Shown: in pieces, positions 1 to 64,000 of the stretch
How positions within the stretch are numbered: the first letter of the stretch is position 1
How the letters are laid out: the number at the start of each line of letters is the position of its first letter
Assembly: GCA_035388405.1 (NCBI GenBank)
Contig: DAOOPV010000007.1
Location: forward strand, 63-64,062
DNA: 64,000 bases
Source of the DNA: Anaerolineaceae bacterium
GTDB lineage: Bacteria; Chloroflexota; Anaerolineae; Anaerolineales; Anaerolineaceae
Direction: 5' to 3'
Notes under the pieces: generated by a model
Databases searched by the model: none
The model's input: only the letters and a program-made list of their open reading frames with translations
Told to the model about the DNA's origin: nothing
Translations under genes and position numbers: made by a program

Positions 1-2997
1 GACCGCTTCGGTTTTATCAAGACAGTTTGGCTGAGCAACACCAATCCTCAGGATGCCCCGTGCGATGTGGAAGTGCTGGATGGTTTTCAGAACATTCTTC
101 CAGCAAACATCAGCCCGGCAACCCAAAATGTGTACAGCTGCCTGCTGGATGCCTATAAACGCAGCGAATTGGACGAAGAGACAAACCTGGGATTGTTCGG
201 CCTTAACTCGCGATTGACTGACCTGGCTGAACCCAGCGAATCGCTGGTTGCAAACGTGGTTTTTCAGCTTGGGCTGGAGCCGCAACACGTGCTGCTTTCT
301 TCCAAACAGCTCCCCACCTTCCGGTTTGGGGGAAGCCTTGAAACAGAGACGGAAATTCGGGGGGAACGCGGTGCGTATTTTGTTCACGCCAACCTGCATT
401 TGGAAGCGGATCAAATTGCCCAATGGTACTTGGCAGCGGATGTTCACCAGGATCACACCGCTCTGGCACGTTTGCGGGAATTCCTGAAAACGCCCATGGA
501 CGCGAAGCAACAAGCGATTGAGCAGGATATTAAATTCAGCGCACTTGATTTACAGAACTATGTGGCAGACGCGGATGGATTGCAGGTTTCGGAGAAGATC
601 CATGCCAGCACGCACCATTTCGCAAACGTCCTTTTTAACGTCATGCGCGGTGGAATATTCTTTCAAAACTATTTGATCGAAAAATCTGACCTGCTGGATT
701 ATCTCTCCACCCACCAACGAGATCTTCCAACAGTTCATGCTGACTTCTTCGCAGCTTTGCCGGAAAAATTTAGTCTTTCGGAAATGCGTTCTCGCGCTGC
801 TGAATTGAGTGATCCCAGCCTGCGCCGTTTGCTGAACACCTATTTGCCCCTCACATTCAGCCGCCGGCATGGCGATCCCAGCCGACCATGGAATGTGTTT
901 TCCATCAACCTGAAAAATAAGGACGGCTCGCAACGCCTGGATTACGCGGGTAATTGGCGTGACATCTTCCAAAATTGGGAAGCCCTGGTGTATTCCTTCC
1001 CCGAGTTCGTGGAATCCACGGTGGATACTTTTTTGTGTGCTACTACGGCGGATGGATATAACCCTTACCGAATTAGCCGTGCTGGTTTGGATTGGGAAGT
1101 GCCTGAAGAAGGCAATCCCTGGGCGAATATCGGTTACTGGAGCGATCATCAAATTATCTATTTGCTCAAACTGATGGAAGCCAGTGAGCGTTTTCATCCC
1201 GGGGAGCTGCGTCAGCGGCTGGACATTCCAGTTCTGAGCTATGCGAATGTGCCCTATCGCATCAAAACCTACAAGGAGTTACAGAAAGATCCGCACAGCA
1301 CGATCGTGTATGATCACCTGCTGAATGAAAACATTGCAGAGCGGGTGCGGCAACATGGCAATGACGGACGCTTGCTGTTTGCCGCGGATGGCAGCGTTGT
1401 GCATGCCTCACTAGCCGAAAAGCTGCTCACGCTCATGTTGGCCAAACTGGTCAACTTCGTCCCGGAAGGCGGGATTTGGATGAATACCCAGCGCCCGGAA
1501 TGGAACGACGCGAACAACGCCCTGGTGGGGTATGGCCTCTCGGTGGTTACGCTTGGTTATCTGCGGCGCTTTGTGGCTTTTTTCCAGGAGCTGATCAAGG
1601 ATGAGGAGGGCGAGTTTTCCCTTCACAGCGAAGTTGCTGAATTACTCCAAACCATTGCCGGGCATCTAATGAGGTTCCAGCCCACTTTAAGGGGGCAATT
1701 CACAGCCGAAACGCGCCGGGAGATGATGGACGCGCTTGGCGAGGCTGGCAGCAGCTATCGCTCTGGGATTTACGCCCATGGATTCAGCGGAGACCTGAGC
1801 CAGTTGTCTGCAGATGCATTACGAGCGTTTCTGGCAACCGCGCAGGAATACCTGGAGCATAGTTTACGAGCCAACCGGCGCCCGGACGCGCTCTATCATT
1901 CTTATAATTTACTGCGCATTGAACCAGGGCGAGCCCATGTGGACCGCCTTTATGAAATGCTTGAAGGGCAAGTTTCAATCCTCTCTTCTGGTGTGTTGAA
2001 TGCTGAGGAGTCCCTTTCGCTCCTGGAGAGTCTGCGACTAAGTTCACTTTTCCGGGCGGACCAGCACACGTATATCCTCTATCCAGATCGGGTTTTACCC
2101 TCTTTCCTCAAAAAGAATACTTTGCTGCCTGAACAACTCAACCATTTGCAGTTACCTGCCCGATTGGTAGCAAATCTGGATACGACCCTTTTGACCCAGG
2201 ACATTCACGGCTTGTTTCACTTTGGCAGCAGCCTGCGCAATATCAAGGATGTGCGTAAAGTTTTGGAAACCCTGCGAAACCAGCCCGAGTATGTGGATCT
2301 GGTTGACCAGGAAAGCGACTCTGTTCAACGTTTGTTTGAAAACACCTTCCGCCATGCCGAGTTCACCGGACGTTCCGGTACCTTCTTTGCTTATGAGGGC
2401 TTGGGGAGCGTCTATTGGCACATGATTTCGAAACTTCTATTGGCAGTCCAGGAGACCGCTGTGCGGTTTAGAAACGAACCTGATGCGGAAAAGCTGTGCG
2501 ATTTCTACCGTGATGTTCGTGCGGGGCTTGGGTATCAGAAAACACCTGCTGAGTACGGCGCTTTTCCCGCCGATCCATATTCACATACCCCCAAAGGACG
2601 CGGCGCGCGCCAGCCAGGCATGACCGGGATGGTAAAAGAGGAAATCCTGACCCGCCAGTTGGAGGTGGGGGTGCGGTTCGAAGCAGGGCGGCTGGTGTTT
2701 GACTCCTATTTACTTGATTCATCTGAACTGCTCTCTTCACCGCGTAGATTTGCCTATTTGGATGTGTTAGGCGAACAGCAGACTCTGACCTTACCGGCTG
2801 GGACACTGACCTTCTTCGTCTGCCAGACCCCCGTTTCCGTTCAATTTGGCGATCGCGATGAAATCGAAATTCACCATGCAGATGAAACATCCCGGAAACA
2901 AAGCGGTCTCTGGTTGGATACAGAAACCAGTCAGCACATATTCATGAGAGATGGTGTAATCAAGCGTTTGATTGTGACTTTTGTACGCAGGGAATAA
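1..2997 (+). CDS. Large conserved protein of unknown function, 5' end cut by the window edge (at least 998 aa)
   Basis: Frame 1 is open from nt 1 (DRFGFIKTVWLSNTNPQDAP precedes the listed GTG at 67) to TAA at 2995-2997. It is one long ORF with backbone-like GC-rich codon usage. I cannot name a family motif with confidence. The overlapping antisense ORFs are shorter shadow ORFs. Confidence 0.75.
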   Translation, partial: DRFGFIKTVWLSNTNPQDAPCDVEVLDGFQNILPANISPATQNVYSCLLDAYKRSELDEETNLGLFGLNSRLTDLAEPSESLVANVVFQLGLEPQHVLLSSKQLPTFRFGGSLETETEIRGERGAYFVHANLHLEADQIAQWYLAADVHQDHTALARLREFLKTPMDAKQQAIEQDIKFSALDLQNYVADADGLQVSEKIHASTHHFANVLFNVMRGGIFFQNYLIEKSDLLDYLSTHQRDLPTVHADFFAALPEKFSLSEMRSRAAELSDPSLRRLLNTYLPLTFSRRHGDPSRPWNVFSINLKNKDGSQRLDYAGNWRDIFQNWEALVYSFPEFVESTVDTFLCATTADGYNPYRISRAGLDWEVPEEGNPWANIGYWSDHQIIYLLKLMEASERFHPGELRQRLDIPVLSYANVPYRIKTYKELQKDPHSTIVYDHLLNENIAERVRQHGNDGRLLFAADGSVVHASLAEKLLTLMLAKLVNFVPEGGIWMNTQRPEWNDANNALVGYGLSVVTLGYLRRFVAFFQELIKDEEGEFSLHSEVAELLQTIAGHLMRFQPTLRGQFTAETRREMMDALGEAGSSYRSGIYAHGFSGDLSQLSADALRAFLATAQEYLEHSLRANRRPDALYHSYNLLRIEPGRAHVDRLYEMLEGQVSILSSGVLNAEESLSLLESLRLSSLFRADQHTYILYPDRVLPSFLKKNTLLPEQLNHLQLPARLVANLDTTLLTQDIHGLFHFGSSLRNIKDVRKVLETLRNQPEYVDLVDQESDSVQRLFENTFRHAEFTGRSGTFFAYEGLGSVYWHMISKLLLAVQETAVRFRNEPDAEKLCDFYRDVRAGLGYQKTPAEYGAFPADPYSHTPKGRGARQPGMTGMVKEEILTRQLEVGVRFEAGRLVFDSYLLDSSELLSSPRRFAYLDVLGEQQTLTLPAGTLTFFVCQTPVSVQFGDRDEIEIHHADETSRKQSGLWLDTETSQHIFMRDGVIKRLIVTFVRRE

Positions 2998-3007
2998 TAT
3001 CGGATTT

Positions 3008-3152
3008 GGTACGTTCAAAAACAGAGCGCACCCTACAGAGAGCAAAAGAATCCAACAAATGAGAAGGTAGGGTGCGATCTTCCGTTGATCGCACCAATCA
3101 ATGCAGGTGGATGTTATTATGGTGCGTTCAAAGGCGGAACGCACCCTACAGA
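3008..3152. repeat. Three copies of a hairpin unit (GGTGCGNTC-N7-GANCGCACC), two followed by CTACAGA, in a convergent intergenic region
   Basis: Read directly. 3008-3032 is ggtacgttc/aaaaaca/gagcgcacc (imperfect). 3071-3095 is ggtgcgatc/ttccgtt/gatcgcacc. 3121-3145 is ggtgcgttc/aaaggcg/gaacgcacc. gtagggtgcg at 3068-3076 is also the reverse complement of cgcaccctac at 3027-3036. Confidence 0.7.
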
Positions 3153-3254
3153 AAATAAATGAATAATACAAGTGAGCCGGATTGACCCCCAAAAATATAC
3201 GGGGCATGCCTGCTATCCCCTTGTAACTTACTCTCAGGTTTATAGAAAAAACTT

Positions 3255-3812
3255 TTACGAGAAGACCTTCTCCACAAGAGCAGTGTATTCCTGCCATGCT
3301 GGAAACTTCTCCAACTCTACGGTGGCATCAGCAATGGCGCGGTAATACCAGGCGTGCTTCTTGGGGTCTTTTTGGTTAAAACGCTCCCAAAGTTGGTCGC
3401 CAAGCGCCAGGTGGTCCCGGTACATGGAGCGGATGTTAGAGAGTTTGTCTCCAAGCGCCACCATCTTCACGGCAAGATCTTTCTCACCGTCGAGGTGTTG
3501 GATGGTTTCCTGCTTGCGGATCAGCCATGTGTCTGAAGCGGGAAGATCTTCCCGCTTGTTTTCGGTCTCTGAGTTTACAAGGCCAGCCACGCGCTCGCCA
3601 AACTTATCCGCGATCTCATACATGGAGATATGAGCGTCCTCCAGGGTGTCGTGCAGGACCGCGGCGGCAATGATTTCAAGGTCGTCCGTCATGCTTGCCA
3701 CGATGGCGGCAGCTTCAAGCGGGTGCAGGATGTAGGGTGTGTTCGTACCTTTGCGGAGTTGGCCGCTGTGGGCATGGATGGCAAAAACTATCGCGTCGTC
3801 CAGTAAAGTCAT
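3255..3812 (-). CDS. HD-domain protein, RelA/SpoT-hydrolase-like (small alarmone hydrolase type)
   Basis: 185 aa. It has HAHSGQLRKGTNTPYILHPLEAA, then AAVLHDTLEDA (the HD dyad), then ETENKRED, which is the usual layout of stand-alone (p)ppGpp-hydrolase-like HD proteins. Confidence 0.75.
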   Translation of the reverse strand: MTLLDDAIVFAIHAHSGQLRKGTNTPYILHPLEAAAIVASMTDDLEIIAAAVLHDTLEDAHISMYEIADKFGERVAGLVNSETENKREDLPASDTWLIRKQETIQHLDGEKDLAVKMVALGDKLSNIRSMYRDHLALGDQLWERFNQKDPKKHAWYYRAIADATVELEKFPAWQEYTALVEKVFS

Positions 3813-3844
3813 ATATTCCTCCCATAAATAAATGTGAGAAATAG

Positions 3845-4177
3845 TTACGGCTGTTTTTCGAGGCGGCTAAGAAAGGCTTCGAGGATGACGCCATAGGCAA
3901 CGCCCGCGATGAAACTGATCGGATCCCGAAAATTCGTGGAGCTGTAAAAAGCAAAGGAAACCAGCAGCCCGATAATTGCCCCGCGCAGCAAGGATTTGTT
4001 CCGGCTTGTAGTCTGCCACGGTGCTCCAACAGCCAAACCAATGATGACCCGGTTGAACCACAGAGCAAAAATGAAAGTTGGAGAGGCAATTCCACCCGAG
4101 CGCAGGGATGCCCCGACCACACAAACAATTCCTAACACCGCACCACCGATCAGCGCCAATTTCAATCTTTTAGTCAT
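3845..4177 (-). CDS. Small integral membrane protein (about 3-4 hydrophobic helices), unknown function
   Basis: 110 aa, dominated by hydrophobic stretches (LALIGGAVLGIVCVVGA, FIFALWFNRVIIGLAVGA, AIIGLLVSFAFY, FIAGVAYGVILEAF). ATG at 4177. Confidence 0.6.
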   Translation of the reverse strand: MTKRLKLALIGGAVLGIVCVVGASLRSGGIASPTFIFALWFNRVIIGLAVGAPWQTTSRNKSLLRGAIIGLLVSFAFYSSTNFRDPISFIAGVAYGVILEAFLSRLEKQP

Positions 4178-4600
4178 AATTTGCCTCTATACCTGCTCCG
4201 AATAAGTGAATTATTGAAATTATCTCTTGTGGTTTAATGGTATCACTTTCCCTAAAGACAATATCGTTAAGAAATCCCTTGGTTGTTCTTCAGTTGTGGC
4301 AATCCTTAGCCATGATAAGCAAATTTATGTGTTTAAGTGACTTAAGAAATTGACGGACGTTCCCGTCCAGGCGGGTGTGATCAGGATTTCAGGGTTTAGT
4401 TCTTCGCATCTTGCGTTTACCTGCGAGAAGTGGCTGGTATCCCAAAAATCGTCGGGCTTACGCGCCAATTCGTGCATGTGGGTAATCACGAGCTGACGGG
4501 GTAGCCCATCTCGAGCACACCATTGCCATCCCTGACGTGCAGCCCCTATAATGGATGAGATCCAGGTCTTTGGTCCGAATTGGTACCACTGGGGGGGCAC
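4157..4600. repeat. Copy A of a diverged local duplication: membrane-protein gene start, intergenic spacer and a decayed MBL gene 3' part
   Basis: 4161-4260 aligns loosely with 6307-6410 (ttcaatcttt..gtcata.., ..tggtatcactttc..). The core 4362-4493 aligns with 6508-6639 with about 6 mismatches in 132 nt by eye. 4501-4600 aligns with about 6836-6950, so copy A lacks the equivalent of about 6648-6835. Confidence 0.8.
4325..4600 (-). pseudogene. Remnant of the 3' part of an MBL-fold hydrolase gene (paralogous to 6489-7355), with an internal deletion
   Basis: The 91-aa ORF ends ...RQLVITHMHELARKPDDFWDTSHFSQVNARCEELNPEILITPAWTG. This is nearly identical to the C-terminus of the 288-aa MBL protein (...RRLVVTHMHELARKPDDFWDTSHFSQVNARCGELNPEILITPAWTG). 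It has no N-terminal catalytic part (no HxHxDH). Confidence 0.75.
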
Positions 4601-4828
4601 GATAGTACATGGTGTTTTTCTAAAAAATTGATTCCCAGTAATTCAAGTTAAAAGTAAAATATATTTATGTTTTGTCAAAATTGAGTATTTCGACAGGATT
4701 AATTTCATTTGCATTCTTTTTACATCTCAACTAATCTGGAAGTTAAAATATTATCTACAACAATTATGACTTTCCGTTTACTGTAATGCCAACCGTTTTT
4801 TATCAATGAATAATTATGCGAGTATATT

Positions 4829-5179
4829 TTATCCCTTTATATTTTTCACCAAACCAAACGCTTTTATTCCAATAGTTATTATCTTGTCTAATACTGAATT
4901 TCCGAATTTTTTGCCTAAGGCAAGTGCTACCACGCTAGCAATTGTAGCTCCAACTCCAGCTTTGACCTTCCCAGCTTTAACCTTGGTATCTTCATGCTTT
5001 GCATGGCAGCGTACACAGTATTTGTCATTAACTTCAGGCAGCGGGAAAAAGCAATCCTTGCATACATGAAATAACGGACTTCCGCATTTTGAGCAGAATA
5101 TCTCTGATTCTTTGAATTTAAGTTTCTTAATATGAGCCTCACAAGACTCATTGACACAACCTTTGATTTTTTTCATCAT
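4829..5179 (-). CDS. Double zinc-ribbon protein with a Lys-rich hydrophobic/amphipathic C-terminal tail
   Basis: 116 aa. Four Cys pairs (C8/C13, C29/C32, C40/C43, C55/C58) make two zinc ribbons. The tail is KVKAGKVKAGVGATIASVVALALGKKFG...IGIKAFGLVKNIKG. The start overlaps the upstream stop (ATGA at 5176-5179). It lies in a strongly AT-rich segment. Confidence 0.65.
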   Translation of the reverse strand: MMKKIKGCVNESCEAHIKKLKFKESEIFCSKCGSPLFHVCKDCFFPLPEVNDKYCVRCHAKHEDTKVKAGKVKAGVGATIASVVALALGKKFGNSVLDKIITIGIKAFGLVKNIKG

Positions 5180-6210
5180 TTATTCTCCTTTATAACGTCA
5201 AGATAGATCGTCTTATCAGGTGTATTTATTTGCTTGTAAAAATCTGACACATCGAGCTTCAGCTTAGCTCTTGATTTCCAAATACCCTTTTCGGTTCCGT
5301 TATCTGTTCTATCACATTGTCCGAGTAATCCTGCGTTCTTCGCTACGGTTCCATCAATGAAATATGAATATTCATTGAGCACAGTTGACATAGCCGTTAA
5401 TTCACCCTCGCTGCAATAGATTCCAGCACGAAGCATCGTAGCCTGATGAATAAACGAGAATGACTGATTAATGCTATTAATGCGACTGTCAATCAATTCA
5501 ACACTTTTTCCTTTACCAATCTTATACTCACCATCAGCAAGGTATTTGATGTCTGACTGCATTGTTAGTCCAAGTTGAAATCTAGCCTCCGAAAGCGCCC
5601 GTAAAGATTGCGCAATTAAGGCTTTTCTCATTTCTGGATCAACAACATTTCTTGCTTCTAAGTACAAGGTCAATCCGCTATAGTACAATCCGATTCTGTC
5701 ATTCTGCTGTCCTTGTATTACTTCCCTAACACTCTGGTCTATGATTGCAATCTGGTCAGCAATCTGCTGAACTTGCTCTTGAAGTGCTTTCATCTGCAAT
5801 GAATTAGCCGTCTGGATTGGATCGATACCTTTTGCAAAGACTTCTTTCCGAATATCTAACTTCGAACCGTACCTACCACTGGCCTCACGGACCTGAGCGT
5901 ACATTTTGCCATATTTGTCTGTTGATAATTTAATCTTGCCACTTTCAATTGCTTCCAGGGTTTTTTCAGAAGCATTGACGACATATTTGTAACCCTTCTT
6001 CGTTGCTTCGTGAACCTGGGCAAAGATTGGGGATGCTTTTGCTACTGCTCTATAAACATTCTCAACAATAATCTCGGCTTGAGAGAGCTTCAACTTTAGA
6101 CCATTTGACAATAACTTAACAGGATATGCCGTGGTATAAGGAGATAGTTCATCCGATTCCGGACTCGTTAAGTCAATATAAACATTTTCACTTTTGATGA
6201 TTTCGGCCAT
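5176..6210 (-). CDS. 344-aa protein of unknown function, predicted largely helical/coiled-coil in its centre
   Basis: Clean ORF with GGAGG-type RBS (aaaggagggtaaaaATG on the minus strand). The central region is heptad-like and Q/E-rich (LQMKALQEQVQQIADQIAIIDQSVREVIQGQQ). I recognise no catalytic motif. It is translationally coupled to the zinc-ribbon gene. Confidence 0.65.
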   Translation of the reverse strand: MAEIIKSENVYIDLTSPESDELSPYTTAYPVKLLSNGLKLKLSQAEIIVENVYRAVAKASPIFAQVHEATKKGYKYVVNASEKTLEAIESGKIKLSTDKYGKMYAQVREASGRYGSKLDIRKEVFAKGIDPIQTANSLQMKALQEQVQQIADQIAIIDQSVREVIQGQQNDRIGLYYSGLTLYLEARNVVDPEMRKALIAQSLRALSEARFQLGLTMQSDIKYLADGEYKIGKGKSVELIDSRINSINQSFSFIHQATMLRAGIYCSEGELTAMSTVLNEYSYFIDGTVAKNAGLLGQCDRTDNGTEKGIWKSRAKLKLDVSDFYKQINTPDKTIYLDVIKENK

Positions 6211-6299
6211 TTTTACCCTCCTTTAACTTATCATTCCATTTTCAAATAATAATTTTACCCCACTTCCTGGTGTTCAAGCCAACGATTACCCATGCTTCA

Positions 6300-6950
6300 G
6301 GCAACTTTCAATCTTTTTGTCATAAATAGCCTTTCTTAACCGGTTTCGAATGAACAAATTGAGGAATACTTCGTTTGTGGCTGAATAGTATCACTTTCTT
6401 TGACAGTAAGTTTTCTTTTGTCTATCACCTTATTGTCCTCTAGTGATAGCAAGCGTCAACCACCAAGTTAATTGGTGCAGCAGAGACATTAGAGCTCAAC
6501 TGACATCCCCGTCCAGGCGGGTGTGATCAGGATTTCAGGGTTTAGTTCCCCGCATCTTGCATTCACCTGCGAGAAGTGGCTGGTATCCCAAAAATCGTCG
6601 GGCTTACGCGCCAATTCGTGCATGTGGGTGACCACGAGCCGGCGGGGGGCAGGCTCAGTGATAAAGCGGCAAAAATCTTCAAGCAGGGGAGGTGTTTCGT
6701 AGAGGGCACACTTTTTTCCAAGCCAGAGGTGCGCGAAGATGCCATCCAGGCTGCCAAGTTTGGTCAGGCTCTCTGGCGGGAACAGGCGGGTATCGCCTGG
6801 GAAGGCCCATCTTTTTCCGGAGAACTCCGCCAGGTAGCCCATTTCCGGTACCCCATTGCCATCCCTGAAGTGCAGCCCCTCAAAGGGTGTCAGGACCAGG
6901 TTCTTGATCTGAATCGGCACACCCGGCTGCGGTATGACAACCTTCGGAGT
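6300..6950. repeat. Copy B of the local duplication: 8-codon remnant of the membrane-protein gene, spacer and the 3' part of the intact MBL gene
   Basis: On the minus strand, 6300-6325 reads ATGACAAAAAGATTGAAAGTTGCCTGA (MTKRLKVA*). This matches the first six codons (MTKRLK) of the 3845-4177 gene. 6508-6639 is about 95% identical to 4362-4493. Confidence 0.8.
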
Positions 6951-7355
6951 TTTCCCCATGAAGATTGTTTGGACCTCTTTTAGCATAAACTCCGGCACAA
7001 TCCATGAGATAGGCAGATCAACGAGGTCGGAAAGTAGCTCGAGATCAAGATGATCAGCATGCCTGTGGGTCAGAACCACCGCCTCCAGGGGAGCCAGGTC
7101 GTTTGCAAAATCCAGGTTGTTTGGCAGAGAGAGGCGTGAGAACAGGGAGAGTGGATCCAAAGCCCAATGGACACCAGCAGTATGGAAGAGGTAATTAGCG
7201 CAGTAAGTCAGCCAGGCGGCATCTGTTTCAGCAGCCCGCCACTGCGCGACCATTTGTTCCCAGAGAGCATGGTAGCCCTCCACAGCGGTTTTTGCTAGAA
7301 GGGCTATCCTGGCTTGTTGGTCTTCGAAATTTATTCTATGCGTAGTATTTTGCAA
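6489..7355 (-). CDS. MBL-fold metallo-hydrolase
   Basis: 288 aa with THRHADHLD (HxHxDH metal motif). It overlaps the upstream PfkB gene stop by 20 nt (operonic). Confidence 0.8.
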   Translation of the reverse strand: MQNTTHRINFEDQQARIALLAKTAVEGYHALWEQMVAQWRAAETDAAWLTYCANYLFHTAGVHWALDPLSLFSRLSLPNNLDFANDLAPLEAVVLTHRHADHLDLELLSDLVDLPISWIVPEFMLKEVQTIFMGKTPKVVIPQPGVPIQIKNLVLTPFEGLHFRDGNGVPEMGYLAEFSGKRWAFPGDTRLFPPESLTKLGSLDGIFAHLWLGKKCALYETPPLLEDFCRFITEPAPRRLVVTHMHELARKPDDFWDTSHFSQVNARCGELNPEILITPAWTGMSVEL

Positions 7356-8229
7356 TGAAGTCTTCCACTTCAGCGAGGGTGCGGTTGAAAATGCCCAGTT
7401 TTTCCACTTTCATACTGGTAACCGCAGCGGCGTATTTTCCAGCTTCGCGGGGTGGAAGGGAGAGGCGCGCGCTCACATATGAACCAAGGCAGGTATCCCC
7501 TCTGCCGCTGCGACCATCCATGCTCTTGGAGTGGAATTCGTAGTGGTGGTTTTGACCATCCGCGTGCACCAGAACTCCGGTTGCGTGGGTGAGCAAGATT
7601 TCTTTCGCGCCCTGCTGCACATAAAAGGCAGCCGCTTTCTCGATATCGGTCTCACCAGTCAGGTATTTGGCTTCCATGGCGTCGGATTTCAAGATATCCA
7701 GATCTGAGAGAACCTCTCTCATTTCATCCCAGGGTTCATAGACAAGGTCCTGCCCGCGCAGCACTCTGACAAAGCCCTGGACATCCGCAGCCAGCAGGAC
7801 GCCTTCACGCGACCGCATGGCGTGGAAAAAGGCGGGTTCCACTTCCCCGCGGATGCTTGGGCTGACCGCGATTGCACGGGCCGTGAGCCCCTCCAGATGT
7901 TCTGGATGGATGGTTCCGGCGGTGTGGGTCACGTAAAGATCGCGTTTGTCCACATCCAGCGTTTTGTATTCCAGGGTCATCAGTGTGGAAGACGGGCTAT
8001 AAATGGGGTAGCAGTCGATTCCATCCGCGCGCAGCATCTGCACTACGTGCTCATCTTCTTTTGCCAGGTGGGTCACCACCGCGCCGCGGAGCCCAAGCGC
8101 CTTGCCGGCGTGGGCGGCATAATTCATGCCACCGCCGTCCACCTGGCGCGTGCCTGCGGGTGTGATGATGGTGTCTTTGGTGTAGTTACCAGCAAAAATT
8201 ACATCATAATGTTTTTCAGTTTTTTCCAT
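7336..8229 (-). CDS. PfkB-family carbohydrate kinase
   Basis: The N-terminus VIFAGNYTKDTII and the C-terminal anion-hole motif GRGDTCLGSY are typical of the ribokinase/PfkB family. The preferred start is ATG at 8229 (MEKTEKHY), preceded by GGAGAAGAG. The ORF-track start at 8268 lacks an RBS. Confidence 0.8.
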   Translation of the reverse strand: MEKTEKHYDVIFAGNYTKDTIITPAGTRQVDGGGMNYAAHAGKALGLRGAVVTHLAKEDEHVVQMLRADGIDCYPIYSPSSTLMTLEYKTLDVDKRDLYVTHTAGTIHPEHLEGLTARAIAVSPSIRGEVEPAFFHAMRSREGVLLAADVQGFVRVLRGQDLVYEPWDEMREVLSDLDILKSDAMEAKYLTGETDIEKAAAFYVQQGAKEILLTHATGVLVHADGQNHHYEFHSKSMDGRSGRGDTCLGSYVSARLSLPPREAGKYAAAVTSMKVEKLGIFNRTLAEVEDFIAKYYA

Positions 8230-8315
8230 TCTCTTCTCCAAAAAAGACAAATACGTTCTAATGTGCAAGCATTTAGCTCCTGTTAGAGGCCGCAGATCTG
8301 ACCGACAGCTTCTCG

Positions 8316-9320
8316 TTAGAAAAGCGCTAACAGTGCAGGCAGCGCGTTTTGGAAGAGCCAGTAAAACAACCCTCCAACGAGCATGGTCGCGGGAATGGTG
8401 ATAACCCAGGCAATCATGATCTCACCGGCCACACCCCAACGCACTTTGCTCATCCGTTCGGCAGCCCCAACACCCATGATGGATGAACTCACCACCTGGG
8501 TTGTGCTGACGGGGCTCCCCAGCAGGGAAGCGGCAATGATTACGATTGCGGAAGTGATCTGCGAGGAAAAGCCGTGGACCGGGCGAATTTTGTAGAACTT
8601 CGAGCCAAGGGTTTTGATCAACTGCCAGCCGCCGAGGGCGGTTCCGATGGCAATTGCTGTCGCGCAGGCTAGCACGACCCAATTTGGCACATGGAAGGTG
8701 GACTGAAAACCGGTAATAACCAAACCGAGGGTGATGATACCCATGGTTTTCTGGGCGTCGTTGGTGCCATGGCTAAGAGCCAGCCCTAAAGACGTGATCA
8801 CCTGTAGTTTCTTGAAGACCCCGTTAATTTTTGGAGTTGCTTTCCAGGAAAGGAGATACACGATGTTGGCAATGATGATGCCTGCCACGAAACCGATGAC
8901 CGGTGAGGCAAATAAGCCAATTAAAATCTTGGTAATACCCTTGATGAGCAGTACCTTGAAACCGGCTTTCACTACCACCGCGCCAATCAAACCGCCGATG
9001 ATGGCATGCGAGGAGCTGCTTGGGATACCCAGGATCCATGTCAGCACGTTCCAAAAGATCGCGCTGAAACACGCAGCCAGGAGCACCATCATGTTGATGT
9101 GTTCAGCGGCGACGATGTCGTTGCCAATGGTGGTAGCGACCGCAACGCCGAAGATAAACGGGCCGACAAAATTCGCCAACGCGGTCATCAGCAGGGCGAT
9201 CTGCGGGCGGATAGCGCGCGATGAGATCATGGTGGCGACGATGTTGCTGGAGTCGTGGACACCGTTGAGGAAATCGAAGATCAACGCGAAGATGATGAGA
9301 AGGATCAGTGAAGCTTCCAT
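8316..9320 (-). CDS. pit: Inorganic phosphate transporter, PiT family
   Basis: 334 aa and polytopic. It has the duplicated PiT signatures GVHDSSNIVAT and GTNDAQKTMGII. Confidence 0.85.
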   Translation of the reverse strand: MEASLILLIIFALIFDFLNGVHDSSNIVATMISSRAIRPQIALLMTALANFVGPFIFGVAVATTIGNDIVAAEHINMMVLLAACFSAIFWNVLTWILGIPSSSSHAIIGGLIGAVVVKAGFKVLLIKGITKILIGLFASPVIGFVAGIIIANIVYLLSWKATPKINGVFKKLQVITSLGLALSHGTNDAQKTMGIITLGLVITGFQSTFHVPNWVVLACATAIAIGTALGGWQLIKTLGSKFYKIRPVHGFSSQITSAIVIIAASLLGSPVSTTQVVSSSIMGVGAAERMSKVRWGVAGEIMIAWVITIPATMLVGGLFYWLFQNALPALLALF

Positions 9321-9331
9321 AATTCTCGGCG

Positions 9332-9952
9332 TTACGAGGTCTTGACCACAATGTCCGCCAGGACGTTGGCGGCTTCATCACTTCGATCCGCGGCATTGCT
9401 CAAGTGGCGATAAACTTCGCGCATCTTCATCGCCTTGACGACACCTTTCAGGTCTTCCGTGTCCTTGAACATGTTCGCCAGGGCTTCCCGGTAGACATGT
9501 TCAATCTTGTTTTCGACCTTTTTGGCGCGGTTGGCATGTTCGGCGGTCACACTCGGGTGATCCTGCAAGCACTCCACGGCCTTCAGCATTTCGAAAGTAG
9601 ATTCCTTGAGCAGTGTGCAGATCTGCACCATGTATTCGGTGGGTTTGACCTTGAAAATGACGATCTCGGTCATGGTGCTATAGGCATAATCTAAAATATC
9701 GTCGATTGCCCTTGAAAGCGCGAAGATATCTTCCCGGTCAAAGGGGGTAATGAAGGTGCGATTCAGTTCATCAATCAACAATCGGCGCGCTTCATCCGCT
9801 TCTTTTTCCTTTGCGGTCAGCTGATCCGCGATTTTTGTGTCGGGATTGATCATGTACGCCAGCAATAGATCTACGCCTTCCAGGGTCAGATTGGTTTGCT
9901 CTTGAATTCTCTGCAGGAAAATATCCCGGCGTTTCTTAAAGATTTTCAACAT
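9332..9952 (-). CDS. DUF47/PhoU-like phosphate-transport regulator partnered with PiT
   Basis: 206 aa, helical. It sits immediately upstream of pit in the usual DUF47-PiT pairing (EADEARRLLIDELNRTFITPFDREDI). Confidence 0.75.
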   Translation of the reverse strand: MLKIFKKRRDIFLQRIQEQTNLTLEGVDLLLAYMINPDTKIADQLTAKEKEADEARRLLIDELNRTFITPFDREDIFALSRAIDDILDYAYSTMTEIVIFKVKPTEYMVQICTLLKESTFEMLKAVECLQDHPSVTAEHANRAKKVENKIEHVYREALANMFKDTEDLKGVVKAMKMREVYRHLSNAADRSDEAANVLADIVVKTS

Positions 9953-11679
9953 GATGTATTCCTCCGTTCAGAGTAGATACTGGCAATACAGCCAGTTTTT
10001 TCCAATAATTTCAGACCAGGCAAGAAATCCTCATACGCAGCTGCGTTGTTGATCTCGAGCGTCCGGACTGCGTGAGCAGGCAAATAGCTTGCCAGCCAGG
10101 CAAAGTCAACATCTCCGGTGCCAGGGAGTTGGTGATCCACGATGTCTTTTACATCATGGAGGTGGACTCCTACCATCCTTGGTGAGAAAGCCTCCAGCCA
10201 TTGTTTGAAAGACATCAATCCAAGGCGATCGTGCACCTGGATGTGTCCAACATCCAATTGCCAGCCCACCCAAGGCTGCTGGAATTCATCCAACAGGACT
10301 TCCAATTCCTCGAAGATGGGGAGTTCGTAGTGATGCAGGCGGTTCTCCAAGCCAAGAAACACACCCAAATCCTTGGAAAAGTCCACGATCTCGGTCAGAC
10401 TGCGGATCAATGCTTCGAGGTGGGGTTTTCCGCGTTCAAGCCGGTCTTTGATCAATTCTTTCCGCAGGGTTTCGTATCCCAGGGTTCCCTTGAGCCCTTC
10501 GCGATACATATCCCTCAGGCGGCTGTCCATGGAGTGGTCGCCATCCACCCGACCTGGGTGGATAACCACGAGCCTGGAACCCAGGCGCCAGGCCAGTTCA
10601 ATGGTGCGTTTTAGCGTGTCCACTCCGACGCGTCTGCGTCCTTCCACCAACGATGTGACCTGAAAATCACCCAATTCGAGCTGTTTGTTCGGGATCACTG
10701 CTGGACAGGGGTCATGGACCGACCCGACATGGTAGCGGTTAAAGTCAAAAGTTTCCAATTCTTCAGGGGTAATCTGGTGATTAAGCTCAAACCGCGCAAA
10801 GCCCAATTCGCGACCCTTGCGGCAAAAATCGTTGGCACTATCGGTGGAACGTGACCACCACATGGTTGAGAGCGCCGCGTCGTAGAGCGTGTCCGAAGCC
10901 AAGGTGGGGGTTGTCACTAAATGTGACCACGCGCCAGGAAAATGTGCCAAACTCTCGTGCAGGGAACTCACGGTGACATCCGCCTGCATTGGGCAAGGGT
11001 TTTCTTCGCGCAATTCAGTCTGGGACTCGATCATGACTACCAGGCCGATGCCAGCTTCGCGCGCGCCAATCAGATCCCGCGAGGGACGATCGCCGATGTA
11101 GGCGCATTCTTCCGGGCGGACACCAAGAGCCTGTGCCGCGGCGATGAAAGGCGAAGGGTGCGGTTTGCGCTTGCCGAAATCTGCGGCTTGCAAAGTGATA
11201 TCAAATAAATCTTTGATGCCAGCCTTATCCAGGAACCTGGGTGAGGTGTGGCTGACAGTTCCGAGGCGATAGCCCCGTTCCTTCAACGTTTTCAGCGCAC
11301 GGATTGTTTCAGTGGGGATGAAACGTTTTCCGCGGGAGTCACCCCACCAGGTCTGTAGTTTATTCGCGTGCTCCGCAATGAATGCAGTGGGGAACTCTGG
11401 CAGCAAGTATTTGCTCCAGCGTTCGGAATAGGACAATTCATCAAGGGAGCGGTAAGACCACTCCTTGTATTCCTTCTCACGTTGGGTGAGCCTTTGGATG
11501 AAGCTCTCAGGACTTTCTTTGAGGTTTAAGAATTGAAGCATCTCAGAAATGATTTCAGGATCCCTGGAATCGTGGTTCAGTTTTTGAACGATTGTGCCAC
11601 CCAAATCAAACAGGATAACCTTGAGTTGGTTTTGATTTTGTGTGGTGATAGCTTCTGGCGAAGAGCAATTAATTACCAT
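9946..11679 (-). CDS. Fusion protein: HAD-like hydrolase domain (N) plus xylose-isomerase-like TIM-barrel sugar-phosphate isomerase/epimerase domain (C)
   Basis: 577 aa. HAD motifs: ILFDLGGT (motif I variant), VSHTS, GKRKPHP, YIGDRPSRDLIGAREAG. The C-terminal half has VVIHPG, GLENR and DVGH, which are TIM-barrel metal-ligand style motifs. Confidence 0.75.
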   Translation of the reverse strand: MVINCSSPEAITTQNQNQLKVILFDLGGTIVQKLNHDSRDPEIISEMLQFLNLKESPESFIQRLTQREKEYKEWSYRSLDELSYSERWSKYLLPEFPTAFIAEHANKLQTWWGDSRGKRFIPTETIRALKTLKERGYRLGTVSHTSPRFLDKAGIKDLFDITLQAADFGKRKPHPSPFIAAAQALGVRPEECAYIGDRPSRDLIGAREAGIGLVVMIESQTELREENPCPMQADVTVSSLHESLAHFPGAWSHLVTTPTLASDTLYDAALSTMWWSRSTDSANDFCRKGRELGFARFELNHQITPEELETFDFNRYHVGSVHDPCPAVIPNKQLELGDFQVTSLVEGRRRVGVDTLKRTIELAWRLGSRLVVIHPGRVDGDHSMDSRLRDMYREGLKGTLGYETLRKELIKDRLERGKPHLEALIRSLTEIVDFSKDLGVFLGLENRLHHYELPIFEELEVLLDEFQQPWVGWQLDVGHIQVHDRLGLMSFKQWLEAFSPRMVGVHLHDVKDIVDHQLPGTGDVDFAWLASYLPAHAVRTLEINNAAAYEDFLPGLKLLEKTGCIASIYSERRNTSC

Positions 11680-11691
11680 AATGAATCGTTT

Positions 11692-13401
11692 CTATACCTT
11701 CTTTACGCAGCCACGGTCGACCAATACCTCGAGACCGCGGGCTATTTGATTTGTTGTGCAGTCTGGCGAAACCTCAAGAGTTCGAAAAATACCGTCTGCC
11801 AAATAAGGGGAAAAGCTCGAAAAATCGACTTCGCCCATACCCGGGGCTAAATGATCCTGCAAGCCGTTCACATCGTGTAAATGCATGCCAATCAGGCGGT
11901 GGTGGAAGCGGCGAAGCCACTCGCCTTTGCCAACCATCCCCAACACTTCCAGGTTGTGAGCATGACCAGCATCGTACTGGAAGCCAAACCAAGGTTCATC
12001 ACACAGCTGCAGGAAGGTTTCCATTTCATCCGGCAGCGGCAAGTCGTGATACCGGTTTCGGTTTTCGAGACCGATGGTGATGCCGGAACCCCTGGCGAAG
12101 GCAATCATTTCCTCCAGGCTGCGGAGCACCTGGCTGAGGTGGGGCTGTTTGTGTTGGTCTCTATCGGCAACGTAATCCTGTTGGAGTTGGATATATTCCG
12201 GAGAGCTGGACTTGCCCTGTAGATACCATTCCCGGATTTTTGTATCCCTGGAATGATCGCAGTGTACCGAACCGCAGTGCACCACCACCGAACGTGAGCC
12301 AAGGCGGACTGCCAGGTCGATGGAACGTTTCAGGTTGTCGACTGCCTTGATGCGGTGGTTTTCATCCAGGCTGGAAAGGGAAATATCCTGTCTCTTCAAC
12401 TCTGTATACCCAAATTCTGAAGGGCAGGGGTCGTGGAGCGTGGCGACGTAATACTTGTTTCGATCCCATTCCTGGTACAAGCGAGGGGTGACCTTGTTGC
12501 TGAATTCAAAGCTGACAAAACCCAGTTTGCGGGCTAAGGCGAAAGTCTCAGAAAAAGGCATCTCCTGATCAGCGCTCCACATCGTGGAGAGCGAAATGTC
12601 GTAAAGCATTTCAGGTTGTTTGGGTTCGATCTCCTTTGAGATAGTCCCATCTACGCCATGGAAGATCTTCAACAACTCGCCAAGGCAACCGATCCGATAT
12701 TGGGGTTTGGTCTCCGTGATGGTTTCTGCCTGGAAGTCATCATCCGGGTCATACTCATCCGTTTGATATCCGCTCATGTTTACGATGATGACCGTGCCAA
12801 ACCCAGCTTGCATAGCCCCGACAAGATCCCTTGAAAGGTTATCTCCGACGTAGGCACAATTCTGGGGCAATACGCCCATTCCCCTTGCGGCTTGCAGGAA
12901 CATGGATGGATGTGGCTTTCGGCTGCCAACCACGCAGGATAAGATCACCGGGTGGAAGTATTCAGTCAAACCATTGTCAGCCAACATGGCGGGGGCTTCG
13001 ACAGATGAGGTCGTGTTGCTTACGATTGAGAGTTTATAGCCCCGTTTGGCAAGTGTTTTGATGGTGTCGACCGCGTCCGGAAAAATCTGGTTATTCCGGG
13101 AAGCCCGCCACATTTGATTTAGCGTGACAGCGTTTTGCCAGACGAATTCGTGGGGAAAGTCGGGCAACATAAATCGCGTCCAAAGTTCCGTCTCGGGCAG
13201 CTCGAGGAGAGTCTTCTTACACCACCTGCGGTATTCCTTCTCGTGTTTTCGAAGCAGGCTCAGGAAGTCAGACGGTTCACCCTCCACCCCCAGGAAGGAT
13301 TGCAGATTGCGGATGTAATCCAGGTTCCCTTCCCTGTTTTTGATGGTCGCGCGGAGTGTGCCACCAACGTCGAAACAAATCGCTTTAATTTCACCAGTCA
13401 T
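11692..13401 (-). CDS. Paralogous HAD-like plus xylose-isomerase-like TIM-barrel fusion protein
   Basis: 569 aa with the same architecture: ICFDVGGT, VSNTTS, GSRKPHP, YVGDNLSRDLVGAMQAG, then VVVHCG, GLENR, DAGH. Confidence 0.75.
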   Translation of the reverse strand: MTGEIKAICFDVGGTLRATIKNREGNLDYIRNLQSFLGVEGEPSDFLSLLRKHEKEYRRWCKKTLLELPETELWTRFMLPDFPHEFVWQNAVTLNQMWRASRNNQIFPDAVDTIKTLAKRGYKLSIVSNTTSSVEAPAMLADNGLTEYFHPVILSCVVGSRKPHPSMFLQAARGMGVLPQNCAYVGDNLSRDLVGAMQAGFGTVIIVNMSGYQTDEYDPDDDFQAETITETKPQYRIGCLGELLKIFHGVDGTISKEIEPKQPEMLYDISLSTMWSADQEMPFSETFALARKLGFVSFEFSNKVTPRLYQEWDRNKYYVATLHDPCPSEFGYTELKRQDISLSSLDENHRIKAVDNLKRSIDLAVRLGSRSVVVHCGSVHCDHSRDTKIREWYLQGKSSSPEYIQLQQDYVADRDQHKQPHLSQVLRSLEEMIAFARGSGITIGLENRNRYHDLPLPDEMETFLQLCDEPWFGFQYDAGHAHNLEVLGMVGKGEWLRRFHHRLIGMHLHDVNGLQDHLAPGMGEVDFSSFSPYLADGIFRTLEVSPDCTTNQIARGLEVLVDRGCVKKV

Positions 13402-13423
13402 ATTTGGGTCCTGTCTGTTTTTA

Positions 13424-14854
13424 TCAGCCCTGCAAGCAGGACACCTTTGGAATTTCGCGAATATCGTTTATGTATGCATCTGCCAGGGTTCCAGCGTCGT
13501 AGTTTAGCGCGATGGTTTTCATGCCAATCTCGCGCGCTCCGTCGATCTCTGCTTTCTTGTGCCCCACAAAGACCGCGTCGCAAGGATCCACGCCAACCTG
13601 GGTCAAGGCGCGCTGGTACATTTCGGGGTCAGGTTTGCGCGCGCCAACTTCTTTTGAGCTGATCACAGAATCCCAGACTCTGCCAAAACCATGCTGGTCA
13701 AACCAATTCAGTTTGATCGAGAAAGCCATGGCGGTGTCGGTGATGATACCGAGCATGTACCCCCTTTCTTTGAGTTCCAGGATCGTTTCTGGAGCTCCGC
13801 AGATGATCTCGACGTTGTTGTCGTCGGCTTGCATCGCGTCCATCCCCTCAGAAATCAAATCCGGATCCGTAATGCCAAGAAAACGGATAAGCTGTTCATA
13901 AAAGCCGTGGCGCGGGAGTTTGCCTGTGAATGCCAGCGCTTTAAGTCGTTTTCTCTCATCATCGAAACCTTTTGGAAATTCCAACTGGTGTGAATCAAGA
14001 AACGCTCTAAGATGCTGATCTTTATGCGGCCTGGTGTAGAGGATGTCGCCGGCGTCAAAGAAGATGGCCTTCACTTTGTGTCCATTATCGTTTCGAGCTG
14101 TCTGCGCGTCCTGGTCGAGGTATTGCTTGATCAGTGGGATCAATTCGGTCATGTCGTCGATCTGGGCATCAGGCTTGGCGCCTTCGTCAGGTTCACCATT
14201 ATCATAGATGTGGTGGATCTTGATGGCTGCCCTGAAACCAGCTCTTTGCGCACCCAGGATGTCGCGGTTGACTTTGTCGCCGATGTAGATACAAGCGCTG
14301 GTTGGCACCTGCGCCAGGCGTGCCGCGTGGTAAAAAATTGCCGGGTCAGGTTTGCGCCGACCATATTCGGAAGAGAGAACAACCGGGTCAAAGTAGCAGT
14401 CAATCCCATACTCCTTGAGGCTGTAAGGGACCTGTTGACTGCTCTGTGTGTTGCTGATGCAACCTATCTTTAAGCCCATTTTCTGGATTTCAGCCAGAAC
14501 CTGCGGAATTTCAGGACGCATCTTACGCGTAAACAGACGTGTTTCGTAGATGAAGGCCAACTCCTCGGCAATGGGTTTCAAATCTGCAGGGTTCAGGTGG
14601 AGATCTTTTAGGAAATAGGTTGCCCAGATCTCGGCTGGTTTGAGCTCCACGTTGGTTACCATGTTCCAGCGCAGATACTCTGACGTGCCTGCCGTGATCA
14701 TGTCTGCCAGGCATGTGTCCGAACAGGAGTTTATGATGCCTGTACGGCTGAGGCATTCGCGTACCGCAGAAACAGCCTTTATTCTCTGTTCCCTGGTGTA
14801 ACGGAATGTGTCAATCGTACCTCCCATGTCGAAAAAGACAGCTTTAAGCATCAT
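13424..14854 (-). CDS. Tandem double HAD-like hydrolase
   Basis: 476 aa. The first domain has VFFDMGGT...ISNTQS...GRRKPDP...YIGDKVNRDILGAQRAG. The second has IFFDAGD...ITDTA...GARKPDP...FVGHKKAEIDGAREIG. Confidence 0.75.
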   Translation of the reverse strand: MMLKAVFFDMGGTIDTFRYTREQRIKAVSAVRECLSRTGIINSCSDTCLADMITAGTSEYLRWNMVTNVELKPAEIWATYFLKDLHLNPADLKPIAEELAFIYETRLFTRKMRPEIPQVLAEIQKMGLKIGCISNTQSSQQVPYSLKEYGIDCYFDPVVLSSEYGRRKPDPAIFYHAARLAQVPTSACIYIGDKVNRDILGAQRAGFRAAIKIHHIYDNGEPDEGAKPDAQIDDMTELIPLIKQYLDQDAQTARNDNGHKVKAIFFDAGDILYTRPHKDQHLRAFLDSHQLEFPKGFDDERKRLKALAFTGKLPRHGFYEQLIRFLGITDPDLISEGMDAMQADDNNVEIICGAPETILELKERGYMLGIITDTAMAFSIKLNWFDQHGFGRVWDSVISSKEVGARKPDPEMYQRALTQVGVDPCDAVFVGHKKAEIDGAREIGMKTIALNYDAGTLADAYINDIREIPKVSCLQG

Positions 14855-14898
14855 AGTGTCACCGTGTTGTATTTGTAATTTTTTGACCCGTTTTTTTT

Positions 14899-14933
14899 AT
14901 CAGGCACGAATTTTTTGAGGATTCGTGCCTGAT
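14899..14933 (-). terminator. Strong stem-loop downstream of the ABC substrate-binding-protein gene (13-bp stem, no canonical U tract)
   Basis: atcaggcacgaat / tttttgagg / attcgtgcctgat, read directly. On the minus-strand RNA the hairpin is followed by AUAAAAAAAAC rather than U-rich sequence. It may be an mRNA-stabilising or attenuating hairpin rather than a classic terminator. Confidence 0.45.
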
Positions 14934-14959
14934 TGATCGAAAATCTCAGCAGAATCTGG

Positions 14960-16165
14960 CTATTTGCCCAAATTCAGCAGGTAGAAATCACGTGCTTCGA
15001 GCATGTGATCGTAGGCGTATTGTTCAGCAATGAACCAGGTCATCTCGAACATTTCGTCCAATGGTTTCTGTCCCTCAGGAACCTCGTAGGTTGAATCGGG
15101 GAAGTAGGTGCCGAACTTGGCCCATGGGTCACGACCATCAGGACTGGTGACAAACTTGACCCAAAGCTTGGCGGCGTTTGGATGCGGTGCCTGGTTGATG
15201 ATACCGACGTAGCTCTGGCTCTGGACACCCAGCTTTGGCTGGATACCCCAGCAGGGTTCAAACGCCAGGATGCCTTCCTGTACATCAGCCATGTTGGAAT
15301 AGGAGGTAAGAGCCATGTAGCTCTCGGTCATTCCAGGGGTCGCGAAGGCGGAATCGACTTCATCACCACCGGGTTGAGGGATGGGGCCGTTCTGCGCGAA
15401 GCGCTTGAGCCACAACCAACCAGCATCAGGGGTATCTGCGTCCAAAACAGGCTCGCTGCCGTAGAGGTCGACATAGGCTTGTTTGACTTCGTCAGCATGG
15501 AATGCAAAGGTGATCAACTTGCTTAAAGTTGAGGCATCATTCAGAGGATCTTCAATGAAGAATTTCCCTTTCCATTCCGGCTGGGTGAGTTCCCAGATGT
15601 TAGTAATGGGGCAGGTGTCGTTCAGTTCAGAGTTGTAAGCAAACACGCTGGTTCCAAAGCGGCTCATCAGCAAGGGTTGGGTGTACTGTTCTGGCGTGTA
15701 AGCGGCTGTGGAATCGGGTACGAAGCGCCAAACGTAATTCTTGGGCAGCACTTGCCCAACCAGGTCTGCACCACCACTGCTAAACCAGACATCACCGGTG
15801 AATGCTCCAGCTTTTTGTTCCTCGAGGGTTTTCATGAGGACATCGTCACCGCCAAGGTCATAAGCTTGCACGTTGATCTCGGGATAGAGTTCCATAAAGG
15901 CTTCAGCAGCCTTTTCGACCTTGGACGAGTTGGCATAGACCAAAACTGTTCCTTCTTTTTTGGCTGCTTCCTCGATCGCCGCCCAATCCTGGGTGCCGGT
16001 TTCGTACTCGCCCAGCAGATTGGCCTTCAACCATTCCTGTTGGAGGGTGAGGGTTTCGGGCTGAGCGACTGGTTCAGTTGCGGCGGGTTCTGCTGGCTTT
16101 GCGCCGCAGGACACGAGCATTGTGATCACGAGGATCAATGCTGCTAATCTAAAAAATGCTTTCAT
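14960..16165 (-). CDS. ABC transporter substrate-binding lipoprotein (family-1 solute-binding protein)
   Basis: The preferred start is ATG 16165 (MKAFFRLAALILVITMLVSCGAKP, a signal peptide plus lipobox Cys), preceded by AGAAGGAGAAAG. It sits next to the ATPase and permease genes. Confidence 0.8.
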   Translation of the reverse strand: MKAFFRLAALILVITMLVSCGAKPAEPAATEPVAQPETLTLQQEWLKANLLGEYETGTQDWAAIEEAAKKEGTVLVYANSSKVEKAAEAFMELYPEINVQAYDLGGDDVLMKTLEEQKAGAFTGDVWFSSGGADLVGQVLPKNYVWRFVPDSTAAYTPEQYTQPLLMSRFGTSVFAYNSELNDTCPITNIWELTQPEWKGKFFIEDPLNDASTLSKLITFAFHADEVKQAYVDLYGSEPVLDADTPDAGWLWLKRFAQNGPIPQPGGDEVDSAFATPGMTESYMALTSYSNMADVQEGILAFEPCWGIQPKLGVQSQSYVGIINQAPHPNAAKLWVKFVTSPDGRDPWAKFGTYFPDSTYEVPEGQKPLDEMFEMTWFIAEQYAYDHMLEARDFYLLNLGK

Positions 16166-16290
16166 TTCTTTCTCCTTCTGTAGTTGGTTCAAAGTTGTTA
16201 AAAACATCGACTGTCCATTGCTCAGTTTTCTTCTCTCTAATGACCTCCTTGGCAGGTAACAAAAAGGGTTCACTGGATTCTCGACTCTCT

Positions 16291-17373
16291 CTACGCAGTA
16301 ATAAGTGCTTCAGTTTCTTTATCGTAAAGGTTGATCGCATCTTCCTTGAACGACAACCAGATGGGTTGATCCATCTGGATCTTGCTGACACCCATTTCTT
16401 TAATGGTCAGCTCGGTGTCACCCTTGCGGGCAATAATGGTCGTATCGGCGCCTGAGGGTAAAACTGAATAGGCGGCGAATTCGACAGCTCCGTCAGTCGG
16501 TTCATTGTGGATGATGATATCTTCAGGACGTAAACCCACCACGACATCACCCGTTTTGTTGTAAGTTTTCACCGGGATGTTGAACTTACCGATGTCCACC
16601 AGGTTCTGACCCGACACCCATCCGGGCATCAGATTGACCTTTGGATTGCCAATGAAATCGGCCACAAAAAGATTGGCTGGATAGTGGTAGACCATATCGG
16701 GGGTATCCAATTGTTGGATGACGCCCAGTTTCATTACCGCAATTTTGGTGGACATGGTCATGGCTTCGACCTGATCGTGGGTCACATAAACCGTTGTGGC
16801 ATCAGAAATGTGGTGCAGACGTTTCAACTCAGTGCGCATATCCATTCTCAGGCGGGCGTCCAGGTTAGAGAGGGGTTCGTCCATCAGGAAGACTTTTGGT
16901 CGGTATGCAAGCATCCGAGCCAGGGCAATACGCTGCTGCTGACCACCACTCATTTCGCGAGGATAGCGGTCTTCGTAACCCGCCATCTGCACTTCTTCAA
17001 GGGATTCTTTGACCCGGATATCCATGTCTGCTTTCGACATTTTCTGAATTTCAAGCGCGAAAGTGATGTTCTTATAGACGTTCATGTGCGGCCATAAAGC
17101 ATAGTTCTGGAAAACCAATCCCAAATCCCGCTGCCCAGAGGGGAGTGATATGCCCTTTGAGCGTGAATAGACCAGCTTGTCGCCAATGATGATCTCTCCA
17201 TCATCCGGGTCTTCCAAACCTGAGATACATCGCAAAAGGGTGGTTTTACCGCAGCCGGAAGGTCCCAGGAGTGTCAGGAACGAACCGGGCTCGATGGTCA
17301 CGCTTACGTTATTGACCGCAACGACATCCCCGAATTTTTTTGTTAAGTTCTTAATAATAATTGGTGTATCCAT
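16291..17373 (-). CDS. ABC transporter ATP-binding protein (MalK/PotA/UgpC-like with C-terminal regulatory domain)
   Basis: Walker A GPSGCGKTT, signature MSGGQQQR, Walker B VFLMDEPLS. 360 aa. Confidence 0.9.
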   Translation of the reverse strand: MDTPIIIKNLTKKFGDVVAVNNVSVTIEPGSFLTLLGPSGCGKTTLLRCISGLEDPDDGEIIIGDKLVYSRSKGISLPSGQRDLGLVFQNYALWPHMNVYKNITFALEIQKMSKADMDIRVKESLEEVQMAGYEDRYPREMSGGQQQRIALARMLAYRPKVFLMDEPLSNLDARLRMDMRTELKRLHHISDATTVYVTHDQVEAMTMSTKIAVMKLGVIQQLDTPDMVYHYPANLFVADFIGNPKVNLMPGWVSGQNLVDIGKFNIPVKTYNKTGDVVVGLRPEDIIIHNEPTDGAVEFAAYSVLPSGADTTIIARKGDTELTIKEMGVSKIQMDQPIWLSFKEDAINLYDKETEALITA

Positions 17374-17385
17374 GTTCTCCTCGTT

Positions 17386-19221
17386 TTATAATCCCAAGCC
17401 TTTTTTCAGGCTTCCGCCGCGGAACCGGCTGATAAGAAAGTTGCCCGACAGGACAAGCACGATCAGAATGATGATGACAGCGTTAGCTTGTTGTTCATTT
17501 CCATTTTCGATGTACCGCATGGTCTGGCTTGCCAGCACAGCGGTAGTGGGGGTGACCAGCAGAATGATCAGCGAAAGCTCGCGCATGGTCGTGATGAAGG
17601 TCATCAGGAACCCGGAGACAAAACCGGTGCTGGTCAGCGGGAAGATAATGCGCTTAAACCGTCTCCATGGTCCTGCACCCGCGATGGCTGCGGCTTCTTC
17701 CAATTCTTTACCGACCTGCAGCATAGCTGAGACGCCACTGCGGGCAGAATATGGAATATGCTTAGCGACCGATACCACCACCAGCAAGGCAAAGGTGCCA
17801 TAGAGGGCAGGGATCGGTCCCACCGATTTTGTGAACATCGAAATATAAACCGCGCCGAAAGCAATACCCGGAATTACGTAAGGAATAAATGCTATTTGCT
17901 CGACGATTTTTGAGAGCTTTGTTCCACGACCTTTGACGATGGCATAGCCAAGGATCACCCCCAACAAGGCCGTGAATGTTGCGGTAAAGAAGGATAGTCG
18001 GATCGAATTCCAGGCTGCCAGGTAAATCTTCCTGTTCAGCAAGACACCCGGCTCACCACTGTTGATGTTCATGACGCCTTTGCCGATCCAGTGCTCCAGA
18101 GTAAGGTTGCTGAAACTGTAATCACCCGTCCTGAGCATGAAAGTGCTGTAGATCAGCAGGGAGAGGGGTAACACTGCAATGAAGAATTGGAAGATTACCA
18201 CCAAGGTAGTGAGCAGACCTTTGAAGTTGCGAAGTTTCTGCTTTTGCGCCATAAAACCGCGTCCGCCGATGGTTTCGTAACTCTTCCTGGTGCCCACCAG
18301 TTTTTGATTGATCATGATAGTCGTCATGGCAAACAGGATCAAAACGATCGCCAGGACAAAACCATCTCCATAATTTCCAATACCCGTATTTGACCTGAGC
18401 ATGGTTGAGAGCGTGTAGTATTGCACCGGAACGCCCAAGACGTTCGGTCCACCGAAAGTACCCATGGTCTTTGAGAAGGTCATGATGAAGCCAGAGGCAA
18501 TCGCGGGAATGACCAGGGGGAAAGTGATCTTCCTCATGATGCGCCAGCGACCTGCGCCAGCTAATTCGCCTGCTTCCTCAAGAGAAGAGTCGATGGAGAG
18601 CAAAGCTGCTGAGACAAACAGGAAAAAGAAGGTGTAATAATGAAGAGCACTGCTGACGATGATTGGAACCGGACCGTATGCCAGCCAATCGGGTGTTGGG
18701 CTGTGTGTCAAAAACTCCAGCAATCCTGGAGTTCCACCAGATGTCTGGTTCTTGAAAAGCACGATCCAAGCCTGCGCGATTGTCCAGGAGGGCATGATGT
18801 AGGGAACTGTTGCCAGGGTGTTGATAATTCCTTTGCCTGGTACGTCGGTTCTGACCACCAGCCAAGCCATCAAACCGCCAATCACCAGGGCAAGACCTGT
18901 AGCACCAAGGGAGATGGTCAGCGAATGCAGGAGCGGCTCGTACGTCATGATCTCGCTGATTTTGCTGCTCAGCATCCGGACCCAGTGGTAAAACGTCAGG
19001 TCTCCGATTTCTGCTCCAGGAATGGCGCGAAGATCCATTTCCTGCACTGAGAAGGTGGTAATGATCATGCGGTACAGTGGAATAATAACCATGTAGACCA
19101 TCACAGCCAGCATGATCAAGGAAAGCACAACATGCGGGCTGCTCAGCCAATGGAAAAATCGGCGTAAGCGCGCATTCCAGTTTTGTCCGGATGATGGAAC
19201 TGTTTTTGATGCTACAGCCAT
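17386..19221 (-). CDS. ABC transporter permease, fused double-permease type
   Basis: 611 aa with two tandem 6-TM halves, as seen in FbpB/ThiP-like permeases. It is adjacent to the ATPase gene. Confidence 0.8.
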   Translation of the reverse strand: MAVASKTVPSSGQNWNARLRRFFHWLSSPHVVLSLIMLAVMVYMVIIPLYRMIITTFSVQEMDLRAIPGAEIGDLTFYHWVRMLSSKISEIMTYEPLLHSLTISLGATGLALVIGGLMAWLVVRTDVPGKGIINTLATVPYIMPSWTIAQAWIVLFKNQTSGGTPGLLEFLTHSPTPDWLAYGPVPIIVSSALHYYTFFFLFVSAALLSIDSSLEEAGELAGAGRWRIMRKITFPLVIPAIASGFIMTFSKTMGTFGGPNVLGVPVQYYTLSTMLRSNTGIGNYGDGFVLAIVLILFAMTTIMINQKLVGTRKSYETIGGRGFMAQKQKLRNFKGLLTTLVVIFQFFIAVLPLSLLIYSTFMLRTGDYSFSNLTLEHWIGKGVMNINSGEPGVLLNRKIYLAAWNSIRLSFFTATFTALLGVILGYAIVKGRGTKLSKIVEQIAFIPYVIPGIAFGAVYISMFTKSVGPIPALYGTFALLVVVSVAKHIPYSARSGVSAMLQVGKELEEAAAIAGAGPWRRFKRIIFPLTSTGFVSGFLMTFITTMRELSLIILLVTPTTAVLASQTMRYIENGNEQQANAVIIILIVLVLSGNFLISRFRGGSLKKGLGL

Positions 19222-19338
19222 CTTGTCTCTCCTCTCAGTACAATTACTACCTTTACATATCTCTTGTGCATACTAGAACATTGAACCTCCAGGTGTAAAG
19301 ATTTTCCAGTACTTACATACTGTTTATCAGTAAAAGCG

Positions 19339-20229
19339 TCACTCATCCGCGCAGGTGTTAAACGCCTTCAACTGATCCCGTAGATTGTCAAGCTTGTCAA
19401 GCAGCGTCATGGATTTTTCTTGTTCCATGCTTGCCAGGGATAACAGCAGCGCGTTGATGACTGTCATGGGAACAACCAAAGAATGGAATTCACCGATCGG
19501 ACCGCGTTTCGCTGACAAGACCACGTCCACCTTATCGCCAAGGATGGCTTCGAGCGTGTCGGTGAGCATAATGATGGTTGCGCCAACTTTGTTGGCGTAG
19601 TCAATGACCAATTTGAGAGCAGGGTTCTGATCGAAGAAGCAGATCACAAACAAAAGATCCTTTTCTTCCATCATCGTGAGGTATTCGAGAAACTCGCGAC
19701 CTGAGCTTGTAAGCGGAACAACTTCGCGTCCGAATCTGCGCAGGCGGAGCTCAAGGAGGTCTACCAATGAGACCGATGGACCGAGCCCAAAGACAAAAAC
19801 GCGGTCGTGTTCATGCAGAATCTCGACCGCGTTGTTTAATTCTTCGCGTTTGATGGAATCCAACGCCTGGGACAGAAAATCAATTTCTGTTGCTGTCAGG
19901 CGCTCAAAGATGTCGCCGCCGTCCCGGAGGTCGTTCAGCCTGCCGCGTAAGCGGGCGGAGTGAGTTACCCGCCGGCGGAAATTGTCTTGCAGGACCGCGC
20001 GCATAGTCGGGTAACTGCTGAAGCCAAGACTGCGGGCAAAGCGTACCAGGGTCGCCTCGCTCAGATCCAGCCGACTGGCAATTTCGCCAGCAGAAAGGAA
20101 CGCGGACTCCTCCTGGTTTTTGCGAAGGAAGTTGGCAATACGCTTTTCGCTCTTGGTCAGGTTATTGAAATGATCAGTCAGAACCTGGCTGAAGTCAATT
20201 TTTGGGGGAGATTTTGAAGGGCTGTTCAT
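19339..20229 (-). CDS. MurR/RpiR-family transcriptional regulator (HTH plus SIS domain)
   Basis: RIANFLRKNQEESAFLSAGEIASRLDLSEATLVRFARSLGFSSY is the HTH_6 region, and the C-terminus is SIS-like. The preferred start is ATG 20229 (MNSPSKS). Confidence 0.8.
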   Translation of the reverse strand: MNSPSKSPPKIDFSQVLTDHFNNLTKSEKRIANFLRKNQEESAFLSAGEIASRLDLSEATLVRFARSLGFSSYPTMRAVLQDNFRRRVTHSARLRGRLNDLRDGGDIFERLTATEIDFLSQALDSIKREELNNAVEILHEHDRVFVFGLGPSVSLVDLLELRLRRFGREVVPLTSSGREFLEYLTMMEEKDLLFVICFFDQNPALKLVIDYANKVGATIIMLTDTLEAILGDKVDVVLSAKRGPIGEFHSLVVPMTVINALLLSLASMEQEKSMTLLDKLDNLRDQLKAFNTCADE

Positions 20230-20307
20230 AACACCTCGGTGCAGATCCTTGATCAAAAAAAGGGACAACAATATCTGTGTTCGTGAAATACCACTTACAT
20301 TTGAAAC

Positions 20308-20336
20308 AGTATAGTGCAATTGAATAAAAATTGCAA
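20308..20336 (-). promoter_or_regulatory. Sigma70-like promoter candidate for the RpiR gene (TTGCAA-17 nt-TATACT on the minus strand)
   Basis: The minus strand reads ttgcaa tttttattcaattgcac tatact. This puts the -35 at 20331-20336 and the -10 at 20308-20313. The short inverted repeat tgcaat..attgca overlaps it. Confidence 0.4.
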
Positions 20337-20355
20337 GATAAATTTCATAAATTCA

Positions 20356-21579
20356 TTAATTTTCGTTGCTCGTTACTGTCAGAAGTGGCTGTATCCCAGG
20401 AGTGGCCCAAATCTCGACCCGTGAAGTGTCCACCACCAGTTCGCAAAGCTCCATTTGCGGCTTATAGACCTGTTCGGCCATCAGGAATTGCTCCCGGAAA
20501 TAGCGATTCAAGAAGTAATACAGTTCATACTTCTTTCGAAAGTCCATATCGCGCCGCCATTTGCGCTTCAGGCGCACGGCATCATCGGTGATGTACATCA
20601 CCTTTATTCCGGTCAAAGCCGCGATTTCAGGCAGGAGGAATGGGAAGTTCCCTTCCATGAAGATGATGTCAGCGGGTTCAATGCGCATAGTATCCCGCCC
20701 CGGTTTGAGCTTTCCATCGAGAGCATGGCTTGAGGTTGCGGAAATAAAGTCATATTGAGGTGTCATCGCGGCTCTACCAGCTCGCAGATCCTCAAGTGCT
20801 CGTGTCAGCATCTCAAAGTGCAGGGCTTCCTGGCCAAGCGAGTCAATCCCATGCGCTTCCCGATAATCCCGATCCGTCAGAAAGTGGTCAATCTCGAGAC
20901 CCGAGATACTCTTGCCGGTGCTTTGAAAGGCTTGCTGCAGCCGTTCGACGATTTCGGTCTTGCCCGCCGCAGTCTGACCAGCAATGGCGATCAAGATGGG
21001 GGTGCCCATCTTTTCTACCAACGAGTGAACAATCCTGATGAAGGCCTCATCCACTTCCTCGTTTGCCTTCTTGAAGTCTTTGTAGCCAACGGCAGGCAGG
21101 TTTTGGAGGTCGTTCTGCAGGCGTTCAAATGCCAGGAAAGGTTTTCCGCCAAGATGCGCGATGATGTTTTCAGTGTAATATTCTGACCGGTGGATGAAGT
21201 AGAACCCACGCGGATCAAAGGTAAAGTGTTTTTCCACCCAATCCGTTGGGTAGTCGCCAGTAGTCAGACCTACAAAGAGCATCCGCAACAGCGAGAGGAT
21301 TTGGGGGTCCATGGTTGGGCGATTATCCAGTTTGGGTTTGAGTTGAATACCAGAATAAAAGGCAGCGCTGTTGACCATCTGCTCAATTTCATCCTTGCTC
21401 TTCAACTCCACTGATTGCCAACCCGGTTTCGGGGTGATGTTCTCGAGGCAATAGCGAAACTCGAACAACTCAAGGCCGTTTAGCGCCGGGCAGAGAGTAA
21501 CCATCTTTTCAAAAAGCTTTTCCGAAAAGAGATCGTTGTTTTGGAGGAGGGGGTTCGGCATATCTTTCACTTCTTCCAT
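20356..21579 (-). CDS. PRK/uridine-kinase-family P-loop kinase with about 190-aa N-terminal domain of unknown function
   Basis: 407 aa. Walker A is GQTAAGKT. The C-terminal half has the uridine kinase/phosphoribulokinase-like layout (IIFMEGNFPF...RLKRKWRRD). It is a paralogue of 22826-24004. Confidence 0.7.
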   Translation of the reverse strand: MEEVKDMPNPLLQNNDLFSEKLFEKMVTLCPALNGLELFEFRYCLENITPKPGWQSVELKSKDEIEQMVNSAAFYSGIQLKPKLDNRPTMDPQILSLLRMLFVGLTTGDYPTDWVEKHFTFDPRGFYFIHRSEYYTENIIAHLGGKPFLAFERLQNDLQNLPAVGYKDFKKANEEVDEAFIRIVHSLVEKMGTPILIAIAGQTAAGKTEIVERLQQAFQSTGKSISGLEIDHFLTDRDYREAHGIDSLGQEALHFEMLTRALEDLRAGRAAMTPQYDFISATSSHALDGKLKPGRDTMRIEPADIIFMEGNFPFLLPEIAALTGIKVMYITDDAVRLKRKWRRDMDFRKKYELYYFLNRYFREQFLMAEQVYKPQMELCELVVDTSRVEIWATPGIQPLLTVTSNEN

Positions 21580-21582
21580 TTA

Positions 21583-22788
21583 TTACGCTCCGTATTTGGA
21601 CACTCTTCCGGCATTTGCCAGCGCGATCGGCATGACGTGGTAAGCGGGGATCTGCCCAAGGTTTCCTTGGGCGCAGTTGGTTTCCCCAAATTCTGTGAAT
21701 TTGTCCGCGCGAACGTACTTCGCGTACATGAGCAGCGGCACTGGATGCCAGCTGTGAGATTTGAGCACCGCCGGGGAGGAATGGTCGCCCCCGATGATCA
21801 CCACGTCCGGGTTCAATGCCATCAAGCGGGGCAGTTGGGCATCAAACTCTTCGATGGCTTTTACTTTTGCGTCGAAATCTCCGATTTCTCCATAAGTATC
21901 TGTCTTTTTGAAGTGCAGGTAGAAAAAATCATATTCTGACCAATGCTTTTCAAGGCAGTCAAATTCATCGCTGAGGTCTGAGCCGTTCACCGGGAGCACG
22001 TTCATGCCCACCAACCTTGCCACTCCGCGGTACATGCCGTTAACAGCGATAGCCGCGGCATTTAATTTAAAGATGTCCGGATATTTGGGCATCGTGGGGA
22101 ATTTGGCAAAGCCGCGCAGCAGGATCATGTTGGCGGGGGCTTCGTTTTTGAGAACCACTTCTGCCTGTTCCAGGAATGCGTTGACAAGCGCTGCGGTCCG
22201 CACCGAGCTTTCATCCAACGCCTGAACCTTTAGAGGCGCAGCGCCAGTGACCAATGGGTCAGAGTCCGTCAGCGAGGTCCCCAAGCCTGGTGCCCGCAAT
22301 ACGAGCACAAAACGGTGCTCCTTGACAACTTCCACGAACACTTCCGCGCCGTCCAACTTGATGGTTCGCAGTTTTTGGACGAGCCGTTCACTGTCACAAG
22401 TAGGCAACCTGCCAGCACGGCGGTCCACCAGGAGCCCATTTTCGTCAACGACGCAGAAGTTACCCCTGGCTGCCACATCGTCCGGACCAAGCTCAAAATC
22501 CACGCCCAGGGCTTCCAAAGCCCCTCGTCCTATTTGATATTCCAGGGGATTAAAGCCAAAGATCGAGAGGTGACCGGGACCACTGCCGACCGTAATGCCA
22601 GGACCGGCGGGGATGGTCATCCCCAGGGCTGATTTTTGCGCCAAGGCGTCCATGTTAGGTTTGCAGGCTGTTTCGAGTTCGGTTTTGCCGCCCTCTTCGC
22701 GTGGGAGCCCGCCCAAACCATCCATGATCAACAGCACAATCTTTGTGTCTGCTTCAACGATCTGCCCACGGAAGAATTCATCGAACAT
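21583..22788 (-). CDS. Archaeal-type cofactor-independent phosphoglycerate mutase family protein (ApgM-like, alkaline-phosphatase superfamily)
   Basis: KIVLLIMDGLGG...GSGPGHLSIFG...VVIGGDHSSP...SHSWHPVP is the ApgM/COG3635 pattern. The preferred start is ATG 22788 (MFDEFF). The track start at 22899 would overlap the upstream gene. Confidence 0.75.
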   Translation of the reverse strand: MFDEFFRGQIVEADTKIVLLIMDGLGGLPREEGGKTELETACKPNMDALAQKSALGMTIPAGPGITVGSGPGHLSIFGFNPLEYQIGRGALEALGVDFELGPDDVAARGNFCVVDENGLLVDRRAGRLPTCDSERLVQKLRTIKLDGAEVFVEVVKEHRFVLVLRAPGLGTSLTDSDPLVTGAAPLKVQALDESSVRTAALVNAFLEQAEVVLKNEAPANMILLRGFAKFPTMPKYPDIFKLNAAAIAVNGMYRGVARLVGMNVLPVNGSDLSDEFDCLEKHWSEYDFFYLHFKKTDTYGEIGDFDAKVKAIEEFDAQLPRLMALNPDVVIIGGDHSSPAVLKSHSWHPVPLLMYAKYVRADKFTEFGETNCAQGNLGQIPAYHVMPIALANAGRVSKYGA

Positions 22789-22825
22789 GGCGTGCCTCTT
22801 CTCTCTTGTTTTCTCTATCCATGCA

Positions 22826-24004
22826 TCAATCTGCCAACCGGGCTTGCAAGTCTGGATGGAGCCACAAATGCGCGTTGCTGGTATCCACGATGATGTCACA
22901 ACACTGCATCATGGGTTGGTAGATTTCCTGATTTCGCTGAAACTGGGTTCGAAAATAGCGGTTCGCCAGGTAGTGCGGATCATATTTCTTGCGGAAGTCC
23001 ACGTCCCGCTTCCACTTCCGTTTCAGTCGGCTGGGGTCATCGGCAAAGTAGACAATCTTCAGATTGATCAACCTGGCGATTTCGGGAATGTGGAACGGGA
23101 AGTTGCCTTCCAGGATGATGATGTCAGCTGGCTGGATGGTTTGGGTAGACTGACCCGGGCGAAGGAGACCATCCAAATCGTGGCTGGAGGTCGCCTGGAT
23201 GAAATCATAACGGGGGATAACCGCCGCTTCGCCGCGCAGAAGCGCGTTGATTGCTTCAATGAAGAGGGGATAATGAATGACGGCTGCATCCATCGGTCGC
23301 CCATCGCGAAAAATGCGATCCTTGTAGAAGTTATCCATCTCCACTGAGGTGCAAGAAAAACCGGATTCTTTTAAAGACTGTAATAATCGGGCGGTGATTT
23401 CAGATTTGCCTGAGGCAGTTGGTCCGACGATCGTCAGCAACAGCGGTGTGCTGCTGGAAGATATCAGAGATTGAACAACCCGGATGAATGTTTGGTCTGT
23501 TTCCTGATTCGCCTTGGCAAATTCTTTGTAGCCAACCTCGAACTTGTTTTTCAGGAGTGCTTGCCTTGCTTCAAAGCTTTTGTATGGCGCGCTGCCAAAG
23601 CGCTGGCGAATTGTGGGGGTGAGGTAAGCGGTGCGGACAAAAAATACGAAAGCACGCACGTCAAAGTAAAAGTGCTGATCCACCCATTGGATCGGGTAGA
23701 GTCCCTCAACCAGGCCAACAAAAAGCTCCCTGGTCAGGGACACGATCATGTTATCGAGGATGATCTGGTCGTTATGTTTTGGTTTTAGTTGGATGTTGGC
23801 GAAGAATTCCGGGGTGGCAATTCTTTCCAGCAGGGTTTCGATCGATTCTGGCTGAACGCTTGCCCAGCCTTCTGCAGGTTGGAGGTTCTTCAAGGCGTAT
23901 TGGAACTCGTATAACTCCAGTTCGGCAACACCAGGATTAATCTGCTGAAGCTTCACAAACAAGTCAGTCGTAAATTGTTTAGGATCAACCAAGTTCGCAG
24001 GCAT
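22826..24004 (-). CDS. PRK/uridine-kinase-family P-loop kinase, paralogue 2
   Basis: 392 aa. Walker A is GPTASGKS. Its N-terminal domain (ELELYEFQYALKNLQPAEGW...IQLKPKHND) parallels that of the 407-aa paralogue (GLELFEFRYCLENITPKPGW...IQLKPKLDN). Confidence 0.7.
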   Translation of the reverse strand: MPANLVDPKQFTTDLFVKLQQINPGVAELELYEFQYALKNLQPAEGWASVQPESIETLLERIATPEFFANIQLKPKHNDQIILDNMIVSLTRELFVGLVEGLYPIQWVDQHFYFDVRAFVFFVRTAYLTPTIRQRFGSAPYKSFEARQALLKNKFEVGYKEFAKANQETDQTFIRVVQSLISSSSTPLLLTIVGPTASGKSEITARLLQSLKESGFSCTSVEMDNFYKDRIFRDGRPMDAAVIHYPLFIEAINALLRGEAAVIPRYDFIQATSSHDLDGLLRPGQSTQTIQPADIIILEGNFPFHIPEIARLINLKIVYFADDPSRLKRKWKRDVDFRKKYDPHYLANRYFRTQFQRNQEIYQPMMQCCDIIVDTSNAHLWLHPDLQARLAD

Positions 24005-24026
24005 TCGTTAACACCTTTACTCGTAG

Positions 24027-25604
24027 TTACCAGGGAGTACCCTGCCCCAGTACCATCGCTTCGTAGGCTTTTTTGATCTTGCCGTAATTACCATCCCGGT
24101 CCAGGGCGATCCCTCGTCCGACGGCGGTGACGATCGTCCCAAGTCCGATTTTGCGCATTTCACCCTCCAGCTTTTCCAGCAGGGCTGGTGCGCTGCCTGG
24201 CTCGGTGCTGCGTCCATCAAAGATCAGGTGCAGAAACGCGTTTGATAGACCTTTTTCTTTAGCCATTCGCAGGAGAGCCAGGGGGTAGTCGATTGAACCA
24301 TGTGAGCTTTTCTCGGTCAGGAGGCCGATCAGGTGCAGATTGCTCCCTTTGCGGAGGACGTTTTCGATCGTCTCGACGAAGACTTCATTTTTCGCAAACG
24401 AGCCGTCTTTAAGCGCCAGATCCAGGCGCACGTCATCTTGCAAAACAACCCGCCCCGCGCCAATGTTCATGTGACCCGCTTCCGAATTGCCAGGCTTGCC
24501 GGCTTGCAACCCAACCGCTTCACCGGAAGCTTGCAGATGAGCCAGTGGAAAATCCCGGCAGAGAGCATCCCAGGTGGGTGTGGTTGCGACAAAAATGGGA
24601 TTGTTTTCGTCCTGGCTGCCTTCCCCCCAACCATCGAGGATGATCAGCAGAACCTTGCGGTCCTTTCCCCAGTAGTGGGGTTTCACCAAGGCTGCACCCG
24701 TCATGGAAGGATGTGTTTCGACACCCAGTATGTCCAAAATGGTCGGGGTGAGGTCCCGCAGACTGCCATCTGAGAGTTGAATGTCACCCTTAGCCTGGGG
24801 GTCGATCACGATAAAGGGCACCAGGTTGGAAGTGTGTGCCACGTGCGGCTTGCCTTCAGCGGTAAGCAGCACTTCAAGGTTGCCGTGGTCGGCTGTGATC
24901 AGCGAAACATAACCCCCGGATTTGGCAACCTGCAAAACCCGGGCAAGGTGCTCATCCACAGCCTGGGCGCAAGCAATCTTCGCTTCGCTGTTACTGGTGT
25001 GCCCAATCACGTCACCGTTGGCAAAGTTGGTCACGATGCAGTCAATGCCTTCTCGCAGACCGCGAATGACTTCATCAGCCACAGCGGGCAGGCTGAGCTC
25101 CGGAACCTGGTCAAAGGGGATGCCTTTGGGTGAAGGGACACGCACATCCACTTCGCCGGGGTAAGGCTGATTGTTTCCGCCATTCAAAAAGAAGGTGACG
25201 TGAGCGAATTTTTCGGATTCCGAGCAGCGCATTTGCGTTTTGCCAGCCTTGCTCAGGAGTTCGCCGAGGGTGTGGTCGAGTTTTGCGGGCGCAAAAGCAA
25301 CCGGCAGGTCTTTGAATTTGTCGTGATACAAAGTGAGGATGACAAATTCGAGGTCCTGCAACCGAGTGCGTTCAAAATGCGCAAAATCGGTTTCAGTGAA
25401 GGCTTCGGTAAGCTCAATTTCCCTCTCGCCCCGGCGGCAGCAGAAAATGACCGCGTCACCGTCCTGAACCTTTGCGAAGGGCTGCCCCTCCGGATTCAGG
25501 CGCACGTGAGGCTCCATGGAATAATCGGTCTGTCCGCGCGCGTAAGCTTTGCGAACTGCTTCAGCGAGGAGAAAGCCGCCGTGTTTGACTTCACTCGTGT
25601 TCAT
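24027..25604 (-). CDS. Circularly permuted 2,3-bisphosphoglycerate-independent phosphoglycerate mutase (GpmI-family) homologue
   Basis: All iPGM signature blocks are present but reordered. NGDVIGH, TADHGN and the C-terminal MTGAALVKP lie at aa about 195-308. The canonical N-terminal blocks LLIILDGWG and GNSEAGHMNIGAGR lie at aa about 318-385. The protein ends at ...LDRDGNYGKIKKAYEAMVLGQGTPW, which is a mid-protein block in canonical enzymes. Confidence 0.8.
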   Translation of the reverse strand: MNTSEVKHGGFLLAEAVRKAYARGQTDYSMEPHVRLNPEGQPFAKVQDGDAVIFCCRRGEREIELTEAFTETDFAHFERTRLQDLEFVILTLYHDKFKDLPVAFAPAKLDHTLGELLSKAGKTQMRCSESEKFAHVTFFLNGGNNQPYPGEVDVRVPSPKGIPFDQVPELSLPAVADEVIRGLREGIDCIVTNFANGDVIGHTSNSEAKIACAQAVDEHLARVLQVAKSGGYVSLITADHGNLEVLLTAEGKPHVAHTSNLVPFIVIDPQAKGDIQLSDGSLRDLTPTILDILGVETHPSMTGAALVKPHYWGKDRKVLLIILDGWGEGSQDENNPIFVATTPTWDALCRDFPLAHLQASGEAVGLQAGKPGNSEAGHMNIGAGRVVLQDDVRLDLALKDGSFAKNEVFVETIENVLRKGSNLHLIGLLTEKSSHGSIDYPLALLRMAKEKGLSNAFLHLIFDGRSTEPGSAPALLEKLEGEMRKIGLGTIVTAVGRGIALDRDGNYGKIKKAYEAMVLGQGTPW

Positions 25605-25628
25605 CGCGCTATCCTCCAGAAAGATCCC

Positions 25629-26396
25629 CTATTTGTGTGCCTGAAATTTTTCATCAAGGACCACTCTCGGGCATGATGGGAAGATTTCAAGCAGATCTGT
25701 AAATTGATGAATGATCAGGTCAGGCCGGTTTTCATCCGTGATGGTTGATTCGGCTAATTCTTCCGGGCTGATGAGAATGATTGTCATCCCGAAGCCAGCT
25801 GCACGGGTTCCAGTGACATCGCGTTTCAGATTATCCCCAACATAGGCGCAGCGTGAAGGGTCTACCCCCGCGTTTTGGGCAGCGATGTGGTAAATGGCTG
25901 GGTCGGGTTTGCGAATTCCCAAGACGGAAGAAAGCGCAATAGATTTGAAGTAGGGGGTGAAGCCATCCGCTTCCATCCACTCAGGGATTTCGCTGGTGGT
26001 GATCAGGTTGCTGATGATGCCAAGCGAGTAACCCCGGTCAAAAAGGGTTTGCACCACTTCCTTGCCGTTTTCCACGACCACTCGCAGCCCCATCGACTGG
26101 CGATACTGGTAGGTCAATTCGGTGCCAAGCGGTCCGATGCGTTCTGCGGGAAAATCATAAGCCAGCCAACGCGTCCAAAGTTCGGATTCGGGTGCTTCGC
26201 GCATGGTATCAAAGGCCCACTTGCGATAAACCTTGTAGCGTTGGTCCAGCTTTTCGCAGAAAGCTACAGGGTCCTCGTCTGTTCCAACCAGATCCACAAT
26301 TCTCTGCCTGGCTCTGGCTTGGTGGTCGTCATTCTTCGTTAATATCCGCAGCGTGTTCCCAAGGTCGAGAAAAACCGCTTCAATTTCCTGGATCAT
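25629..26396 (-). CDS. HAD-like hydrolase (DxGNT motif I variant)
   Basis: 255 aa: VFLDLGNT, ISNLIT, GIRKPDP, YVGDNLKRDVTGTRAAG. Confidence 0.8.
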   Translation of the reverse strand: MIQEIEAVFLDLGNTLRILTKNDDHQARARQRIVDLVGTDEDPVAFCEKLDQRYKVYRKWAFDTMREAPESELWTRWLAYDFPAERIGPLGTELTYQYRQSMGLRVVVENGKEVVQTLFDRGYSLGIISNLITTSEIPEWMEADGFTPYFKSIALSSVLGIRKPDPAIYHIAAQNAGVDPSRCAYVGDNLKRDVTGTRAAGFGMTIILISPEELAESTITDENRPDLIIHQFTDLLEIFPSCPRVVLDEKFQAHK

Positions 26397-26427
26397 TATT
26401 CAGCCTTCCTATTTATTATTACCGTGT

Positions 26428-27159
26428 TTATGAACGCGGAGGGAATATATCAAGGAGCTGCTTTATTTCCTTAATAACATAATCAGGTTTGAGGTCAGTC
26501 GATTGCGGTTCTTTGGCTAAGGTGTCTGGTTCTTCAATGAGGACCATCATACCGAATCCAGCTGCCTGGGTTCCTTCGACGTCACGGATGGGGTTATCAC
26601 CAAGATAAGCGCATTTGGAGGGGTCTACGCCCATCACCCTGGCTGCCAGCAGGTAAATCGCTGGGTCGGGTTTGCGAATCCTGACCTTGGAGGAAAGGAT
26701 CACGGTCTTAAAATAGCCGGTCACGCCATCTGATATCATCCAGTCCGGGATTTCAGTTTCTGTGATTGTGTTGGCGATAATTCCCAGTTGATAGCCACGG
26801 CGGTGAAGTTCCGCGACAGTATCTTTGGCGTCCTCACGGGGAACGCGCCTGCCATCGCGATCACGCCACAGCCGGGTCAGGCGGCTCACGTTCGGCGCGA
26901 TGATCTCGATGGGGTAGTCTGGCAGGAGCCACTGTGTCCAGAGTTCCAATTCGGACGCATCGAGGAGCGATTTCTTAGCGAGACTGCGGTAGGCTTTCCA
27001 GTTTTTTTCCAACTTTTCGAAGAAAACTTCAGGAGTTTCAGTCGCGTTGACCAACGTCATCAGGTCATCTTTGGCTTGTTGTTGAAACTCGGGATCTTCT
27101 TTAACAATACGCAGTGTGTTTCCTACATCCAAGAAAATGGCTTCAATTTCAGGTGTCAT
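26428..27159 (-). CDS. HAD-like hydrolase (DxGNT motif I variant), paralogue
   Basis: 243 aa: IFLDVGNT, IANTIT, RIRKPDP, YLGDNPIRDVEGTQAAG. Confidence 0.8.
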   Translation of the reverse strand: MTPEIEAIFLDVGNTLRIVKEDPEFQQQAKDDLMTLVNATETPEVFFEKLEKNWKAYRSLAKKSLLDASELELWTQWLLPDYPIEIIAPNVSRLTRLWRDRDGRRVPREDAKDTVAELHRRGYQLGIIANTITETEIPDWMISDGVTGYFKTVILSSKVRIRKPDPAIYLLAARVMGVDPSKCAYLGDNPIRDVEGTQAAGFGMMVLIEEPDTLAKEPQSTDLKPDYVIKEIKQLLDIFPPRS

Positions 27160-27270
27160 TATTCCTCCGGGAGCGATTTGACTTGCAAAATTACTTAAAA
27201 TGTAACGAATCTTTCAATTGCATATCTTACGACAAGATCAACCAATTTGCAAGTAATCTTTCGAAAACTA

Positions 27271-27299
27271 TTGACTTTTGGCCCAAGAGCCTGTAAACT
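27271..27299 (+). promoter_or_regulatory. Sigma70-like promoter candidate of the LacI-family operon (TTGACT-17 nt-TAAACT)
   Basis: ttgact at 27271-27276, a 17-nt spacer, and taaact at 27294-27299. The palindromic operator starts 11 nt downstream. Confidence 0.5.
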
Positions 27300-27309
27300 A
27301 TATTCATCA

Positions 27310-27325
27310 ATGCACACGTGTGCAT
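27310..27325. promoter_or_regulatory. 16-bp perfect palindrome ATGCACACGTGTGCAT, candidate LacI-family operator (copy 1)
   Basis: Read directly. It is self-complementary, lies between the -10 candidate and the regulator's RBS, and recurs at 34551-34565. Confidence 0.65.
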
Positions 27326-27338
27326 AAGGAGAAACGTA

Positions 27339-28364
27339 GTGGCAATCACCATCAAGGACATTGCAAAAAGGGCAGGAGTTTCTCACTCGACGGTCTCCCG
27401 TGCCTTGCGAGTAAATCGCCTTGTGTCCAGTGAAACTGCCCGGCGTATCCACGACATCGCCCAGGAAATGGGCTATCGACCCAGCGCAGTGGCGCGCAGT
27501 CTCAAAACCAACCGCACCCAGGTTCTGGGCGTGATTGTCAGCAGTATTTCCGATCCTTTTTTTGGCGAGATCCTCAATGGGATCGAAGCGAGCGCGCAGG
27601 CTGGCGGTTATAGCCTGTTTATTGCGGCTTCCCAGCATGATCCAATTAAAGAACGGCAAATCGTTCAGACGATGATGGAGCAGCGTACCGAAGGGGTAAT
27701 TATTTGCTCATCTTCCTTCAGCCCTGAACACGGACGCCAGCTGCTTTCCTATGGATTTCCAGTTGTGGTGGTCAACCACCAGGGCAGCGAAAGTTTTAAC
27801 TATTCTATTTACCATGATGATATCGACGGCAGCTCGCAAATCACCCGGCATCTGATTTCGCTGGGACACAAAAGAATTGCCTATCTTGGTAACTCCCAAT
27901 CCGGCAGGACCACACAGGACCGGTTGCGGGGTTTCCTGGACGCCATGGCAGAAGCTCACTTGGAAGTGCCAGAGAATTACGTCCATCACGTGGAGGGCGG
28001 TGAACCCCTCCTGGGCGCTGAAAGCGTCCGATACTTCGCAAGACTGACTCCGAGACCCACCGCGATCATTTGTTTTAACGACATGCTGGCGATTGGTGTG
28101 CTCAAAGGCTGTGAACAGTCCGGTTTACGGGTTCCAGAAGACATTTCGGTGACCGGTTTCGACAACATAACCTACTCAGCGTTTACAACGCCTTCTCTGA
28201 CCACTTTTGATCAGCCAAAATTTTCCATCGGACAGGAAGCTGCTCAACTTCTATTGGATTTGCTCCAAGCCGAGGATGGAATTATCCCGGACATGCCAAA
28301 TGTGAAAGTGCTAAAAGGGAAGCTGTTGGTCAGAGGATCAACCGGAATTCCTGGTGAGGTTTAA
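27339..28364 (+). CDS. LacI-family transcriptional regulator
   Basis: HTH TIKDIAKRAGVSHSTVSRAL plus a periplasmic-binding-protein-like core. The preferred start is GTG 27339, preceded by AAGGAG with a 7-nt spacer. The ORF-track start is 27318. Confidence 0.85.
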   Translation: MAITIKDIAKRAGVSHSTVSRALRVNRLVSSETARRIHDIAQEMGYRPSAVARSLKTNRTQVLGVIVSSISDPFFGEILNGIEASAQAGGYSLFIAASQHDPIKERQIVQTMMEQRTEGVIICSSSFSPEHGRQLLSYGFPVVVVNHQGSESFNYSIYHDDIDGSSQITRHLISLGHKRIAYLGNSQSGRTTQDRLRGFLDAMAEAHLEVPENYVHHVEGGEPLLGAESVRYFARLTPRPTAIICFNDMLAIGVLKGCEQSGLRVPEDISVTGFDNITYSAFTTPSLTTFDQPKFSIGQEAAQLLLDLLQAEDGIIPDMPNVKVLKGKLLVRGSTGIPGEV

Positions 28365-28371
28365 TCCATTT

Positions 28372-29886
28372 ATGAACAATCCCTTTACCCTCAAATCAGA
28401 TCGTGATCTCTCCCTAATCCCACAATCTTTCGTGAGTTATCGAGGGTTGGAATTGGGCTTGACTTGCGAAGAGGGAACCAGGCAGTTGGTAATATTGGCT
28501 GCTAATGTGGACCCCCGACTCAAGCCATTTGAAGGCAAGCGTGCGGATTTTGCAGGAAAGACGCTTGTAGAGGGACCGCTTTCGTCTGCCAATGCGGCAG
28601 CCTTGAGGGATCTGTTGCCTTGGCTTCGCCCGCAAGTCCTGGGCTTGAAGACCTCGGTTGGTATGGGAGATCGTTTGGGGCTGGCAACACCCGGACACGT
28701 TCGCGCCGTCCGTGCCTGCAACGGTAATGTCGCTCCGATTTTTGCGCAGCAATCCATCAGGGAGTTGGCGCGGACCGGTCGAACACCGCAACAGGTCATG
28801 GATGATGCCATGTGGGGTGTCTTCCAGGAAAACTGGCAGGATGGTTTTGGTGCGGATGCGGACCACCTGAAGACTGAAACCGACATTGATGTCTGCCTGG
28901 GTGCTGGCTTCACCTTTTTTACGATCGACCCGGGCGCGTTCGTGAACGATCGAGCCGATAACCTTGGCTTGGAAGATCTCAGGCTCCTGGCTGTGGACCT
29001 GCCTTCTGCCTTGAGAGAGTCCGAGAGCGATCTGTTGAACTGCTCGCGCACCATTCAAGGACTCAAAATTCATTTTTCTGAAGCAATTTTGCTCAAGGCA
29101 ATGGTGAAATACGGGCACGCCATTTGGCATGTGGTCAAAATGTATGAGCACTTGCGGGCTGCCAGCGCTGGTAAATCCTTTGAATTGGAAGTTTCTGTTG
29201 ATGAAACAAAATGTCCAACCAGTCACGCTGAACATTACTATTTCGCCCATGAACTGAAGCGAATGGGGGTGCAGTGGGTTAGCCTGGCGCCCCGTTTTGT
29301 GGGTGAATTTGAGAAGGGTGTCGATTACATTGGGGACCTCGCCGCATTTGACGCGGATATCACCGGGCATGCAGCCATCGCCAAAGAGATGGGACCTTAC
29401 AAGATCAGCCTCCATTCGGGTTCGGATAAATTCAGCATCTATCCGGCTGCCGCACAACGCACAAAGGGCTTGGTGCACCTGAAAACCGCCGGAACCAGCT
29501 ACCTTGAGGCTATTCGCACCATCGCGGAAATTGACCCTCACTTTTTCAAGGAAATCTACGAATTCTGCCTGGGTCGTTACGAACAGGATAAACTCAGCTA
29601 TCACGTTTCTGCCCGCCTGGACCGTGCGCCTGCTGCCAGCGAGACAGGATCGCCCAACGATTATTTGGATAATTTTGACGCGCGTGAGATCCTGCACGTC
29701 ACATTTGGATCGGTGCTCAAGGAGAAATACCCCGAAGGCACCAGGCGTTTCTATGACCGCTTGATCGCGTTACTTGATCAACACCCTGAGGTCTATGCCA
29801 GCAATCTTGAGCGGCACTTCAAACGACACTTGGAGCCATTCTGCCAAGCTGTTAAAACACAACGAACAAAAAGAAGCAACGGGTGA
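28372..29886 (+). CDS. uxaE: Tagaturonate/fructuronate epimerase (UxaE family)
   Basis: The blocks GDRLGLATPGHVRA, IFAQQSIRE, GFGADADHLK, EVSVDET, ISLHSGSDKFSIYP, HLKTAGTSYLEA and HVTFGSVLK match my memory of the Thermotoga UxaE family. An alternative GTG start lies at 28354. The context (SDR reductase next) fits. Confidence 0.65.
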   Translation: MNNPFTLKSDRDLSLIPQSFVSYRGLELGLTCEEGTRQLVILAANVDPRLKPFEGKRADFAGKTLVEGPLSSANAAALRDLLPWLRPQVLGLKTSVGMGDRLGLATPGHVRAVRACNGNVAPIFAQQSIRELARTGRTPQQVMDDAMWGVFQENWQDGFGADADHLKTETDIDVCLGAGFTFFTIDPGAFVNDRADNLGLEDLRLLAVDLPSALRESESDLLNCSRTIQGLKIHFSEAILLKAMVKYGHAIWHVVKMYEHLRAASAGKSFELEVSVDETKCPTSHAEHYYFAHELKRMGVQWVSLAPRFVGEFEKGVDYIGDLAAFDADITGHAAIAKEMGPYKISLHSGSDKFSIYPAAAQRTKGLVHLKTAGTSYLEAIRTIAEIDPHFFKEIYEFCLGRYEQDKLSYHVSARLDRAPAASETGSPNDYLDNFDAREILHVTFGSVLKEKYPEGTRRFYDRLIALLDQHPEVYASNLERHFKRHLEPFCQAVKTQRTKRSNG

Positions 29887-29887
29887 A

Positions 29888-30721
29888 ATGATGACCATGG
29901 ATATCAAACAAACTTACGACTTTTCAGACCTTTGCGCAGTGGTGACCGGAGGGGCGGGCGTCCTCTGCGCGGAAATGTGCCGTGCCCTGGCAAGCCTGGG
30001 TGCTAAAGTCGCCATACTGGATCTCAATCCGGCGAACTCGGAAAAACTCGCGAACGAGATTAGGGAAAGCGGTGGTACCGCATTGGGAATCGCTTGCAAC
30101 GTGCTAGATAAAGAGAGCGTCCAGGCAGCCTGCGACCTGGTGCTGGAATCTTTCAGCAAGGTGGATATCCTGATCAACGGTGCCGGCGGAAATAAAGCGC
30201 AGGCAACCACCAGCGCTGAGTTGCCCTTTTTTGATTTACCCCAGGACGCGTTGCGTTGGGTGTTTGAGCTGAACCTCCTGGGAACCATTCTGCCCTCCCA
30301 GGTGTTTGGCAAGGCGATGGTAAAGCAAGGACAGGGCAATATTTTGAACATTTCCTCGATGAATGCCTTCCGACCGCTCACACGCATTCCTGCTTACTCG
30401 GCAGCCAAGGCTGGGGTGAGCAACTTCACCCAGTGGCTGGCGGTGCACCTGGCGCAGGAATACTCCCCCAACATTCGCGTGAACGCGATCGCCCCGGGCT
30501 TCTTTGTTACCGAGCAAAATCGCTTCCTCCTGACTGACCAACAAACTGGTGAACTGACCCCTCGCGGCAAAACCATCATCGGGCACACCCCCATGAACCG
30601 TTTTGGTAAGCCGGAAGATCTGTTGGGTACGGTTTTGTGGTTGGTGTCGCCTGCTTCGGCCTTCGTTACTGGTGTGGTTGTACCGGTGGATGGCGGTTTT
30701 TCAGCTTTTAGTGGAGTGTAG
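29888..30721 (+). CDS. SDR-family oxidoreductase, fructuronate/mannonate oxidoreductase-like
   Basis: VTGGAGVLC (cofactor motif), the YSAAK catalytic dyad, NISS. It resembles the SDR-type D-mannonate oxidoreductases found beside uxaE. The ATG at 29888 comes 1 nt after the uxaE stop. Confidence 0.65.
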   Translation: MMTMDIKQTYDFSDLCAVVTGGAGVLCAEMCRALASLGAKVAILDLNPANSEKLANEIRESGGTALGIACNVLDKESVQAACDLVLESFSKVDILINGAGGNKAQATTSAELPFFDLPQDALRWVFELNLLGTILPSQVFGKAMVKQGQGNILNISSMNAFRPLTRIPAYSAAKAGVSNFTQWLAVHLAQEYSPNIRVNAIAPGFFVTEQNRFLLTDQQTGELTPRGKTIIGHTPMNRFGKPEDLLGTVLWLVSPASAFVTGVVVPVDGGFSAFSGV

Positions 30722-30725
30722 AGCA

Positions 30726-31979
30726 ATGACCATCGGTTTGGGTTTTCTAGATCAATACCTCGACGATCACGCGGTTGAGAGCATAGTGGGAGAAGCGCTT
30801 TCCGGCATGGCGTTGGAAGGCAAAAGGGTCTTGTTCCTGATCCCGGACGGCACGCGCAGCATGCCGATGCCGCTGATGTTCAATTTGTTTGAAAAGCATC
30901 TTTCCGGGCGGGTAGCCGCGCTGGATTACTTGGTGGCGCTTGGGACTCACCAACCTATGAGCGATGAACAACTGAGCCATCTGATTGGGCGCGATGTCGA
31001 AAATGGAAAAGCTGGTGATAGCCACGTTTTCAACCATAACTGGAAAACCCCCGAAACTTTCACGCAAATCGGAGTGATACCCTCTGATGAGATCGAACGC
31101 ATCTCGGACGGTCGCCTGGTGGAAGAGGTTCCTGTGAGGTTGAACAAGCTGATACTTGATTACGATCACCTTTTTGTTTGCGGACCTGTTTTCCCACATG
31201 AGGTTGTTGGATTTTCGGGTGGGAATAAATACTTTTTCCCGGGCGTAGCCGGCCAGGAAATTATCAACTTCACCCATTGGTTGGGAGCTTTGATCACTAG
31301 TTTTGAAATTATCGGTTCCGGTTACACACCAGTCCGGGCAGTGATTGACCGGGCGGCGTCTTTCATCCCAAAACCCGTGCACTGCTTCAGCCTCGTTGTA
31401 ACACATGAAGGGCTTGCGGGCATCTTCTTTGGAGAAGCCCAGGAAGCTTGGGAAGCAGCCGCGGCACTCTCTGCGCAGAAGCATATCGTGTACGTGGAAA
31501 AAGCCTTTGAGAAAGTCATCTCGATTATGCCTGAGCTTTATGACGACCTTTGGACGGCAGCCAAGGGCATGTACAAAATGGAACCGGTGATCGCCGACGG
31601 TGGTGAGGTCATCATTTACGCCCCGAACATCACCGAGGTCAGTTACACCCACGGAAAGTACCTGGATGAAATTGGCTATCACTGCCGCGATTACTTCACC
31701 AAGCAGTGGAGCAGGTTTGAGCACTATCCTCACGGCGTGATAGCCCACTCCACCCACTTGCGGGGAATGGGAACGTATGACGAAACAACCGGCGTTGAGC
31801 AGCTGCGCATCAAAGTCACCCTTGCCACTGGCATACCCAGGGAACGTTGTGAAAAGATTGGCTTGGGTTACCTCGACCCAGCCAGCTTTGATCCGCAGGA
31901 TTGGGTTGGCAAAGAGGAGCAAGGCATCCTGGTGGTGCCCCGGGCTGGCGAAATGCTTTATCGACTCAAGGTGAACTGA
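30726..31979 (+). CDS. LarA-family nickel-pincer-nucleotide-dependent 2-hydroxyacid racemase/epimerase homologue
   Basis: IPDGTRSMP, LGTHQP (equivalent of catalytic His108), FPHEVVGFSGGNKYFFPG (equivalents of His174 and cofactor-tethering Lys184 in L. plantarum LarA, from memory). The ATG at 30726 follows the SDR stop. Confidence 0.7.
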   Translation: MTIGLGFLDQYLDDHAVESIVGEALSGMALEGKRVLFLIPDGTRSMPMPLMFNLFEKHLSGRVAALDYLVALGTHQPMSDEQLSHLIGRDVENGKAGDSHVFNHNWKTPETFTQIGVIPSDEIERISDGRLVEEVPVRLNKLILDYDHLFVCGPVFPHEVVGFSGGNKYFFPGVAGQEIINFTHWLGALITSFEIIGSGYTPVRAVIDRAASFIPKPVHCFSLVVTHEGLAGIFFGEAQEAWEAAAALSAQKHIVYVEKAFEKVISIMPELYDDLWTAAKGMYKMEPVIADGGEVIIYAPNITEVSYTHGKYLDEIGYHCRDYFTKQWSRFEHYPHGVIAHSTHLRGMGTYDETTGVEQLRIKVTLATGIPRERCEKIGLGYLDPASFDPQDWVGKEEQGILVVPRAGEMLYRLKVN

Positions 31980-31999
31980 TCTTTAGCAAATAAGGAGAA

Positions 32000-33409
32000 A
32001 TGATGCAATACAAAATCGGACTTGTTGGTCTTGGGGTGATGGGGCGCAACCTGGCGCTCAATATTGAACGAAATGGTTTCCCTATTGCTGTCTGGAATCG
32101 AAACCCGCAAAGGATGCATGACTTCATCAGCGAGGAGGGGGAAGGTAAGGCTCTGCTCGGCGTGGAAAAACTGCCGGACCTGATGGCGGCGCTCGAAAAA
32201 CCTCGTCGGGTGATCCTGATGGTTCAGGCCGGCGCGGCGGTGGACGAAGTCATCGATCAGATCAAACCTTTGATGGATCCAGGAGACATCCTGATCGATT
32301 GCGGTAACACGTTTTTCACCGACACCGAACGCAGAAACAAAGCTTTGGAAGCAGAAGGTTTTCAATACATCGGGGCTGGGGTTTCTGGCGGCGAGGAAGG
32401 CGCAAAGTGGGGTCCTGCCATCATGCCAGGTGGAAATCGGCCGGCGTGGGAAGCTTTGAGTGAAATCTTCTACGCGATTGCTGCCAAGGCGGAGGATGGT
32501 CAACCCTGTGTCGAGTACATGGGTCCTGGCGGAGCAGGGCACTACGTAAAGATGGTGCACAATGGAATTGAATACGGCGACATGCAGCTTATCTCTGAAG
32601 CCTATGACCTTCTAAGCCGCGGTTTGGGATTGGGCGCGGATGAATTACACGCGATCTTCTCCCGCTGGAACGAGGGACTGCTTAAGTCCTACCTGATCGA
32701 GATCACAGCCGACATCTTCAAGACCATTGACCCGGACACTGGCTTACCGCTGGTGGACTTGATCCTGGACCAAGCCGGGCAAAAAGGCACCGGCAAGTGG
32801 ACCAGCCAAAACGCCCTCGACATCGGCGTTCCCGTGCCAACGATCAACGCTGCCTTGCAAGGACGCATCATATCCTCCCTCAAGGAAGAACGCGTTTATG
32901 CAGCGACCCAGCTGCCCTCGCCGGAACAGAAGTATGAAGGCGACGCGGCAGAACTGATCAACGCGATTGAGAACGCGCTTTACGCAAGTAAGGTCACTTC
33001 GTACGCGCAGGGGCTGGCGATGCTTCGCATGGCTTCGCTGGAATACAACTACGATCTTAACATCCGCGATGTCGCCAAGATTTGGCGGTCAGGCTGTATC
33101 ATCCGGGCGAGTTTGCTGGGCGACATCATGGCTGCCTACGAACGCGATCCTCAACTGGTCAACCTGATGCTGGATGAGGTCTTCAAGAGCGCCATATTGG
33201 AAAGGCTGGATGACTGGCGCAAGGTTGTCCAGATCGCTGTCGGGCTGGGAATACCAGTGCCCGCAATGAGTGGCGCGCTTTCTTACTTTGACGCGTATCG
33301 CAGTGAACACTTGCCTGCCAACCTGATCCAGGCGCAGCGTGATTACTTTGGGGCGCATACCTATCGGCGCATTGACAAAGACGGTGTTTTTCACACCCAA
33401 TGGGTGTAG
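32000..33409 (+). CDS. gnd: 6-phosphogluconate dehydrogenase, decarboxylating
   Basis: 469 aa. IGLVGLGVMGRNLALN is the Rossmann motif, followed by GAGHYVKMVHNGIEYGDMQLI and the C-terminal AQRDYFGAHTY. AAGGAG RBS. Confidence 0.9.
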   Translation: MMQYKIGLVGLGVMGRNLALNIERNGFPIAVWNRNPQRMHDFISEEGEGKALLGVEKLPDLMAALEKPRRVILMVQAGAAVDEVIDQIKPLMDPGDILIDCGNTFFTDTERRNKALEAEGFQYIGAGVSGGEEGAKWGPAIMPGGNRPAWEALSEIFYAIAAKAEDGQPCVEYMGPGGAGHYVKMVHNGIEYGDMQLISEAYDLLSRGLGLGADELHAIFSRWNEGLLKSYLIEITADIFKTIDPDTGLPLVDLILDQAGQKGTGKWTSQNALDIGVPVPTINAALQGRIISSLKEERVYAATQLPSPEQKYEGDAAELINAIENALYASKVTSYAQGLAMLRMASLEYNYDLNIRDVAKIWRSGCIIRASLLGDIMAAYERDPQLVNLMLDEVFKSAILERLDDWRKVVQIAVGLGIPVPAMSGALSYFDAYRSEHLPANLIQAQRDYFGAHTYRRIDKDGVFHTQWV

Positions 33410-33423
33410 AGAGGCGAGATTGC

Positions 33424-34512
33424 ATGACTGGAAACTATGGTTTGAACATTCCTGAAAGTAGAGCAATGGACTTCGTATCGCTGGGAGCATTAGTCCACCG
33501 GCTGGATCCAGGGGTTGTGCCTTTCCACAAAGCGACGGAGTGTAAGATCCACGTCAGCGGTGGTGAGTTCAACTGCGCCGCCAACCTGGCGGACTGCTTT
33601 GGCTTGCGGACTGGCATTGCGACTGCCATGGTGGACTATCCCATTGGCGACCTGATTGCCGAACGTGTGCGGGCGATGGGCGTTAAGCCGTTCTATCGCC
33701 ACTTCAAGCACAACGGCGTAAACGGACCCAACATGGCGACCGTTTACAGCGACCGCGGCTACGGCGTTCGCCCGCCGGTGGTTTTCTATAACCGCAGTCA
33801 CGAGGCTGCCGCCGAGTTGAAGCCAGGTGATTTTGACTGGCAGGCAATCTTTGGCGGAGGTGTACGCTGGTTTCATAGCGGGGGGATCTTCGCGGCGCTG
33901 TCTGAAACGACTGGTGAAGTGATCATTGAAGGTATGCGTGCTGCCAAAGCTGCGGGGGCTGTGGTTTCCTTTGACCTGAACTATCGCGCAAAGCTCTGGA
34001 ACATCTGGGGCGGGCAGGAAGCCGCGCAAGCCGTTTTGCGCAAAATTATGGAGAATGTGGACGTTTTGGTGGGCAATGAAGAGGATATGCAACTTGGTTT
34101 GGGAGTTCATGGACCCCAGGTTGCAGGAGCTTCCAAGCTGGATCCGGGCGCGTTCATCGGAATGATCGATGAGGTTGTGCGGATGTATCCCAATGTCAAG
34201 GTTGTTGCCACCACGCTGCGCGAGGTGCACTCAACCAACCGCCACTCCTGGGGTGCGGTTGCGTGGATCAATGGTAGGACTTATGTGGCACCCACATGCG
34301 AGTTGGATGTGTTTGACCGGGTGGGTGGGGGCGATGGGTTTGCTTCCGGGTTGTTCTATGGGCTGCTTTCCGGTCAATCGGAACAGGAAGCCGTCAATCT
34401 TGGTTGGGCACATGGGGCATTACTGACGACTTTCCCCGGCGATACCACCATGGCGACCCTGGAGCAGGTGAGGGCTTTTGCCAAAGGAGGTTCAGCACGC
34501 ATTCAACGTTAG
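33424..34512 (+). CDS. PfkB-family sugar-acid kinase (2-dehydro-3-deoxygluconokinase-like; exact substrate uncertain)
   Basis: Ribokinase-like fold with the C-terminal DRVGGGDGFASG anion-hole motif. The start is ATG 33424, preceded by GAGAGG. Confidence 0.65.
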   Translation: MTGNYGLNIPESRAMDFVSLGALVHRLDPGVVPFHKATECKIHVSGGEFNCAANLADCFGLRTGIATAMVDYPIGDLIAERVRAMGVKPFYRHFKHNGVNGPNMATVYSDRGYGVRPPVVFYNRSHEAAAELKPGDFDWQAIFGGGVRWFHSGGIFAALSETTGEVIIEGMRAAKAAGAVVSFDLNYRAKLWNIWGGQEAAQAVLRKIMENVDVLVGNEEDMQLGLGVHGPQVAGASKLDPGAFIGMIDEVVRMYPNVKVVATTLREVHSTNRHSWGAVAWINGRTYVAPTCELDVFDRVGGGDGFASGLFYGLLSGQSEQEAVNLGWAHGALLTTFPGDTTMATLEQVRAFAKGGSARIQR

Positions 34513-34550
34513 AGGATCCTGAAGTGTGACTGACTTTTATTTATTAACGA

Positions 34551-34565
34551 ATGCACACGTGTGCA
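34551..34565. promoter_or_regulatory. Second copy of the palindromic operator (ATGCACACGTGTGCA)
   Basis: The 14-bp core TGCACACGTGTGCA is identical to 27311-27324. It lies about 30 nt upstream of the 34594 start, between possible -35 (TTAACG) and -10 (TAATAG) hexamers. Confidence 0.65.
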
Positions 34566-34593
34566 ATAATAGAAAACAAGGAGATTAAAGAAA

Positions 34594-35637
34594 ATGGAAA
34601 CTATGAAAGCGCTTGTCTTTAAAGGTGTTGGAGATCTGGTTTTGGAGCAGGTACCGATCCCGCACGTGAAGGATCCGGATGATGTCGTAATAAAAATTTC
34701 AGCAGTCGGTATTTGCGGAAGTGACGTCAAAATTGTGGAGGGCAAGCATCATTTCAAGCCCAACACCATTCTTGGTCATGAATTTTGTGGTGAAGTTGTG
34801 GAAGTTGGAACCCATGTGCATCATGTGAAACTGGGCGACCGGGTTGCGGTGGATAACAACATTCGCTGCGGTTTCTGCGACTTCTGCCGCATGGGTCTCA
34901 CCAGCCAGTGCGTGGACATCAAAACCAGCGCGCTGGGAGTGATGCGCGACGGTGGCTACGCCGAATACTGCCTGGTCCCTGAAAAGCAGTGCTTTGTGCT
35001 GCCGGACGAAATTGACGACGTGCTTGGAACCCAGGTCGAAACCCTGGCAACCGTCGTCAACGGCATGAACACACTGCAAATGCTGCCTTACGACTACGTG
35101 ATGGTGATTGGCTTTGGTCCAATCGGCTACCTATTCTCGCAGTTCGCCAAGAACATTGCTGCCAAAGTGGCTGTTACCGAAATCGATCCTTTCCGCCGCG
35201 AACTCGCAAAGCGCTGCGGTCTGACGGTCTGGGACCCACAGGAAGTCGATGTGGTCGAAAAGATTACGGAGTTCACCTACGGCCGTAAAGCCGATATCGT
35301 GATTGAAGCCACCGGTAACGACCTGGCAACCGCTCTGAAGTGCGTCACCCCTGGCGGAAAAGTTCTGCCCTTCGGCATGGACTCCAGCATCACGACCACC
35401 GTGGTTCCGAACGAGATCACCCGTTGGGCTACCAAGATTCTCGGGCTTTACCTTGGTCAGAATACCATGGTTCCCTCCGTGCGCATCTTCCGTGAGAACC
35501 GCCTAGACATGGACAATTTCTTCACCAAGGTCATCAACCTGGAAGACGGCGTGGATGCCTTCAAGATGCTCGGTCTTGACGTGCCGACCCTTACACATGG
35601 ACCTAAGAGCGCGATGAAGATCGTCATGCGCCCATAA
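34594..35637 (+). CDS. Zinc-dependent medium-chain alcohol/polyol dehydrogenase
   Basis: GICGSDV, GHEFCGEVVEVG, and a structural-Zn Cys cluster CGFCDFCRMGLTSQC. Confidence 0.8.
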   Translation: METMKALVFKGVGDLVLEQVPIPHVKDPDDVVIKISAVGICGSDVKIVEGKHHFKPNTILGHEFCGEVVEVGTHVHHVKLGDRVAVDNNIRCGFCDFCRMGLTSQCVDIKTSALGVMRDGGYAEYCLVPEKQCFVLPDEIDDVLGTQVETLATVVNGMNTLQMLPYDYVMVIGFGPIGYLFSQFAKNIAAKVAVTEIDPFRRELAKRCGLTVWDPQEVDVVEKITEFTYGRKADIVIEATGNDLATALKCVTPGGKVLPFGMDSSITTTVVPNEITRWATKILGLYLGQNTMVPSVRIFRENRLDMDNFFTKVINLEDGVDAFKMLGLDVPTLTHGPKSAMKIVMRP

Positions 35638-35694
35638 ACACCTGGAGCAATTATTCTCTCCCCTTCCAACATGGAGGGGAGATGAAGGAAAACA

Positions 35695-36711
35695 ATGAAC
35701 CGAAAAATCAACTTTGCAGTAATCGGAACCGGGCGAATGGGCAGTGTGCACGTGGCGAATATCGTCAACAAGGTGCCAGAAGCCAATCTCGTTGCTGTGT
35801 GTGACATTCGCCTGGATGTCGCGCAGGCAGTCGCGGACCGATGGGGGATCACCAGGGTGGTGCAGGATTATCACGAATTGCTTGCGGATGAAACCATCGA
35901 AGCTGTCTTGATCGCCACCACCACCAGCACACATGCGGAAGTGATCAAGGATTGCGCCAAGGCGGGAAAACACATCTTTTGCGAGAAGCCAATCGCCCTG
36001 GATTTAGCACGCATAGATGAAGCGCTCGAGGCTGTCGAGCTTGCAGGAGTCAAACTGCAAGTAGGTTTCAACCGCCGCTTTGACAAAAACTTTCAGCGGG
36101 TAAAGGAAATCGTCCGTTCAGGCGAACTGGGAAGAACCTGCATGCTCAAGATCACCAACCGTGATCCTGAATTGCCCTCCAAGGAGTTTCTACGGGTTTC
36201 TGGTGGGCTGTTTCTTGATATGACCATCCACGACTTTGACATGGCTCAGTTCCAAATCGGTGAGATCACGGAGGTCTACGCCACCGGTTCAGTTCTGATC
36301 GACAGCGAGCTGGAAGAATTCGGAGATTTGGACACCGCGCTTATCACGTTGAGGTTTAAAGACGGCACCATCGGTTCGATAGATAACAGCCGCCAATCGG
36401 TTTATGGATACGACCAACGCCTGGAAGTTTTTTGCCTGGAGGGAACCGCCATGGCGGAAAATGAGAAAGAGAACATGGTGCTGAAAGGCAACCGCGAGGG
36501 CTTCCAGAGTTCGCGCGTGCCCAATTTCTTCATCCAACGTTACGCGCCCTGTTATGTTGATGAAGTTCGCCAGTTCCTGGTATCCGTGCGGGATGATTTG
36601 CCTACCTTGGTGACTGGGGAAGACGGTCGCAAAGCGGTAGTGATCGGCTACGCGGCATGGAAATCCTTCCACGAAAATCGCCCGGTGAAAATCAGCGAGA
36701 TCACCGGATGA
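35695..36711 (+). CDS. iolG: Gfo/Idh/MocA-family oxidoreductase, myo-inositol 2-dehydrogenase-like
   Basis: INFAVIGTGRMGSVH Rossmann motif and EKP motif (FCEKPIAL). The context with IolN/IolM/IolO-like genes fits. Confidence 0.6.
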   Translation: MNRKINFAVIGTGRMGSVHVANIVNKVPEANLVAVCDIRLDVAQAVADRWGITRVVQDYHELLADETIEAVLIATTTSTHAEVIKDCAKAGKHIFCEKPIALDLARIDEALEAVELAGVKLQVGFNRRFDKNFQRVKEIVRSGELGRTCMLKITNRDPELPSKEFLRVSGGLFLDMTIHDFDMAQFQIGEITEVYATGSVLIDSELEEFGDLDTALITLRFKDGTIGSIDNSRQSVYGYDQRLEVFCLEGTAMAENEKENMVLKGNREGFQSSRVPNFFIQRYAPCYVDEVRQFLVSVRDDLPTLVTGEDGRKAVVIGYAAWKSFHENRPVKISEITG

Positions 36712-36747
36712 AATTAATCATATTGTTTATTACACGAGGAGCATGAA

Positions 36748-37872
36748 ATGTCAGAAAAATTAGTACCTGAAGGTTATCTGGCCTCCAACCAACCAGATCT
36801 GTTTTTTGAGGATAATGCCGTCGGGCGGCTGAAGAAAGAAGTTTGGGAAGCCAGCGACGAGGAGATTGATGCCATTTTGGCAGATTACGGTGTTCCTTCA
36901 CCGGTGGAATGGGGAAAGCCTGGCTCTTACATTCAGACTACCACCCGCTGGCAGGTGGAAGAAAACCGTAAGAAGAACGACATCGTGTTCATCCCCGTCG
37001 GCTGCACTGAATTGCACGGTCAACACCTGCCAAGCGCGGCAGACACGCTCTACGTCAGCGCGATCTGCGAAGGTGTACGGCGCTTTACCGCCAAGCGCGG
37101 CGCGCCTGTAAATCTTGCTCTTCCTCCGTTGAACTACGGTGGTCATCCCTATCACCACCTGGGCATGCCCGGTACGGTCATCGTTCGCGAACACGTTGTG
37201 CGCGAAATGATGATCGATGTCATGCTGGGTTTGTGGAACGATGGTTTCCGCAAGCAGCTGATCGTCAACAATCATGGGCAGCTTTGGATGCTTGAATCGG
37301 CTGTACAAGAATTCCAGAAGCGTTATCAACTTCCAGGTATTTTTAGGGTGATTGACTGGCACCGTGGCGTACGCGAATTCTTCCGCCCAACAAATCGCGG
37401 TGGAGAAATGAGCACCAACTTCGTGCATGCCGATGAGTCCGAAACCTCCCTCAGTTTGCTGCTGCATCCTGAAATGGTGGACATGAACTACGCCGTGGAT
37501 ACCGAAGGCAAGAGCTACCTGCCTGAAGGTCACTATGACAAATCTGTGGATCCATTTGGACGCCCGAGCCGCTGGTCTGAAGGCGAAGGTCACTTCGCAA
37601 TCGAAATCGCCGCCACTCCTGAGGGCGTGGTTGGTAAGGCGAAGTCAGGCACTGCCCACAAGGGCAAACGCCCCATGGCTGCCATCCTGAAATACCTCAC
37701 TCTCTGGCATGATGATGTGCTTGAGGCTTTCCCAGCCGGCAAAGTGCCGCCCGTGGAAGAAGTGACACTGCGTACAGAAAAAGACATGGAACCCTACCTG
37801 CGCGAGCCTTTGAGCGAAGGATGGAAGCCTGTTTATGGAATCCCCCGCATTGGACAGGGAACGGAAGTTTAA
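36748..37872 (+). CDS. iolN: Creatininase-superfamily hydrolase, 3-dehydro-scyllo-inosose hydrolase (IolN)-like
   Basis: IVFIPVGCTELHGQHLPSAADT and HADESETS are creatininase-family metal-site blocks. The gene sits between iolG-like and iolM-like genes, as in the Thermotoga-type inositol cluster (from memory). Confidence 0.55.
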   Translation: MSEKLVPEGYLASNQPDLFFEDNAVGRLKKEVWEASDEEIDAILADYGVPSPVEWGKPGSYIQTTTRWQVEENRKKNDIVFIPVGCTELHGQHLPSAADTLYVSAICEGVRRFTAKRGAPVNLALPPLNYGGHPYHHLGMPGTVIVREHVVREMMIDVMLGLWNDGFRKQLIVNNHGQLWMLESAVQEFQKRYQLPGIFRVIDWHRGVREFFRPTNRGGEMSTNFVHADESETSLSLLLHPEMVDMNYAVDTEGKSYLPEGHYDKSVDPFGRPSRWSEGEGHFAIEIAATPEGVVGKAKSGTAHKGKRPMAAILKYLTLWHDDVLEAFPAGKVPPVEEVTLRTEKDMEPYLREPLSEGWKPVYGIPRIGQGTEV

Positions 37873-37902
37873 TTTTTTGGTAATTCGAAAAGGAGAAAAA
37901 AC

Positions 37903-39096
37903 ATGAACGGAAAAATGGAAGGCGTTACCCTCGTCGCGGATTGGGACCCCAAACCCGGTTTTAAACTCGGCGCGAAAGATATTGAAGGTCGTCAGACCTA
38001 TTTGGGAAGTCAGGTTTGGCGCAATCCCCGCCTTGAGATCCGGGAATTTGACATCCCGACTCCTGGTGATGACGAAGTACTGATCGAAGTCAAGGCTTGC
38101 GGCATCTGCGGTTCGGATGTGCATATGGCCCAGGCTGACAAAGATGGTTACATCTTTTATCCAGGTTTGACCGGTTTCCCCAGCATTTTAGGGCACGAGC
38201 TCTCCGGTGTGGTGGTTGACGCTGGCAAGAAGGCGTTCGACAAGCGCACAAACAAGCCCTTCAAGGGCGGGGAAGCAGTGACAACTGAAGAAATGCTGTG
38301 GTGCGCCCAGTGCAAGCCCTGCGCGGACGGATGGCCCAATCATTGCGAGCGTTTGGATGAGATTGGTTTCAACGTCAATGGCGCGTTCACCAAGTACATC
38401 GTGGTGCCTTCACGGACTATCTGGAGCCTGGAACCGCTGCGCAAGAATTACGCCGACAAAGACCTGTTTGTGGCAGGCAGCTTGGTGGAACCGACCTGTG
38501 TGGCCTACAACGCGGTGATCGAACGCGGTGGCGGCATCCGACCTGGAGACCGTGTGGTGGTTTTGGGCGGTGGACCAGTTGGTCTGGCAGCCTGCGCCAT
38601 CCTCAAACGTGCCGGCGCATCCCAGGTGATCATCTCCGAAACCCAGGAAGACAGGGCGCAAATGGCTCTGAAATTAGGCGCGGACTATCATGTGAACCCG
38701 CTGAAGGAAGATTTCGCGGATCGTGTTTTGGAGATCACGGGTGGAATGGGAGCTGACCTGTTTATGGAAGCAACCGGTTTACCTGAGGTGGTCTATCCTG
38801 GAATTGAGCGTGTGGTTTGGGAAGGCCGAACATTGAACAGCCGCATCGTCGTCACCGCCCGGGCAGAAGCAAAGATGCCAGTGGCTGGTGAGGTGCTGCA
38901 GGTTCGCCGGGCTCAAATCATCGGCGCCCAGGGTCACTCCGGGCATGGCACCTTCCCGCGGGTGATCGAATGCATGGCCACTGGAATGGACATGACCACG
39001 ATCAGCACCAAGAAGGTCACCCTCCACGAGGTTCCTGAGAATATTATCCGCCTCCAGACCGACCGGTCTGAGTGCAAGATTACCTACGTAGCATAA
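37903..39096 (+). CDS. iolM: Zinc-dependent dehydrogenase, scyllo-inosose 3-dehydrogenase (IolM)-like
   Basis: CGICGSDVHM and GHELSGVV, with an extended N-terminus ending VWRNPRLEIREFDIP. Assigned from context. Confidence 0.55.
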   Translation: MNGKMEGVTLVADWDPKPGFKLGAKDIEGRQTYLGSQVWRNPRLEIREFDIPTPGDDEVLIEVKACGICGSDVHMAQADKDGYIFYPGLTGFPSILGHELSGVVVDAGKKAFDKRTNKPFKGGEAVTTEEMLWCAQCKPCADGWPNHCERLDEIGFNVNGAFTKYIVVPSRTIWSLEPLRKNYADKDLFVAGSLVEPTCVAYNAVIERGGGIRPGDRVVVLGGGPVGLAACAILKRAGASQVIISETQEDRAQMALKLGADYHVNPLKEDFADRVLEITGGMGADLFMEATGLPEVVYPGIERVVWEGRTLNSRIVVTARAEAKMPVAGEVLQVRRAQIIGAQGHSGHGTFPRVIECMATGMDMTTISTKKVTLHEVPENIIRLQTDRSECKITYVA

Positions 39097-39107
39097 ATTC
39101 ACACAAT

Positions 39108-39138
39108 GGAGGTCAGCTGGTCTCACCAGCTGACCTCC
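39108..39138 (+). other. Perfect 13-bp intercistronic stem-loop between the iolM-like and iolO-like genes
   Basis: ggaggtcagctgg / tctca / ccagctgacctcc, read directly. No U tract follows. The next gene's RBS (GGAG at 39144-39147) lies 6 nt downstream. Confidence 0.6.
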
Positions 39139-39154
39139 GAACTGGAGTGATTTG

Positions 39155-40000
39155 ATGAAATTATCAGTAGTGCTTTCCACCCAACAAACCCAGTTTCAGG
39201 CGGCTTCTTTTTCCGGCTCCCTGGCAAAAAATATCGCCGACATTGCCGCATTGGGATACGACGGGGTTGAACTCGCCATCCGTGACCCAAAATTGGTGGA
39301 TGTGGATGCGCTGGAGGCTCTCACTCGGGAACATGGCTTGCGCGTTCCGGCGATTGGCACCGGTCAGGCGTGGAATGAGGAGAGACTCTCTTTCACGGAT
39401 CCCGATGAGTCGGTTCGCAGGGCTGCAATTGAGCGCGTAAAGGCGCATGTGCCGGTTGCCGCGCGTTTTAATGCCGTAATTATTATTGGATTACTACGAG
39501 GAATTATCAAACCCGGCGTTACGCAGCAACAAGGCATGGCTTGGGTTTGCGAAGCCCTGCAGGAATGCAGTCAGGCTGCCAAACCCCTTGGCGTCAGGCT
39601 CGCGCTGGAACCCATCAACCGCTACGAAACGACTCTGGTTAATTCTGTAGCAGAAGGCATGGCTCTGATTGACCGGGTTGGCGCGGAAAACTTTGGGCTG
39701 CTGCTGGACACTTTCCACATGAATATCGAAGAACCGGACATCCTCGAAAGCATCAGCACTTGCGGTGACTGGATCTTCCAATTCCATGTTGCCGACTCGA
39801 ACCGCTGGTATCCTGGGGCGGGGCATTTGGATTTCTCCGATATTCTTACAAGACTACATTCGACCGGTTACAAAGGGTTTGTTTCGGGGGAATTTATGCC
39901 CCTGCCAGATCCTCTCACAGCCGCTCGTGAAAACATCGCCCACTTGCGTGGGATTCTTTCCGATCCGGGACTTGGTTATAACCCCGGAACACACTTGTAG
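39155..40000 (+). CDS. iolO: Xylose-isomerase-like TIM-barrel epimerase, 5-keto-L-gluconate epimerase (IolO)-like
   Basis: LALEPINRYE, LLDTFHMNIEE, HVADSNR and SGEF are the TIM-barrel isomerase/epimerase metal-ligand pattern. ATG 39155 follows GGAG. Confidence 0.55.
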   Translation: MKLSVVLSTQQTQFQAASFSGSLAKNIADIAALGYDGVELAIRDPKLVDVDALEALTREHGLRVPAIGTGQAWNEERLSFTDPDESVRRAAIERVKAHVPVAARFNAVIIIGLLRGIIKPGVTQQQGMAWVCEALQECSQAAKPLGVRLALEPINRYETTLVNSVAEGMALIDRVGAENFGLLLDTFHMNIEEPDILESISTCGDWIFQFHVADSNRWYPGAGHLDFSDILTRLHSTGYKGFVSGEFMPLPDPLTAARENIAHLRGILSDPGLGYNPGTHL

Positions 40001-40030
40001 AAACCAACGCCTGAAAAGGAGCAAACAGCT

Positions 40031-41677
40031 ATGCACGAGATCTATTCGAAAACCGCGCCTGAGGTGGACATCTCTCAAGTGAAACACATTGAGGGATTTG
40101 AGACCATCCAGGCCGAGTATTCTGCATATCTCAGTGATGAATCCAAATTATCTGCCAAGCCATTCGACTACCTGTTCTTCCCGAAGACTGAGGTTGAACT
40201 TGCCGCGGTAGTGAAGTTTCTGAACCAGCAAAAAGTTCCTTTTACTGTTGCTGGTGCCCGCACTGGTCTGGTTGGGGGTTGCGTCCCGCAGGAGGGAGCC
40301 CTGATCTCACTCGAGTATCTGGATAAAATCCTCGATGTCTACCGGGACGAAACATCTGGCGAGTGGAGAATTAAAGCGCAGACAAGCGTCAGTCTCAAGA
40401 ACCTCGACAGCATGTTGAGGGTCAAACAGATACCCACGCTTGAACAAAGTTCGGATGAAGCGATTCGCAGGCACTACTCCGAATTCAGGGAGGATCCTGA
40501 CCAATACTTTTACCCTCCTGACCCGACTGAAATGAGCGCCTCTTTGGGCGGTTCCGTGGTCACGAACGCATCCGGCGCGAGAACCTATCGCTTTGGTCCA
40601 ACGCGCGCGTGGGTTCGGGGGATGCGCGTGTTTTTAGCAAATGGGGAATACCTGGATATTCCCAGGGGGAAATACTTTTCTTCACCGGGAGGACAATTCA
40701 TTGTCTATAATTCCAAGGGCGGTGCCACTCCTATCACTGTTCCGGATTACCCGCAACCTCGCACGAAAAGCACCACTGGTTTTTACGCTGCCCCGCAGAT
40801 GGACCTGATTGACCTGTTCATTGGCTCGGAAGGCGTGTTGGGAATTGTTACCAGCGTTGATGTTGCGCTACTCCGGCGCGAAGACAAAGTCTCGATCATC
40901 CAGTTTATGGATTCTGACGAACAGGCGGTCACTTTGGCAGACGCGTTGCGGTCTGAAGGACGCATTCAATTGGACTTTCTCGAGTTTTACTCAGGCAATG
41001 CCCTGGATTTGCTCCGGCGCTTGCAGCGCGAAGAACCCTCCACGGTTGGAATGCCACCGATCCCGGAAGACGCGCAGGCTGCCTTGTTTATCGAGATGAG
41101 TTTTGACCCTCACCAGGAAGATCTTGACTTCTCCATCCTCGAAGCTGTGATCAATAGCTGCGGTGGCAGCCTTGAGCGATCGTGGGCGGGTTACGAAAGC
41201 CGCGAATTGGATCGTTTTAAGGTCTTCCGGCACATGGTCCCGGAGACAATTAATGGGATCATTGCTGAAAGAAAGAAGCAATATCCCGGCATTCACAAAC
41301 TGGGCACGGACATGGCAGTTCCCGACGGACACATGCGCGAGATGTGGGATTTGTATCGATCGCGCTGCGAAGAACTGCAGCTGGAGTGGTGCGCCTTTGG
41401 GCACATCGGCAACAATCACATCCACGTCAATATCCTGCCCCGGAACCTGGAGGAACTGGAAAAAGGGATGCAGCTTTATGAAATATTCGCGCAAAGGGCT
41501 GTTGAACTGGGCGGTTCGGTCTCGGCGGAGCACGGTATCGGGAAGATCAAAGCTAAATTTCTGAAATACATGTTCACATCGGAGCAAATTGGTCAGATGC
41601 AGCGCGTCAAAAAAGCCCTGGATCCACAAGGTTTGTTGAATCCCAACGACATTTTTTCTGTCGAGGTGACCGCATGA
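40031..41677 (+). CDS. FAD-binding (PCMH-type, GlcD/D-lactate-dehydrogenase-like) oxidoreductase
   Basis: 548 aa. The FAD-binding block is VAGARTGLVGG and the C-terminus has GGSVSAEHGIGKIK. Its stop overlaps the etfB start (ATGA at 41674-41677). Confidence 0.75.
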   Translation: MHEIYSKTAPEVDISQVKHIEGFETIQAEYSAYLSDESKLSAKPFDYLFFPKTEVELAAVVKFLNQQKVPFTVAGARTGLVGGCVPQEGALISLEYLDKILDVYRDETSGEWRIKAQTSVSLKNLDSMLRVKQIPTLEQSSDEAIRRHYSEFREDPDQYFYPPDPTEMSASLGGSVVTNASGARTYRFGPTRAWVRGMRVFLANGEYLDIPRGKYFSSPGGQFIVYNSKGGATPITVPDYPQPRTKSTTGFYAAPQMDLIDLFIGSEGVLGIVTSVDVALLRREDKVSIIQFMDSDEQAVTLADALRSEGRIQLDFLEFYSGNALDLLRRLQREEPSTVGMPPIPEDAQAALFIEMSFDPHQEDLDFSILEAVINSCGGSLERSWAGYESRELDRFKVFRHMVPETINGIIAERKKQYPGIHKLGTDMAVPDGHMREMWDLYRSRCEELQLEWCAFGHIGNNHIHVNILPRNLEELEKGMQLYEIFAQRAVELGGSVSAEHGIGKIKAKFLKYMFTSEQIGQMQRVKKALDPQGLLNPNDIFSVEVTA

Positions 41678-42474
41678 AGATCGTTGTGTGTGTAAAGCAA
41701 GTCCCCGAAGTTACCAACGTCCAGGTGGACCCGAAAACCGGCACTCTGATCCGCGAGGGTGTGAAGTCCATTTTGAACCCATTCTGCGAGTATGCGCTCG
41801 ATCACGCAGTTCGGATTAAGAATTCCGTGCCCGATGTCTCGATTACGGTAGTCACAATGGGTCCTCCGCAGGCAAAAGACGTCCTGATCAGGAGCCTCGA
41901 GTTAGGCGCGGATGAGGGCATCTTGATCACGGACCGTAAATTTGCCGGGGCAGATACCTGGGCTACCTCACTCACCCTGGCAGAAGCGATCAGGACTGTG
42001 GTTCCAGATTACGAACTGGTGCTGGTGGGCAAGCAGGCTATCGATGGTGACACCGCCCAGGTTGGTCCGGAAATCGCTGAGATACTCGGTTTGCCGCAGA
42101 TCACCTACGGAGTGGAAGTTGCACTCACGAGTACCCGAAGGCAAGTGAGAGTAACGCAGGAAGTTGAAAAAGGCTACGAGGTTATAGAAGCCAGTTTGCC
42201 AGCTTTGGTTACCTGCAGCAAGGGTGAGGTCGTAAGGCGCGCGCCGTCGTTTAAGGATGTCATCAATGCCCGGAATAAACGAATCAGGGTCGTGAGCGCA
42301 AATGATCTGCACCTGCCAGAAGAACAGTTGGGCTTGCAAGGCTCGTACACGCAGGTCGTGAAGGTTTTCCCACCGCCAGCGAAGAAGTCGAACCTGCTGC
42401 TGCAAAACCTGGAAGCAGCGGACGCCGCGAAGGAAATATTTGGGTTTTTGAAAGAAAAACGGTTTGTTGAGTGA
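41674..42474 (+). CDS. etfB: Electron transfer flavoprotein, beta subunit
   Basis: The classic N-terminus MKIVVCVKQVPE and GKQAIDGDTAQVGP. Confidence 0.9.
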   Translation: MKIVVCVKQVPEVTNVQVDPKTGTLIREGVKSILNPFCEYALDHAVRIKNSVPDVSITVVTMGPPQAKDVLIRSLELGADEGILITDRKFAGADTWATSLTLAEAIRTVVPDYELVLVGKQAIDGDTAQVGPEIAEILGLPQITYGVEVALTSTRRQVRVTQEVEKGYEVIEASLPALVTCSKGEVVRRAPSFKDVINARNKRIRVVSANDLHLPEEQLGLQGSYTQVVKVFPPPAKKSNLLLQNLEAADAAKEIFGFLKEKRFVE

Positions 42475-42526
42475 TCGCAATGGGAACGAGCAAACAGACT
42501 ACTGATAGGAATGGACGCAAGCGATT

Positions 42527-43729
42527 ATGTTGAACATTGACCACGAAAAATGTACCCGCTGCAAGGTGTGTATTCGGAATTGTCCTTTCGGGGCATTGAG
42601 CCTTGTGGGAGGTTCTCTGCATGTTAATGAGCTTTGCACCCTATGCGGTGCTTGTGTGAATGTCTGCCGCTTCGATGCCCTGAGCATTGAACGAAAAAAG
42701 GCCTCCCCGGAAGAATTAGCGCGCTACAAGGGCGTATTCGTCTGGGCTGAACAGGATGAAGAAACCTCGCCCCGCAAGCCGCGAAAAGTCGTGCTGGAAT
42801 TACTGGGAAAAGGCCGGGAATTGGCTGATAAGCTCGGGGAGGAACTGGTTGCCGTCGTATTGGCGGGTCCTGGTGAGGTGGATACTGAGGTTTACGGAGA
42901 GAATGGCGCGGACAAGGTGATTGTCTGCCGGCATGAGTTGTTGGATACGTACTCCACGGATGGTTTCACCAACGTCATGTGCGCCGTGATCACCAGCAAA
43001 AAGCCGGCGGTGGTCCTCTATGGAGCCACACCCCACGGACGGGACTTTGCGCCGCGGGTGGCAGCCCGTCTTCACCTGGGGTTGACGGCGGACTGTACCG
43101 GGCTTGAGATCAACGCCGACGGGCAGCTGGTTCAGACCCGCCCGGCATTTGGCGGGAATATCATGGCATCCATTATCACGCCCTTCAACCGTCCACAAAC
43201 TTCTACAGTCCGTCCAAATGTTTTCCCTGTTCCTGGCAAATATATCGGCTCATCGATAGTGGAGGAAATTTTCCCGGTCACGCTCAACCGTGCCGCAATT
43301 CGCACCCGGGTGGTGGAAAGGCGCTACCTGGACAAGGAAAGCGGTGTAAGCATCGAAGACGCGCGCGTGATCGTCGCGGGCGGCAGGGGTTGCCAGAAGG
43401 CTGCGAACCTAGAACTCCTGCAGGAGCTGGCGCAAAAATTGGGAGGCGTGATGGCTGGCTCGCGCGCCATCGTGGAGCAGGGTTGGATCCCGCACACCCG
43501 CCAGGTGGGGCAGTCTGGCACGACGGTTGGCCCGGAATTGTACATTGCGGCGGGCATCAGCGGCGCAATCCAACATGTGGTTGGAATGAGCTCATCCAAG
43601 ACGGTCATCGCGATCAACAAAGACCCCGAAGCTGCAATTTTTAAGACTGCTGATTTGGGTGTCGTTGGAGATGCGGTCGAGATTATCCCGCTTCTTGCTG
43701 CAATGATAGAGGAGAAAGCGTCCTCGTAA
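42527..43729 (+). CDS. etfA: Electron transfer flavoprotein alpha subunit with an N-terminal 2x[4Fe-4S] ferredoxin domain
   Basis: CTRCKVCIRNCP and CTLCGACVNVCR are the cluster motifs. An EtfA core follows, ending PELYIAAGISGAIQH. Confidence 0.85.
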   Translation: MLNIDHEKCTRCKVCIRNCPFGALSLVGGSLHVNELCTLCGACVNVCRFDALSIERKKASPEELARYKGVFVWAEQDEETSPRKPRKVVLELLGKGRELADKLGEELVAVVLAGPGEVDTEVYGENGADKVIVCRHELLDTYSTDGFTNVMCAVITSKKPAVVLYGATPHGRDFAPRVAARLHLGLTADCTGLEINADGQLVQTRPAFGGNIMASIITPFNRPQTSTVRPNVFPVPGKYIGSSIVEEIFPVTLNRAAIRTRVVERRYLDKESGVSIEDARVIVAGGRGCQKAANLELLQELAQKLGGVMAGSRAIVEQGWIPHTRQVGQSGTTVGPELYIAAGISGAIQHVVGMSSSKTVIAINKDPEAAIFKTADLGVVGDAVEIIPLLAAMIEEKASS

Positions 43730-43892
43730 GTGTCTTTGTTATTCCTTTAAGTCAAAAGAACTGAAACGCGAGTGTTTCGATAGGGCAATGCTTAGATAGC
43801 TTTGTGGATGTGCGGTGGAGGGCACACACAAATATATTGACACAGAACGATCCGTATCCGGTTTGCTGCCTGCCACCTGTTTGAGGGTACTG

Positions 43893-44633
43893 CTAAATTT
43901 TAGTGCCGCACTCCGGGCAGAATTTAGCGCCTTTTACTTCCGTCCCGCATTTGGGACAGACCACCGGGCCACGCTCAATCTTCGTCCCGCACTCGGGGCA
44001 GAATTTGGCACCATGTGCATCGGCGCCGCAGCTGGGGCATTTATCTGCTATCGGCTGTGCCATGACCGTCCCACACTCGGGACAAAACTTTGTGCCAGCC
44101 GCTGCCATCACTCCGCAATTGGGGCATTTTGCTGTGCTGTTCTGGGCCTGGCGGATCGAGCTTTCGGCAGTTTTGAGTACACCTGTCAACCCGAAGGCGT
44201 CGGCAAAGCCCTTGATTGCTGAACCTGCCTGTGCACCGCGCGCTTCGGCGATTTCTTCGGAACGCGGGCTATCTTCCTGGCAAAAGCCGCTCTGGCTGTC
44301 AAAATCGGAAAGACACACCACCCGCCCACAGGTGGGGCACTCGCGGAAGTTGACCTGCACCTGCCCCCAGGCTTTTTCAAGCTGCTGCGGGTTGAGCTTC
44401 ATGCTGTAGCGTGGGTCTTCACCCAGCACATTCTCTGCTGCCGCGCTGCCCACCAGGGGCACCTTACGCAGCAGGTTGCCCAGGGCTTGCTTACCAAAAT
44501 CCTTGGTGGCAGTCCCTACAAAATCGGGCTGGCTGCGGAACTCGCGTTCGCAGGCGTCACAATAGAAAACAGCATACGGTCCAGCGCCATCATTGCGGAC
44601 ATCATAACGCGGCATGCGGGAGAAAGGTTCCAT
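43893..44633 (-). CDS. Multi-zinc-ribbon protein (N-terminal CxxC...CxxC domain plus a C-terminal tandem array of four CPxCG zinc-knuckle pairs)
   Basis: 246 aa. The C-terminus is AKCPNCG...KFCPECGTV...DKCPSCG...KFCPECGTKI...VCPKCG...KFCPECGTKI. The repeat is also visible in the DNA (ccgcactc(c/g)gggcagaattt at about 43907 and about 43977). Confidence 0.7.
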   Translation of the reverse strand: MEPFSRMPRYDVRNDGAGPYAVFYCDACEREFRSQPDFVGTATKDFGKQALGNLLRKVPLVGSAAAENVLGEDPRYSMKLNPQQLEKAWGQVQVNFRECPTCGRVVCLSDFDSQSGFCQEDSPRSEEIAEARGAQAGSAIKGFADAFGLTGVLKTAESSIRQAQNSTAKCPNCGVMAAAGTKFCPECGTVMAQPIADKCPSCGADAHGAKFCPECGTKIERGPVVCPKCGTEVKGAKFCPECGTKI

Positions 44634-44765
44634 GGTTGCCTCCAGAAGTGTCTAGGTGGGATGCAGAATGAGTTGAAAGCATTATACATCTCCCGATAAA
44701 TTTCATCTAATAATCCCTGTCTTATGTTGAGTATAACTAACTATTCACCTTAGCCAGGTTTCTGA

Positions 44766-45413
44766 TCAGTTTGTTAAGTAAGTGATGACTTGATCCAAAG
44801 AAGACAATGTCGCGCTGGTCATCTCCAGATAGGGCTGGTTCGGTACTTTCATGTCGGGGACGCAGATGACTGGGATATTTGCTGAAAAAGCAGCTTGAAT
44901 TCCCGCCTCACTGTCTTCCAATACCAAGCAATCTTCTGGCTTCTCAGAAAGCTTTTCACATGCTCGCAGAAAAATATCCGGGGCTGGTTTTCCTCGTTTT
45001 ACTTCATAACCAAAAACCATCTCATCGAAGCTATCGACAAGATTGTGTTGTCGCAAGATGTTGAGCGCTCTTTCTTCAATACTTGAAGAAGCCATGGCGA
45101 TCTTGTAATTATTCGTTTTCAGGAATGAGAGTAGTTCCCTGGCGCCAGGTTTTAAGTCCACACCCTGGGCAATGAACCCATTCTCAATCTCGACTATCTG
45201 GCTAAAACCGAATTCAGGGGTCCAAGGTATGTGGTAAGTATCAATTAAGTACTTAACATTCAGTGCGATTGTTTTCCCGCTAAACTTTTGCGCATAGTCT
45301 TCCAAAGAAAATTCGCGGCCAATTTCAGCCAGGATTTCCTTGTAGATCCTGAATGAAATCAACTCGGTATCAACCAACAATCCGTCTAAATCAAAGATCA
45401 CCGCTTTTGTCAT
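44766..45413 (-). CDS. HAD-family hydrolase, canonical DxD type (beta-phosphoglucomutase/phosphatase-like)
   Basis: VIFDLDGLLVDT (canonical motif I), ASSS, GKPAPD, LEDSEAGIQAA. Confidence 0.8.
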   Translation of the reverse strand: MTKAVIFDLDGLLVDTELISFRIYKEILAEIGREFSLEDYAQKFSGKTIALNVKYLIDTYHIPWTPEFGFSQIVEIENGFIAQGVDLKPGARELLSFLKTNNYKIAMASSSIEERALNILRQHNLVDSFDEMVFGYEVKRGKPAPDIFLRACEKLSEKPEDCLVLEDSEAGIQAAFSANIPVICVPDMKVPNQPYLEMTSATLSSLDQVITYLTN

Positions 45414-45560
45414 GTGTTTGCTCTTTTAGGGGAATTCCAAATAGAACTATTACTTCGTCATCTGTTTGGAATTGTACTACCTACCCGGCGTCTGGGTAGT
45501 ACCTATGGCCGCCAAGTCCGCTTCTTTTGTGGTTCTCGAGTATCGTGAGACGTGAATTGG

Positions 45561-45893
45561 CTATTTTCGTATGAACTGATGGTCGGAATCAGGAATTCCT
45601 GCATTGTCTGATGAGTATCTTTCTACTTTCATGTGCAAATCGTACTTTTCACGAAGATCCAGTATTTTTTCCATGACAGGAGAGGAATGATGCTCATCAA
45701 GGTCAGACTGGCTCTGCCAGCAATCTATCAGTAACACCGTCTCCGGATCGTTCATCGGCAGGAAGTATGCATACTTCAGGTTGCCTTGCTTGCGGCGAAT
45801 CTGCTCAGCGATCCCAAGGCTTTCCATTTCCTCGGCAAACTTCCCGGCACTTCCATCTTTACCGGAATAATAAACATTCACGCTAATGCTCAT
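45561..45893 (-). CDS. Antibiotic-biosynthesis-monooxygenase (ABM)-like small protein
   Basis: 110 aa. The ferredoxin-like ABM pattern is present (VLLIDCWQSQSDLDEHHSSPVM). Confidence 0.55.
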   Translation of the reverse strand: MSISVNVYYSGKDGSAGKFAEEMESLGIAEQIRRKQGNLKYAYFLPMNDPETVLLIDCWQSQSDLDEHHSSPVMEKILDLREKYDLHMKVERYSSDNAGIPDSDHQFIRK

Positions 45894-46069
45894 GTTGTTT
45901 CCCTTTAACCTTATTACTAAACAGCCTTAAGGCTTACATGTCTTAATGGGTAGATTGTTAACCCTGGGCTAAATTGCTCCTGCATTATTCTTAAATACAG
46001 TCCAAAGTATTCTTTGAAGATCAACTGATTTATGGTGCTGCCACAAATAATTGATCATAAGTCTATGAG

Positions 46070-46390
46070 TTAGAAGAATATCTTTTGGAAGCCTATCCCG
46101 CATATCCTCAAATCGCGTTCAAAATCAAACAATCCTTTGTTCCTAACCAAATATTCGCGAAAGGCATCTGTTACCTCTTCTGACCTGCTCACTCGCAGGA
46201 TGTTCTCCTTAAACCGCTGCCACTCTGAGATTGGCATGACGTAGTGAAAGTCGTTATCGATCTCAAAGTCCACAGTCGCGCCGATCTCAGCACCTGAATT
46301 ATCGGTCCAGATGCGATAAAAAACGATATCAGACACCTCCATTTGCTCACTGCTGGTATATCCTAGTTCTATCCATTCATCGCTGTACAT
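46070..46390 (-). CDS. Hypothetical protein
   Basis: 106-aa ORF in the same orientation as its neighbours. No recognisable motif. Confidence 0.4.
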   Translation of the reverse strand: MYSDEWIELGYTSSEQMEVSDIVFYRIWTDNSGAEIGATVDFEIDNDFHYVMPISEWQRFKENILRVSRSEEVTDAFREYLVRNKGLFDFERDLRICGIGFQKIFF

Positions 46391-46429
46391 TTTTTCTCCA
46401 TTTAGTCTATTGCGGGTTCGAAATTGTAA

Positions 46430-47215
46430 CTATGACGCTTTGACTTGTAACAGTGTCTCAATAGCTCCTCTCAGGCTTTCAACGAGTAATGCTAACTCGG
46501 TTTCCATTCCTTCCCACTTGTCCTTAACCTCTCCCAAATATGCTTTCCTCGCGAGATCGAGCAAAGCAGCTTGCTCTTCAGGAAGTTGAGGGATTGCCCA
46601 CTCTGCTGCCTGATCTTTTGAGGTGAACTCACGCGTGGAGGTAGTAATCCACATCCTGGCTAAGGTCAAGATGACGTTGCGTTCATCGCCTTTGAGGCTT
46701 GCAATCAAGCCAGGCAAGGAATCTTTCATTGCTCTTTGAATGTCTTCCCATGGTATGGGTTCCAGTACTTCTTCCACCTCGGGTCCGGATAGCGTGATGC
46801 TGTTCATCTCGGCTTGAGCCAGGAGTAGGGCCAAATCCGGGTCATCTGTTGCGCCGGGGATTTCTCCCTTCTCGAATTGCTCTCTCAGCCACTCACCATA
46901 CATAAACTCGTACTTGGGAGGGAAATGCCAGGGAAGGACATTTTTTTGATTGACAACCGTAACCTCAAGTGGTCTGATACCTGTGGACCCTCCTGGTTTT
47001 CCGGAAATTTCCATTAGCTGTTTCGTGAGCTCGGTCCTCGAGCTTTCTGACAAACTGCAGTTTGTTAGGGCTAAAATGTCCACATCGCTATCGGCGCGCA
47101 AGCCACCCATGACCGCGGAACCATACAGATACACCCCGACCAATTGACACTCCAGCAACTCCTTTATGAGGTTCAGTGCTTGAATTGCTTCTTCTGGTAC
47201 CTGGTTGTACTTCAA
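46430..47215 (-). CDS. Aminoglycoside nucleotidyltransferase, ANT(3'')/ANT(9) (AadA-like) family
   Basis: GSAVMGGLRADSDVDIL is the nucleotidyltransferase G-S...DxD motif. Family blocks follow: LEVTVVNQKNVLPWHFPPKYEFMYGEWLR, ERNVILTLARMW, KDQAAEWA. TTG start at 47215. Confidence 0.8.
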   Translation of the reverse strand: MKYNQVPEEAIQALNLIKELLECQLVGVYLYGSAVMGGLRADSDVDILALTNCSLSESSRTELTKQLMEISGKPGGSTGIRPLEVTVVNQKNVLPWHFPPKYEFMYGEWLREQFEKGEIPGATDDPDLALLLAQAEMNSITLSGPEVEEVLEPIPWEDIQRAMKDSLPGLIASLKGDERNVILTLARMWITTSTREFTSKDQAAEWAIPQLPEEQAALLDLARKAYLGEVKDKWEGMETELALLVESLRGAIETLLQVKAS

Positions 47216-47319
47216 ATTAATATTCCCTTTAGATTACCTTTATCTTTATTGCATCCAAAGTCTTTTTTAGAACAATGACAGACTCGACGTGGACATTCTG
47301 TTGATAATAGGTTTTCACA

Positions 47320-48072
47320 TTATTCCGGCCAAATAAGATACAGAGTTTTTACTCCCATAATTTGTCCGCCTATATCATAGGCAACAACATAATCCGCGTC
47401 TCCTTTATGGTATGTTACACGTTCAATTAATTCTCCAGCAGCGTCAAAGGATGCAATTTTCACACTATCCGTACCATTTGGAAGCGGATAATTTGAATAA
47501 TCCAAGAATTCTACTGGTCTTAACTTTTCAGACTGTAACTCGCCTTTTTCGTCATAGCAGGTAATGACAAAAAAATCAGTTGGCACGGCAATGTATATCG
47601 TAATCTTAGATTTAAAATCGTTACCTTCAATTACAGTAGTCCCCTTAACTGCAGCAGTAGATAATGGTTTATCAGGTTCGAAATAGACGCCGTCTCCGTC
47701 ATAGTAGAGGTAATAAGCCGTTACAGAATTTTCACTTGTTTCGTCATCAATGTAGGCAACCATCGCTTCTGCTCCGATGGTCTTGCTGTCGACATCAGCT
47801 CCGAATGTGATGCCTATCACATTCTGGTCGCCCGCATAGGAAGTTTCAGAATCATAATTAAAAAAGTACACAGCAGATGCATCCAAATCAAACGAGTATT
47901 GGTGATTTGCAAACTTGGCATAATTTTTGCCATTCTGTTCTATTATTTGTCGATCATTAATAACAATAATGCCGATTGCCTTTTCATGGTTAACTACAAA
48001 CTCATTTTTCCCGCAACCTGTCAGCAAAATTGATATGGAAATGGCTACTAACAAAAGTGCATTCTTCTTCAT
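47320..48072 (-). CDS. Lipoprotein of unknown function
   Basis: MKKNALLLVAISISILLTGCGKNE is a signal peptide plus lipobox. Confidence 0.65.
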   Translation of the reverse strand: MKKNALLLVAISISILLTGCGKNEFVVNHEKAIGIIVINDRQIIEQNGKNYAKFANHQYSFDLDASAVYFFNYDSETSYAGDQNVIGITFGADVDSKTIGAEAMVAYIDDETSENSVTAYYLYYDGDGVYFEPDKPLSTAAVKGTTVIEGNDFKSKITIYIAVPTDFFVITCYDEKGELQSEKLRPVEFLDYSNYPLPNGTDSVKIASFDAAGELIERVTYHKGDADYVVAYDIGGQIMGVKTLYLIWPE

Positions 48073-48604
48073 GACTGTCCTCTCTGAAATGGCAGTTATA
48101 CCAGATACTTACCTCACATACTCGAGTCAATGCTATCCGATTTTCAGGCGAAAGTACACCAAAGTCACAGTAGATGAGGGTAGCTAAATCGAATTCTTCT
48201 TCAAAGTCAATTGTTAGATAGTCTTGATAGATGAATTCGTTCTTTTCGTCTCCAAAATGCTCACTCGCGTAAGCAATCGAGCGTCGCGAGAAATCGATCC
48301 CTGTGATGCCTAACCCCTTGTCAGCAAAACGCTTGGCATACATTCCCGGACCACAACCGAAATCTAAAATTTTTCCATCTCTTCTCCCAAGCAAAGAAAC
48401 AATCCAGTCCACCGAGCGATCCATGAACCCATGCGTCCTGGAGGCGCTATCGACATCAGGGTCTAAATGCAGCGCCAACATTGATTTAGAGATATGTTCA
48501 TCATCCCAAAATGGAATGCCGGTTGTCGCGTACGCACTTGGTTTACTTCCGATCGTTTCAACAATTTTTCTGTATGGTGAAATGTTCATTTTCTTTTTCT
48601 CCAA
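48002..48604 (-). pseudogene. Class I SAM-dependent methyltransferase, apparently 3'-truncated
   Basis: Motif I ILDFGCGPG and the downstream GIDFS and IYCDFG blocks are intact. After about aa 160 (SPENRIAL) the sequence loses family character, runs 71 nt into the lipoprotein gene and stops. Confidence 0.5.
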
Positions 48605-48621
48605 GTGACTTTGAGAGCCAT

Positions 48622-49503
48622 TTATTCTGGCCCTTTTTCCGCAGCCACTTTCCTTTTTTTACTTAGATTATCATCGATGAAAACGGCAATATCTGACGCG
48701 ACACCTTCAGGGTCTTCACAATACAGCAAGTGCCCAACATTTTGATGCACGACAAGCTTAGAGCCAGGTATCACTCTTGCCAACTCCTCCTGACTTTCTC
48801 TAGATAGAAGTTTATCCTGATCTCCCCAAATAATCAGGGTAGGGGTATTGATTTTGTTGAGCTCGCCCGGGAATTGCTCCTGTAGCATGTGCTCAGTAGT
48901 TTCCCGCCATACTTTTGCTGGAACCTTCAGATTTTCCTGGATGATCATCTCCAGGAACTCTTGGGGAATGGGCTTAGATAGAGTACCCAAAGCAAAGTCT
49001 TCCACGAATTGCCTGTCAAGCGGGTCTGTCAATTTCGATATAGCTGAGTCCCAAATCTCCTGAACAGCAGGAATTCCCTGAAGGGTTGCTGGAGAACCAA
49101 GCAAAACAAGGGCTAGAGTCCTATCCGGATGATCAATGGTAAAGATTCTGGCTGGAAAGCCTCCACTGGACGCTCCCAGAATGACGGCCTTTTCGATATT
49201 CAGGGCATCCATGAACATCAAAAGATCTTCTTCGAAATCCCTGGTGGCGTAGCCTGATTCCGGGCGGCTTGAATTCCCATGACCTCTTTGGGTCAAGGCA
49301 TAAATATGCAATGATTTGGGTAGGTAACGAATGAGTGGTTCAAAGATATGCCAGGAGTCAGCTAATCCATGCAGCAGAATAATCGGGATTCCTGCAGCAG
49401 TACCCTGCTCAAAGTATGAAATCTTTACTTGATTTGGAAGTTCAATATACCCTTCAGCTTCTACCATGGATCGTTCCCCGTCCTTTATTAAACTACAATT
49501 CAC
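48622..49503 (-). CDS. Alpha/beta-fold hydrolase
   Basis: HGLADSW oxyanion region and the nucleophile elbow GASSGG. The start is GTG 49503, or alternatively ATG 49467. Confidence 0.8.
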   Translation of the reverse strand: MNCSLIKDGERSMVEAEGYIELPNQVKISYFEQGTAAGIPIILLHGLADSWHIFEPLIRYLPKSLHIYALTQRGHGNSSRPESGYATRDFEEDLLMFMDALNIEKAVILGASSGGFPARIFTIDHPDRTLALVLLGSPATLQGIPAVQEIWDSAISKLTDPLDRQFVEDFALGTLSKPIPQEFLEMIIQENLKVPAKVWRETTEHMLQEQFPGELNKINTPTLIIWGDQDKLLSRESQEELARVIPGSKLVVHQNVGHLLYCEDPEGVASDIAVFIDDNLSKKRKVAAEKGPE

Positions 49504-49619
49504 ATGGCATCTGCCTGGGAGGTCGGGCTGTCATAACATTTTGTGTGTCGATAACCCATTCGCCAAAACTCCCCTCCTGAAGTTTGGGGCAATGTTTTGT
49601 CAGACGCTCGTACATTCAT

Positions 49620-50513
49620 TCACCCTTTCTTTTTCCAGTTGGTCGAGGTCGCGAAGGGGCGAAAGCCGATGCTGTAGTAAAACTGCTGGGAAGAACCAAC
49701 AAAAGCCAATTTGGCTCCAAGCAATCCGACCCGGCGAATGCCTTCAAGAACAGCTGCTTTCCCCGAACCCAATTGCCGGTAGTCCGGATCGGTTGCGACC
49801 GGTTCTACCAATGCAAATCCACCCTCGGGGTCATACCACATGCCGCAATACGAAACGAAATTGCCTTCTGGCGAAACCACAGCGACCTTCAGGTCCAGAT
49901 CGACATTTGGGCGAAGCATTTCCTCTTTTGCGCTCAGTTCGTCTTCCAGTGAGAAAGCGAACATACCTTCCCCCCTTAATTCGTGGTTGAAACCTCTCCA
50001 CAATACGCGGCGGTATTGTGACAAATCGAAGCTTTCATTTAAAGTGGTGATAAAGAATCCTTCCGGCAGTTTATAGTCCAAGGAGGTTCTATCGATGTAG
50101 AAGACCGAATCCGGTTCCTTGCGTTGTGAAGCGACATAACCTAAGCGGGCAGCGATGTCCTGAAAAATGGGATCATTGTCGGGAATTACGATTTCAAAAC
50201 TGTCAGGAGTAGATAAATATTCCTCAGCATATTTCAGCATTTGTTCTTTTAAACCCCGATAATTCGGTTTTGTGAGGCAAAACGCGGTCCCTGGAACGGT
50301 GTCGAACGTGGCGATGCCCACGATTTCGCCATTTTCTTCCCATATCCCGATCTTACCAATCGCGGTCTTATCCAGGTAACTATGGGTTGCCATCCAATCC
50401 CACCGGGCGTAGCTGAATTCCGAATATCCCAGCTTTAGAATGAAAGCTCTGACTTTGAAATAATCATCTGTGATCCCGGCAATATTTGTATAATTACGAA
50501 AAACCGGTGGCAT
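49620..50513 (-). CDS. GNAT-family N-acetyltransferase
   Basis: 297 aa. The C-terminal acetyl-CoA-binding style block is VATDPDYRQLGSGKAAV. AAGGAG RBS. Confidence 0.65.
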   Translation of the reverse strand: MPPVFRNYTNIAGITDDYFKVRAFILKLGYSEFSYARWDWMATHSYLDKTAIGKIGIWEENGEIVGIATFDTVPGTAFCLTKPNYRGLKEQMLKYAEEYLSTPDSFEIVIPDNDPIFQDIAARLGYVASQRKEPDSVFYIDRTSLDYKLPEGFFITTLNESFDLSQYRRVLWRGFNHELRGEGMFAFSLEDELSAKEEMLRPNVDLDLKVAVVSPEGNFVSYCGMWYDPEGGFALVEPVATDPDYRQLGSGKAAVLEGIRRVGLLGAKLAFVGSSQQFYYSIGFRPFATSTNWKKKG

Positions 50514-50561
50514 GATTCTCCTTTTCCAGATTCGCGATCTTGTTATTTAAAGAATGTCTAT

Positions 50562-52331
50562 TTATGTAAAAATGCTACCGTCTCCACATGTGTTTGAGTT
50601 ACTAAAGGAAGACATAGAAACGTCCTCGTTTTGGGAAAAAGTACACGGAACGATTTGATTGCCATCTGAATCAAATTCTCTTCTCAAAACTTCGAATTTA
50701 CTTTTGTGTAACTTTTCCTTAAATCCGGTTTTGAAAACGAATGTGATTAAACCAGGGTCTGGTTTTCCACCTTCGCCATATCCTCCAATAATCGCTTTTT
50801 CGACTATGCTCTCAAACACGAATCGGTCGAATTTCTCCAAGATTGCCTGGTTTTCAAGCGTTGACCTAAAACTCTGTATCCGTGATCGAAGGTCGTCCTG
50901 TTGGTCTTTGGTTGCGGATAAATCGTTTAGTGTTGAATTCAGGGCGTCGAGATTACTGTCAATTTCAAATAACTTCCTGGAGAAAGACTCCTCGTCGATT
51001 GTTCCTTCAAGCCGTAAATCAATGAGTTTGCTCTTCTTGTGATCAGTGGTAAACAATTCCTTTTCAATTCTTTTGATGGTTTTTTCCACATTTTCTTCAG
51101 TAAGCGTCTCTTCGGTCAGTGTTAGGAATTCATCAATAAGCGCTTTATCGTTTCCACAAAGAAGCTTGTAGGCTTCAAGGAACGCATCCTCAATAATGCT
51201 TTCCTCAATTCCTTTGCTCTCTGGGCAAAACCTCTTGCCTCTTTTGGTAGCCAAAGTGCATTGCCAGATAATTTTCTTATGTCTTGCACCTGCATGCCAA
51301 CTGCGTCTGTTTAGATTAGTATTACAAAAACCACACTGTAACAAGCTGCTAAATGCGTATTTACGACTGTATTTCTCACGCTTCCCTTCCGGATTTAGTC
51401 GTCTGGGGTAACCTCGTCTTGCGAGGATTTCCTGAGCTTTTGCAAATACCTCCTCCGAAACAATTGGCTCGTGATGATCTTTAATGTAGTACTTGTCCTG
51501 CTCCCCGAAATTCTCCAGACGTCGTTTGGATATTGGATCTACTGTGAAGGTTTTTCCGAGGAGGAGATCCCCCTTATACTTTTCATTTTTGATGATGTTA
51601 ATTACGGTGGATGCGGGCCATTTGGCATGACCGTTTTTGGTTTTGTAGCCCAGGTTTTGCAGCTCATTTCCAAGAATTGTACAGCCTGCCCCTTCGATAT
51701 ACCGCTGAAAGATATATCGGACGATTTTAGCTTCTTCCTGATTGACTGTTAGGGATTTATCCTCCGGATGATAGTCATATCCCAGGCAACCCTGGAAGCC
51801 GACAATCTCACCCCGTTGCATTTTCATACGGAGCCCTTTTTTAACGTTAGCGGAAATATTTTCAACTTCCTGTTGTGCAACGGAGCTCAAAATGACCAAC
51901 AGCAACTCACCATCCATGGTAAGAGTATTGATATTCTCCTCTTCAAAGAAGACAGCGACATTCTTCTCTTTCAGCATACGAACATAGCGCAAGGTGTCCA
52001 GGGTGTTTCTGGCAAACCGCGAGATAGACTTGGTGATAACCAGGTCTATCTCTCCATTCATACAATCGTTGACTAGTCGTTGAAAATCCTCCCGATTTTT
52101 GATTTGTGTTCCTGTGATTGCCTCATCAGCATAGATACCAGAGAATACCCATTCGCTTTTGGATTTAATAAACTCCGTGTAATGCTGTACTTGGGATTTG
52201 TAGCTGCTTAGCTGGTCCTCACTGTCCGTGCTGACACGACAATAGGCTGCCACGCGCAATCGTTCGATTTCCTGGCCATTGCCTCGACGGGCAACTAAAC
52301 CTTGTCCTTTAATAACTTCAACTGGTTTCAT
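50562..52331 (-). CDS. Large serine recombinase
   Basis: 589 aa. The resolvase catalytic block is RVAAYCRVSTDSEDQ, followed by a recombinase domain and a Cys-containing zinc-ribbon region (CGFCNTNL...WQC) and a coiled coil. Confidence 0.9.
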   Translation of the reverse strand: MKPVEVIKGQGLVARRGNGQEIERLRVAAYCRVSTDSEDQLSSYKSQVQHYTEFIKSKSEWVFSGIYADEAITGTQIKNREDFQRLVNDCMNGEIDLVITKSISRFARNTLDTLRYVRMLKEKNVAVFFEEENINTLTMDGELLLVILSSVAQQEVENISANVKKGLRMKMQRGEIVGFQGCLGYDYHPEDKSLTVNQEEAKIVRYIFQRYIEGAGCTILGNELQNLGYKTKNGHAKWPASTVINIIKNEKYKGDLLLGKTFTVDPISKRRLENFGEQDKYYIKDHHEPIVSEEVFAKAQEILARRGYPRRLNPEGKREKYSRKYAFSSLLQCGFCNTNLNRRSWHAGARHKKIIWQCTLATKRGKRFCPESKGIEESIIEDAFLEAYKLLCGNDKALIDEFLTLTEETLTEENVEKTIKRIEKELFTTDHKKSKLIDLRLEGTIDEESFSRKLFEIDSNLDALNSTLNDLSATKDQQDDLRSRIQSFRSTLENQAILEKFDRFVFESIVEKAIIGGYGEGGKPDPGLITFVFKTGFKEKLHKSKFEVLRREFDSDGNQIVPCTFSQNEDVSMSSFSNSNTCGDGSIFT

Positions 52332-52572
52332 TATCCCTCACCTCACTATGTGTATCAACCATATTAGATTGTACACTATTAAGGGGTGTAGGTTGAATCC
52401 ATATTTCAGAAATTACACTAAATTTATCCATTAACTTGCTTCGAACTTTTTCATACTCAGTTCTTGTGATCAATTGATTGCTAAGGAGACGGCTAAGCAT
52501 TGCTAATTGCAAACTATATCTAAGAAGAGCGCCAGCCCCCATTGGTTCAGGTCTATCTATTTTTGGGTTCAC
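52318..52572 (-). CDS. Small ICE protein of unknown function
   Basis: 84-aa ORF. Both ends overlap neighbours (14 nt and 4 nt), which indicates translational coupling within the recombinase operon. Confidence 0.5.
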   Translation of the reverse strand: MNPKIDRPEPMGAGALLRYSLQLAMLSRLLSNQLITRTEYEKVRSKLMDKFSVISEIWIQPTPLNSVQSNMVDTHSEVRDNETS

Positions 52573-52868
52573 TTAACTTGACTCGATCTGCTGATGATTT
52601 TGAAACGAACAACAGCCCGGACTAAACGAGAAGTAAGCTGAGCCTCAATTTCGGGATTCGGCATCTTAATAATTAAGCCTCCTTCGTCTCTGACATTACG
52701 TCTGGATAAGTAGGTGATGTAAGGGTTGTAATGGCTGATAACTTGATCCATGGCTATTGGATCACCCTGAACTGCACAGATAATCACTGCGTATGGAATC
52801 AATCTGTTTGTTGGTATAGGTTCGTTTTCAAATTTCTGGACAGCCATTAGCGATTTTCTCCAAGTCAT
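52569..52868 (-). CDS. Conjugative-transposon HTH-type small regulator
   Basis: 99 aa. Its position between the sigma-factor-like gene and the recombinase is typical of Clostridial ICE regulatory modules. Confidence 0.5.
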   Translation of the reverse strand: MTWRKSLMAVQKFENEPIPTNRLIPYAVIICAVQGDPIAMDQVISHYNPYITYLSRRNVRDEGGLIIKMPNPEIEAQLTSRLVRAVVRFKIISRSSQVK

Positions 52869-53256
52869 GCTTAATTCTTTCTAAAGCAGAAGTCCGCCAG
52901 TTCTGAATCGTACTTCTTGGTATCTGTGTTATCTCGCTTATTTTTCGATCATTAAGACCATCAAAATAATACAAGTTGATGATCTGCTTTAAAGGTTCCG
53001 GTAGGTTTTGGATTACAGCTTTTAAAAGCTCATTGGTTATCCATAATCCATTAATTCGATATTCGGACAAGACATCCATAGGGTCAGGATTGATGAATAG
53101 ATACTCTTCATCAAGAGCTAGATCTGAAAAATTGAGAATTCTATTTTTTCGTCTGTTCATTGCTTTGTGAGCATTGATTGCTTCGTTCTTTAATGTCCGT
53201 TTGCAATAAGAATCGAACGCGTAACAGACACCTATTTCAAATGTTCCAGGGATCAT
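52828..53256 (-). CDS. Sigma-70-family (ECF-like, region 2/4) RNA polymerase sigma factor
   Basis: Region 4 HTH: LPEPLKQIINLYYFDGLNDRKISEITQIPRSTIQNWRTSALERIK. Confidence 0.7.
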   Translation of the reverse strand: MIPGTFEIGVCYAFDSYCKRTLKNEAINAHKAMNRRKNRILNFSDLALDEEYLFINPDPMDVLSEYRINGLWITNELLKAVIQNLPEPLKQIINLYYFDGLNDRKISEITQIPRSTIQNWRTSALERIKHDLEKIANGCPEI

Positions 53257-53891
53257 GTCATCTCCTTTCGCTTCTTAAAACAGCGCTCAAAGAAGATTTG
53301 CCAATGTGGGTGAGAACGGGAATAGAAAAAAAGCTCTGCTTTGTTGAAGGCAGAACTTTTCCTGTAGTTGATCTCGATGACTTTCTATTTCCAGATTAGG
53401 CTTTGTCTAATAAACCCTTGAAAACTAAACCCTACAAATCGGCTTTGTGATGAATAGGTCTCATAGATGTACCTGATTGATGTGAAGTGTTGCATAATCT
53501 CAATTTACAGTAGCTGGCATTAATTCGGCATTAACTGATAAAACCAACTTTCGCTATCTGTTTATTCACGTCGATATTCGTTCAAGTATTCCACAAAAAA
53601 AAGTAAGAGGCTTTCTGAGAGGATATTCTCAGGAGGATTTCTGATATTTGGAACTCTCCCGCTTTTTCGCTGTTTCATTTTCAACTATTCTACATAGTTT
53701 CCTCCTATGTTATCCATGTCAGTTGGCAAATACTCTTTGGCTATTGTTAAATGAAGTAGAGCAACAGAATGACGTATTAGCAAGCAAAGGAAGTGTATAT
53801 ACACATCCGAAATTTCCGGCCTGCAGAAAATTTTAGTCGCTGCGAGGTTGTGGGAATTGAAGAAAGATAGTTTCTTGGATTGGAATTATTT

Positions 53892-54221
53892 ATGGCTGAT
53901 CGAAGACGAAAGAATCCAATTTTGTTCTACGTGAATGACGAAGAGCTCCAATTAATCGATGCAAGGATGCGGAGTGTTGGCATTAAGAATCGTAGTGCGT
54001 ACTTACGCAAAGTTGCCCTTGATGCTTACATCATCCATGTTGATTATTCTTACCTGAAAGAGCATTCTCGCCAAATCAGAATGGTTGGGATCAATATCAA
54101 TCAAATAGCGCATCACTTGAATGCGACTGGAGAAATTTATCGTTACGATATTGAAGCGATTAAGAAAATGCTAGATGAAATATGGCAGTTACAAAGATCC
54201 ATCCTATCAAATCAACGTTAA
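53892..54221 (+). CDS. mobC: MobC-family relaxosome accessory protein
   Basis: The RHH-like N-terminus is ILFYVNDEELQLIDARM...NRSAYLRKVAL, and GININQIAHHLN is the MobC signature. It overlaps the relaxase start. Confidence 0.75.
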   Translation: MADRRRKNPILFYVNDEELQLIDARMRSVGIKNRSAYLRKVALDAYIIHVDYSYLKEHSRQIRMVGININQIAHHLNATGEIYRYDIEAIKKMLDEIWQLQRSILSNQR

Positions 54222-55507
54222 GGCAAGCCTTGTCGTATATTCTTGAAGGGAATAAAACCAGGGAAGGTTTGCTCGTCTCTAGTTTTGCTTGCTCTCCAGA
54301 AACCGCTGATCTAGAGTTTGGTTTTACTCTATCCCATTGCATGGAAAAAGGAAACAACCTTGCCTTTCATCTGATGCAATCTTTCAAGCCTGGTGAGACT
54401 GATGCGGAAACCGCACACAAAATCGGAGACGAGCTGGCTATTGAATTGCTCAAATGGAAGTATGAGTACGTTCTCAGCACTCATGTTGATAAGGGACACA
54501 TCCATAATCATTTAATCTTCTGTGCAGCTAACTTTGAAGATTTTCGTAAATTTGTTTCCAACAGAAAGTCCTATTATCAAATTCGATATATCAGTGACCG
54601 CCTCTGTGAACAGTATGGTTTGTCGGTTGTCATTCCTGGTGAGGAAAGAGGCAAGAGTTATAAAGAATACCTTGCCCATAAAGCAGGAACAAGTTGGAAA
54701 GCGAATTTGAGGCTCGCTGTCAACCAGGCTGTCAGAAGTAGCAGATCGTTTGAAGAATTCCTGATCAGAATGCATCTGGCAGGATACGAAATCAGGCAAG
54801 GGAAGTACCTTGCCTTTCGCGCAGAAGGGCAACAGCGATACACAAACTCAAAGGCCTTGGGAATTGGGTTTACCCAGGAACGTATTACAGAAAAGATAAA
54901 CACAAATACAGACAAACGCATTATTTTGAGGCCAGAACGGGATCTACAGCTTCTAATCGACATAGGTAACTCAATCAAAGCTATGCAAAACCCGAGATAT
55001 GCACAAGCTCTCAAAGTTCAAAACCTTAAGAGGGCTGGTAGGACTTTGAACTATCTGACCGAACTGGGAATTGACAGCTACGCTAAGCTTGATAAAAGGC
55101 ACTCGGAAATCAAGGATGCCTTTGACCAAACCAAAGCAGAAATTTTGAATCTCGAAAAGAAAATCGCTGAGCTATCAGCTATTGTGAAACAGTTAGGCGT
55201 CTTAGATAAAGCGTCATCCATAGATGCGCAAACCAAAAAGGTTACGACAAAGATTATCTATCAAACCTTAACCAAAGCATCTGTCAGTTTCCTTTTAGAA
55301 AAAGGAATAAAGCCACCTTATCCCTCAACAGAAATGTTGTTAAATGAAGTCAAGAATATGGAAGTAGAAAAAGAGACGCTTTACCAAAGTTATTATCAAT
55401 TAAAGCGAGATTGGAGACAAAGTGAAACCATGAGAAAAAACATTGAACAGCTCATTCGTCCAGGAGAAAGCCTTAGTTTGGAGAAGGAAGAAGGTCATTT
55501 TTCTTGA
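54182..55507 (+). CDS. Relaxase/mobilisation nuclease (MobA/VirD2-type)
   Basis: N-terminus MAVTKIHPIKSTL and the histidine triad HVDKGHIHNHLIF. Confidence 0.85.
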   Translation: MAVTKIHPIKSTLRQALSYILEGNKTREGLLVSSFACSPETADLEFGFTLSHCMEKGNNLAFHLMQSFKPGETDAETAHKIGDELAIELLKWKYEYVLSTHVDKGHIHNHLIFCAANFEDFRKFVSNRKSYYQIRYISDRLCEQYGLSVVIPGEERGKSYKEYLAHKAGTSWKANLRLAVNQAVRSSRSFEEFLIRMHLAGYEIRQGKYLAFRAEGQQRYTNSKALGIGFTQERITEKINTNTDKRIILRPERDLQLLIDIGNSIKAMQNPRYAQALKVQNLKRAGRTLNYLTELGIDSYAKLDKRHSEIKDAFDQTKAEILNLEKKIAELSAIVKQLGVLDKASSIDAQTKKVTTKIIYQTLTKASVSFLLEKGIKPPYPSTEMLLNEVKNMEVEKETLYQSYYQLKRDWRQSETMRKNIEQLIRPGESLSLEKEEGHFS

Positions 55508-55605
55508 ACACAAAACTCAGGTTCCATCCAGAAGCAACTTGTCTATGGTACTTATGAAGAATGATAAACTATTAACAATGCTGATACAGCGAAGGAGTAT
55601 TTATT

Positions 55606-56889
55606 TTGTATCCGGAGAAAGAAAGTTCCAAGGTTGAATTAAAGAGAGAATTGACTGATTCCTTTCTGAAAACTGTTAGCGCTTTTGCCAATTATGGTGG
55701 GGGAAAGATTGTCTTTGGCGTCTCAGAAAACGGCAGTGTTGTTGGCATTGTTGACCCAGAAAAAACACGTCTTCAGCTTGAGCACAAGATTAATGACAGC
55801 ATTTCTCCAAGACCAGAGTTTTTTCTCAACACGAGTAGCTTTGAGGAAAAACAAATCGTGGAATTAACGGTGAGCAAAGGAAAGAACGCACCCTATCTTT
55901 ACAATGGTAGAGCGTATAAAAGAAGTGATACGTCTTCCACGCCTTTGGATTCAAATGAGTTACGTAGACTTTCTCTGGATAGCAGTAGCATGACTTTTGA
56001 CCAATTGCCATCTCATGAAGAAGAATTGAGCTTCAAAGTACTGGAACGTTGGTTACAAGAAACGGTCGGTCTCAAGAAACTTGGCGATGATTCATTGCGC
56101 ACCCTTGGCTTGATGAAAGACGATCAATACTTGCGCTCAGCTGAATTATTGGCTGACACTAATCAAAACGCTCAATCTGCAACGATTATTGTGAGATTTG
56201 GTAAAACCATTTCTGAGTTTATGGACCGTGCGGATCTGACCTACCAATCCTTGCTTTCTCAATACCAAGGCGCAATGGAAATGTTTGATAAATGGTATCA
56301 GTCCTATGAGGCTGTGGATGGCTTTTTACGTGTGCCACGAATTCAAATCCCCAGAGATGCCTATCGTGAAGCCGTCGCCAATGCACTAATTCATCGGCGT
56401 TATGACCAAGGTGGTGCAGTTCAAGTCGCGATGTACGAGGACAGAGTTGAAGTTACATCTCCTGGTGGTTTGCCAGAAGGGGTTAGTGAAACCGCATATC
56501 TCTACAGCCAGATATCTATTCCAAGAAACCTAATTCTCGCTGAAGTTTTCCACCGTCTGCACTTAATTGAAAAGTTTGGAACCGGCATCGACCGCATCCG
56601 AAAAGAGTACGAGCCATATGCCTCAAAGCCTCACTTCGAAGTTTCTGATGTGCTTATCAGGATAGTCTTGCCTGTCATTGATTATAAAAAACAGCCTGAA
56701 GAAATTTCTTTGGAAGAAAAGATTTTACTGCTCATAGCTCAAGAGGGGTCCGTATCCAGGGCTGAGGTTGAGCAATCTACTGGATATGGAAAGACAAGAG
56801 TTTATCAGATTCTTACCTCGATGATTCAAGCTGGAAAAATTATACAGTCAGGAAAAGGCCCACAAACAAGATATCAGATAAACTCCTAA
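55606..56889 (+). CDS. AlbA_2/Schlafen-like DNA-binding domain protein with a C-terminal ATPase-like and winged-HTH region
   Basis: KESSKVELKREL...VSAFANYGGGKIVFGV is the AlbA_2 N-terminal signature. ANALIHRRY and EKFGTGIDRI are HATPase_c_4-like. The TTG start follows GAAGGAG. Confidence 0.65.
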   Translation: MYPEKESSKVELKRELTDSFLKTVSAFANYGGGKIVFGVSENGSVVGIVDPEKTRLQLEHKINDSISPRPEFFLNTSSFEEKQIVELTVSKGKNAPYLYNGRAYKRSDTSSTPLDSNELRRLSLDSSSMTFDQLPSHEEELSFKVLERWLQETVGLKKLGDDSLRTLGLMKDDQYLRSAELLADTNQNAQSATIIVRFGKTISEFMDRADLTYQSLLSQYQGAMEMFDKWYQSYEAVDGFLRVPRIQIPRDAYREAVANALIHRRYDQGGAVQVAMYEDRVEVTSPGGLPEGVSETAYLYSQISIPRNLILAEVFHRLHLIEKFGTGIDRIRKEYEPYASKPHFEVSDVLIRIVLPVIDYKKQPEEISLEEKILLLIAQEGSVSRAEVEQSTGYGKTRVYQILTSMIQAGKIIQSGKGPQTRYQINS

Positions 56890-56906
56890 TGTTTTTTAAT
56901 TAAGGC

Positions 56907-56952
56907 TATCGTTCACTTTTACGCCTAAAGTGAACGATAAAGTGAACGATAG
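56907..56952. terminator. Inverted repeat plus an extra direct half-site between convergent ICE genes
   Basis: tatcgttcactt / ttacgccta / aagtgaacgata, followed by a second aagtgaacgata. Read directly. Confidence 0.45.
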
Positions 56953-57094
56953 CAATCTTATCCATTTTTCGGTAATTCCCCGCAACTAAACCGAACCGAA
57001 TTGGAGGAAATCACTGGTTACAAAAAGTCCCGGCTTTACAATGTTTTAGGATCCTTGTGGAAAATGGAAAGTCCTCCAACAATGATTTACGGAA

Positions 57095-59947
57095 TCAAAC
57101 TATCTCCCTTTCCACACAATTCAGCTTCTCATTCTGATTTTTGTTTGCTTCAGGTTTTGCTAATCGCAATCTCTCCCGAATGGATTGTTTTTCAGCAACA
57201 CCATCCCTTTTGTCTAGATGGTGGGTCACTTGCACACGACCGTCCTGATCATCGATATCCACCCGTCCAGGAGCTCCATCATGATCAATGTCCCTTTCAA
57301 CACCTTTTGTATTGATGTAGGAAGCCATTTGCGGAAAGTCGGGAATTTGAGGATCAGAATTCAGATTCATTTGTTGCCTGCTTTCCTGTACATAATTCAC
57401 CACGTCAGCATAGTAAGCCCTCAATCCCTCACGTCTCTCTTCAGCAATATTTGGAAGACCTGCCTGATAACCCTCCGTACGTTCTTTGAGGAAGGTCAAG
57501 GCGGTATGCTGATTGAAATACGGGATAATCTCATCCCGCACATCCCCCAGCACATTTGGATCAGCTTGCAACTGTGTTTCACCCATTTCTTTGAGGTAAT
57601 TGCGCCAGGAGCGATCTGAAAGCCTTTCCTGAGCAGTTACCTGCATGTGATGGGAGAGACTGCCATCGCCAGCACCTATCTCTTGTTTCCCGGTGTAAGC
57701 AGCTGGAAGGCCTTCTTTGATGTATTCCACCCGGAAATCTGTGCTGTAGGTGAGCGGACCGGAATAATCGGATTTTTGGCGGTCAATCGCCTGACGTTGA
57801 TCCAGCCTTTCCATCAAGCGGTTGGCTTGTGAGAGGGGCATATGTAGGCCGTCCGGAATCTCAGCATGCTCAGAGTGGCTAAAACTCACCAATGGTTCAC
57901 TGACCCTCAGAACATCAAGATGCTCGATTGCTTCAGCGGTGAGCAGGGTTGCAGTAATGCCATCCCTGCCAACTTCACTCAGGGAAAGGTCTTTGGCAGC
58001 GTCCAGCATCAGATCCGGTTCGCCAAGGAAGCCTTCGGATACTGGCTTCTGCAGGCTGTCTGTGAGCATGTAATGAACCTGATCATCTTCACGCAAAAGC
58101 GTGAGTGTTTCTCCATTTTCAAGCAAATAGATAGCAGAAGGTTCCTGAATTTGATCGATCTGCTGCAGGAGCTTGTTTGCTCTCGTAGTATAAGGGCTAC
58201 GGTCTTCCTGAGCCACCGTTTCCAACCAGGGACGTAAGCTTTCGGTTTGGTTGAGCTGGTGGTCTTCGAACTGTAATGCGCTTTCAGGCAAAGCTTCAAA
58301 CGCGTAAGGTTGTAAGGCTTCAGCCAAGGCAGCTACCTTTCCTTTGACGGCTTTGACCGCTGCCTTACGAGTTTTGGGTTCCTCCACTTCGAGTTCTTGT
58401 TTCAGGTTTTGGATCTTGTCATCAATCGAAGAAATCAACTCGGAAGCAGTATCCCGGATGGTTTGCAGCGAAACTTTCAGTTCAGATAGATCTTTATCGC
58501 TGCTCCAACCAGCCAGGTAGCCAAAACTGTTATCCGCTGTTTCAATGCCATAATACTGACAAACGGCATAAGCAATGCTTTCAGCTTCAACTTCCTGGGT
58601 GCGCTGATCCTTCTCGTTTTCTGTCCCTTTGGCTCCTCTTTGTTGGGGATCACGGTCGTGCAGCTTGGCATGCGAGATCTCATGGATTGCGGTTGCCACG
58701 GTCTGAATCTCACTCATGCCTTGCCGTAAAGCAATTTTCTTGTCTTTGAGATGAAAATAACCATCCTTGTCCGCTTTCATCGCCTTGAACTCGATCGGCA
58801 CCGGTGAGACAGACTTCATAGCCTCAAAGAGCAGGTCGTAATCTGGCACGTTACCTTGCAGTTCTTTGACCAGGGTGGGGAGTTCCTTACCTTCGGTTTG
58901 GGAGACATCAAAGACCGGAACCACCCGAAAACGCTTGACCGTCACTTCCTGTTCTTCCATGACTGGATTGCCTTGGCTATCCAAAACGGGCTTCTTTGTC
59001 TGTGGATCGATCTTTTCTTTTTCAACCAGGCGTTTCTCCTCAACAGGCGCGATGATACGAATGGCTTTCTCCCCTTTGAGCACCTGGCGTTCAAACCGCT
59101 TCTGCCAGGCATGATAACTGGCAACCAGCGAAGCCTCCGGGTTTTGCATTGCAATCAGAAGAGTGTTATTCAGGCTATAGTGGTGGAAGCGGGACATGAC
59201 CTTGAGATAATCAGCATACTTTCCGCTGCTGAAGATTTCCTTTATTCCTTCTTCTAGTTTTGCGGTAATCTCATCAAGGGCTTTGTCCTTGTTCTCGAAG
59301 TCCACCTTCTTTTCCGTAAGACAGAGTTCTGCGTCATAATGAGCATTTCGTTCAAGAATTCCATGTGCTCGGAAAGAATAGACCGCATCCCGATTGAGAC
59401 CAGTAATGATGATGTGGTCCACCACTGGGATTCCAAGCATTTCACCAGCTTCCTTGAGTGCTCTGGTTGCTGCCAGGTCCTCATTACTGGGGGTTAGTTC
59501 TCCGGAAGGATGGTTGTGACAAATCAACACCGAAACAGCTTTGTTCAGGATCGCATTGCGGAAAATTTCCCGGGGATGAATGATGGAACTGTTGATCGTA
59601 CCCACTGAGACCTGTTCATAGTCAATGACCCGGTTCTTGGTGTTAAGAAAAGCCACCACCATCGACTCCTTGTCATGCACCTGATCGATGACCGTGTGCA
59701 TATAACCCGCTGCAGAGGTTGGGGAACTGAGAATCGGATTTTCACGGGTGAGCGAACTGCTCATGCGGTAGAGATCAAGGAAAGCCTTATGTTTGGCTCG
59801 TTGCTCAGGGGTTTCCAGCAGTTGATAGGCGTTATCCACCAGAGCTGCCAGCCCTTTGCGCTCGGCATATTCTGTAACCACAGACTCCTGCACGCCGATG
59901 ATATGGGCATAAGCAGTGATGTAACGGTTTTCTTCAGCCTGATTCAT
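57095..59947 (-). CDS. Giant ICE protein: RadC-like JAB domain plus ArdC-like ssDNA-binding domain plus HExxH metallopeptidase plus a long C-terminal extension
   Basis: 950 aa. ICHNHPSGELTPSNEDL is the JAMM/RadC motif. YLKVMSRFHHYSLNNTLLIAMQNPEAS...YHAWQK is the ArdC N-domain. HEISHAKLH is HExxH. Confidence 0.8.
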   Translation of the reverse strand: MNQAEENRYITAYAHIIGVQESVVTEYAERKGLAALVDNAYQLLETPEQRAKHKAFLDLYRMSSSLTRENPILSSPTSAAGYMHTVIDQVHDKESMVVAFLNTKNRVIDYEQVSVGTINSSIIHPREIFRNAILNKAVSVLICHNHPSGELTPSNEDLAATRALKEAGEMLGIPVVDHIIITGLNRDAVYSFRAHGILERNAHYDAELCLTEKKVDFENKDKALDEITAKLEEGIKEIFSSGKYADYLKVMSRFHHYSLNNTLLIAMQNPEASLVASYHAWQKRFERQVLKGEKAIRIIAPVEEKRLVEKEKIDPQTKKPVLDSQGNPVMEEQEVTVKRFRVVPVFDVSQTEGKELPTLVKELQGNVPDYDLLFEAMKSVSPVPIEFKAMKADKDGYFHLKDKKIALRQGMSEIQTVATAIHEISHAKLHDRDPQQRGAKGTENEKDQRTQEVEAESIAYAVCQYYGIETADNSFGYLAGWSSDKDLSELKVSLQTIRDTASELISSIDDKIQNLKQELEVEEPKTRKAAVKAVKGKVAALAEALQPYAFEALPESALQFEDHQLNQTESLRPWLETVAQEDRSPYTTRANKLLQQIDQIQEPSAIYLLENGETLTLLREDDQVHYMLTDSLQKPVSEGFLGEPDLMLDAAKDLSLSEVGRDGITATLLTAEAIEHLDVLRVSEPLVSFSHSEHAEIPDGLHMPLSQANRLMERLDQRQAIDRQKSDYSGPLTYSTDFRVEYIKEGLPAAYTGKQEIGAGDGSLSHHMQVTAQERLSDRSWRNYLKEMGETQLQADPNVLGDVRDEIIPYFNQHTALTFLKERTEGYQAGLPNIAEERREGLRAYYADVVNYVQESRQQMNLNSDPQIPDFPQMASYINTKGVERDIDHDGAPGRVDIDDQDGRVQVTHHLDKRDGVAEKQSIRERLRLAKPEANKNQNEKLNCVEREIV

Positions 59948-60117
59948 GGTAGCTCCTCACTTTCCTCAGTTTGTTCAAGCAAAAAGAAGAGCTCAGCTAA
60001 AAGCGAAGCATCTTCATCGCTTTCTGTATATTCCCGGGGATGCGCTTTGAGATCCGCCAGGTTTTCGGTGTTTACTTCAACCCCGGTCAGGCTGAAGATC
60101 AATTCTTTGATACTCAT
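59944..60117 (-). CDS. Small acidic protein (57 aa), translationally coupled to the RadC-ArdC gene
   Basis: My own translation is MSIKELIFSLTGVEVNTENLADLKAHPREYTESDEDASLLAELFFLLEQTEESEELP*. It is below the ORF-track length cutoff. Its TGA overlaps the ATG of the downstream gene (ATGA). Confidence 0.45.
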   Translation of the reverse strand: MSIKELIFSLTGVEVNTENLADLKAHPREYTESDEDASLLAELFFLLEQTEESEELP

Positions 60118-60138
60118 TCTTGGCTCCTTTCTAAATTC

Positions 60139-60894
60139 CTATTCAAGGTCTTCATCTGAACTTTTTTCGAGGAAATCGTCCTCAAAGAAGTCACCCTCAT
60201 TCGGGGTTTGTTCTTTGGGTTTGATGACTTTCCAATAAAAAAGTGCCGCGCCTCCCAGAAGCAGGAGAAACACTCCGGCAATTGCCATACCACTGGTCAA
60301 AGGGATGGTAAAAGATGGTTGGTTGACTTGCAGGGATTCTTGTGGCACTGGGGTGGTTTGTGCTGTTGGCGTAGGTTCGTTTGGTTGCAGAAAGGGTGAG
60401 AGGGATGGAGATTCTTCAATTTTGACAAAGTTAAGCAGATCTTCTTCATCCACCTCCGTGACCAAATAAACATTCTCGCTCATTTTGCTGCGATCGATAA
60501 TCAAATAAAAGATTTTGTCATTGCGCGTTTTAATCACAAAGAATTCCTTTTCTGCAGGTTGGGCTGTGATCACGACCGGTGGCTCGAGATATGTATCGGT
60601 GGGTGGTCTGGGTGTAGCTTCTTCAGTCGGTTCTTCGGTAGGCACAGGTGTCATTCCACTTCCCATGGGCAACCTAACCAAGCTGTACTCACTTAGGTTT
60701 GCTCTGCCAGGTGGCATCTCCGCCACCAGACTGCCTTTGGCATCCGTGGGGGGCGCTGGCATAACGATTGCTGCGTTTCGAATTACCTCGGCAAAAACGG
60801 CTTTTGTTGAGATGAAACCAAGCATTAGAGGCAATGCCAGGATCAGGCTCAGGATAAGAGACTTAAAACTAGTTTTCATTCTCTTCAAGCTCAC
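60139..60894 (-). CDS. Cell-surface conjugation protein (DUF4366-like): signal peptide, Pro/Thr-rich linker, C-terminal TM anchor
   Basis: An N-terminal hydrophobic signal (LILSLILALPLMLGFI), PT-rich stretches, and C-terminal AIAGVFLLLLGGAALFYW. Confidence 0.6.
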   Translation of the reverse strand: MSLKRMKTSFKSLILSLILALPLMLGFISTKAVFAEVIRNAAIVMPAPPTDAKGSLVAEMPPGRANLSEYSLVRLPMGSGMTPVPTEEPTEEATPRPPTDTYLEPPVVITAQPAEKEFFVIKTRNDKIFYLIIDRSKMSENVYLVTEVDEEDLLNFVKIEESPSLSPFLQPNEPTPTAQTTPVPQESLQVNQPSFTIPLTSGMAIAGVFLLLLGGAALFYWKVIKPKEQTPNEGDFFEDDFLEKSSDEDLE

Positions 60895-61126
60895 TTTCTC
60901 GTATCCAGGCGTTCACATGCGTTAATTCTTCAAAGGGATTCTGTTTCAACCGCTTCATTAAAGCATCCAGTTCGGATGGTCTCAGTTGCAGGGCGCGTAC
61001 CGTTTTGAGGATTTCACTGTTTTCCAATTCAATTTCTTTTTCATTTAAGGCGTTGAGTTTCTCTTGCAGCACCTGGATTCGAGTTTCAGTTTTGATTTTT
61101 TCAGTTCTAAGTTGGGTTAAATTCAT
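60869..61126 (-). CDS. Small coiled-coil conjugation protein (DUF4315-like)
   Basis: 85 aa with the heptad-rich stretch LRTEKIKTETRIQVLQEKLNALNEKEIELEN. Its position upstream of the DUF4366-like gene is typical. Confidence 0.55.
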   Translation of the reverse strand: MNLTQLRTEKIKTETRIQVLQEKLNALNEKEIELENSEILKTVRALQLRPSELDALMKRLKQNPFEELTHVNAWIRESELEENEN

Positions 61127-61137
61127 TGATTTCTCCT

Positions 61138-62514
61138 TTACTCGTAGTACTCCGGGGTTCCATACCCGAAGATATAGTGATTGTTGACTGGATAGCTGTC
61201 GGTGTGGACGCTATCAGCCCAATTGCCTTCTATTGTGTATACTGTGCTGCCATCACAACTCTCGACGATGCCAACATGATCAGGGAAGGCATCCCCATCC
61301 CAGTCGTAGAATATGATTTCACCAGGGGCGGGGCAATAGCCTCGATCCTGCCAGAGATTGTTAGATTTGAACCAGGATTCACCAAAGCTGCATCCAGCAA
61401 ACTTGGGGAACAATCCTTCTGAGATCAATCCGTTTTGATCTGCTACCCAGGATACGAAAATGGCACACCATTCTACCCGTGAGGGAAAGCCATACCAGGA
61501 CCAATACGGTTCACCACCCACCTGACCGAGTTGGGAACGCGCCACCTCCACCATACCTTCTGAGCCGCGTATGCTCTCAGCCAATCCTCCAACGATGCTG
61601 CCTCCCATAAATGTCGTTGCTGAAAAGGCAAACGTAGCAACTGAACCAACCAGAAGAAGCAGAACCAGGACGAGGGAGGCATAAAGCCCGGCTCGACTTC
61701 TAACAAGCTGTGTCGCCTTTTCGACGACCTTTTTCAAACCAAGTTTTGCTGTTTTTTGCGTGCTTGATGTCTTTAATGAAGAGGATACCCGCAGGGCTTT
61801 GGCATATTCCAATTTGATCCGCTGCTTCTGTAGAAAGTGCATCACAAGATTTTTTGATTTGTGAGGTGACACCTTGGCTGAATGAGCAATGCCACTTTGC
61901 TGTCTCAGGCTTTGCCCCTGAAGCTGTTGGGTAGGAATTGACGTGCGAGAAGTTGGCCCGGGTTGAACACGTTTAATCAGTGAGCCCGTCTTGAAGGCAG
62001 TACTTTCCGCAATCTTTAATATATCGTTGGCGCTGTTGAAATCCTTTTGAGAAGGCTCTTCAGTTTGATGACTGGGTTTGAGCAGGGTTGTAGCGGCCTG
62101 AGCAAAGGGCATATATTTCTGCGTCGGTTTGCTTTTGTTGAATTTCAGCGAGGACGATCGGGTTTCTTTCCCCTTCTCAAAGCGTAAGCTTGAGGGTTTT
62201 ACTGTTAATCCGTTTTCTTGAATTCCACCAGCATTCTCGGTTATTTCGGCTTCCTGAGTGATGAGCTTTCTGCTGCGCTTTTGATTAGTCTCCTTTTTCT
62301 GAGCAGCTGATGAAATCACAGCTGCGTTTGGTCGATTGAAAGATTCTGTAACAGAGTTGTTATTTACTGCTTCTGGAATCGAATGCGTATTCTCTTGGAC
62401 AGCTTTAGTTTTTACCGGACTTGCTTCAGTACCGGGAATGTACTGGCGGGGAGCTTTGTGTCTGGTTCGTGATTCCCTTTGCATATTCAAGCTCCTTTCC
62501 GCTCTAAACCTCAT
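61138..62514 (-). CDS. Conjugation-associated peptidoglycan hydrolase (C-terminal CHAP/NlpC-P60 domain, central TM)
   Basis: WCAIFVSWVADQNG carries the catalytic Cys and PDHVGIVE the His. A TM helix is LYASLVLVLLLLVGSVATFAF. Confidence 0.75.
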   Translation of the reverse strand: MRFRAERSLNMQRESRTRHKAPRQYIPGTEASPVKTKAVQENTHSIPEAVNNNSVTESFNRPNAAVISSAAQKKETNQKRSRKLITQEAEITENAGGIQENGLTVKPSSLRFEKGKETRSSSLKFNKSKPTQKYMPFAQAATTLLKPSHQTEEPSQKDFNSANDILKIAESTAFKTGSLIKRVQPGPTSRTSIPTQQLQGQSLRQQSGIAHSAKVSPHKSKNLVMHFLQKQRIKLEYAKALRVSSSLKTSSTQKTAKLGLKKVVEKATQLVRSRAGLYASLVLVLLLLVGSVATFAFSATTFMGGSIVGGLAESIRGSEGMVEVARSQLGQVGGEPYWSWYGFPSRVEWCAIFVSWVADQNGLISEGLFPKFAGCSFGESWFKSNNLWQDRGYCPAPGEIIFYDWDGDAFPDHVGIVESCDGSTVYTIEGNWADSVHTDSYPVNNHYIFGYGTPEYYE

Positions 62515-64000
62515 CCGGTTTGGTGGTCATGATCTGATAGAGCTTGGTGTCCTTCGGGAAGTGATCGCTGAAAGGAATGATGGTATTGCCGTAAAAAAGC
62601 AAACCCTGACCTTCGCCGCTATGGGTGACATAAGACAATTGATCTTTTGAGATGTTCAGGTGTTTGGCTAAGATTTCCTGATCCCCACTGGCCTGGTTGA
62701 GCATGTAAATAAAATCGGAGTTGTCCAGAATGTTCTCTATTTCCCGCGACGCCAAAAGGTCTTTCACGTTTTGGGTGATGGCAGTTGGAATACCACCCCA
62801 TTTGCGGAAACGTTTCCAAATCTCCACTGAATAGGCAGCGGTTTGCTCCTCCCTGAGCATCAGGTGGAACTCATCCTGATAAAACCAGGTGGTTTTCTTG
62901 ACTGCCCGGTTGCGTGTTACCCGGTTCCAGACCTGATCCTGAATTACCAGCATGCCCAGTTTCTTGAGCTGCTTGCCTAACTCCCGGATATCAAAACAGA
63001 TCAGGCGGTTTTGCGTGTCCACATTGGTTTGGTGATTGAAGACCTTATAGGAGCCTCTGACATAGATCTCCAGGACAGTTGCCAGATATCGCGCGTCGGG
63101 TTCCTCCATTTCCAGCAGACGCGCGTAAAGATCCTCCAGAATAGGCAGGTTTTCAGGGATGGGATCCTGCAAGTACTTTTGGTAAATCAGTTGGACGCAG
63201 CGGTCGAGAACAGACTTTTCTTCCGGTTTGAGACCGCTTTTGCGACCTGCGGCAAGCTCCATGAACGAGAAGATGAAATCCATCTTGAGGGCGACCGGGT
63301 CCTCTTCCTCGCTGTAGTCCAGGTTGAGGTCGAGCGGATTGATATATTGGTTGGAATTGATCGATATTCGCACCACCTCGCCTTGAAGAGCTCGCACTAA
63401 GGGAGCATATTCGCTCTCCGGATCGGTGATGATAATGTCATCCTCCGTTACCAGAAAGGCATTGGTGATCTCGCGCTTGGCAGCGAAGGACTTACCGGAT
63501 CCTGGCGTGCCGATGATCAAGCCATTAGGTGTCTTGAGCTTGCGGCGGTCAGCCATGAGCAGGTTGTTGGAAAGCGCATTCAATCCATAGTACAAAGCCG
63601 GAGCAGGTTGGAAAAGCTCCTGGGTGGTGAAGGGGACGAAAATAGCCGTGGCGGAGGTGGTCAAAGCCCTCTCAATCGGAACGGGGTTAATCCCAAGCGG
63701 TAACATGGCGGCCAGACCGCGTTCCTGCTGATAGTCCAACGGTCGCAGATTGCAATTGGCAGACTGGGCAATGCCAGCGGTTTGGTAATAATCATTTTCC
63801 AGTTTGCGCTTGTTATCGGAGATATTCATTAACAGAAAGGTCACCAAAAAGAGGCGTTCATTCCTGCTTTGCAGGGACTCCAAGAGAGTTTTGGCTTCAG
63901 CGCCATAGGTGACTAAATCACTTGGGAGGATATCCATGTCATACCCGGAGCGAATTGCCTTCTTCTGCTCTTCAATCTTCATCTTGTCCAGGTCAGTAAT
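62504..64000 (-). CDS. VirB4-family type IV secretion ATPase, N-terminal part beyond the window
   Basis: Walker A GTPGSGKSF and Walker B-like WFYQDEFH. The frame stays open upstream of the listed Met at 63982 up to nt 64000, and VirB4 proteins are normally about 600-800 aa. Confidence 0.85.
   Translation of the reverse strand: MTDLDKMKIEEQKKAIRSGYDMDILPSDLVTYGAEAKTLLESLQSRNERLFLVTFLLMNISDNKRKLENDYYQTAGIAQSANCNLRPLDYQQERGLAAMLPLGINPVPIERALTTSATAIFVPFTTQELFQPAPALYYGLNALSNNLLMADRRKLKTPNGLIIGTPGSGKSFAAKREITNAFLVTEDDIIITDPESEYAPLVRALQGEVVRISINSNQYINPLDLNLDYSEEEDPVALKMDFIFSFMELAAGRKSGLKPEEKSVLDRCVQLIYQKYLQDPIPENLPILEDLYARLLEMEEPDARYLATVLEIYVRGSYKVFNHQTNVDTQNRLICFDIRELGKQLKKLGMLVIQDQVWNRVTRNRAVKKTTWFYQDEFHLMLREEQTAAYSVEIWKRFRKWGGIPTAITQNVKDLLASREIENILDNSDFIYMLNQASGDQEILAKHLNISKDQLSYVTHSGEGQGLLFYGNTIIPFSDHFPKDTKLYQIMTTKPDEV

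Follow-up and report, generated by a model that had tools for sequence, protein, structure and literature searches.

A conserved phosphoryl-chemistry operon beside a myo-inositol pathway in Anaerolineaceae, with a possible role in taking up phosphorylated inositol

Inositol catabolism in Thermotoga maritima involves the TM0411-TM0416 locus with InoEFGK, together with uxaE-uxaD-gntE-gntK-gnd; the described gnd-uxaE-uxaD-gntE-gntK genes are the same set that forms the lower pathway here (PMC3750489). TM0415 and homologue No. 49 of Levilinea saccharolytica are PPi-dependent ribokinase-family myo-inositol kinases (Nagata et al. 2018, PMC5931981). Citing a Km of 12 mM and non-specific products, the authors themselves questioned whether inositol is the real acceptor (PMC5931981). 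The window, a stretch of 64,000 nucleotides of Anaerolineaceae DNA, shares IolG/M/N/O, UxaE, the mannonate oxidoreductase, the hexonate epimerase, the kinase and Gnd with the T. maritima genes, and most of these enzymes score above curated cut-offs here. A TM0415-type PPi-dependent kinase beside an ABC importer is also common to both. However, the two importers belong to different ABC families, and further components join the set in Anaerolineaceae: six HAD domains, endonuclease IV (Endo IV)-like TIM domains, PiT with DUF47, an MBL hydrolase, two PGM-type mutases and kinases with an orphan domain. We know of none of these additions in the Thermotoga locus.

The additions lie in a co-directional block of 17 genes on the minus strand (6489-27159):

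6489-7355, minus strand: MBL-fold hydrolase, last gene of the operon (Pfam Lactamase_B_2, E 1.9e-14; HRHADH metal motif)
7336-8229, minus strand: PPi-dependent ribokinase-family kinase of the TM0415/Levilinea homologue-49 type, putative myo-inositol kinase (PDB match to TM0415, E 1e-40)
8316-9320, minus strand: PiT-family inorganic phosphate transporter (Pfam PHO4, 288 bits)
9332-9952, minus strand: DUF47/PhoU_div protein, partner of PiT (Pfam PF01865, E 1.3e-18)
9946-11679, minus strand: HT2, HAD + Endo IV-like TIM-barrel fusion, facultative duplicate (Pfam Hydrolase and AP_endonuc_2)
11692-13401, minus strand: HT1, HAD + Endo IV-like TIM-barrel fusion, core copy (Pfam; HAD motif I DVGGT)
13424-14854, minus strand: double HAD protein (two Pfam stretches; TIGR02253, 198 bits)
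14960-16165, minus strand: lipoprotein substrate-binding protein (SBP) of the ABC importer (Pfam SBP_bac_8/11/1/6; LVSC lipobox)
16291-17373, minus strand: ABC ATPase with a MalK-type C-terminal domain (Pfam ABC_tran and OB_MalK)
17386-19221, minus strand: fused two-domain ABC permease, PhnU2/FbpB type (two BPD_transp_1 domains)
19339-20229, minus strand: RpiR/MurR-family regulator with a SIS domain (Pfam HTH_6 and SIS; called as 296 aa)
20356-21579, minus strand: Kin1, PRK/uridine-kinase-fold P-loop kinase with an orphan N-terminal domain of 190 aa (Pfam PRK covers 196-383)
21583-22788, minus strand: aPGM, homologue of archaeal-type cofactor-independent phosphoglycerate mutase (Pfam PhosphMutase and Metalloenzyme)
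22826-24004, minus strand: Kin2, second orphan-domain P-loop kinase, facultative
24027-25604, minus strand: cpPGM, circularly permuted bacterial-type iPGM
25629-26396, minus strand: HADb, single-domain HAD (motif I DLGNT)
26428-27159, minus strand: HADa, single-domain HAD (motif I DVGNT), first gene of the block, divergent from lacI

The original prediction had drawn a phospho-metabolite locus here. Each component that it listed is encoded, in the shared direction, and its tally of three kinases, two phosphomutases, six HAD domains and one phosphate transporter is correct. Its starting point of 7336 takes in everything except most of the MBL gene, which overlaps it by just 20 nt. By coordinates, the genes are mostly 3-40 nt apart or overlap.

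Might these be several unrelated operons side by side, namely a phosphate transporter, a sugar-phosphate regulon and glycolytic mutases? Four larger gaps of 105-126 nt surround the RpiR and SBP genes (a further one, of 86 nt, precedes the PPi kinase gene), the HAD-mutase-kinase module is separable, and PiT and DUF47 are both lacking in a few variant loci; PiT is present in most loci and missing from L082, L089, L139 and L140. Against this, the syntenic core RpiR-ABC-doubleHAD-HAD/TIM-DUF47-PiT-PPi kinase-MBL recurs in the same order in 53 Anaerolineaceae genome loci and, counting only those long enough to assess, about 40 metagenome loci, with order and content kept at 40-60% protein identity in more than 50 Anaerolineaceae species. 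The RpiR gene is always upstream of the permease gene in the loci compared, and the MBL gene follows the PPi kinase gene in nearly all. We found no HAD-TIM fusion outside this context in the same survey of loci, and the orphan-domain kinase is likewise limited to it. Hence, the block is a conserved unit and not a chance juxtaposition, and unrelated neighbours are a highly unlikely explanation. What can be separated from the core is the HAD-mutase-kinase module, which is accessory. This conservation supports the earlier view of one functional block combining uptake with phosphoryl-group chemistry on a polyol. Nor is the block a set of already characterised pathways: the PfkB-like kinase alone has a characterised orthologue.

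Divergent from the block lies a second group of genes:

27339-28364, plus strand: LacI-family regulator (Pfam LacI and Peripla_BP)
28354-34512, plus strand: lower pathway, tagaturonate to ribulose-5-P (UxaE, D-mannonate oxidoreductase, LarA-like hexonate epimerase, Gnd, PfkB sugar-acid kinase)
34594-40000, plus strand: Zn-ADH paralogue, then IolG, IolN, IolM and IolO, the Thermotoga-type myo-inositol to tagaturonate route
40031-43729, plus strand: GlcD-like FAD oxidase, EtfB and EtfA with a ferredoxin domain (Pfam)

IolG, IolN, IolM and IolO all exceed their NCBIfam equivalog cut-offs (424 against 355, 310 against 245, 516 against 450 and 342 against 300). So do the mannonate oxidoreductase (NF006132, 389 bits against 281) and Gnd (690 against 413); UxaE scores 484 bits with Pfam, and the top match of the LarA-like protein is a Ni-dependent putative hexonate epimerase. 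By its predicted functions, the divergent operon (27339-43729) encodes every step of a Thermotoga-type route between myo-inositol and ribulose-5-P, and the statement that the locus has no recognisable entry into central metabolism is not supported. The lacI gene adjoins HADa in other genomes too. In one clade, Bacillus-type iolG/E/D genes take the place of the divergent operon beside the same core: in L053, L060 and L063, IolG (463 against 355), IolD (924 against 715) and IolE adjoin RpiR-ABC-HAD-PiT-PPi kinase-MBL. Two types of inositol catabolic operon are found physically linked to the block.

The PfkB-like kinase, which has no match in Pfam and whose homologues are called as 297 aa, points to the same polyol. 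It carries RSGRGD, a form of the RXGRGD signature, invariant in 37 loci. With TM0415 and No. 49 it shares K171, F221, R229, R232 and the catalytic D234, differing at M266 (Val), and at the acceptor site it has the substitutions N78L, S89L and L116S, just as the Levilinea enzyme does. These residues establish, by homology, that the gene belongs to the PPi-dependent myo-inositol kinase family as an orthologue of TM0415 and the Levilinea homologue. The locus had been described as one that could not be mapped to any pathway; given the kinase signature and the adjoining operons of two types, that description is not supported. Because this signature coincides with a myo-inositol pathway next door and, in another clade, with Bacillus-type iol genes, we name inositol, with fair confidence, as the probable polyol of the block.

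Perhaps the importer simply brings in a free cyclitol, myo-inositol or another? Phosphorylation by the PPi kinase would follow, and the HADs, mutases and kinases would make or recycle inositol phosphates as inducer, lipid head-group precursor or solute, most of the inositol being catabolised next door. In T. maritima, TM0415 does share its operon with a myo-inositol ABC transporter and iol genes. The divergent operon requires free inositol, and we found no transporter within it; the ABC system of the block is the sole importer of the island. The invariant SBP residues are also rich in Trp, Tyr, Asp, Glu, Asn and Gln. However, the fused permease is nearest to the putative 2-aminoethylphosphonate permease PhnU2 (TIGR03262 over 33-590, 165 bits, below cut-off) and to other ion and polyamine permeases, not to a sugar family. 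The top NCBIfam matches of the ATPase are UgpC, GlcV and PhnT2, all below cut-off, and the transporter parts as a whole are nearest to the PhnU2, PhnT2 and UgpC types. Free-inositol import would also run a futile cycle if kinase and HAD shared one compound, and it gives no reason for PiT and DUF47 being embedded, for the MBL hydrolase or for TIM domains that resemble phosphoesterases. We consider it doubtful. The SBP itself (longest ORF to 16273) is only weakly similar to Fe(III)-binding proteins, and its structure model has a pLDDT of 33. Across Anaerolineaceae it is 70-90% identical, and homologues of about 40% identity form a second class. The SBPs are too strongly conserved for binding-pocket residues to be picked out.

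The fused TIM domains bear on the fate of the phosphate. Each of the nine metal-ligand motifs of Escherichia coli Endo IV has a counterpart in the TIM domains, and these motifs are conserved in 40 sequences. In HT1, HDPCP, iHpG, ENR, DxGH, HlHD, DH and TlE are kept in at least 90% of the 40 sequences, and its top family matches, IolO and CbiR, are both weak; IolO lacks four of the nine motifs. HT2, 35% identical to HT1 and absent in many loci, conserves the metal-ligand motifs. The link to Endo IV is drawn by motif inspection, as hhalign gave no significant alignment to Endo IV. The domains differ from Endo IV and CbiR, both AP_endonuc_2 metal-dependent phosphodiesterases, in their HAD fusion and in scoring far below the family cut-offs. 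Since all nine metal ligands are kept, the xylose-isomerase-like barrels probably act as metallo-phosphoesterases and not as isomerases. The MBL hydrolase, without a relative among PDB sequences, is a candidate (cyclic) phosphodiesterase.

The block HADs have their top family and PDB matches in the HAD-IA TIGR02253/CTE7 group (N-acylneuraminate-9-phosphatase, PH1655, PH0459), with which they share the nucleophilic Asp and motifs II-IV. Unlike that group, every block HAD domain has Gly in place of the Asp+2 general acid/base, in about 45 species. The C-terminal half of the double HAD also has a variant motif I (DAGD) and a degenerate motif IV without its Asp (GH..E). Ordinary phosphomonoesterases need Asp+2, so these domains are not canonical phosphatases and simple dephosphorylation is not assured. 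HADs without Asp+2 are otherwise known among phosphonatase, dehalogenases and P-type ATPases.

We favour, at a probability of roughly 0.42, an operon that imports a phosphorylated inositol compound, frees the inositol and handles the phosphate. Uptake and phosphate removal appear the likeliest function because the block is kept in more than 50 Anaerolineaceae species, always beside inositol-breakdown genes. The block would then be best explained as one half of a myo-inositol utilisation island specific to Anaerolineaceae, the half for uptake and phosphate handling. The fused-permease importer (Fe3+/thiamine/phosphonate type) would take in inositol phosphates or an inositol phosphodiester, for instance glycerophosphoinositol, under control of the RpiR/SIS protein sensing a phospho-intermediate. 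The TIM domains and the MBL hydrolase would cleave phosphodiester linkages or those of cyclic phosphates, the HAD domains, three of them fused to or paired with TIM domains, would take over the phosphoryl groups, and PiT with DUF47 would move the resulting inorganic phosphate. Using PPi and Pi, the PPi-dependent kinase could turn inositol into inositol monophosphate or the reverse. In the divergent operon, free inositol would be oxidised by IolG/IolM/IolN/IolO and passed through UxaE, mannonate oxidoreductase, hexonate epimerase, kinase and Gnd to ribulose-5-P. We count in favour the PPi-kinase signature, the iol operons, the conserved order, the Endo IV motifs, the transporter type and the embedded PiT/DUF47; we count against it the HADs without Asp+2, the motif-based Endo IV link, the mutase active sites, the variants missing PiT/DUF47 and the uninformative SBP homology. 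If correct, this would be an uncharacterised phosphorylated-inositol uptake system with several unusual enzymes. Synthesis of a phosphorylated solute, raised earlier, is not favoured by the catabolic neighbours and importer.

The accessory module (two small HADs, cpPGM, aPGM and one or two orphan-domain kinases) would most likely move phosphate between neighbouring hydroxyls or else handle a phosphoglycerate-like moiety of the substrate. Both mutases look like true phosphoglycerate mutases at the active site, which an inositol role does not explain. Could the module instead pair a glycerate kinase with a phosphoglycerate mutase, the imported compound having a C3-acid or phosphoglycerate-like part that enters glycolysis as 2-PG or 3-PG while its inositol part feeds the iol pathway? 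aPGM scores above the PGM equivalog cut-off (NF003160, 567 bits against 468). cpPGM (TIGR01307, 476 bits summed over two stretches) is permuted relative to Bacillus stearothermophilus iPGM (PDB 1EJJ), its residues 316-523 aligning to 4-211 and 15-307 to 218-509, with new termini near canonical residue 214, colinear in 35 species; it retains Lys336, and its Ser62 motif, Mn ligands and phosphoglycerate-binding Arg cluster are invariant. PRK-fold P-loop kinases are also found among the plant-type glycerate 3-kinases. On the other side, the canonical DGRD is DGRS in cpPGM, making Asp154 invariably Ser; no glycerate kinase model matches the kinases specifically; and the module is absent where iol genes are Bacillus-type, a co-variation seen in one clade. 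To our knowledge no natural inositol-phosphoglycerate compound exists. We regard this explanation as quite improbable.

The same co-variation, with the module accompanying the Gnd-containing operon, would suit a pentose bisphosphate pathway variant in which the PRK-fold kinases act on Gnd-made ribulose-5-P and the HADs and mutases process the bisphosphate. Against the PRK subfamily the kinases score much as they do against uridine kinase, and the HADs weakly match a haloarchaeal RuBP 5-phosphatase model. However, all these matches are far below cut-off, the co-variation comes from that single clade, and RuBisCO, R15P isomerase and aldolase were not found at the locus. In many genomes, moreover, the single kinase lies past the MBL gene, at the distal end of the importer operon. 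We give this variant very little credence.

Kin1 belongs to a family of just 4-5 full-length 50% clusters. Its model (AF2 pLDDT 91) gave Foldseek matches to UCK2, PRK and PanK restricted to the C-terminal half; the N-domain had no match in Pfam or PDB. Kin2, which shares 46% identity with Kin1 from end to end, is absent or relocated in many loci. The link of the GlcD-like/Etf trio (40031-43729) to the inositol system is uncertain; in L048 and L050 the trio lies directly after the MBL gene.

The block consists of 17 genes that run in the same direction on the minus strand, with short gaps or none between them. We checked its components by ORF listing combined with Pfam and NCBIfam scans. Every component of the phospho-metabolite locus named in the original prediction was found. 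The range had been proposed to start at 7336, and the MBL gene proved to lie just outside that boundary (6489-7355).

Genes of the block, in window coordinates
6489-7355, minus strand: MBL hydrolase
7336-8229, minus strand: PfkB-like kinase
8316-9320, minus strand: PiT
9332-9952, minus strand: DUF47 protein
9946-11679 and 11692-13401, minus strand: two fusions of a HAD domain to an AP_endonuc_2 TIM barrel (HAD/TIM)
13424-14854, minus strand: double HAD
14960-16165, minus strand: lipoprotein substrate-binding protein (SBP)
16291-17373, minus strand: ABC ATPase
17386-19221, minus strand: fused double permease
19339-20229, minus strand: RpiR/SIS regulator (HTH_6 and SIS domains, Pfam E 4.9e-15 and 1.8e-08)
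20356-21579, minus strand: first PRK/uridine-kinase-like kinase
21583-22788, minus strand: aPGM (above the NF003160 cut-off)
22826-24004, minus strand: second such kinase
24027-25604, minus strand: bacterial-type iPGM
25629-26396 and 26428-27159, minus strand: two single HADs

A promoter and terminator scan gave signal at chance level, and Rfam found no riboswitch. The 154-aa ORF at 27195-27659, just beyond the block, is no gene but an antisense shadow of lacI, whose own conservation accounts for that seen in the ORF.

Is the block conserved as a unit? Exact-protein look-ups and an SBP scan of GTDB species genomes yielded 53 block loci, every one of them in Anaerolineaceae (genera such as Anaerolinea, Longilinea and Leptolinea). 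A tblastn synteny table revealed one gene order throughout: one or more optional HADs, permuted iPGM, optional kinase, aPGM, optional kinase and RpiR; then permease, ATPase, SBP, double HAD, HAD/TIM and an optional second HAD/TIM; and finally DUF47, PiT, PfkB-like kinase, MBL and an optional kinase. Three genes are facultative duplicates: the second HAD/TIM, one of the small HADs, and the second kinase. The lone kinase of one large clade has shifted to the operon end, after MBL. Scanning metagenomes with the TIM domain as seed gave 80 loci; all those long enough to judge had the same core, at identities down to 37%. DUF47 and PiT are missing from a few variant loci. Conservation is highest in the transporter proteins, at ~70-90% identity in most loci, compared with ~35-65% for the enzymes. 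The best 120 matches of each of three homologue searches were all close Anaerolineaceae relatives, and the source MAG, itself an Anaerolineaceae, is common in anaerobic-digester metagenomes. We conclude that the block is a conserved unit.

A second SBP class, ~40% identical to the first, occurs in loci L093, L105, L126, L127, L136 and L139-L142, where its companion permease, ATPase and enzymes keep 60-75% identity; locus L089 carries two SBP copies. The existence of two classes suggests a family of related ligands. At the locus with the most divergent SBP match of the genome scan (L062, 51% identity), the genes are fragmented into short ORFs, probably through the many frameshifts of a long-read assembly, and we left this locus out of inference.

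Immediately beyond the block lies a divergent operon with the following content.

27339-43729, divergent from the block: LacI, UxaE, D-mannonate oxidoreductase, LarA-like putative hexonate epimerase, Gnd, PfkB sugar-acid kinase, Zn-ADH, IolG, IolN, IolM, IolO, and GlcD-like oxidase with EtfBA

IolG, IolM, IolN and IolO all exceeded their NCBIfam equivalog cut-offs (424 versus 355, 516 versus 450, 310 versus 245 and 342 versus 300, respectively), as did the D-mannonate oxidoreductase (389 bits versus 281) and Gnd (690 versus 413). Its genes make up a Thermotoga-type conversion of myo-inositol to tagaturonate, continued to ribulose-5-P by the uxaE-uxaD-gntE-gntK-gnd route described in T. maritima (PMC3750489). 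It had been supposed that the block has no recognisable entry into central metabolism. The divergent operon supplies that entry, leading from myo-inositol to ribulose-5-P. Since this operon contains no transporter, the ABC system of the block is the sole importer in the island. The GlcD-like FAD oxidase, EtfB and EtfA (with an N-terminal ferredoxin domain) form the end of the inositol operon, at 40031-43729; in two other syntenic loci, L048 and L050, this trio sits directly downstream of MBL on the phospho-operon strand (~17900-21200).

In three syntenic loci (L053, L060 and L063), RpiR is not flanked by lacI, and its neighbours are a Bacillus-type set: IolG (463 versus 355), IolE, IolD (924 versus 715) and a transaldolase-like protein. 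The neighbours are thus of either Thermotoga or Bacillus type, and the core is attached to inositol catabolism of two designs. We regard this as the strongest evidence for a functional link. We conclude from gene content that the block is coupled to inositol catabolism, with a complete downstream pathway encoded beside it. The original interpretation is partly supported: uptake and phospho-processing of a polyol stands, but the polyol, then called unidentified, is most likely inositol, and the exit to central metabolism lies in the adjoining operon.

The PfkB-like protein, which has no Pfam match, offers a second connection to inositol. Against the PDB it matched T. maritima TM0415 (E 1e-40), a ribokinase-family PPi-dependent myo-inositol kinase (Nagata et al. 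2018, PMC5931981). The family is defined by an RXGRGD motif and five donor-site residues, and phosphorylation of myo-inositol with PPi, and not ATP or ADP, as donor has been demonstrated for its member No. 49, from Levilinea saccharolytica (Anaerolineae), whose acceptor site differs from that of TM0415 by N78L, S89L and L116S (PMC5931981). The window protein reads RSGRGD around the catalytic Asp, and the motif is invariant in 37 loci. D234, the catalytic residue, is kept, and four of the five donor-site residues are identical (K171, F221, R229 and R232), with M266 replaced by Val. At the acceptor site it carries L, L and S, exactly the residues of the Levilinea enzyme. The gene encodes a predicted member of the PPi-dependent inositol-kinase family.

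For the permease and ATPase of the importer, the nearest types are PhnU2, PhnT2 and UgpC, and they scored below the cut-offs of the PhnS2T2U2 (2-aminoethylphosphonate transporter type 2) family: PhnU2, 165 versus 593; PhnT2, 321 versus 458. No NCBIfam model matched the SBP. Searched against the PDB by sequence and by profile, the SBP yielded no more than partial matches to Fe(III)-binding proteins, and its AlphaFold model (pLDDT 33) was too poor for pocket analysis or a fold search.

Of the two mutases, the aPGM lies above its curated equivalog cut-off (NF003160, 566.8 bits versus 468) and is a putative phosphoglycerate mutase. The bacterial-type iPGM is circularly permuted. In an alignment to 1EJJ, residues 316-523 correspond to canonical 4-211 and residues 15-307 to 218-509, so that the canonical order (phosphatase N-part, transferase, phosphatase C-part) is lost and the new termini fall near canonical residue 214. 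In 35 species the permuted proteins are colinear. The catalytic Ser, the two-Mn ligand set and the substrate Arg cluster are present and invariant in 36-38 loci; Asp154 of the DGRD motif is replaced, giving DGRS in 38 of 38 loci. A full-text literature search on the permuted iPGM, with both phrases required jointly, found no paper.

The P-loop kinases scored 66-68 bits against the uridine kinase and phosphoribulokinase families, below cut-offs of 180-236. The P-loop and the catalytic Asp are present. The C-terminal half is UCK2/PRK/PanK-like, and a fold search with the model matched this kinase domain alone. The N-domain is a 190-aa orphan that is confidently folded in the model (pLDDT 91) and had no match in Pfam or PDB sequences by profile search, or in the fold search. 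All-against-all HMMER comparison gave only 4-5 full-length kinase clusters at 50% identity, followed by generic uridine kinases. As judged from these comparisons, the orphan-domain kinase family is a lineage-specific invention.

What might these kinases and mutases do together? We considered three options: that they reposition phosphate on inositol phosphates; that the kinases and mutases act as glycerate kinase and PGM on a C3-acid moiety; or that the kinases act, PRK-like, on the ribulose-5-P made by Gnd. The HAD-mutase-kinase module is absent within 10 kb in L053, L060 and L063, the loci with the Bacillus-type set. These loci form a single clade, and such co-variation of module and iol type is therefore weak evidence.

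In HAD phosphatases and mutases, the Asp two residues after the nucleophile (Asp+2) is the general acid/base; it is absent from phosphonatase, dehalogenases and P-type ATPases. All six HAD domains of the block have D-x-G in place of the DxD of motif I across ~45 species (D-x-G-[GN]-T in five domains, D-A-G-D in the sixth). Motifs II-IV (Ser/Thr, Lys and the Mg-binding GDxxxD) are present in five of the six domains; in the C-terminal half of the double HAD, GH..E replaces GDxxxD. With Asp+2 missing, these are not sugar phosphatases of the usual kind. They may instead attack substrates with a good leaving group (anhydride, acyl phosphate or cyclic phosphate), draw on an adjacent phosphate in the substrate, or form a long-lived phospho-enzyme.

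The TIM domains fused to two of the HADs match known families weakly (IolO and CbiR, both near E 1e-6 to 1e-7). Their scores lie far below cut-off for the isomerases and epimerases (IolO, 31 versus 300; IolE, 16-19 versus 290) and for CbiR (28 versus 105). At least 90% of 40 sequences keep the motifs HDPCP, iHpG, ENR, DxGH, HlHD, DH and TlE. By eye, these motifs match one by one the nine metal ligands of the trinuclear site of E. coli endonuclease IV (reference sequence identical to PDB 1QTW); MAFFT misaligns three of them. The window's IolO epimerase lacks four of the nine ligands, whereas the TIM domains carry those extra His and Asp residues. An hhalign comparison of the TIM profile with the single Endo IV sequence was not significant. 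Given this and the weak family scores, we infer only that the TIM domains are candidate phosphoesterases of Endo IV/CbiR type.

Two other readings of the block were set aside. A phosphonate catabolic cluster came to mind because the transporter resembles PhnU2/PhnT2, the HAD motif resembles that of PhnX, and some enzymes have the alkaline-phosphatase fold; the block has no transaminase, dehydrogenase or C-P enzyme, and its metalloenzymes are clearly PGM-type. The other reading was that cyclic 2,3-diphosphoglycerate is taken up from methanogens. It would account for the kinases, the mutases and HADs that work on an anhydride, but we did not adopt it as the main reading, as it leaves the inositol link unexplained.

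Under the inositol reading, the importer would take up a phosphorylated inositol compound, and the Endo IV-like domains and MBL would cleave diester or cyclic bonds. The HAD domains would take the phosphoryl groups, PiT with DUF47 would move the phosphate, and the PPi kinase would couple inositol and its monophosphate to PPi and Pi, after which inositol would enter the IolG route. Might a strict fermenter conserve energy while breaking down inositol (poly)phosphates such as phytate, with phosphoryl groups not simply hydrolysed? The TM0415-type kinase, running in reverse with Pi fed by PiT, would recover phosphoryl groups as PPi, and the orphan-domain kinases, also in reverse, would recover ATP from crowded inositol polyphosphates. 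The two PGM-type mutases would shift phosphates between neighbouring hydroxyls, and the HADs lacking Asp+2 would be long-lived phospho-enzyme carriers instead of hydrolases. We regard this proposal as very unlikely.

The pathway of the neighbouring operon and the recently defined kinase family of the PfkB-like gene are already known. Literature searches on the permuted iPGM, HAD-TIM fusions, phytate ABC uptake, and Anaerolineae with inositol found nothing relevant, and no described counterpart was found for the importer, the HAD set lacking Asp+2, the HAD/Endo IV-like fusions, the permuted iPGM or the orphan-domain kinases. We rate the locus as one for inositol utilisation whose phosphate-processing arm is unprecedented, and not as a categorically new system, since no new chemistry is shown. 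In anaerobic digesters, sediments and sludge, few bacteria are as abundant, or as poorly understood, as Anaerolineaceae. An operon of 20 kb that runs through the lineage and is linked to inositol catabolism would suggest a niche for them, for example the scavenging of inositol phosphates or inositol phospholipid head groups, and a route of organic-phosphorus turnover. It also gives a physiological context to the PPi-dependent inositol kinases, which have lacked a settled role since 2018, and offers four enzyme types for study: a circularly permuted iPGM, orphan-domain P-loop kinases, HADs without the general acid, and fusions of HAD to an Endo IV-like barrel.

Elsewhere in the window, 44000-64000 is a low-GC mobile element encoding an AadA-like nucleotidyltransferase, GNAT, serine recombinase, relaxase, Schlafen/AlbA protein, RadC-ArdC polyvalent protein, CHAP-domain protein and TraG-like ATPase. 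At the other end, a long ORF (67-2997, 976 aa) has no Pfam match. The stretch at 4000-6300 is ~40% GC and holds an orphan ORF (5176-6210), also without a Pfam match, flanked by the MBL gene and an HD-domain gene (3255-3812). In a close relative (locus L012), the HD gene follows the MBL gene downstream within ~1 kb; hence, the 4000-6300 stretch looks like a recent insertion.

Follow-up and report, generated by a model that had tools for sequence, protein, structure and literature searches.

The 64,000-nt window of Anaerolineaceae contig DAOOPV010000007.1 contains, at 20356-25604, four open reading frames, all on the minus strand and where an earlier note on this DNA had placed them. In the order of transcription they encode a permuted GpmI-type mutase (pGpmI, 24027..25604), a first kinase (K1, 22826..24004), an ApgM-type mutase (21583..22788) and a second kinase (K2, 20356..21579), and given the intergenic gaps of 22, 37 and 3 nt the genes are tightly packed. 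The kinase-then-mutase order that had been claimed is therefore reversed, each kinase lying 3′ of its mutase. The block belongs to a 17-gene, 21-kb operon in which there are, besides, six HAD domains of an atypical kind (DxGxT), two of them in HAD–TIM-barrel fusions, together with PhoU_div/PiT, an RpiR regulator and an ABC importer of the FbpA/AfuA type. Family searches of the neighbouring genes found no eno, pgk or gap at the locus, and the context is not glycolytic, as had been supposed.

The pGpmI protein (525 aa) is an alkaline-phosphatase-superfamily phosphotransferase/mutase that scores 476 bits on TIGR01307 (cutoff 331) and fails the stricter NF003897 (401 against a cutoff of 862). Its residues 316-523 align to residues 4-211 of the Geobacillus iPGM and its residues 15-307 to 218-509, so that it is a clean circular permutation of iPGM, and more than 120 clusters span the full permuted length. 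The catalytic Ser374, all metal ligands and also Arg and Lys residues are kept, as are the residues that contact phosphoglycerate in iPGM, D154 excepted. In the pocket we found the changes D154→S, F260→R, N259→C, Y186→G, Y187→I and H125→S (Bst numbering), which are invariant or nearly so among 120 family members: three of them (D154→S, F260→R and Y186→G) show no exception, and Y187→I is found in 109 of the 120, the others having L or V. The pocket is thus roomier and more cationic than the phosphoglycerate site. The ApgM open reading frame spans 21583-22899, and the ATG at 22788 is likely the true start since the resulting 401 aa match the homologue length. This protein exceeds the NF003160 cutoff (567 bits against 468), passes TIGR00306 and matches PF10143. 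It retains the nucleophile Ser (aligned to 2ZKT and 3IDD), while Glu takes the place of the metal-ligand His in the T-D-x-x-G-H motif and the loop beside the Ser, GSD(T/S)AH, has become GSGPGH, substitutions shared by 119 of 119 family members. Both mutases thus combine an intact nucleophile with a re-tooled, family-invariant pocket or metal site. BLASTP detected no significant similarity between the two. They come from different lineages, as had been proposed, and one of them is permuted.

The kinases K1 (392 aa, PF00485 at residues 191-374) and K2 (407 aa, PF00485 at residues 196-383) are clear paralogues, with 46% identity over 384 residues in a full-length alignment (E=3e-132). They have in common an N-terminal domain of about 185 aa, rich in invariant aromatic and polar residues, which in K1 is followed by a P-loop kinase of the PRK/uridine-kinase fold (residues ~186-392). 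This domain has no relative in Pfam or NCBIfam, no match in the PDB by Foldseek (best E 0.88), and a search of 1.84 billion representative proteins returned only 82 matches, all within this kinase family. It is novel, confined to the K1/K2 family and truly unrecognised, as the earlier note had it. In the AF2 model of K1 (pLDDT 92) the kinase domain matches UCK2/Udk, and the closest structural matches are UCK, PRK and PanK, with no glycerate 3-kinase among the top 50. The P-loop, the Asp aligned with the catalytic Asp of UCK2 and an Arg/Lys-rich lid are invariant in the family. The segment corresponding to the sugar-binding F-D-H-P motif of UCK2 does not align, and the scores on the udk and PRK equivalogs are far under the cutoff (67 against 180). 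K1 and K2 are not ordinary uridine kinases, nor is their distribution that of housekeeping genes: among 185,579 species genomes scanned, 126 relatives were detected.

The residues that pGpmI retains for glycerate binding and the score of ApgM above a "PGM" equivalog cutoff make phosphoglycerate-like substrates possible. The locus could then be a glycerate or aldonic-acid branch, with K1 and K2 as non-orthologous glycerate (or aldonate) kinases and the mutases as true phosphoglycerate mutases, possibly housekeeping ones, that lead to lower glycolysis; the HADs would act as phosphatases of the phosphoglycolate or phosphoglycerate type. The passing scores on TIGR01307, NF003160 and TIGR00306 agree with this, as does the translationally tight coupling of ApgM and K2, whose start is 3 nt past the ApgM stop codon in a gene order that is fixed in 57 of 60 cases. 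The sugar acids of the neighbouring operon described below also bear a glycerate-like head group, and the glycerate 3-kinase of plants and cyanobacteria is a PRK-like P-loop kinase too. We nevertheless consider a glycerate branch unlikely. Two non-homologous phosphoglycerate mutases in a single operon would be redundant, pGpmI remains under the NF003897 cutoff, and both the invariant D154S, F260R and Y186G in pGpmI and the His→Glu replacement in ApgM argue against it, as do the missing eno, pgk and gap genes at the locus and the structural matches of the kinase, in which glycerate 3-kinase does not figure among the top 50. The extra 185-aa kinase domain suggests a larger substrate, and the six HADs, two TIM fusions, anionic-ligand importer and PiT would be superfluous for the use of glycerate.

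The first gene of the operon (26428..27159, minus strand) encodes a HAD-IA hydrolase (PF00702 and PF13419) and is conserved upstream of pGpmI; its motif I is DVGNT, in which Gly replaces the Asp+2 general acid/base. A paralogue with Pfam and NCBIfam HAD matches and motif DLGNT (25629..26396, minus strand) lies directly upstream of pGpmI. Further downstream on the same strand are a tandem HAD-HAD protein (13424..14854; DMGGT in domain one, DAGDI in domain two), present in 44 of the 48 long loci (20 kb or more each), and two fusions of a HAD domain to an AP_endonuc_2 TIM barrel (11692..13401, DVGGT; 9946..11679, DLGGT). The TIM barrel of the former has a His/Asp/Glu set that resembles Endo IV, a likeness to E. 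coli Nfo that is without statistical significance, and the TIM domains of both fusions weakly match CbiR, a phosphodiesterase (PMC7733943). The HADs show weak matches to pyrimidine 5′-nucleotidases, and since the HAD domains are without the Asp+2 general acid/base, even phosphatase activity is an assumption. The remaining genes, all on the minus strand, begin with an RpiR/MurR-family regulator (19339..20319) that pairs HTH_6 with a phosphosugar-binding SIS domain and is conserved in 40 of 48 long loci, followed by a PhnU2-like fused double ABC permease of 611 aa (17386..19221) with two BPD_transp_1 stretches, and by an ABC ATPase (16291..17373; ABC_tran and OB_MalK; 47 of 48 long loci). The next gene (14960..16165) encodes a lipoprotein substrate-binding protein of the FbpA/AfuA class with Pfam SBP matches; its open reading frame reaches 16273, but translation probably begins at M37, and the lipobox cysteine, invariant in the family alignment, is Cys56. 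Its profile finds FbpA-like proteins in the PDB at 4e-18, and AfuA (4R72) and P5PA (6WCE) both at 1e-6; AfuA binds a sugar-phosphate and P5PA binds PLP (PMC4546632, PMC8427247). PhoU_div (DUF47, a Pfam match, 9332..9952) and a PiT inorganic phosphate transporter of the PHO4 family (8316..9320; PF01384, 288 bits) recur at the cluster end in other loci. PhoU_div proteins normally accompany PiT. A divergent PfkB/ribokinase-like protein with weak NCBIfam matches (7336..8268) is syntenic in L029, L034, L044, L064, L076, L078 and L081, and a metallo-beta-lactamase-fold hydrolase (6489..7355; PF12706), syntenic in L076 and L081, is tentatively the last gene of the operon.

In regards to conservation, 78 of the loci from the kinase scan were kept, nearly all in Anaerolineae MAGs, and the operon is almost confined to this class. 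Synteny persists in these 78 species-level genomes down to about 45-50% kinase identity. The earlier note had read the four genes as tandem duplicated modules, with two different mutase lineages convergently recruited for one chemistry, to phosphorylate and then migrate the phosphate. On such a model kinase duplication and the recruitment of one mutase per kinase would have given two independent pairs, each acting on its own substrate. Two kinases with one pGpmI and one ApgM is indeed the commonest single layout (26 of the 48 long loci), K1-type kinases are almost always directly 3′ of pGpmI and K2-type kinases directly 3′ of ApgM, and the paralogy of the kinases fits a duplication. However, the kinase:mutase ratio varies (2:2, 1:2, 2:1 and 1:1): ten loci, including that of the isolate Levilinea saccharolytica, combine two mutases with a single kinase, five contain two kinases and pGpmI without ApgM, and two have one kinase and pGpmI only, while in several loci both kinases are 3′ of both mutases. 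K2-type kinases are universal (48 of 48), whereas the K1-type forms a minority clade (26 of 122), almost always between pGpmI and ApgM, and K1 is a clade-restricted extra copy placed between a HAD-pGpmI and an ApgM-K2 unit. What constantly accompanies pGpmI is a HAD rather than a kinase: a HAD gene is its upstream neighbour in 61 of 64 non-edge cases, the two are fused in P0231, and a Christensenellaceae MAG (L084) has LacI-HAD-HAD-HAD-pGpmI without a kinase and with no inositol genes within 10 kb of the module. The stable units are HAD→pGpmI and ApgM→K2 (57 of 60 non-edge cases), the latter being the sole fixed kinase-mutase pair. The link between kinase and mutase stands, with pGpmI less than 10 kb from a kinase in 45 of 48 long loci, but apart from ApgM→K2 the fixed pairs do not, and two separate modules seem improbable.

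Divergent from the operon, on the plus strand, are a LacI-family regulator (27318..28364, with Pfam matches), which adjoins the kinase/mutase operon in most loci, and a myo-inositol catabolic operon of the Thermotoga type (28354..40000). The latter encodes UxaE (484 bits), D-mannonate oxidoreductase (389 bits, cutoff 281), a LarA-like epimerase, 6PGD, a PfkB kinase, an IolM-like ADH, IolG (424, cutoff 355), IolN (310, cutoff 245), IolM (516, cutoff 450) and IolO (342, cutoff 300), and no transporter gene is present in it. The two operons are back to back in 32 of the 48 long loci; in the other 16 the inositol genes are absent within the ~6 kb visible upstream. This conserved link would be left without explanation if the locus served general organophosphate or phosphate scavenging, in which a mixture of phosphoesters or phosphodiesters derived from cell debris would enter through the importer (e.g. 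nucleotides, glycerophosphodiesters, teichoic-acid fragments), the alkaline-phosphatase-superfamily, HAD, TIM and MBL proteins would mainly be esterases, and the uridine-kinase-like proteins would salvage nucleosides or sugars. Anaerolineae are regarded as cell-debris scavengers, and the many esterase-type domains with PiT/PhoU_div, the weak 5′-nucleotidase matches of the HADs, the nearness of the kinase fold to uridine-cytidine kinase, the weak CbiR-type match and the MBL-fold protein would suit such a role. However, the regulators are RpiR and LacI with no Pho-type system, the kinases are far below the udk cutoffs with the F-D-H-P segment unaligned, and the transport proteins rank with the best-conserved of the operon (permease 63-96% identity across loci, ATPase at least 65% among cluster copies), which argues for one defined substrate. 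We thus give general scavenging little credence.

The best explanation of the four genes is that they form the core that repositions phosphate within a single large operon for catabolism or salvage, and not two duplicated modules. Tentatively, and with somewhat less than even confidence, we propose that inositol phosphates or a similar organophosphate are imported and dephosphorylated by means of this operon, with the kinases and mutases editing the phosphate position. We observe which genes the operon contains and that it is conserved, that its kinase family is novel, that the mutases are re-tooled and that the inositol operon is adjacent, and we infer the substrate, the direction in which each step runs and how the work is divided. 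The proposal draws on the kinship of the binding protein with AfuA and P5PA, the SIS domain of the regulator, PiT/PhoU_div within the operon, the weak CbiR match and Endo IV-like ligand pattern of the TIM domains, the altered mutase sites, the HAD→pGpmI adjacency and the neighbouring inositol operon without a transporter, while the 16 long loci that lack visible inositol genes speak against it. No homology links any operon component to inositol phosphates, the operon has no known phytase, IMPase or inositol-phosphate-kinase family, and ATP-consuming kinases within a dephosphorylation pathway are without explanatory precedent, which counts against inositol phosphates. The putative chemistry of phosphorylating and then migrating the phosphate is plausible for the kinases and mutases. 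On the proposed route, the FbpA/AfuA-class lipoprotein and the fused-permease importer would take up a polyanionic phosphorylated compound, the likeliest candidates being phytate-derived or phosphodiester-linked inositol phosphates. Phosphates would then be removed in the cytoplasm by the six paralogous HAD domains (DxGxT) together with the two TIM domains that resemble Endo IV, the two alkaline-phosphatase-superfamily enzymes could shift phosphates among neighbouring hydroxyls via a phospho-Ser intermediate, and phosphorylation by the P-loop kinases may let awkward positional isomers become ones that the esterases accept. PiT/PhoU_div would deal with the released phosphate, and the dephosphorylated carbon skeleton would enter the divergent, transporter-less IolG-IolM-IolN-IolO-UxaE pathway.

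The four tightly packed open reading frames at 20356-25604 all lie on the minus strand, and the ORF calls together with the Pfam and NCBIfam assignments bear out the two kinases and two mutases that an earlier note had placed there. In order of transcription they encode a circularly permuted GpmI-type mutase (pGpmI, 525 aa, 25604 to 24027), a kinase of the PRK/uridine-kinase fold (K1, 392 aa, 24004 to 22826), an ApgM-type mutase (ORF start at 22899, stop codon ending at 21583) and a second such kinase (K2, 407 aa, 21579 to 20356), with gaps of 22, 37 and 3 nt between the genes. The true start of ApgM is likely the ATG at 22788, which gives 401 aa as in all homologues. In the direction of transcription each kinase comes after its mutase, the reverse of the kinase-then-mutase order first described. 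K1 and K2 share 46% identity over 384 aligned residues (E=3e-132), and pGpmI and ApgM are unrelated at the BLASTP level.

These genes belong to a 17-gene operon on the minus strand, running from 27159 down to about 6489, whose contents were assigned with Pfam and NCBIfam. It opens with two HAD genes (HADa and HADb), followed by pGpmI, K1, ApgM and K2, and continues with an RpiR/SIS regulator, a fused double ABC permease, an ABC ATPase, a lipoprotein substrate-binding protein (SBP), a tandem HAD-HAD protein, two HAD–AP_endonuc_2 TIM-barrel fusions, PhoU_div, PiT, a divergent PfkB-like protein and an MBL-fold hydrolase. Our leading, though tentative, interpretation is that the operon imports a phosphorylated compound, edits the positions of its phosphates and dephosphorylates it, with inositol phosphates as the most likely substrates, feeding the adjacent inositol pathway. 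No riboswitch or other RNA was matched anywhere in the window by Rfam at the gathering threshold. Just past the operon end, at 4001-6210, the GC content dips locally to 0.40 around a 344-aa ORF (5176-6210, minus strand) without any Pfam or NCBIfam match, and a 976-aa ORF at 67-2997 (plus strand) has no Pfam match at E≤1e-5.

A scan of one genome per species over 185,579 species found 126 relatives of the kinases, and the 78 loci that were kept come nearly all from metagenome-assembled genomes (MAGs) of Anaerolineae, together with the isolate Levilinea saccharolytica KIBI-1. The gene set is found again in relatives whose kinases are as little as about 45-50% identical. For 48 loci at least 20 kb of sequence was available (long loci), and 45 of these carry the operon. 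Counting genes no more than 10 kb from the kinase in these 48, we found the ABC ATPase 47 times, pGpmI 45, SBP and HAD-HAD 44 each, RpiR 40 and ApgM 38. The association of the kinases with the mutases is conserved, but the ratio of kinases to mutases varies: the numbers of kinases, pGpmI and ApgM per long locus were 2,1,1 in 26 cases, 1,1,1 in 10, 2,1,0 in five, 1,0,0 in three, 1,1,0 in two, and 3,1,1 and 1,2,1 in one each. When 122 kinases were clustered, 94 fell into a universal K2-like group and 26 into a K1-like group, whose members almost always lie between pGpmI and ApgM. A K2-type kinase directly follows ApgM in 57 of the 60 cases away from a contig edge and a HAD gene precedes pGpmI in 61 of 64, whereas the gene after pGpmI may be ApgM (29), K1 (26) or K2 (8). 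In one relative's locus (L085:10001-12361) a natural fusion of a DxGxT HAD with pGpmI (P0231, 786 aa) is followed by a kinase, ApgM and a kinase. Outside the Chloroflexota, a Christensenellaceae MAG (L084, JAJDGU010000004.1, 6553-11575 of the locus) has the order LacI-HAD-HAD-HAD-pGpmI, without kinase, ApgM or ABC importer, and its pGpmI is 65% identical to the protein in the window; this minimal module could be the product of a horizontal transfer or could represent the core module. Its LacI is only 32% identical to that of the window, which is uninformative as to orthology.

Because of these neighbour counts, the varying copy numbers, the HAD fusion and the kinase-less module, the stable units are [HAD–pGpmI] and [ApgM–K2], and K1 is an additional kinase, restricted to a clade, that has been inserted between them. 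The earlier note had proposed two independent, duplicated kinase-plus-mutase modules, each with its own convergently recruited mutase. In favour of that proposal, the layout of two kinases and two mutases seen in the window is the commonest single arrangement; the proposal does not hold as a general rule among the relatives, and we regard it as improbable. Copy number in this block changes fast in evolution: two tandem pGpmI genes occur in some genomes (L018, L078), and two to three kinases together after both mutases in others (L024, L026, L039 and others).

Both kinases exceed the PF00485 cutoff of 22 bits (K1 44.1, K2 66.9), and they share with the UCK/PRK family (UCK2, 1UEJ; Thermus Udk, 3ASZ) the fold, the P-loop, the catalytic Asp after strand 2 and an Arg/Lys-rich lid. 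All three motifs are invariant in 30 diverse homologues, namely the P-loop GxxxxGK[ST] (G194, G199 and K200), the Asp of EMDNFY (D224), which aligns with the SQDSFY motif of UCK2, and the lid RLKRKWKRD. In uridine kinases such an Asp activates the acceptor hydroxyl, and D224 and the Arg-rich lid are presumed to have the same roles here. By phmmer against PDB (E about 2e-10) the C-terminal 200 aa adopt the uridine-kinase/PRK fold, and Foldseek matched an AF2 model of the full-length protein (pLDDT 92) to UCK2 and Udk (E 3e-11, TM to target 0.7) through the kinase domain only. In contrast to UCK2, the nucleoside-binding F-D-H-P segment does not align in K1 and K2. Unlike UCK/PRK enzymes in general, both add an N-terminal domain of about 185 aa without known relative and are limited to one bacterial class and one operon.

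This shared domain, which the earlier note had rightly called unrecognised in two paralogous kinases, has no Pfam or NCBIfam match, and the only 82 matches that HMMER returned among 1.84 billion representative proteins are members or fragments of the same kinase family. Foldseek on its AF2 model (residues 1-185, pLDDT 83) gave no convincing PDB neighbour, with a best E of 0.88 and TM <0.2, so that no known fold could be assigned to it from the PDB. Residues invariant in the domain are E33, Y36, W47, D84, W107, D115, R117, R124, Y127, Q148 and N166. The alternative named in the earlier note, an ordinary uridine or pantothenate kinase, is also ruled out, by scores far under the equivalog cutoffs, the extra domain and the restricted distribution. 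The udk equivalogs NF004018 and TIGR00235 are not reached (66.8 and 68.3 against 180; 59.7 and 56.5 against 220.3), scores for the udk and PRK equivalogs overall being 57-68 bits against cutoffs of 180-236, and neither the single-domain architecture of about 210 aa nor the housekeeping distribution of udk holds for K1 and K2. As judged from profiles and distribution, the kinases form a narrow family that is new.

The GpmI-type protein is a clean circular permutant of an iPGM such as that of Geobacillus stearothermophilus (1EJJ, here Bst), with which it shares both domains at about 45-50% similarity. Residues 316-523 correspond to Bst 4-211 and residues 15-307 to Bst 218-509, the old termini being bridged by about 8 residues and the new ones lying inside the transferase domain at about Bst residue 215; the canonical GpmI domain order (phosphatase N-part, inserted transferase, phosphatase C-part) was not found. 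It scores above the cutoff of TIGR01307 (476.4 bits against 330.65) and below that of NF003897 (400.7 against 862), and each match consists of two reordered stretches.

Residue conservation was followed in 120 family members in Bst numbering, with the roles of the metal-site and pocket residues carried over from 1EJJ. As in Bst iPGM, the Ser nucleophile and all seven ligands of the two-metal site (D12, S62, D403, H407, D444, H445 and H462) are invariant, and so are H123, R153, R185, R191, R261, R264 and K336, seven of the eight Arg, Lys, His and Asp residues of the phosphoglycerate pocket. The eighth, D154, is Ser in 120/120, and the pocket is to that extent not intact. Further departures from Bst iPGM are F260R, N259C and Y186G, all invariant, Y187, which is Ile in 109/120 and Ile, Leu or Val overall, and H125, mostly Ser. 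The net effect of these substitutions is a pocket predicted to be larger and more positively charged than the phosphoglycerate site. The context also differs from that of iPGM, being non-glycolytic, among HAD genes and sometimes in fusion with a HAD. The retention of glycerate-binding residues by pGpmI is a weak point of the inositol phosphate interpretation and is what a glycerate or aldonate kinase serving a genuine phosphoglycerate mutase branch would have in its favour; set against D154S, the altered pocket and the non-glycolytic surroundings, we consider such a branch unlikely.

ApgM exceeds two curated cutoffs (NF003160, 566.8 against 468; TIGR00306, 345.1 against 320) and aligns over its full length to archaeal-type ApgM (E 6e-67; Pyrococcus horikoshii 2ZKT, Thermoplasma 3IDD), with the nucleophile Ser and motifs matching DG, DH and HS..P. 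It differs from these characterised enzymes in that their full metal-ligand set is not present: the metal-ligand His of T-D-x-x-G-H is replaced by Glu in 119/119 subfamily members, the Asp beside the Ser is Gly, GSD(T/S)AH has become GSGPGH and HSGDP has become HSWHP, the last three changes also invariant, and it differs too in having the K2-type kinase downstream. The best 120 homologues listed are at least 65% identical and all of this cluster subfamily, and those whose contigs were inspected lie in this operon, including one labelled Syntrophothermus, whose contig carries the same operon. The 'PGM' name of the NF003160 model therefore says little on the substrate. These 120 gave no widespread housekeeping orthologue, and they are uninformative on housekeeping phosphoglycerate mutases. 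Both mutases, to go by their residues, look active but re-tooled.

The six HAD domains of the operon all have Gly at motif I Asp+2, where the canonical DxDx(T/V) places the general acid/base; five read DxGxT and the sixth DAGDI. The HADs checked in the Christensenellaceae module (DIGAT, DVGDT, DLGNT) and the HAD part of the P0231 fusion (DVGNT) have this Gly as well, and D11, G13 and T15 are invariant in the HAD-TIM family. Motifs II (S/T), III (K) and IV (GDxxxxD) are intact, with S128, K162, G186 and D192 invariant in the alignment. Given the conservation of the Gly both in the HAD-TIM family and in the Firmicute module, the HADs may not be conventional phosphatases. The structures closest to these HADs are PH0459, PH1655, HDHD3, NANP and L-2-haloacid dehalogenases. 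The TIM domains pass the AP_endonuc_2 Pfam cutoff of 31 (79 and 70 bits), and H109, D179, H182, H216 and H231 of E. coli endonuclease IV (Nfo) align at motif level to invariant residues, the other four of the nine metal ligands having invariant counterparts 1-4 positions off. However, hhalign against Nfo was not significant (E 0.24), which leaves a correspondence at the level of motifs. There is also a weak match (28 bits against a cutoff of 105) to CbiR, a phosphodiesterase (PMC7733943).

Single-sequence PDB searches with the SBP and a TIM domain gave weak matches, and profile searches did somewhat better. The SBP profile found FbpA-like iron-binding proteins at 4e-18 and, more weakly, AfuA and P5PA at 1e-6. 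AfuA binds sugar phosphates for the AfuABC importer of Actinobacillus and Citrobacter (PMC4546632), and P5PA binds PLP (PMC8427247). The operon resembles AfuABC in having an 'iron'-annotated binding protein, a fused double permease and one ATPase, although the similarity of SBP to AfuA and P5PA is weak (E about 1e-6), confined to the N-terminal lobe and exceeded by that to the FbpA-like iron binders. By Pfam and NCBIfam the 17 operon proteins contain no HAP, beta-propeller, PTP-like or PAP phytase, no IMPase and no IPK kinase, so the apparent absence of any known phytase, IMPase or IPK family from the operon is a further weak point of the inositol phosphate interpretation.

A divergent operon begins on the plus strand at 27318 and encodes LacI, UxaE, a D-mannonate oxidoreductase, a LarA-like epimerase, 6PGD, a PfkB kinase, an IolM-like ADH, IolG, IolN, IolM, IolO, a GlcD-like oxidase and EtfBA; IolG, IolM, IolN, IolO and the mannonate oxidoreductase are each above their curated equivalog cutoff. 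The Thermotoga-type myo-inositol pathway, reportedly described by Rodionova et al. in 2013, proceeds through IolG, IolM, IolN, IolO and then UxaE, and on the NCBIfam model names we take the divergent operon to be this route from myo-inositol to tagaturonate. It shares with that system these four Iol equivalogs, UxaE and the mannonate oxidoreductase, but it lacks an inositol transporter, UxuA and KDPG aldolase, has the LarA-like epimerase, PfkB kinase and 6PGD instead, and is paired with the kinase/mutase/HAD operon, which is not known to have a counterpart in the Thermotoga pathway. The LarA-like Ni-pincer 'hexonate epimerase', the PfkB kinase and the 6-phosphogluconate dehydrogenase suggest that the genes at 27318-40000 (plus strand) may provide an undescribed exit route from mannonate through gluconate and 6-phosphogluconate to ribulose-5-P. 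At the end of the inositol operon (40031-43729, plus strand) the GlcD-like FAD-linked oxidase is followed by EtfB and EtfA, a trio that may form an Etf-coupled 2-hydroxyacid dehydrogenase and that also adjoins the cluster in L085. Farther on, what looks like an integrated mobilisable element occupies about 44000-60000, a stretch of low GC content (0.40-0.48 against 0.52) that holds an AadA-like nucleotidyltransferase (46430-47215), a large serine recombinase (50562-52331), a MobA/VirD2 relaxase (54182-55507), an ArdC/RadC polyvalent protein (57095-59947) and a GNAT.

The inositol operon lacks its own transporter, and the one importer in its surroundings is the ABC system within the kinase/mutase operon, which is for anionic ligands. 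In 32 of the 48 long loci parts of the inositol operon are immediate neighbours of the kinase/mutase/HAD operon, although no more than about 6 kb upstream is visible. The remaining third, like the Christensenellaceae module, show no iol genes nearby, which counts against inositol phosphates as the substrate. A further alternative is a general organophosphate or nucleotide scavenging locus, with the weak phosphodiesterase match of the TIM domains in its favour and the adjacency in the 32 loci against it; we give it little weight. Functions other than those considered here take up the rest of the probability.

In the inositol phosphate interpretation, the two alkaline-phosphatase-superfamily enzymes, pGpmI and ApgM, would shift phosphates between neighbouring hydroxyls, the kinases would add phosphate to yield processable isomers, the HAD and TIM domains would release Pi, and PiT and PhoU_div would handle it. 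Import, editing and dephosphorylation of this kind would explain why there are so many paralogous esterase domains, why the mutase pocket is more cationic and why the regulator has a SIS domain, and would fit the class of the SBP, the presence of a phosphate transporter and the conserved position beside an iol operon without a transporter. A weak point is that no precedent is known for the role of kinases that consume ATP in a route of degradation. In Pseudomonas the position of a phosphate is changed by a phosphatase and a kinase, in the system of the MurNAc-6-P phosphatase MupP, the kinase AmgK and MurU. The likeness is one of analogy only, in that a phosphatase and a kinase move a phosphate to a useful position and that an RpiR-family theme recurs; the enzyme families are unrelated and that system has no mutases. 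A bolder version, which we think very improbable, is a new cytoplasmic catabolism of phytate and inositol phosphates in which pGpmI and the His→Glu ApgM would 'walk' phosphates round the cyclitol ring, the P-loop kinases with the novel domain would have inositol phosphates as substrates and might run backwards, so that crowded phosphates go to ADP and a fermenter gains ATP, and the acid-less HADs would use a neighbouring phosphate of the substrate.

In the literature we found no description of the permuted iPGM, the kinase family or the operon, and searches on phytate with Anaerolineae, on Anaerolineae with these enzymes and on the active-site residues of iPGM gave nothing useful; one on IolM, IolN and IolO gave unrelated papers only. 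The enzyme superfamilies themselves are already known; as far as we checked, no description exists of the kinase N-domain, of the natural iPGM permutant, of the His→Glu ApgM subfamily or of the DxGxT HAD clade. The locus brings together a kinase family that is new and carries a domain of unknown fold, a naturally permuted iPGM, an ApgM with an altered metal site and a HAD clade without the acid/base, all four linked to a defined downstream inositol catabolism.

Anaerolineae rank with the most abundant fermenters of anaerobic digesters, activated sludge, sediments and soils, and the operon is present in dozens of their species-level genomes, where its genes are annotated generically as 'uridine kinase', 'phosphoglycerate mutase' and 'HAD hydrolase'. 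Automated reconstructions very likely count both mutases as glycolytic phosphoglycerate mutases and the kinases as pyrimidine salvage, which is probably wrong, and the first two labels very probably mislead metabolic reconstructions of Anaerolineae. A direct test is possible in the cultured L. saccharolytica KIBI-1, whose copy of the operon has a single kinase. Should the substrate be an inositol phosphate, the operon would represent a new bacterial route for the turnover of organic phosphorus, including phytate, with a bearing on the phosphorus cycle and on waste treatment.

Follow-up and report, generated by a model that had tools for sequence, protein, structure and literature searches.

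Cofactor-independent phosphoglycerate mutase (iPGM), a glycolytic enzyme of two domains familiar from textbooks, is also a drug target against parasites. A gene of this family, in which the two halves of the chain are exchanged, lies in the window, by which is meant the whole 64,000-nucleotide stretch of the Anaerolineaceae bacterium contig DAOOPV010000007.1 that was analysed. The gene and its parts are as follows (aa, amino acids; canonical numbering is that of Geobacillus stearothermophilus iPGM).

24027..25604, minus strand: complete coding sequence of the permuted iPGM-family protein, 525 aa plus stop, ATG start; GenBank HOZ37525.1
25613-25617, minus strand: Shine-Dalgarno sequence GGAGG, 8 nt 5' of the ATG, read directly from the sequence
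25563..25604, minus strand: new N-terminus, aa 1-14, without canonical counterpart and of low model confidence
24684..25562, minus strand: aa 15-307, equivalent to canonical 218-509; second part of the transferase domain and C-terminal part of the phosphatase domain
24660..24683, minus strand: linker, aa 308-315, PHYWGKDR, connecting the old C-terminus with the old N-terminus
24036..24659, minus strand: aa 316-523, equivalent to canonical 4-211; N-terminal part of the phosphatase domain and first part of the transferase domain
24207..24209, minus strand: codon of Ser466, giving a DGRS signature instead of the canonical DGRD (Asp154)

It belongs to a train of genes of ~19 kb, which is followed by a divergent regulator.

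26428-27159 and 25629-26396, minus strand: two HAD-IA hydrolase genes directly upstream of the permuted iPGM
22826-24004, minus strand: Udk/PRK-like kinase, downstream of the permuted iPGM
21583-22791 (listed open reading frame up to 22899), minus strand: archaeal-type ApgM paralogue, two genes downstream of the permuted iPGM
20356-21579, minus strand: second Udk/PRK-like kinase, downstream of the ApgM paralogue
8316..20319, minus strand: rest of the gene train, comprising RpiR, a fused double ABC permease, an ABC ATPase, a binding protein (14960-16273), a double-HAD protein, two fusions of HAD to a xylose-isomerase-like TIM domain, PhoU_div and a PHO4 phosphate transporter
27318..28364, plus strand: divergent LacI-family regulator, present in 42 of 50 loci and followed by UxaE, IolM-like, IolG and IolN genes

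HOZ37525.1 is a clean circular permutant of iPGM, as had been proposed in the sequence-only reading. In a phmmer search against the PDB, residues 4-211 of the G. stearothermophilus enzyme (1EJJ) aligned without gaps to query residues 316-523 (i-Evalue 4.9e-48) and residues 218-509 aligned to query residues 15-307 (i-Evalue 1.3e-62), values that rule out a chance match. The same two offset diagonals were seen when a canonical representative, P0135, was compared with the 64-kb window by tblastn. Identity to canonical GpmI is ~41-46% per segment, and homology extends over essentially the whole length. The Pfam Metalloenzyme and iPGM_N profiles each fall in two stretches in rotated order, the best being residues 24-296 (profile positions 48-251 of 252) and 396-522 (3-129 of 217), respectively, and the precomputed Pfam order in permuted proteins is iPGM_N-Metalloenzyme-Metalloenzyme-iPGM_N. 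The chain therefore reads transferase-C, phosphatase-C, linker, phosphatase-N, transferase-N, and the collinear canonical order is absent. The protein scores 476.4 bits with TIGR01307 (cutoff 330.65), although this is a sum over two stretches, and 400.7 with NF003897 (cutoff 862). Every motif quoted in the earlier reading is present, and the linker it had located, HYWGKDR, occupies aa 309-315 (nt 24660-24680).

Both old termini lie within the phosphatase (Metalloenzyme, alkaline-phosphatase-like) domain, while the chain is opened in the transferase (iPGM_N) domain at canonical ~211-217, in a surface loop flanked by two helices; this is the placement of termini that had been foreseen. Both inter-domain hinge crossings are retained. 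The breakpoint at ~211 is common to all 22 permuted representatives, whose linkers vary in sequence and span 5-10 aa. Natural circular permutants have homologous folds in rotated order, and are usually explained by duplication and fusion followed by truncation at both ends. The permuted iPGM has the parent fold in its predicted structure, joined old termini, a single internal site of new termini and conservation within a lineage. Unlike in the general scheme, no tandem iPGM-iPGM intermediate was found among the over-long matches (590-2349 aa), all of which were canonical iPGMs fused to unrelated domains.

Could the rotation be an artefact, either of assembly (a misjoined or chimeric contig) or of a tandem duplication that left a pseudogene now in decay? 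Nothing was found in favour of this explanation, which was a concern in advance for a lone metagenomic contig, and it can be given almost no weight. The identical protein was recovered on five contigs of independent origin (NCBI, JGI, ENA and Logan), and at least 120 clusters of full-length collinear relatives were found at 64-98% identity. In at least 80 species genomes, most of them of the class Anaerolineae and one of them that of the cultured Levilinea saccharolytica (strain KIBI-1, NZ_LGCM01), the gene has a collinear orthologue of full length; among the best 80 species-genome matches, all 80 have the same chain order. The gene is under strong constraint, with a dN/dS of ~0.09 (range 0.07-0.11). 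It has a clean Shine-Dalgarno sequence, and no iPGM remnants were found in its tight flanks. Misassembly or chimerism, which the sequence-only reading had wished to see excluded at the junction, is ruled out by the conservation, the five-contig recovery and the dN/dS. An AlphaFold2 model of the protein is also confident (pLDDT 90.3, pTM 0.86), including the linker (pLDDT ~92); confidence is low at the N-terminus, where aa 1-4 fall below 50 and the block 1-10 has a mean of 62. The best Foldseek matches of this model are iPGM structures, with an rmsd of 2.7 A over one diagonal; because Foldseek alignment is sequential, it confirms that diagonal only.

The catalytic apparatus of iPGM can be traced through both segments, with the following equivalences (permuted residue first).

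aa 15-307: R58 = R261, R61 = R264, K132 = K336, D198 = D403, H202 = H407, D239 = D444, H240 = H445, H257 = H462
aa 316-523: D324 = D12, S374 = phospho-Ser62, H378 = H66, H435 = H123, R465 = R153, S466 in place of D154, R497 = R185, R503 = R191

The two-metal ligands Asp12, Asp403, His407, Asp444, His445 and His462 are thus present as D324, D198, H202, D239, H240 and H257, and the phospho-accepting Ser62 is the invariant S374 of a GNSEAGH motif (canonical GNSExGH). Fourteen residues (D12, S62, H66, H123, R185, R191, R261, R264, K336, D403, H407, D444, H445 and H462) are found in 22 of 22 permuted representatives and are likewise invariant in a 53-sequence family alignment. The substrate ligands of the canonical transferase domain, His123, Arg153, Arg185, Arg191, Arg261, Arg264 and Lys336 (structures 1EJJ/1EQJ), have their equivalents in H435, R465, R497, R503, R58, R61 and K132, all invariant in the window orthogroup. 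As the two-metal site, phospho-serine, cationic substrate ligands and hinges are all kept, the permuted enzyme should work by an iPGM-like mechanism, judging from these conserved residues.

Of 104 canonical-conserved columns, 85 are kept. The clade that contains the window gene has other residues fixed at 17 positions that are invariant in canonical iPGMs. One of these is Asp154, presumably a 3PG ligand or active-site residue of canonical iPGM; a search of the searchable literature for its role found nothing. Asp154 is kept in 116 of 119 canonical representatives, whereas Ser466 is invariant in the window orthogroup, and serine occupies the position in 15 of the 22 permuted representatives. 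The substitutions cluster near substrate ligands: V122S beside H123, D154S beside R153, N259C and D263E beside R261 and R264, and also H128Y and E231Y. Val64 is replaced by Ala within GNSEAGH. Together, the 17 changes may tune the specificity of this clade.

Three rare metagenomic proteins, P0142, P0146 and P0159, are opened in the same loop and have the same joined termini, but differ from the window clade in retaining DGRD and, at 16 of the 17 sites that set the clade apart, the canonical residue (the exceptions being Ile for Val at position 64 in P0142, and positions 194 and 196 in P0146, whose sequence ends before them). The gene for P0159 overlaps the stop codon of pgi in a housekeeping region. 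In a neighbour-joining tree the window clade was recovered in 300 of 300 bootstraps; the three proteins are nearer in distance to canonical iPGMs and grouped with the window clade in only 9 of 300. They may stem from separate permutation events, or be basal members that evolve slowly. The family linkers are too variable for alignment and hence give no signal on a single versus multiple origin. A metagenome scan with the DGRD-type P0159 returned canonical iPGMs at 79 of 79 classifiable loci and no further permuted DGRD contexts. These proteins undercut the earlier suggestion that the permutation itself implies a substrate other than 3PG/2PG, as does the invariance in the window family of each known 3PG ligand but Asp154. 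There are other grounds on which a specialised or shifted role is plausible, namely the fixed substitutions close to the pocket and the conserved operon context.

That context was surveyed at 50 orthologous loci of the window orthogroup. The upstream HADs and RpiR are present in all 50, the ATPase in 49, the permease in 48, ApgM in 45 and the kinases in 41, which shows the co-occurrence with a PRK-like kinase that the sequence-only reading had proposed to check. The upstream HADs carry D-x-G rather than D-x-D as motif I, without the usual Asp+2; six HAD domains are encoded in the operon, and P0029 is a fusion of the permuted iPGM with a HAD of the upstream type. The permease resembles PhnU2/ModB/CysT, that is, an anion type, and the binding protein gives only weak matches of the FbpA class. 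Single-sequence and profile searches of the kinases against the PDB gave generic UCK/PRK matches and one weak GLYK match, and no relative of the N-terminal ~180 aa of the kinase was found in Pfam or the PDB. The ApgM paralogue scores above the NF003160 cutoff. IolG and IolN, also above their cutoffs, belong to a set of inositol/hexuronate catabolic genes transcribed divergently from the shared LacI gene; the inositol genes are missing from Christensenellaceae and Bacillota loci. Transporter linkage persists at L175, the locus of a distant relative with 38% iPGM identity. Here a full-length homologue of cyclic-2,3-diphosphoglycerate (cDPG) synthetase lies 5 nt upstream of the permuted gene; in the window and all fetched loci, this homologue was found at L175 alone. 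2PG is the starting compound of the cDPG pathway (PMC10690619).

The best explanation, with a probability of roughly 0.6 and judged from sequence and gene context, is that the protein is a functional, evolutionarily stable iPGM permutant, most likely a pathway-dedicated mutase for phosphoglycerate or a very close analogue. A short linker would have reconnected the old ends of the ancestral chain, C-terminus to N-terminus, and the chain would have been opened at canonical ~211-217. The domains would close on an anionic phosphoester, the phosphoryl group moving to Ser374 at the Mn site; the substrate would then reorient and receive the phosphoryl back on a neighbouring hydroxyl. In Anaerolineae the gene is not a free-standing glycolytic gene but a fixed member of a regulated, ABC-transporter-linked operon, where a dedicated mutase would feed or drain the operon's pathway. 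Phosphoglycerate-type chemistry is most likely, supported by the cDPG synthetase neighbour at L175 and a pathway that begins with 2PG. Nevertheless, 3PG/2PG may not be the substrate, because Asp154 is Ser and 16 other canonical-invariant sites differ, and the operon encodes a second PGM-type enzyme, which is ApgM-like and would look redundant if both were plain 3PG/2PG mutases.

It is possible, if distinctly less probable, that the substrate has shifted further, making the protein a phosphomutase, phosphotransferase or phosphatase for another anionic organophosphate brought in by the operon's ABC transporter. This compound could be 2,3-bisphosphoglycerate, possibly arising from cyclic 2,3-DPG, or else an inositol phosphate or a sugar acid carrying phosphate, and Asp154 to Ser would remove a negative charge from the site of a second phosphate or of a larger group. 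The 17 fixed substitutions, clustered by substrate ligands, are consistent with this, as is the conserved, regulated operon with its anion-type permease, FbpA-class binding protein, six HAD domains, two kinases, second mutase and phosphate transporter; so too are the HAD-iPGM fusion, the cDPG synthetase homologue, and IolG and IolN, which score above their cutoffs and are transcribed divergently from the shared LacI gene. However, all cationic 3PG ligands and His123 are kept, the TIGR01307 score is still above its cutoff (over two summed stretches), and the active-site role of Asp154 is a presumed one. An ordinary phosphoglycerate mutase would suit the cDPG neighbourhood equally, because that pathway starts from 2PG, and the inositol genes, although adjacent here, do not accompany the Christensenellaceae and Bacillota loci. 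A bolder and somewhat more doubtful form of the idea holds that the window clade comprises not 3PG/2PG mutases but phosphoryl-shuffling enzymes, which would belong to an undescribed pathway by which Anaerolineae and some Bacillota scavenge organophosphates. The anion-type transporter would take up a poly-phosphorylated vicinal-diol compound, perhaps 2,3-bisphosphoglycerate or cyclic 2,3-DPG released by methanogens that live alongside, or inositol phosphates destined for the adjacent IolG/IolM/IolN pathway. Its processing would fall to the permuted iPGM with its Asp154-to-Ser change, together with the ApgM paralogue, the HADs of the atypical D-x-G type and both new Udk/PRK-like kinases, and moving the termini into the substrate-binding domain would have permitted fusion to, or docking of, a HAD partner. 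At the other extreme, the protein might be a housekeeping glycolytic mutase, permuted and located in this operon by happenstance. Intact catalytic and substrate residues, the JGI annotation of the family as iPGM, and the positions of P0159 next to pgi and P0131 next to phosphoglucomutase speak for this, yet it is improbable: in 50 of 50 Anaerolineae loci the gene belongs to an operon under substrate control (RpiR, LacI) that includes a transporter, an unusual setting for a housekeeping gene of glycolysis; another PGM-type gene is present in the operon, and near-invariant canonical sites have diverged.

P0131 is a distant DGRS-type member, and its housekeeping-like context runs against an operon-dedicated role. 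It also rules out the simple rule that a DGRS signature denotes a specialised operon.

Among known systems, the protein is closest to canonical GpmI (1EJJ/1EQJ/1O98; TIGR01307; PF01676 and PF06415), with which it shares both domains, the metal ligands, the phosphoserine, the Arg/Lys/His ligands and the two hinges. Unlike GpmI, its chain is rotated, with termini at ~211-217 and the old termini bridged by 5-10 aa; the window clade is altered at the 17 sites, and the gene resides in a specialised operon instead of a glycolytic or stand-alone context. ApgM (PF10143; 2ZKT, 3IDD, 3KD8) is likewise a member of the alkaline-phosphatase superfamily, and its annotated reaction is the same, but it has another, smaller cap domain and is unpermuted; the permuted protein scores a weak 31.7 bits with TIGR00306.

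A natural, strongly selected permutant, present in hundreds of species, indicates that the hinge-closure mechanism of iPGM tolerates a cut in the substrate-binding domain, and provides a ready-made system for relating topology to dynamics. The gene has a fixed place in a ~19-kb operon, alongside HADs of atypical type, novel kinases, another mutase and a transporter of the anion type, and this is the mark of an uncharacterised pathway. Anaerobic digesters and sediments are rich in Anaerolineae, whose metabolic reconstructions are affected by the mis-annotation or lack of annotation of this family. No description of a permuted iPGM was found in the searchable literature, in keeping with the sequence-only reading, which knew of none; NCBI lists the proteins as 'hypothetical protein' (HOZ37525.1) or 'sulfatase-like', and JGI as plain iPGM.

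The cofactor-independent phosphoglycerate mutase (iPGM) of the window is encoded by a single reading frame, preceded by a Shine-Dalgarno sequence, GGAGG, 8 nt 5' of the start and separated from its neighbours on both sides by only ~24 nt:

24027..25604, minus strand: permuted iPGM ORF, 525 aa, ATG start

In a phmmer search of all PDB sequences, the Geobacillus stearothermophilus iPGM (1EJJ) gives two strong, non-overlapping matches in rotated order. Chain residues 4-211 correspond, ungapped, to query residues 316-523 (i-Evalue 4.9e-48), and chain residues 218-509 to query residues 15-307 (1.3e-62). The same two diagonals are recovered by tblastn with a canonical representative, a search that found no second iPGM in the 64 kb window. 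The Pfam families Metalloenzyme and iPGM_N are both present, each split in two, and the C-terminal end of the protein corresponds to positions 3-129 of the iPGM_N profile; TIGR01307 also matches in two stretches (476 bits). The rotated order of the iPGM halves proposed in the sequence-only reading is thus borne out, and its motifs, linker position and end point were all correct.

The permutation is real, on five independent grounds: databases, species genomes, assemblies, selection and a structure model. Searching a protein database with the window protein retrieved no fewer than 120 clusters, 64-98% identical to it, of equal length and collinear over 98-100%. A scan of species genomes found relatives encoded in at least 550 stretches, and orthologues of the same order do exist, the match being full-length and collinear in 80/80 of the best loci. 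Nearly all of these 80 belong to the class Anaerolineae (Anaerolineaceae, Leptolinea, Bellilinea, Longilinea, Anaerolinea and the cultured Levilinea saccharolytica KIBI-1), plus one Bacillota MAG. GenBank lists the exact protein under accession HOZ37525.1 as 'hypothetical protein [Anaerolineaceae bacterium]', and its sequence occurs on 5 contigs sourced from NCBI, JGI, ENA and Logan. Measured against seven orthologues, whole-gene dN/dS is 0.07-0.11, with constraint weaker, as would be expected, around the linker and new N-terminus. An AlphaFold2 model built from a 53-sequence family alignment has a pLDDT of 90.3 (~92 in the linker region) and a pTM of 0.86. Its top Foldseek matches in the PDB are all iPGM structures (rmsd 2.7 Å); the alignments span only ~277 columns (TM ~0.48), since sequential alignment is confined to one diagonal.

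Circular permutation is a well-known phenomenon. No account of a permuted iPGM turned up in a literature search, and NCBIfam has no dedicated model; family members are labelled 'hypothetical' or 'sulfatase-like' at NCBI and plain iPGM at JGI.

The break falls at one canonical position, ~211, in 22/22 full-length permuted representatives (two are shorter), and the old termini are joined by a linker of 5-10 aa, variable in sequence. In the AlphaFold2 model the breakpoint lies between the helices at aa 507-519 and aa 10-22, which places it in a transferase-domain loop. Since both old termini lie within the phosphatase domain, both inter-domain crossings are kept, which would fit a retained hinge-closure mechanism. 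The equivalents of D12, S62, H66, H123, R153, R185, R191, R261, R264, K336, D403, H407, D444, H445 and H462, which are reported for the iPGM structures 1EJJ/1EQJ as catalytic residues and substrate ligands, are invariant in the orthogroup of the window protein and present in 22/22 permuted representatives each, except R153 (19/22). The window protein is a circular permutant of the iPGM family that is conserved, under selection and in possession of the full catalytic set.

Among the top 150 matches in a library of 50%-identity representatives, 20 clusters were permuted (15 full-length) and 126 canonical. When permuted sequences were computationally rotated back into the canonical order for alignment with 119 canonical representatives, 19 permuted representatives, including the window protein, formed an exclusive clade in 300/300 neighbour-joining (NJ) bootstraps. 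Three rare representatives share the breakpoint and lie nearer to the canonical enzymes than this main clade does:

L008:6556-9626, also L006 and L007: loci of rare permuted iPGMs P0159, P0142 and P0146

They joined the main clade in 9/300 NJ replicates and each other in 38/300, figures that long-branch effects may influence. Their placement could mean that the same permissive loop was opened on more than one occasion, or that permutation happened once and the main clade then evolved faster; the three may represent independent events. Separately, two distinct permuted clusters, P0094 and P0109 (sharing 66% and 65-66% identity with the query), have a longest contig of the same length (391,887 bp, ENA), which suggests two paralogues within one genome.

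The well-supported main clade carries fixed differences at canonical-invariant sites. Of 104 columns at least 85% conserved in canonical iPGMs, the 120-member orthogroup keeps the consensus at 85 and is fixed to another residue at 17: A24P, V64A, I82L, V122S, H128Y, D154S, M188L, W194Y, R196K, E231Y, N259C, D263E, Y366F, M372L, M402V, V403I and A415C. Several of these adjoin substrate ligands in sequence. P0142, P0146 and P0159 have the canonical residue at 16/17 of these positions, the exception being position 64 (a conservative Ile for Val in P0142); P0146 is truncated before 194 and 196. The P0159 gene overlaps the pgi stop codon, among housekeeping genes. Pocket divergence and permutation are therefore separable, and permutation by itself is compatible with an ordinary glycolytic role, which undercuts the earlier suggestion that the changed topology implies a substrate other than 3PG/2PG.

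The permuted iPGM lies in a minus-strand gene train, in the order HAD, HAD, permuted iPGM, Udk/PRK-like kinase, ApgM-type mutase, second Udk/PRK-like kinase, RpiR, fused double ABC permease (PhnU2/ModB/CysT-like), ABC ATPase, binding protein, double-HAD, two HAD::TIM fusions, PhoU_div and the phosphate transporter PHO4. This uncharacterised operon adds to the interest of the enzyme.

21583-22899, minus strand: listed ORF of the archaeal-type ApgM paralogue (NF003160, 567 bits vs 468 cutoff)
20356-21579 and 22826-24004, minus strand: two paralogous ~400-aa kinases, C-terminal Udk/PRK-type P-loop domain
9946-13401, minus strand: two paralogous fusions of HAD to a xylose-isomerase-like TIM barrel (AP_endonuc_2), 577 and 569 aa

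With its listed GTG start (22899) the ApgM ORF overlaps the kinase gene that precedes it; translation probably begins at the ATG at 22791, giving 402 aa, in agreement with 401-aa orthologues. In the PDB the kinases match uridine-cytidine kinases and PRK best and D-glycerate-3-kinase (7XPC) weakly; for their conserved ~180-aa N-terminal domain no sequence relative was found in Pfam or PDB.

Operon genes in 50 orthologous loci, each of at least 19 kb
Both HADs: 50/50
RpiR: 50/50
ABC ATPase: 49/50
ABC permease: 48/50
ApgM-like: 45/50
Double-HAD: 44/50
LacI: 42/50
Each Udk/PRK-like kinase: 41/50

Operon membership is obligate in Anaerolineae, and co-occurrence with the PRK-like kinases is found. 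In a Christensenellaceae genome only LacI, three HADs and the permuted iPGM are kept, and a Bacillota MAG retains ABC transporter, HAD, iPGM and HAD. In one lineage the upstream HAD is joined to the iPGM N-terminus, the new terminus in the substrate-binding domain:

L003:10001-12361 and L004:10001-12361: HAD::permuted iPGM fusion P0029, 786 aa

On contig_4127 (535 kb; L005 / L023) most genes around the permuted iPGM are broken into short ORFs, with UxaE in three pieces, ApgM, PRK and permease split and the iPGM ORF intact, which suggests a frameshift-prone long-read assembly or decay.

The HAD domains of the operon (9946-14854 and 25629-27159, minus strand) have D-x-G, not D-x-D, as motif I in 6/6 cases (FLDVGNTL, FLDLGNTL, FFDMGGTI, FFDAGDIL, CFDVGGTL and LFDLGGTI), and have no Asp+2, the residue that serves as general acid/base in typical HAD phosphatases and mutases. 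Escherichia coli YihX, an alpha-glucose-1-phosphatase, has a similar DLGN motif, and by this analogy phosphoesters with good leaving groups may be the substrates of the D-x-G HADs. The HAD::TIM fusions, with the D-x-G HAD N-terminal and the barrel C-terminal, are of unusual architecture and occur in 11-12/50 related loci, a count bounded by flank length.

The permuted iPGM is deeply linked to one ABC-transporter family. A main-clade member only 38% identical to the window protein (L175) is accompanied by a homologous transporter (43% for the permease, 50% for the ATPase, 29% for the binding protein), and lies 5 nt downstream of the following gene:

L175:6420-7784, Logan SRR20999789 contig: full-length cyclic 2,3-diphosphoglycerate synthetase homologue (PDB 8ORU, E = 1.7e-114)

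The pathway of this synthetase starts from 2-phosphoglycerate, and cDPG is said to occur in hyperthermophilic methanogens exclusively (PMC10690619). The L175 setting, with a GntR/UTRA regulator, ABC transporter and permuted iPGM, is bacterial-looking. Of other distant members, one adjoins phosphoglucomutase and another overlaps an AP_endonuc_2 gene.

Divergent from the operon, and sharing its LacI, is a catabolic cluster, an inositol-to-hexuronate pathway of the Thermotoga maritima type:

27318-43729, plus strand: LacI, UxaE, SDR, LarA-like, 6-phosphogluconate dehydrogenase, PfkB, IolM-like ADH, IolG (424 bits vs 355 cutoff), IolN (310 vs 245), ADH, AP_endonuc_2, FAD-linked oxidase, ETF beta/alpha

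The inositol/hexuronate genes IolG, IolN, IolM-like dehydrogenase and UxaE are those divergent from the shared LacI. We infer a putative iPGM mechanism on phosphoglycerate or a close analogue, in a pathway-dedicated enzyme that would form a phosphoserine intermediate at the Mn site, with domain closure. Candidate substrates are 3PG/2PG, 2,3-BPG or a cDPG-derived compound, inositol phosphates and sugar-acid phosphates.

Elsewhere in the window, positions 50562-63982 encode a large serine recombinase, a MobA/VirD2 relaxase, a Schlafen/AlbA_2 protein, a CHAP-domain protein, a TraG-like P-loop ATPase and a 950-aa RadC-ArdC-metallopeptidase polyvalent protein, and look like an integrative or conjugative element.
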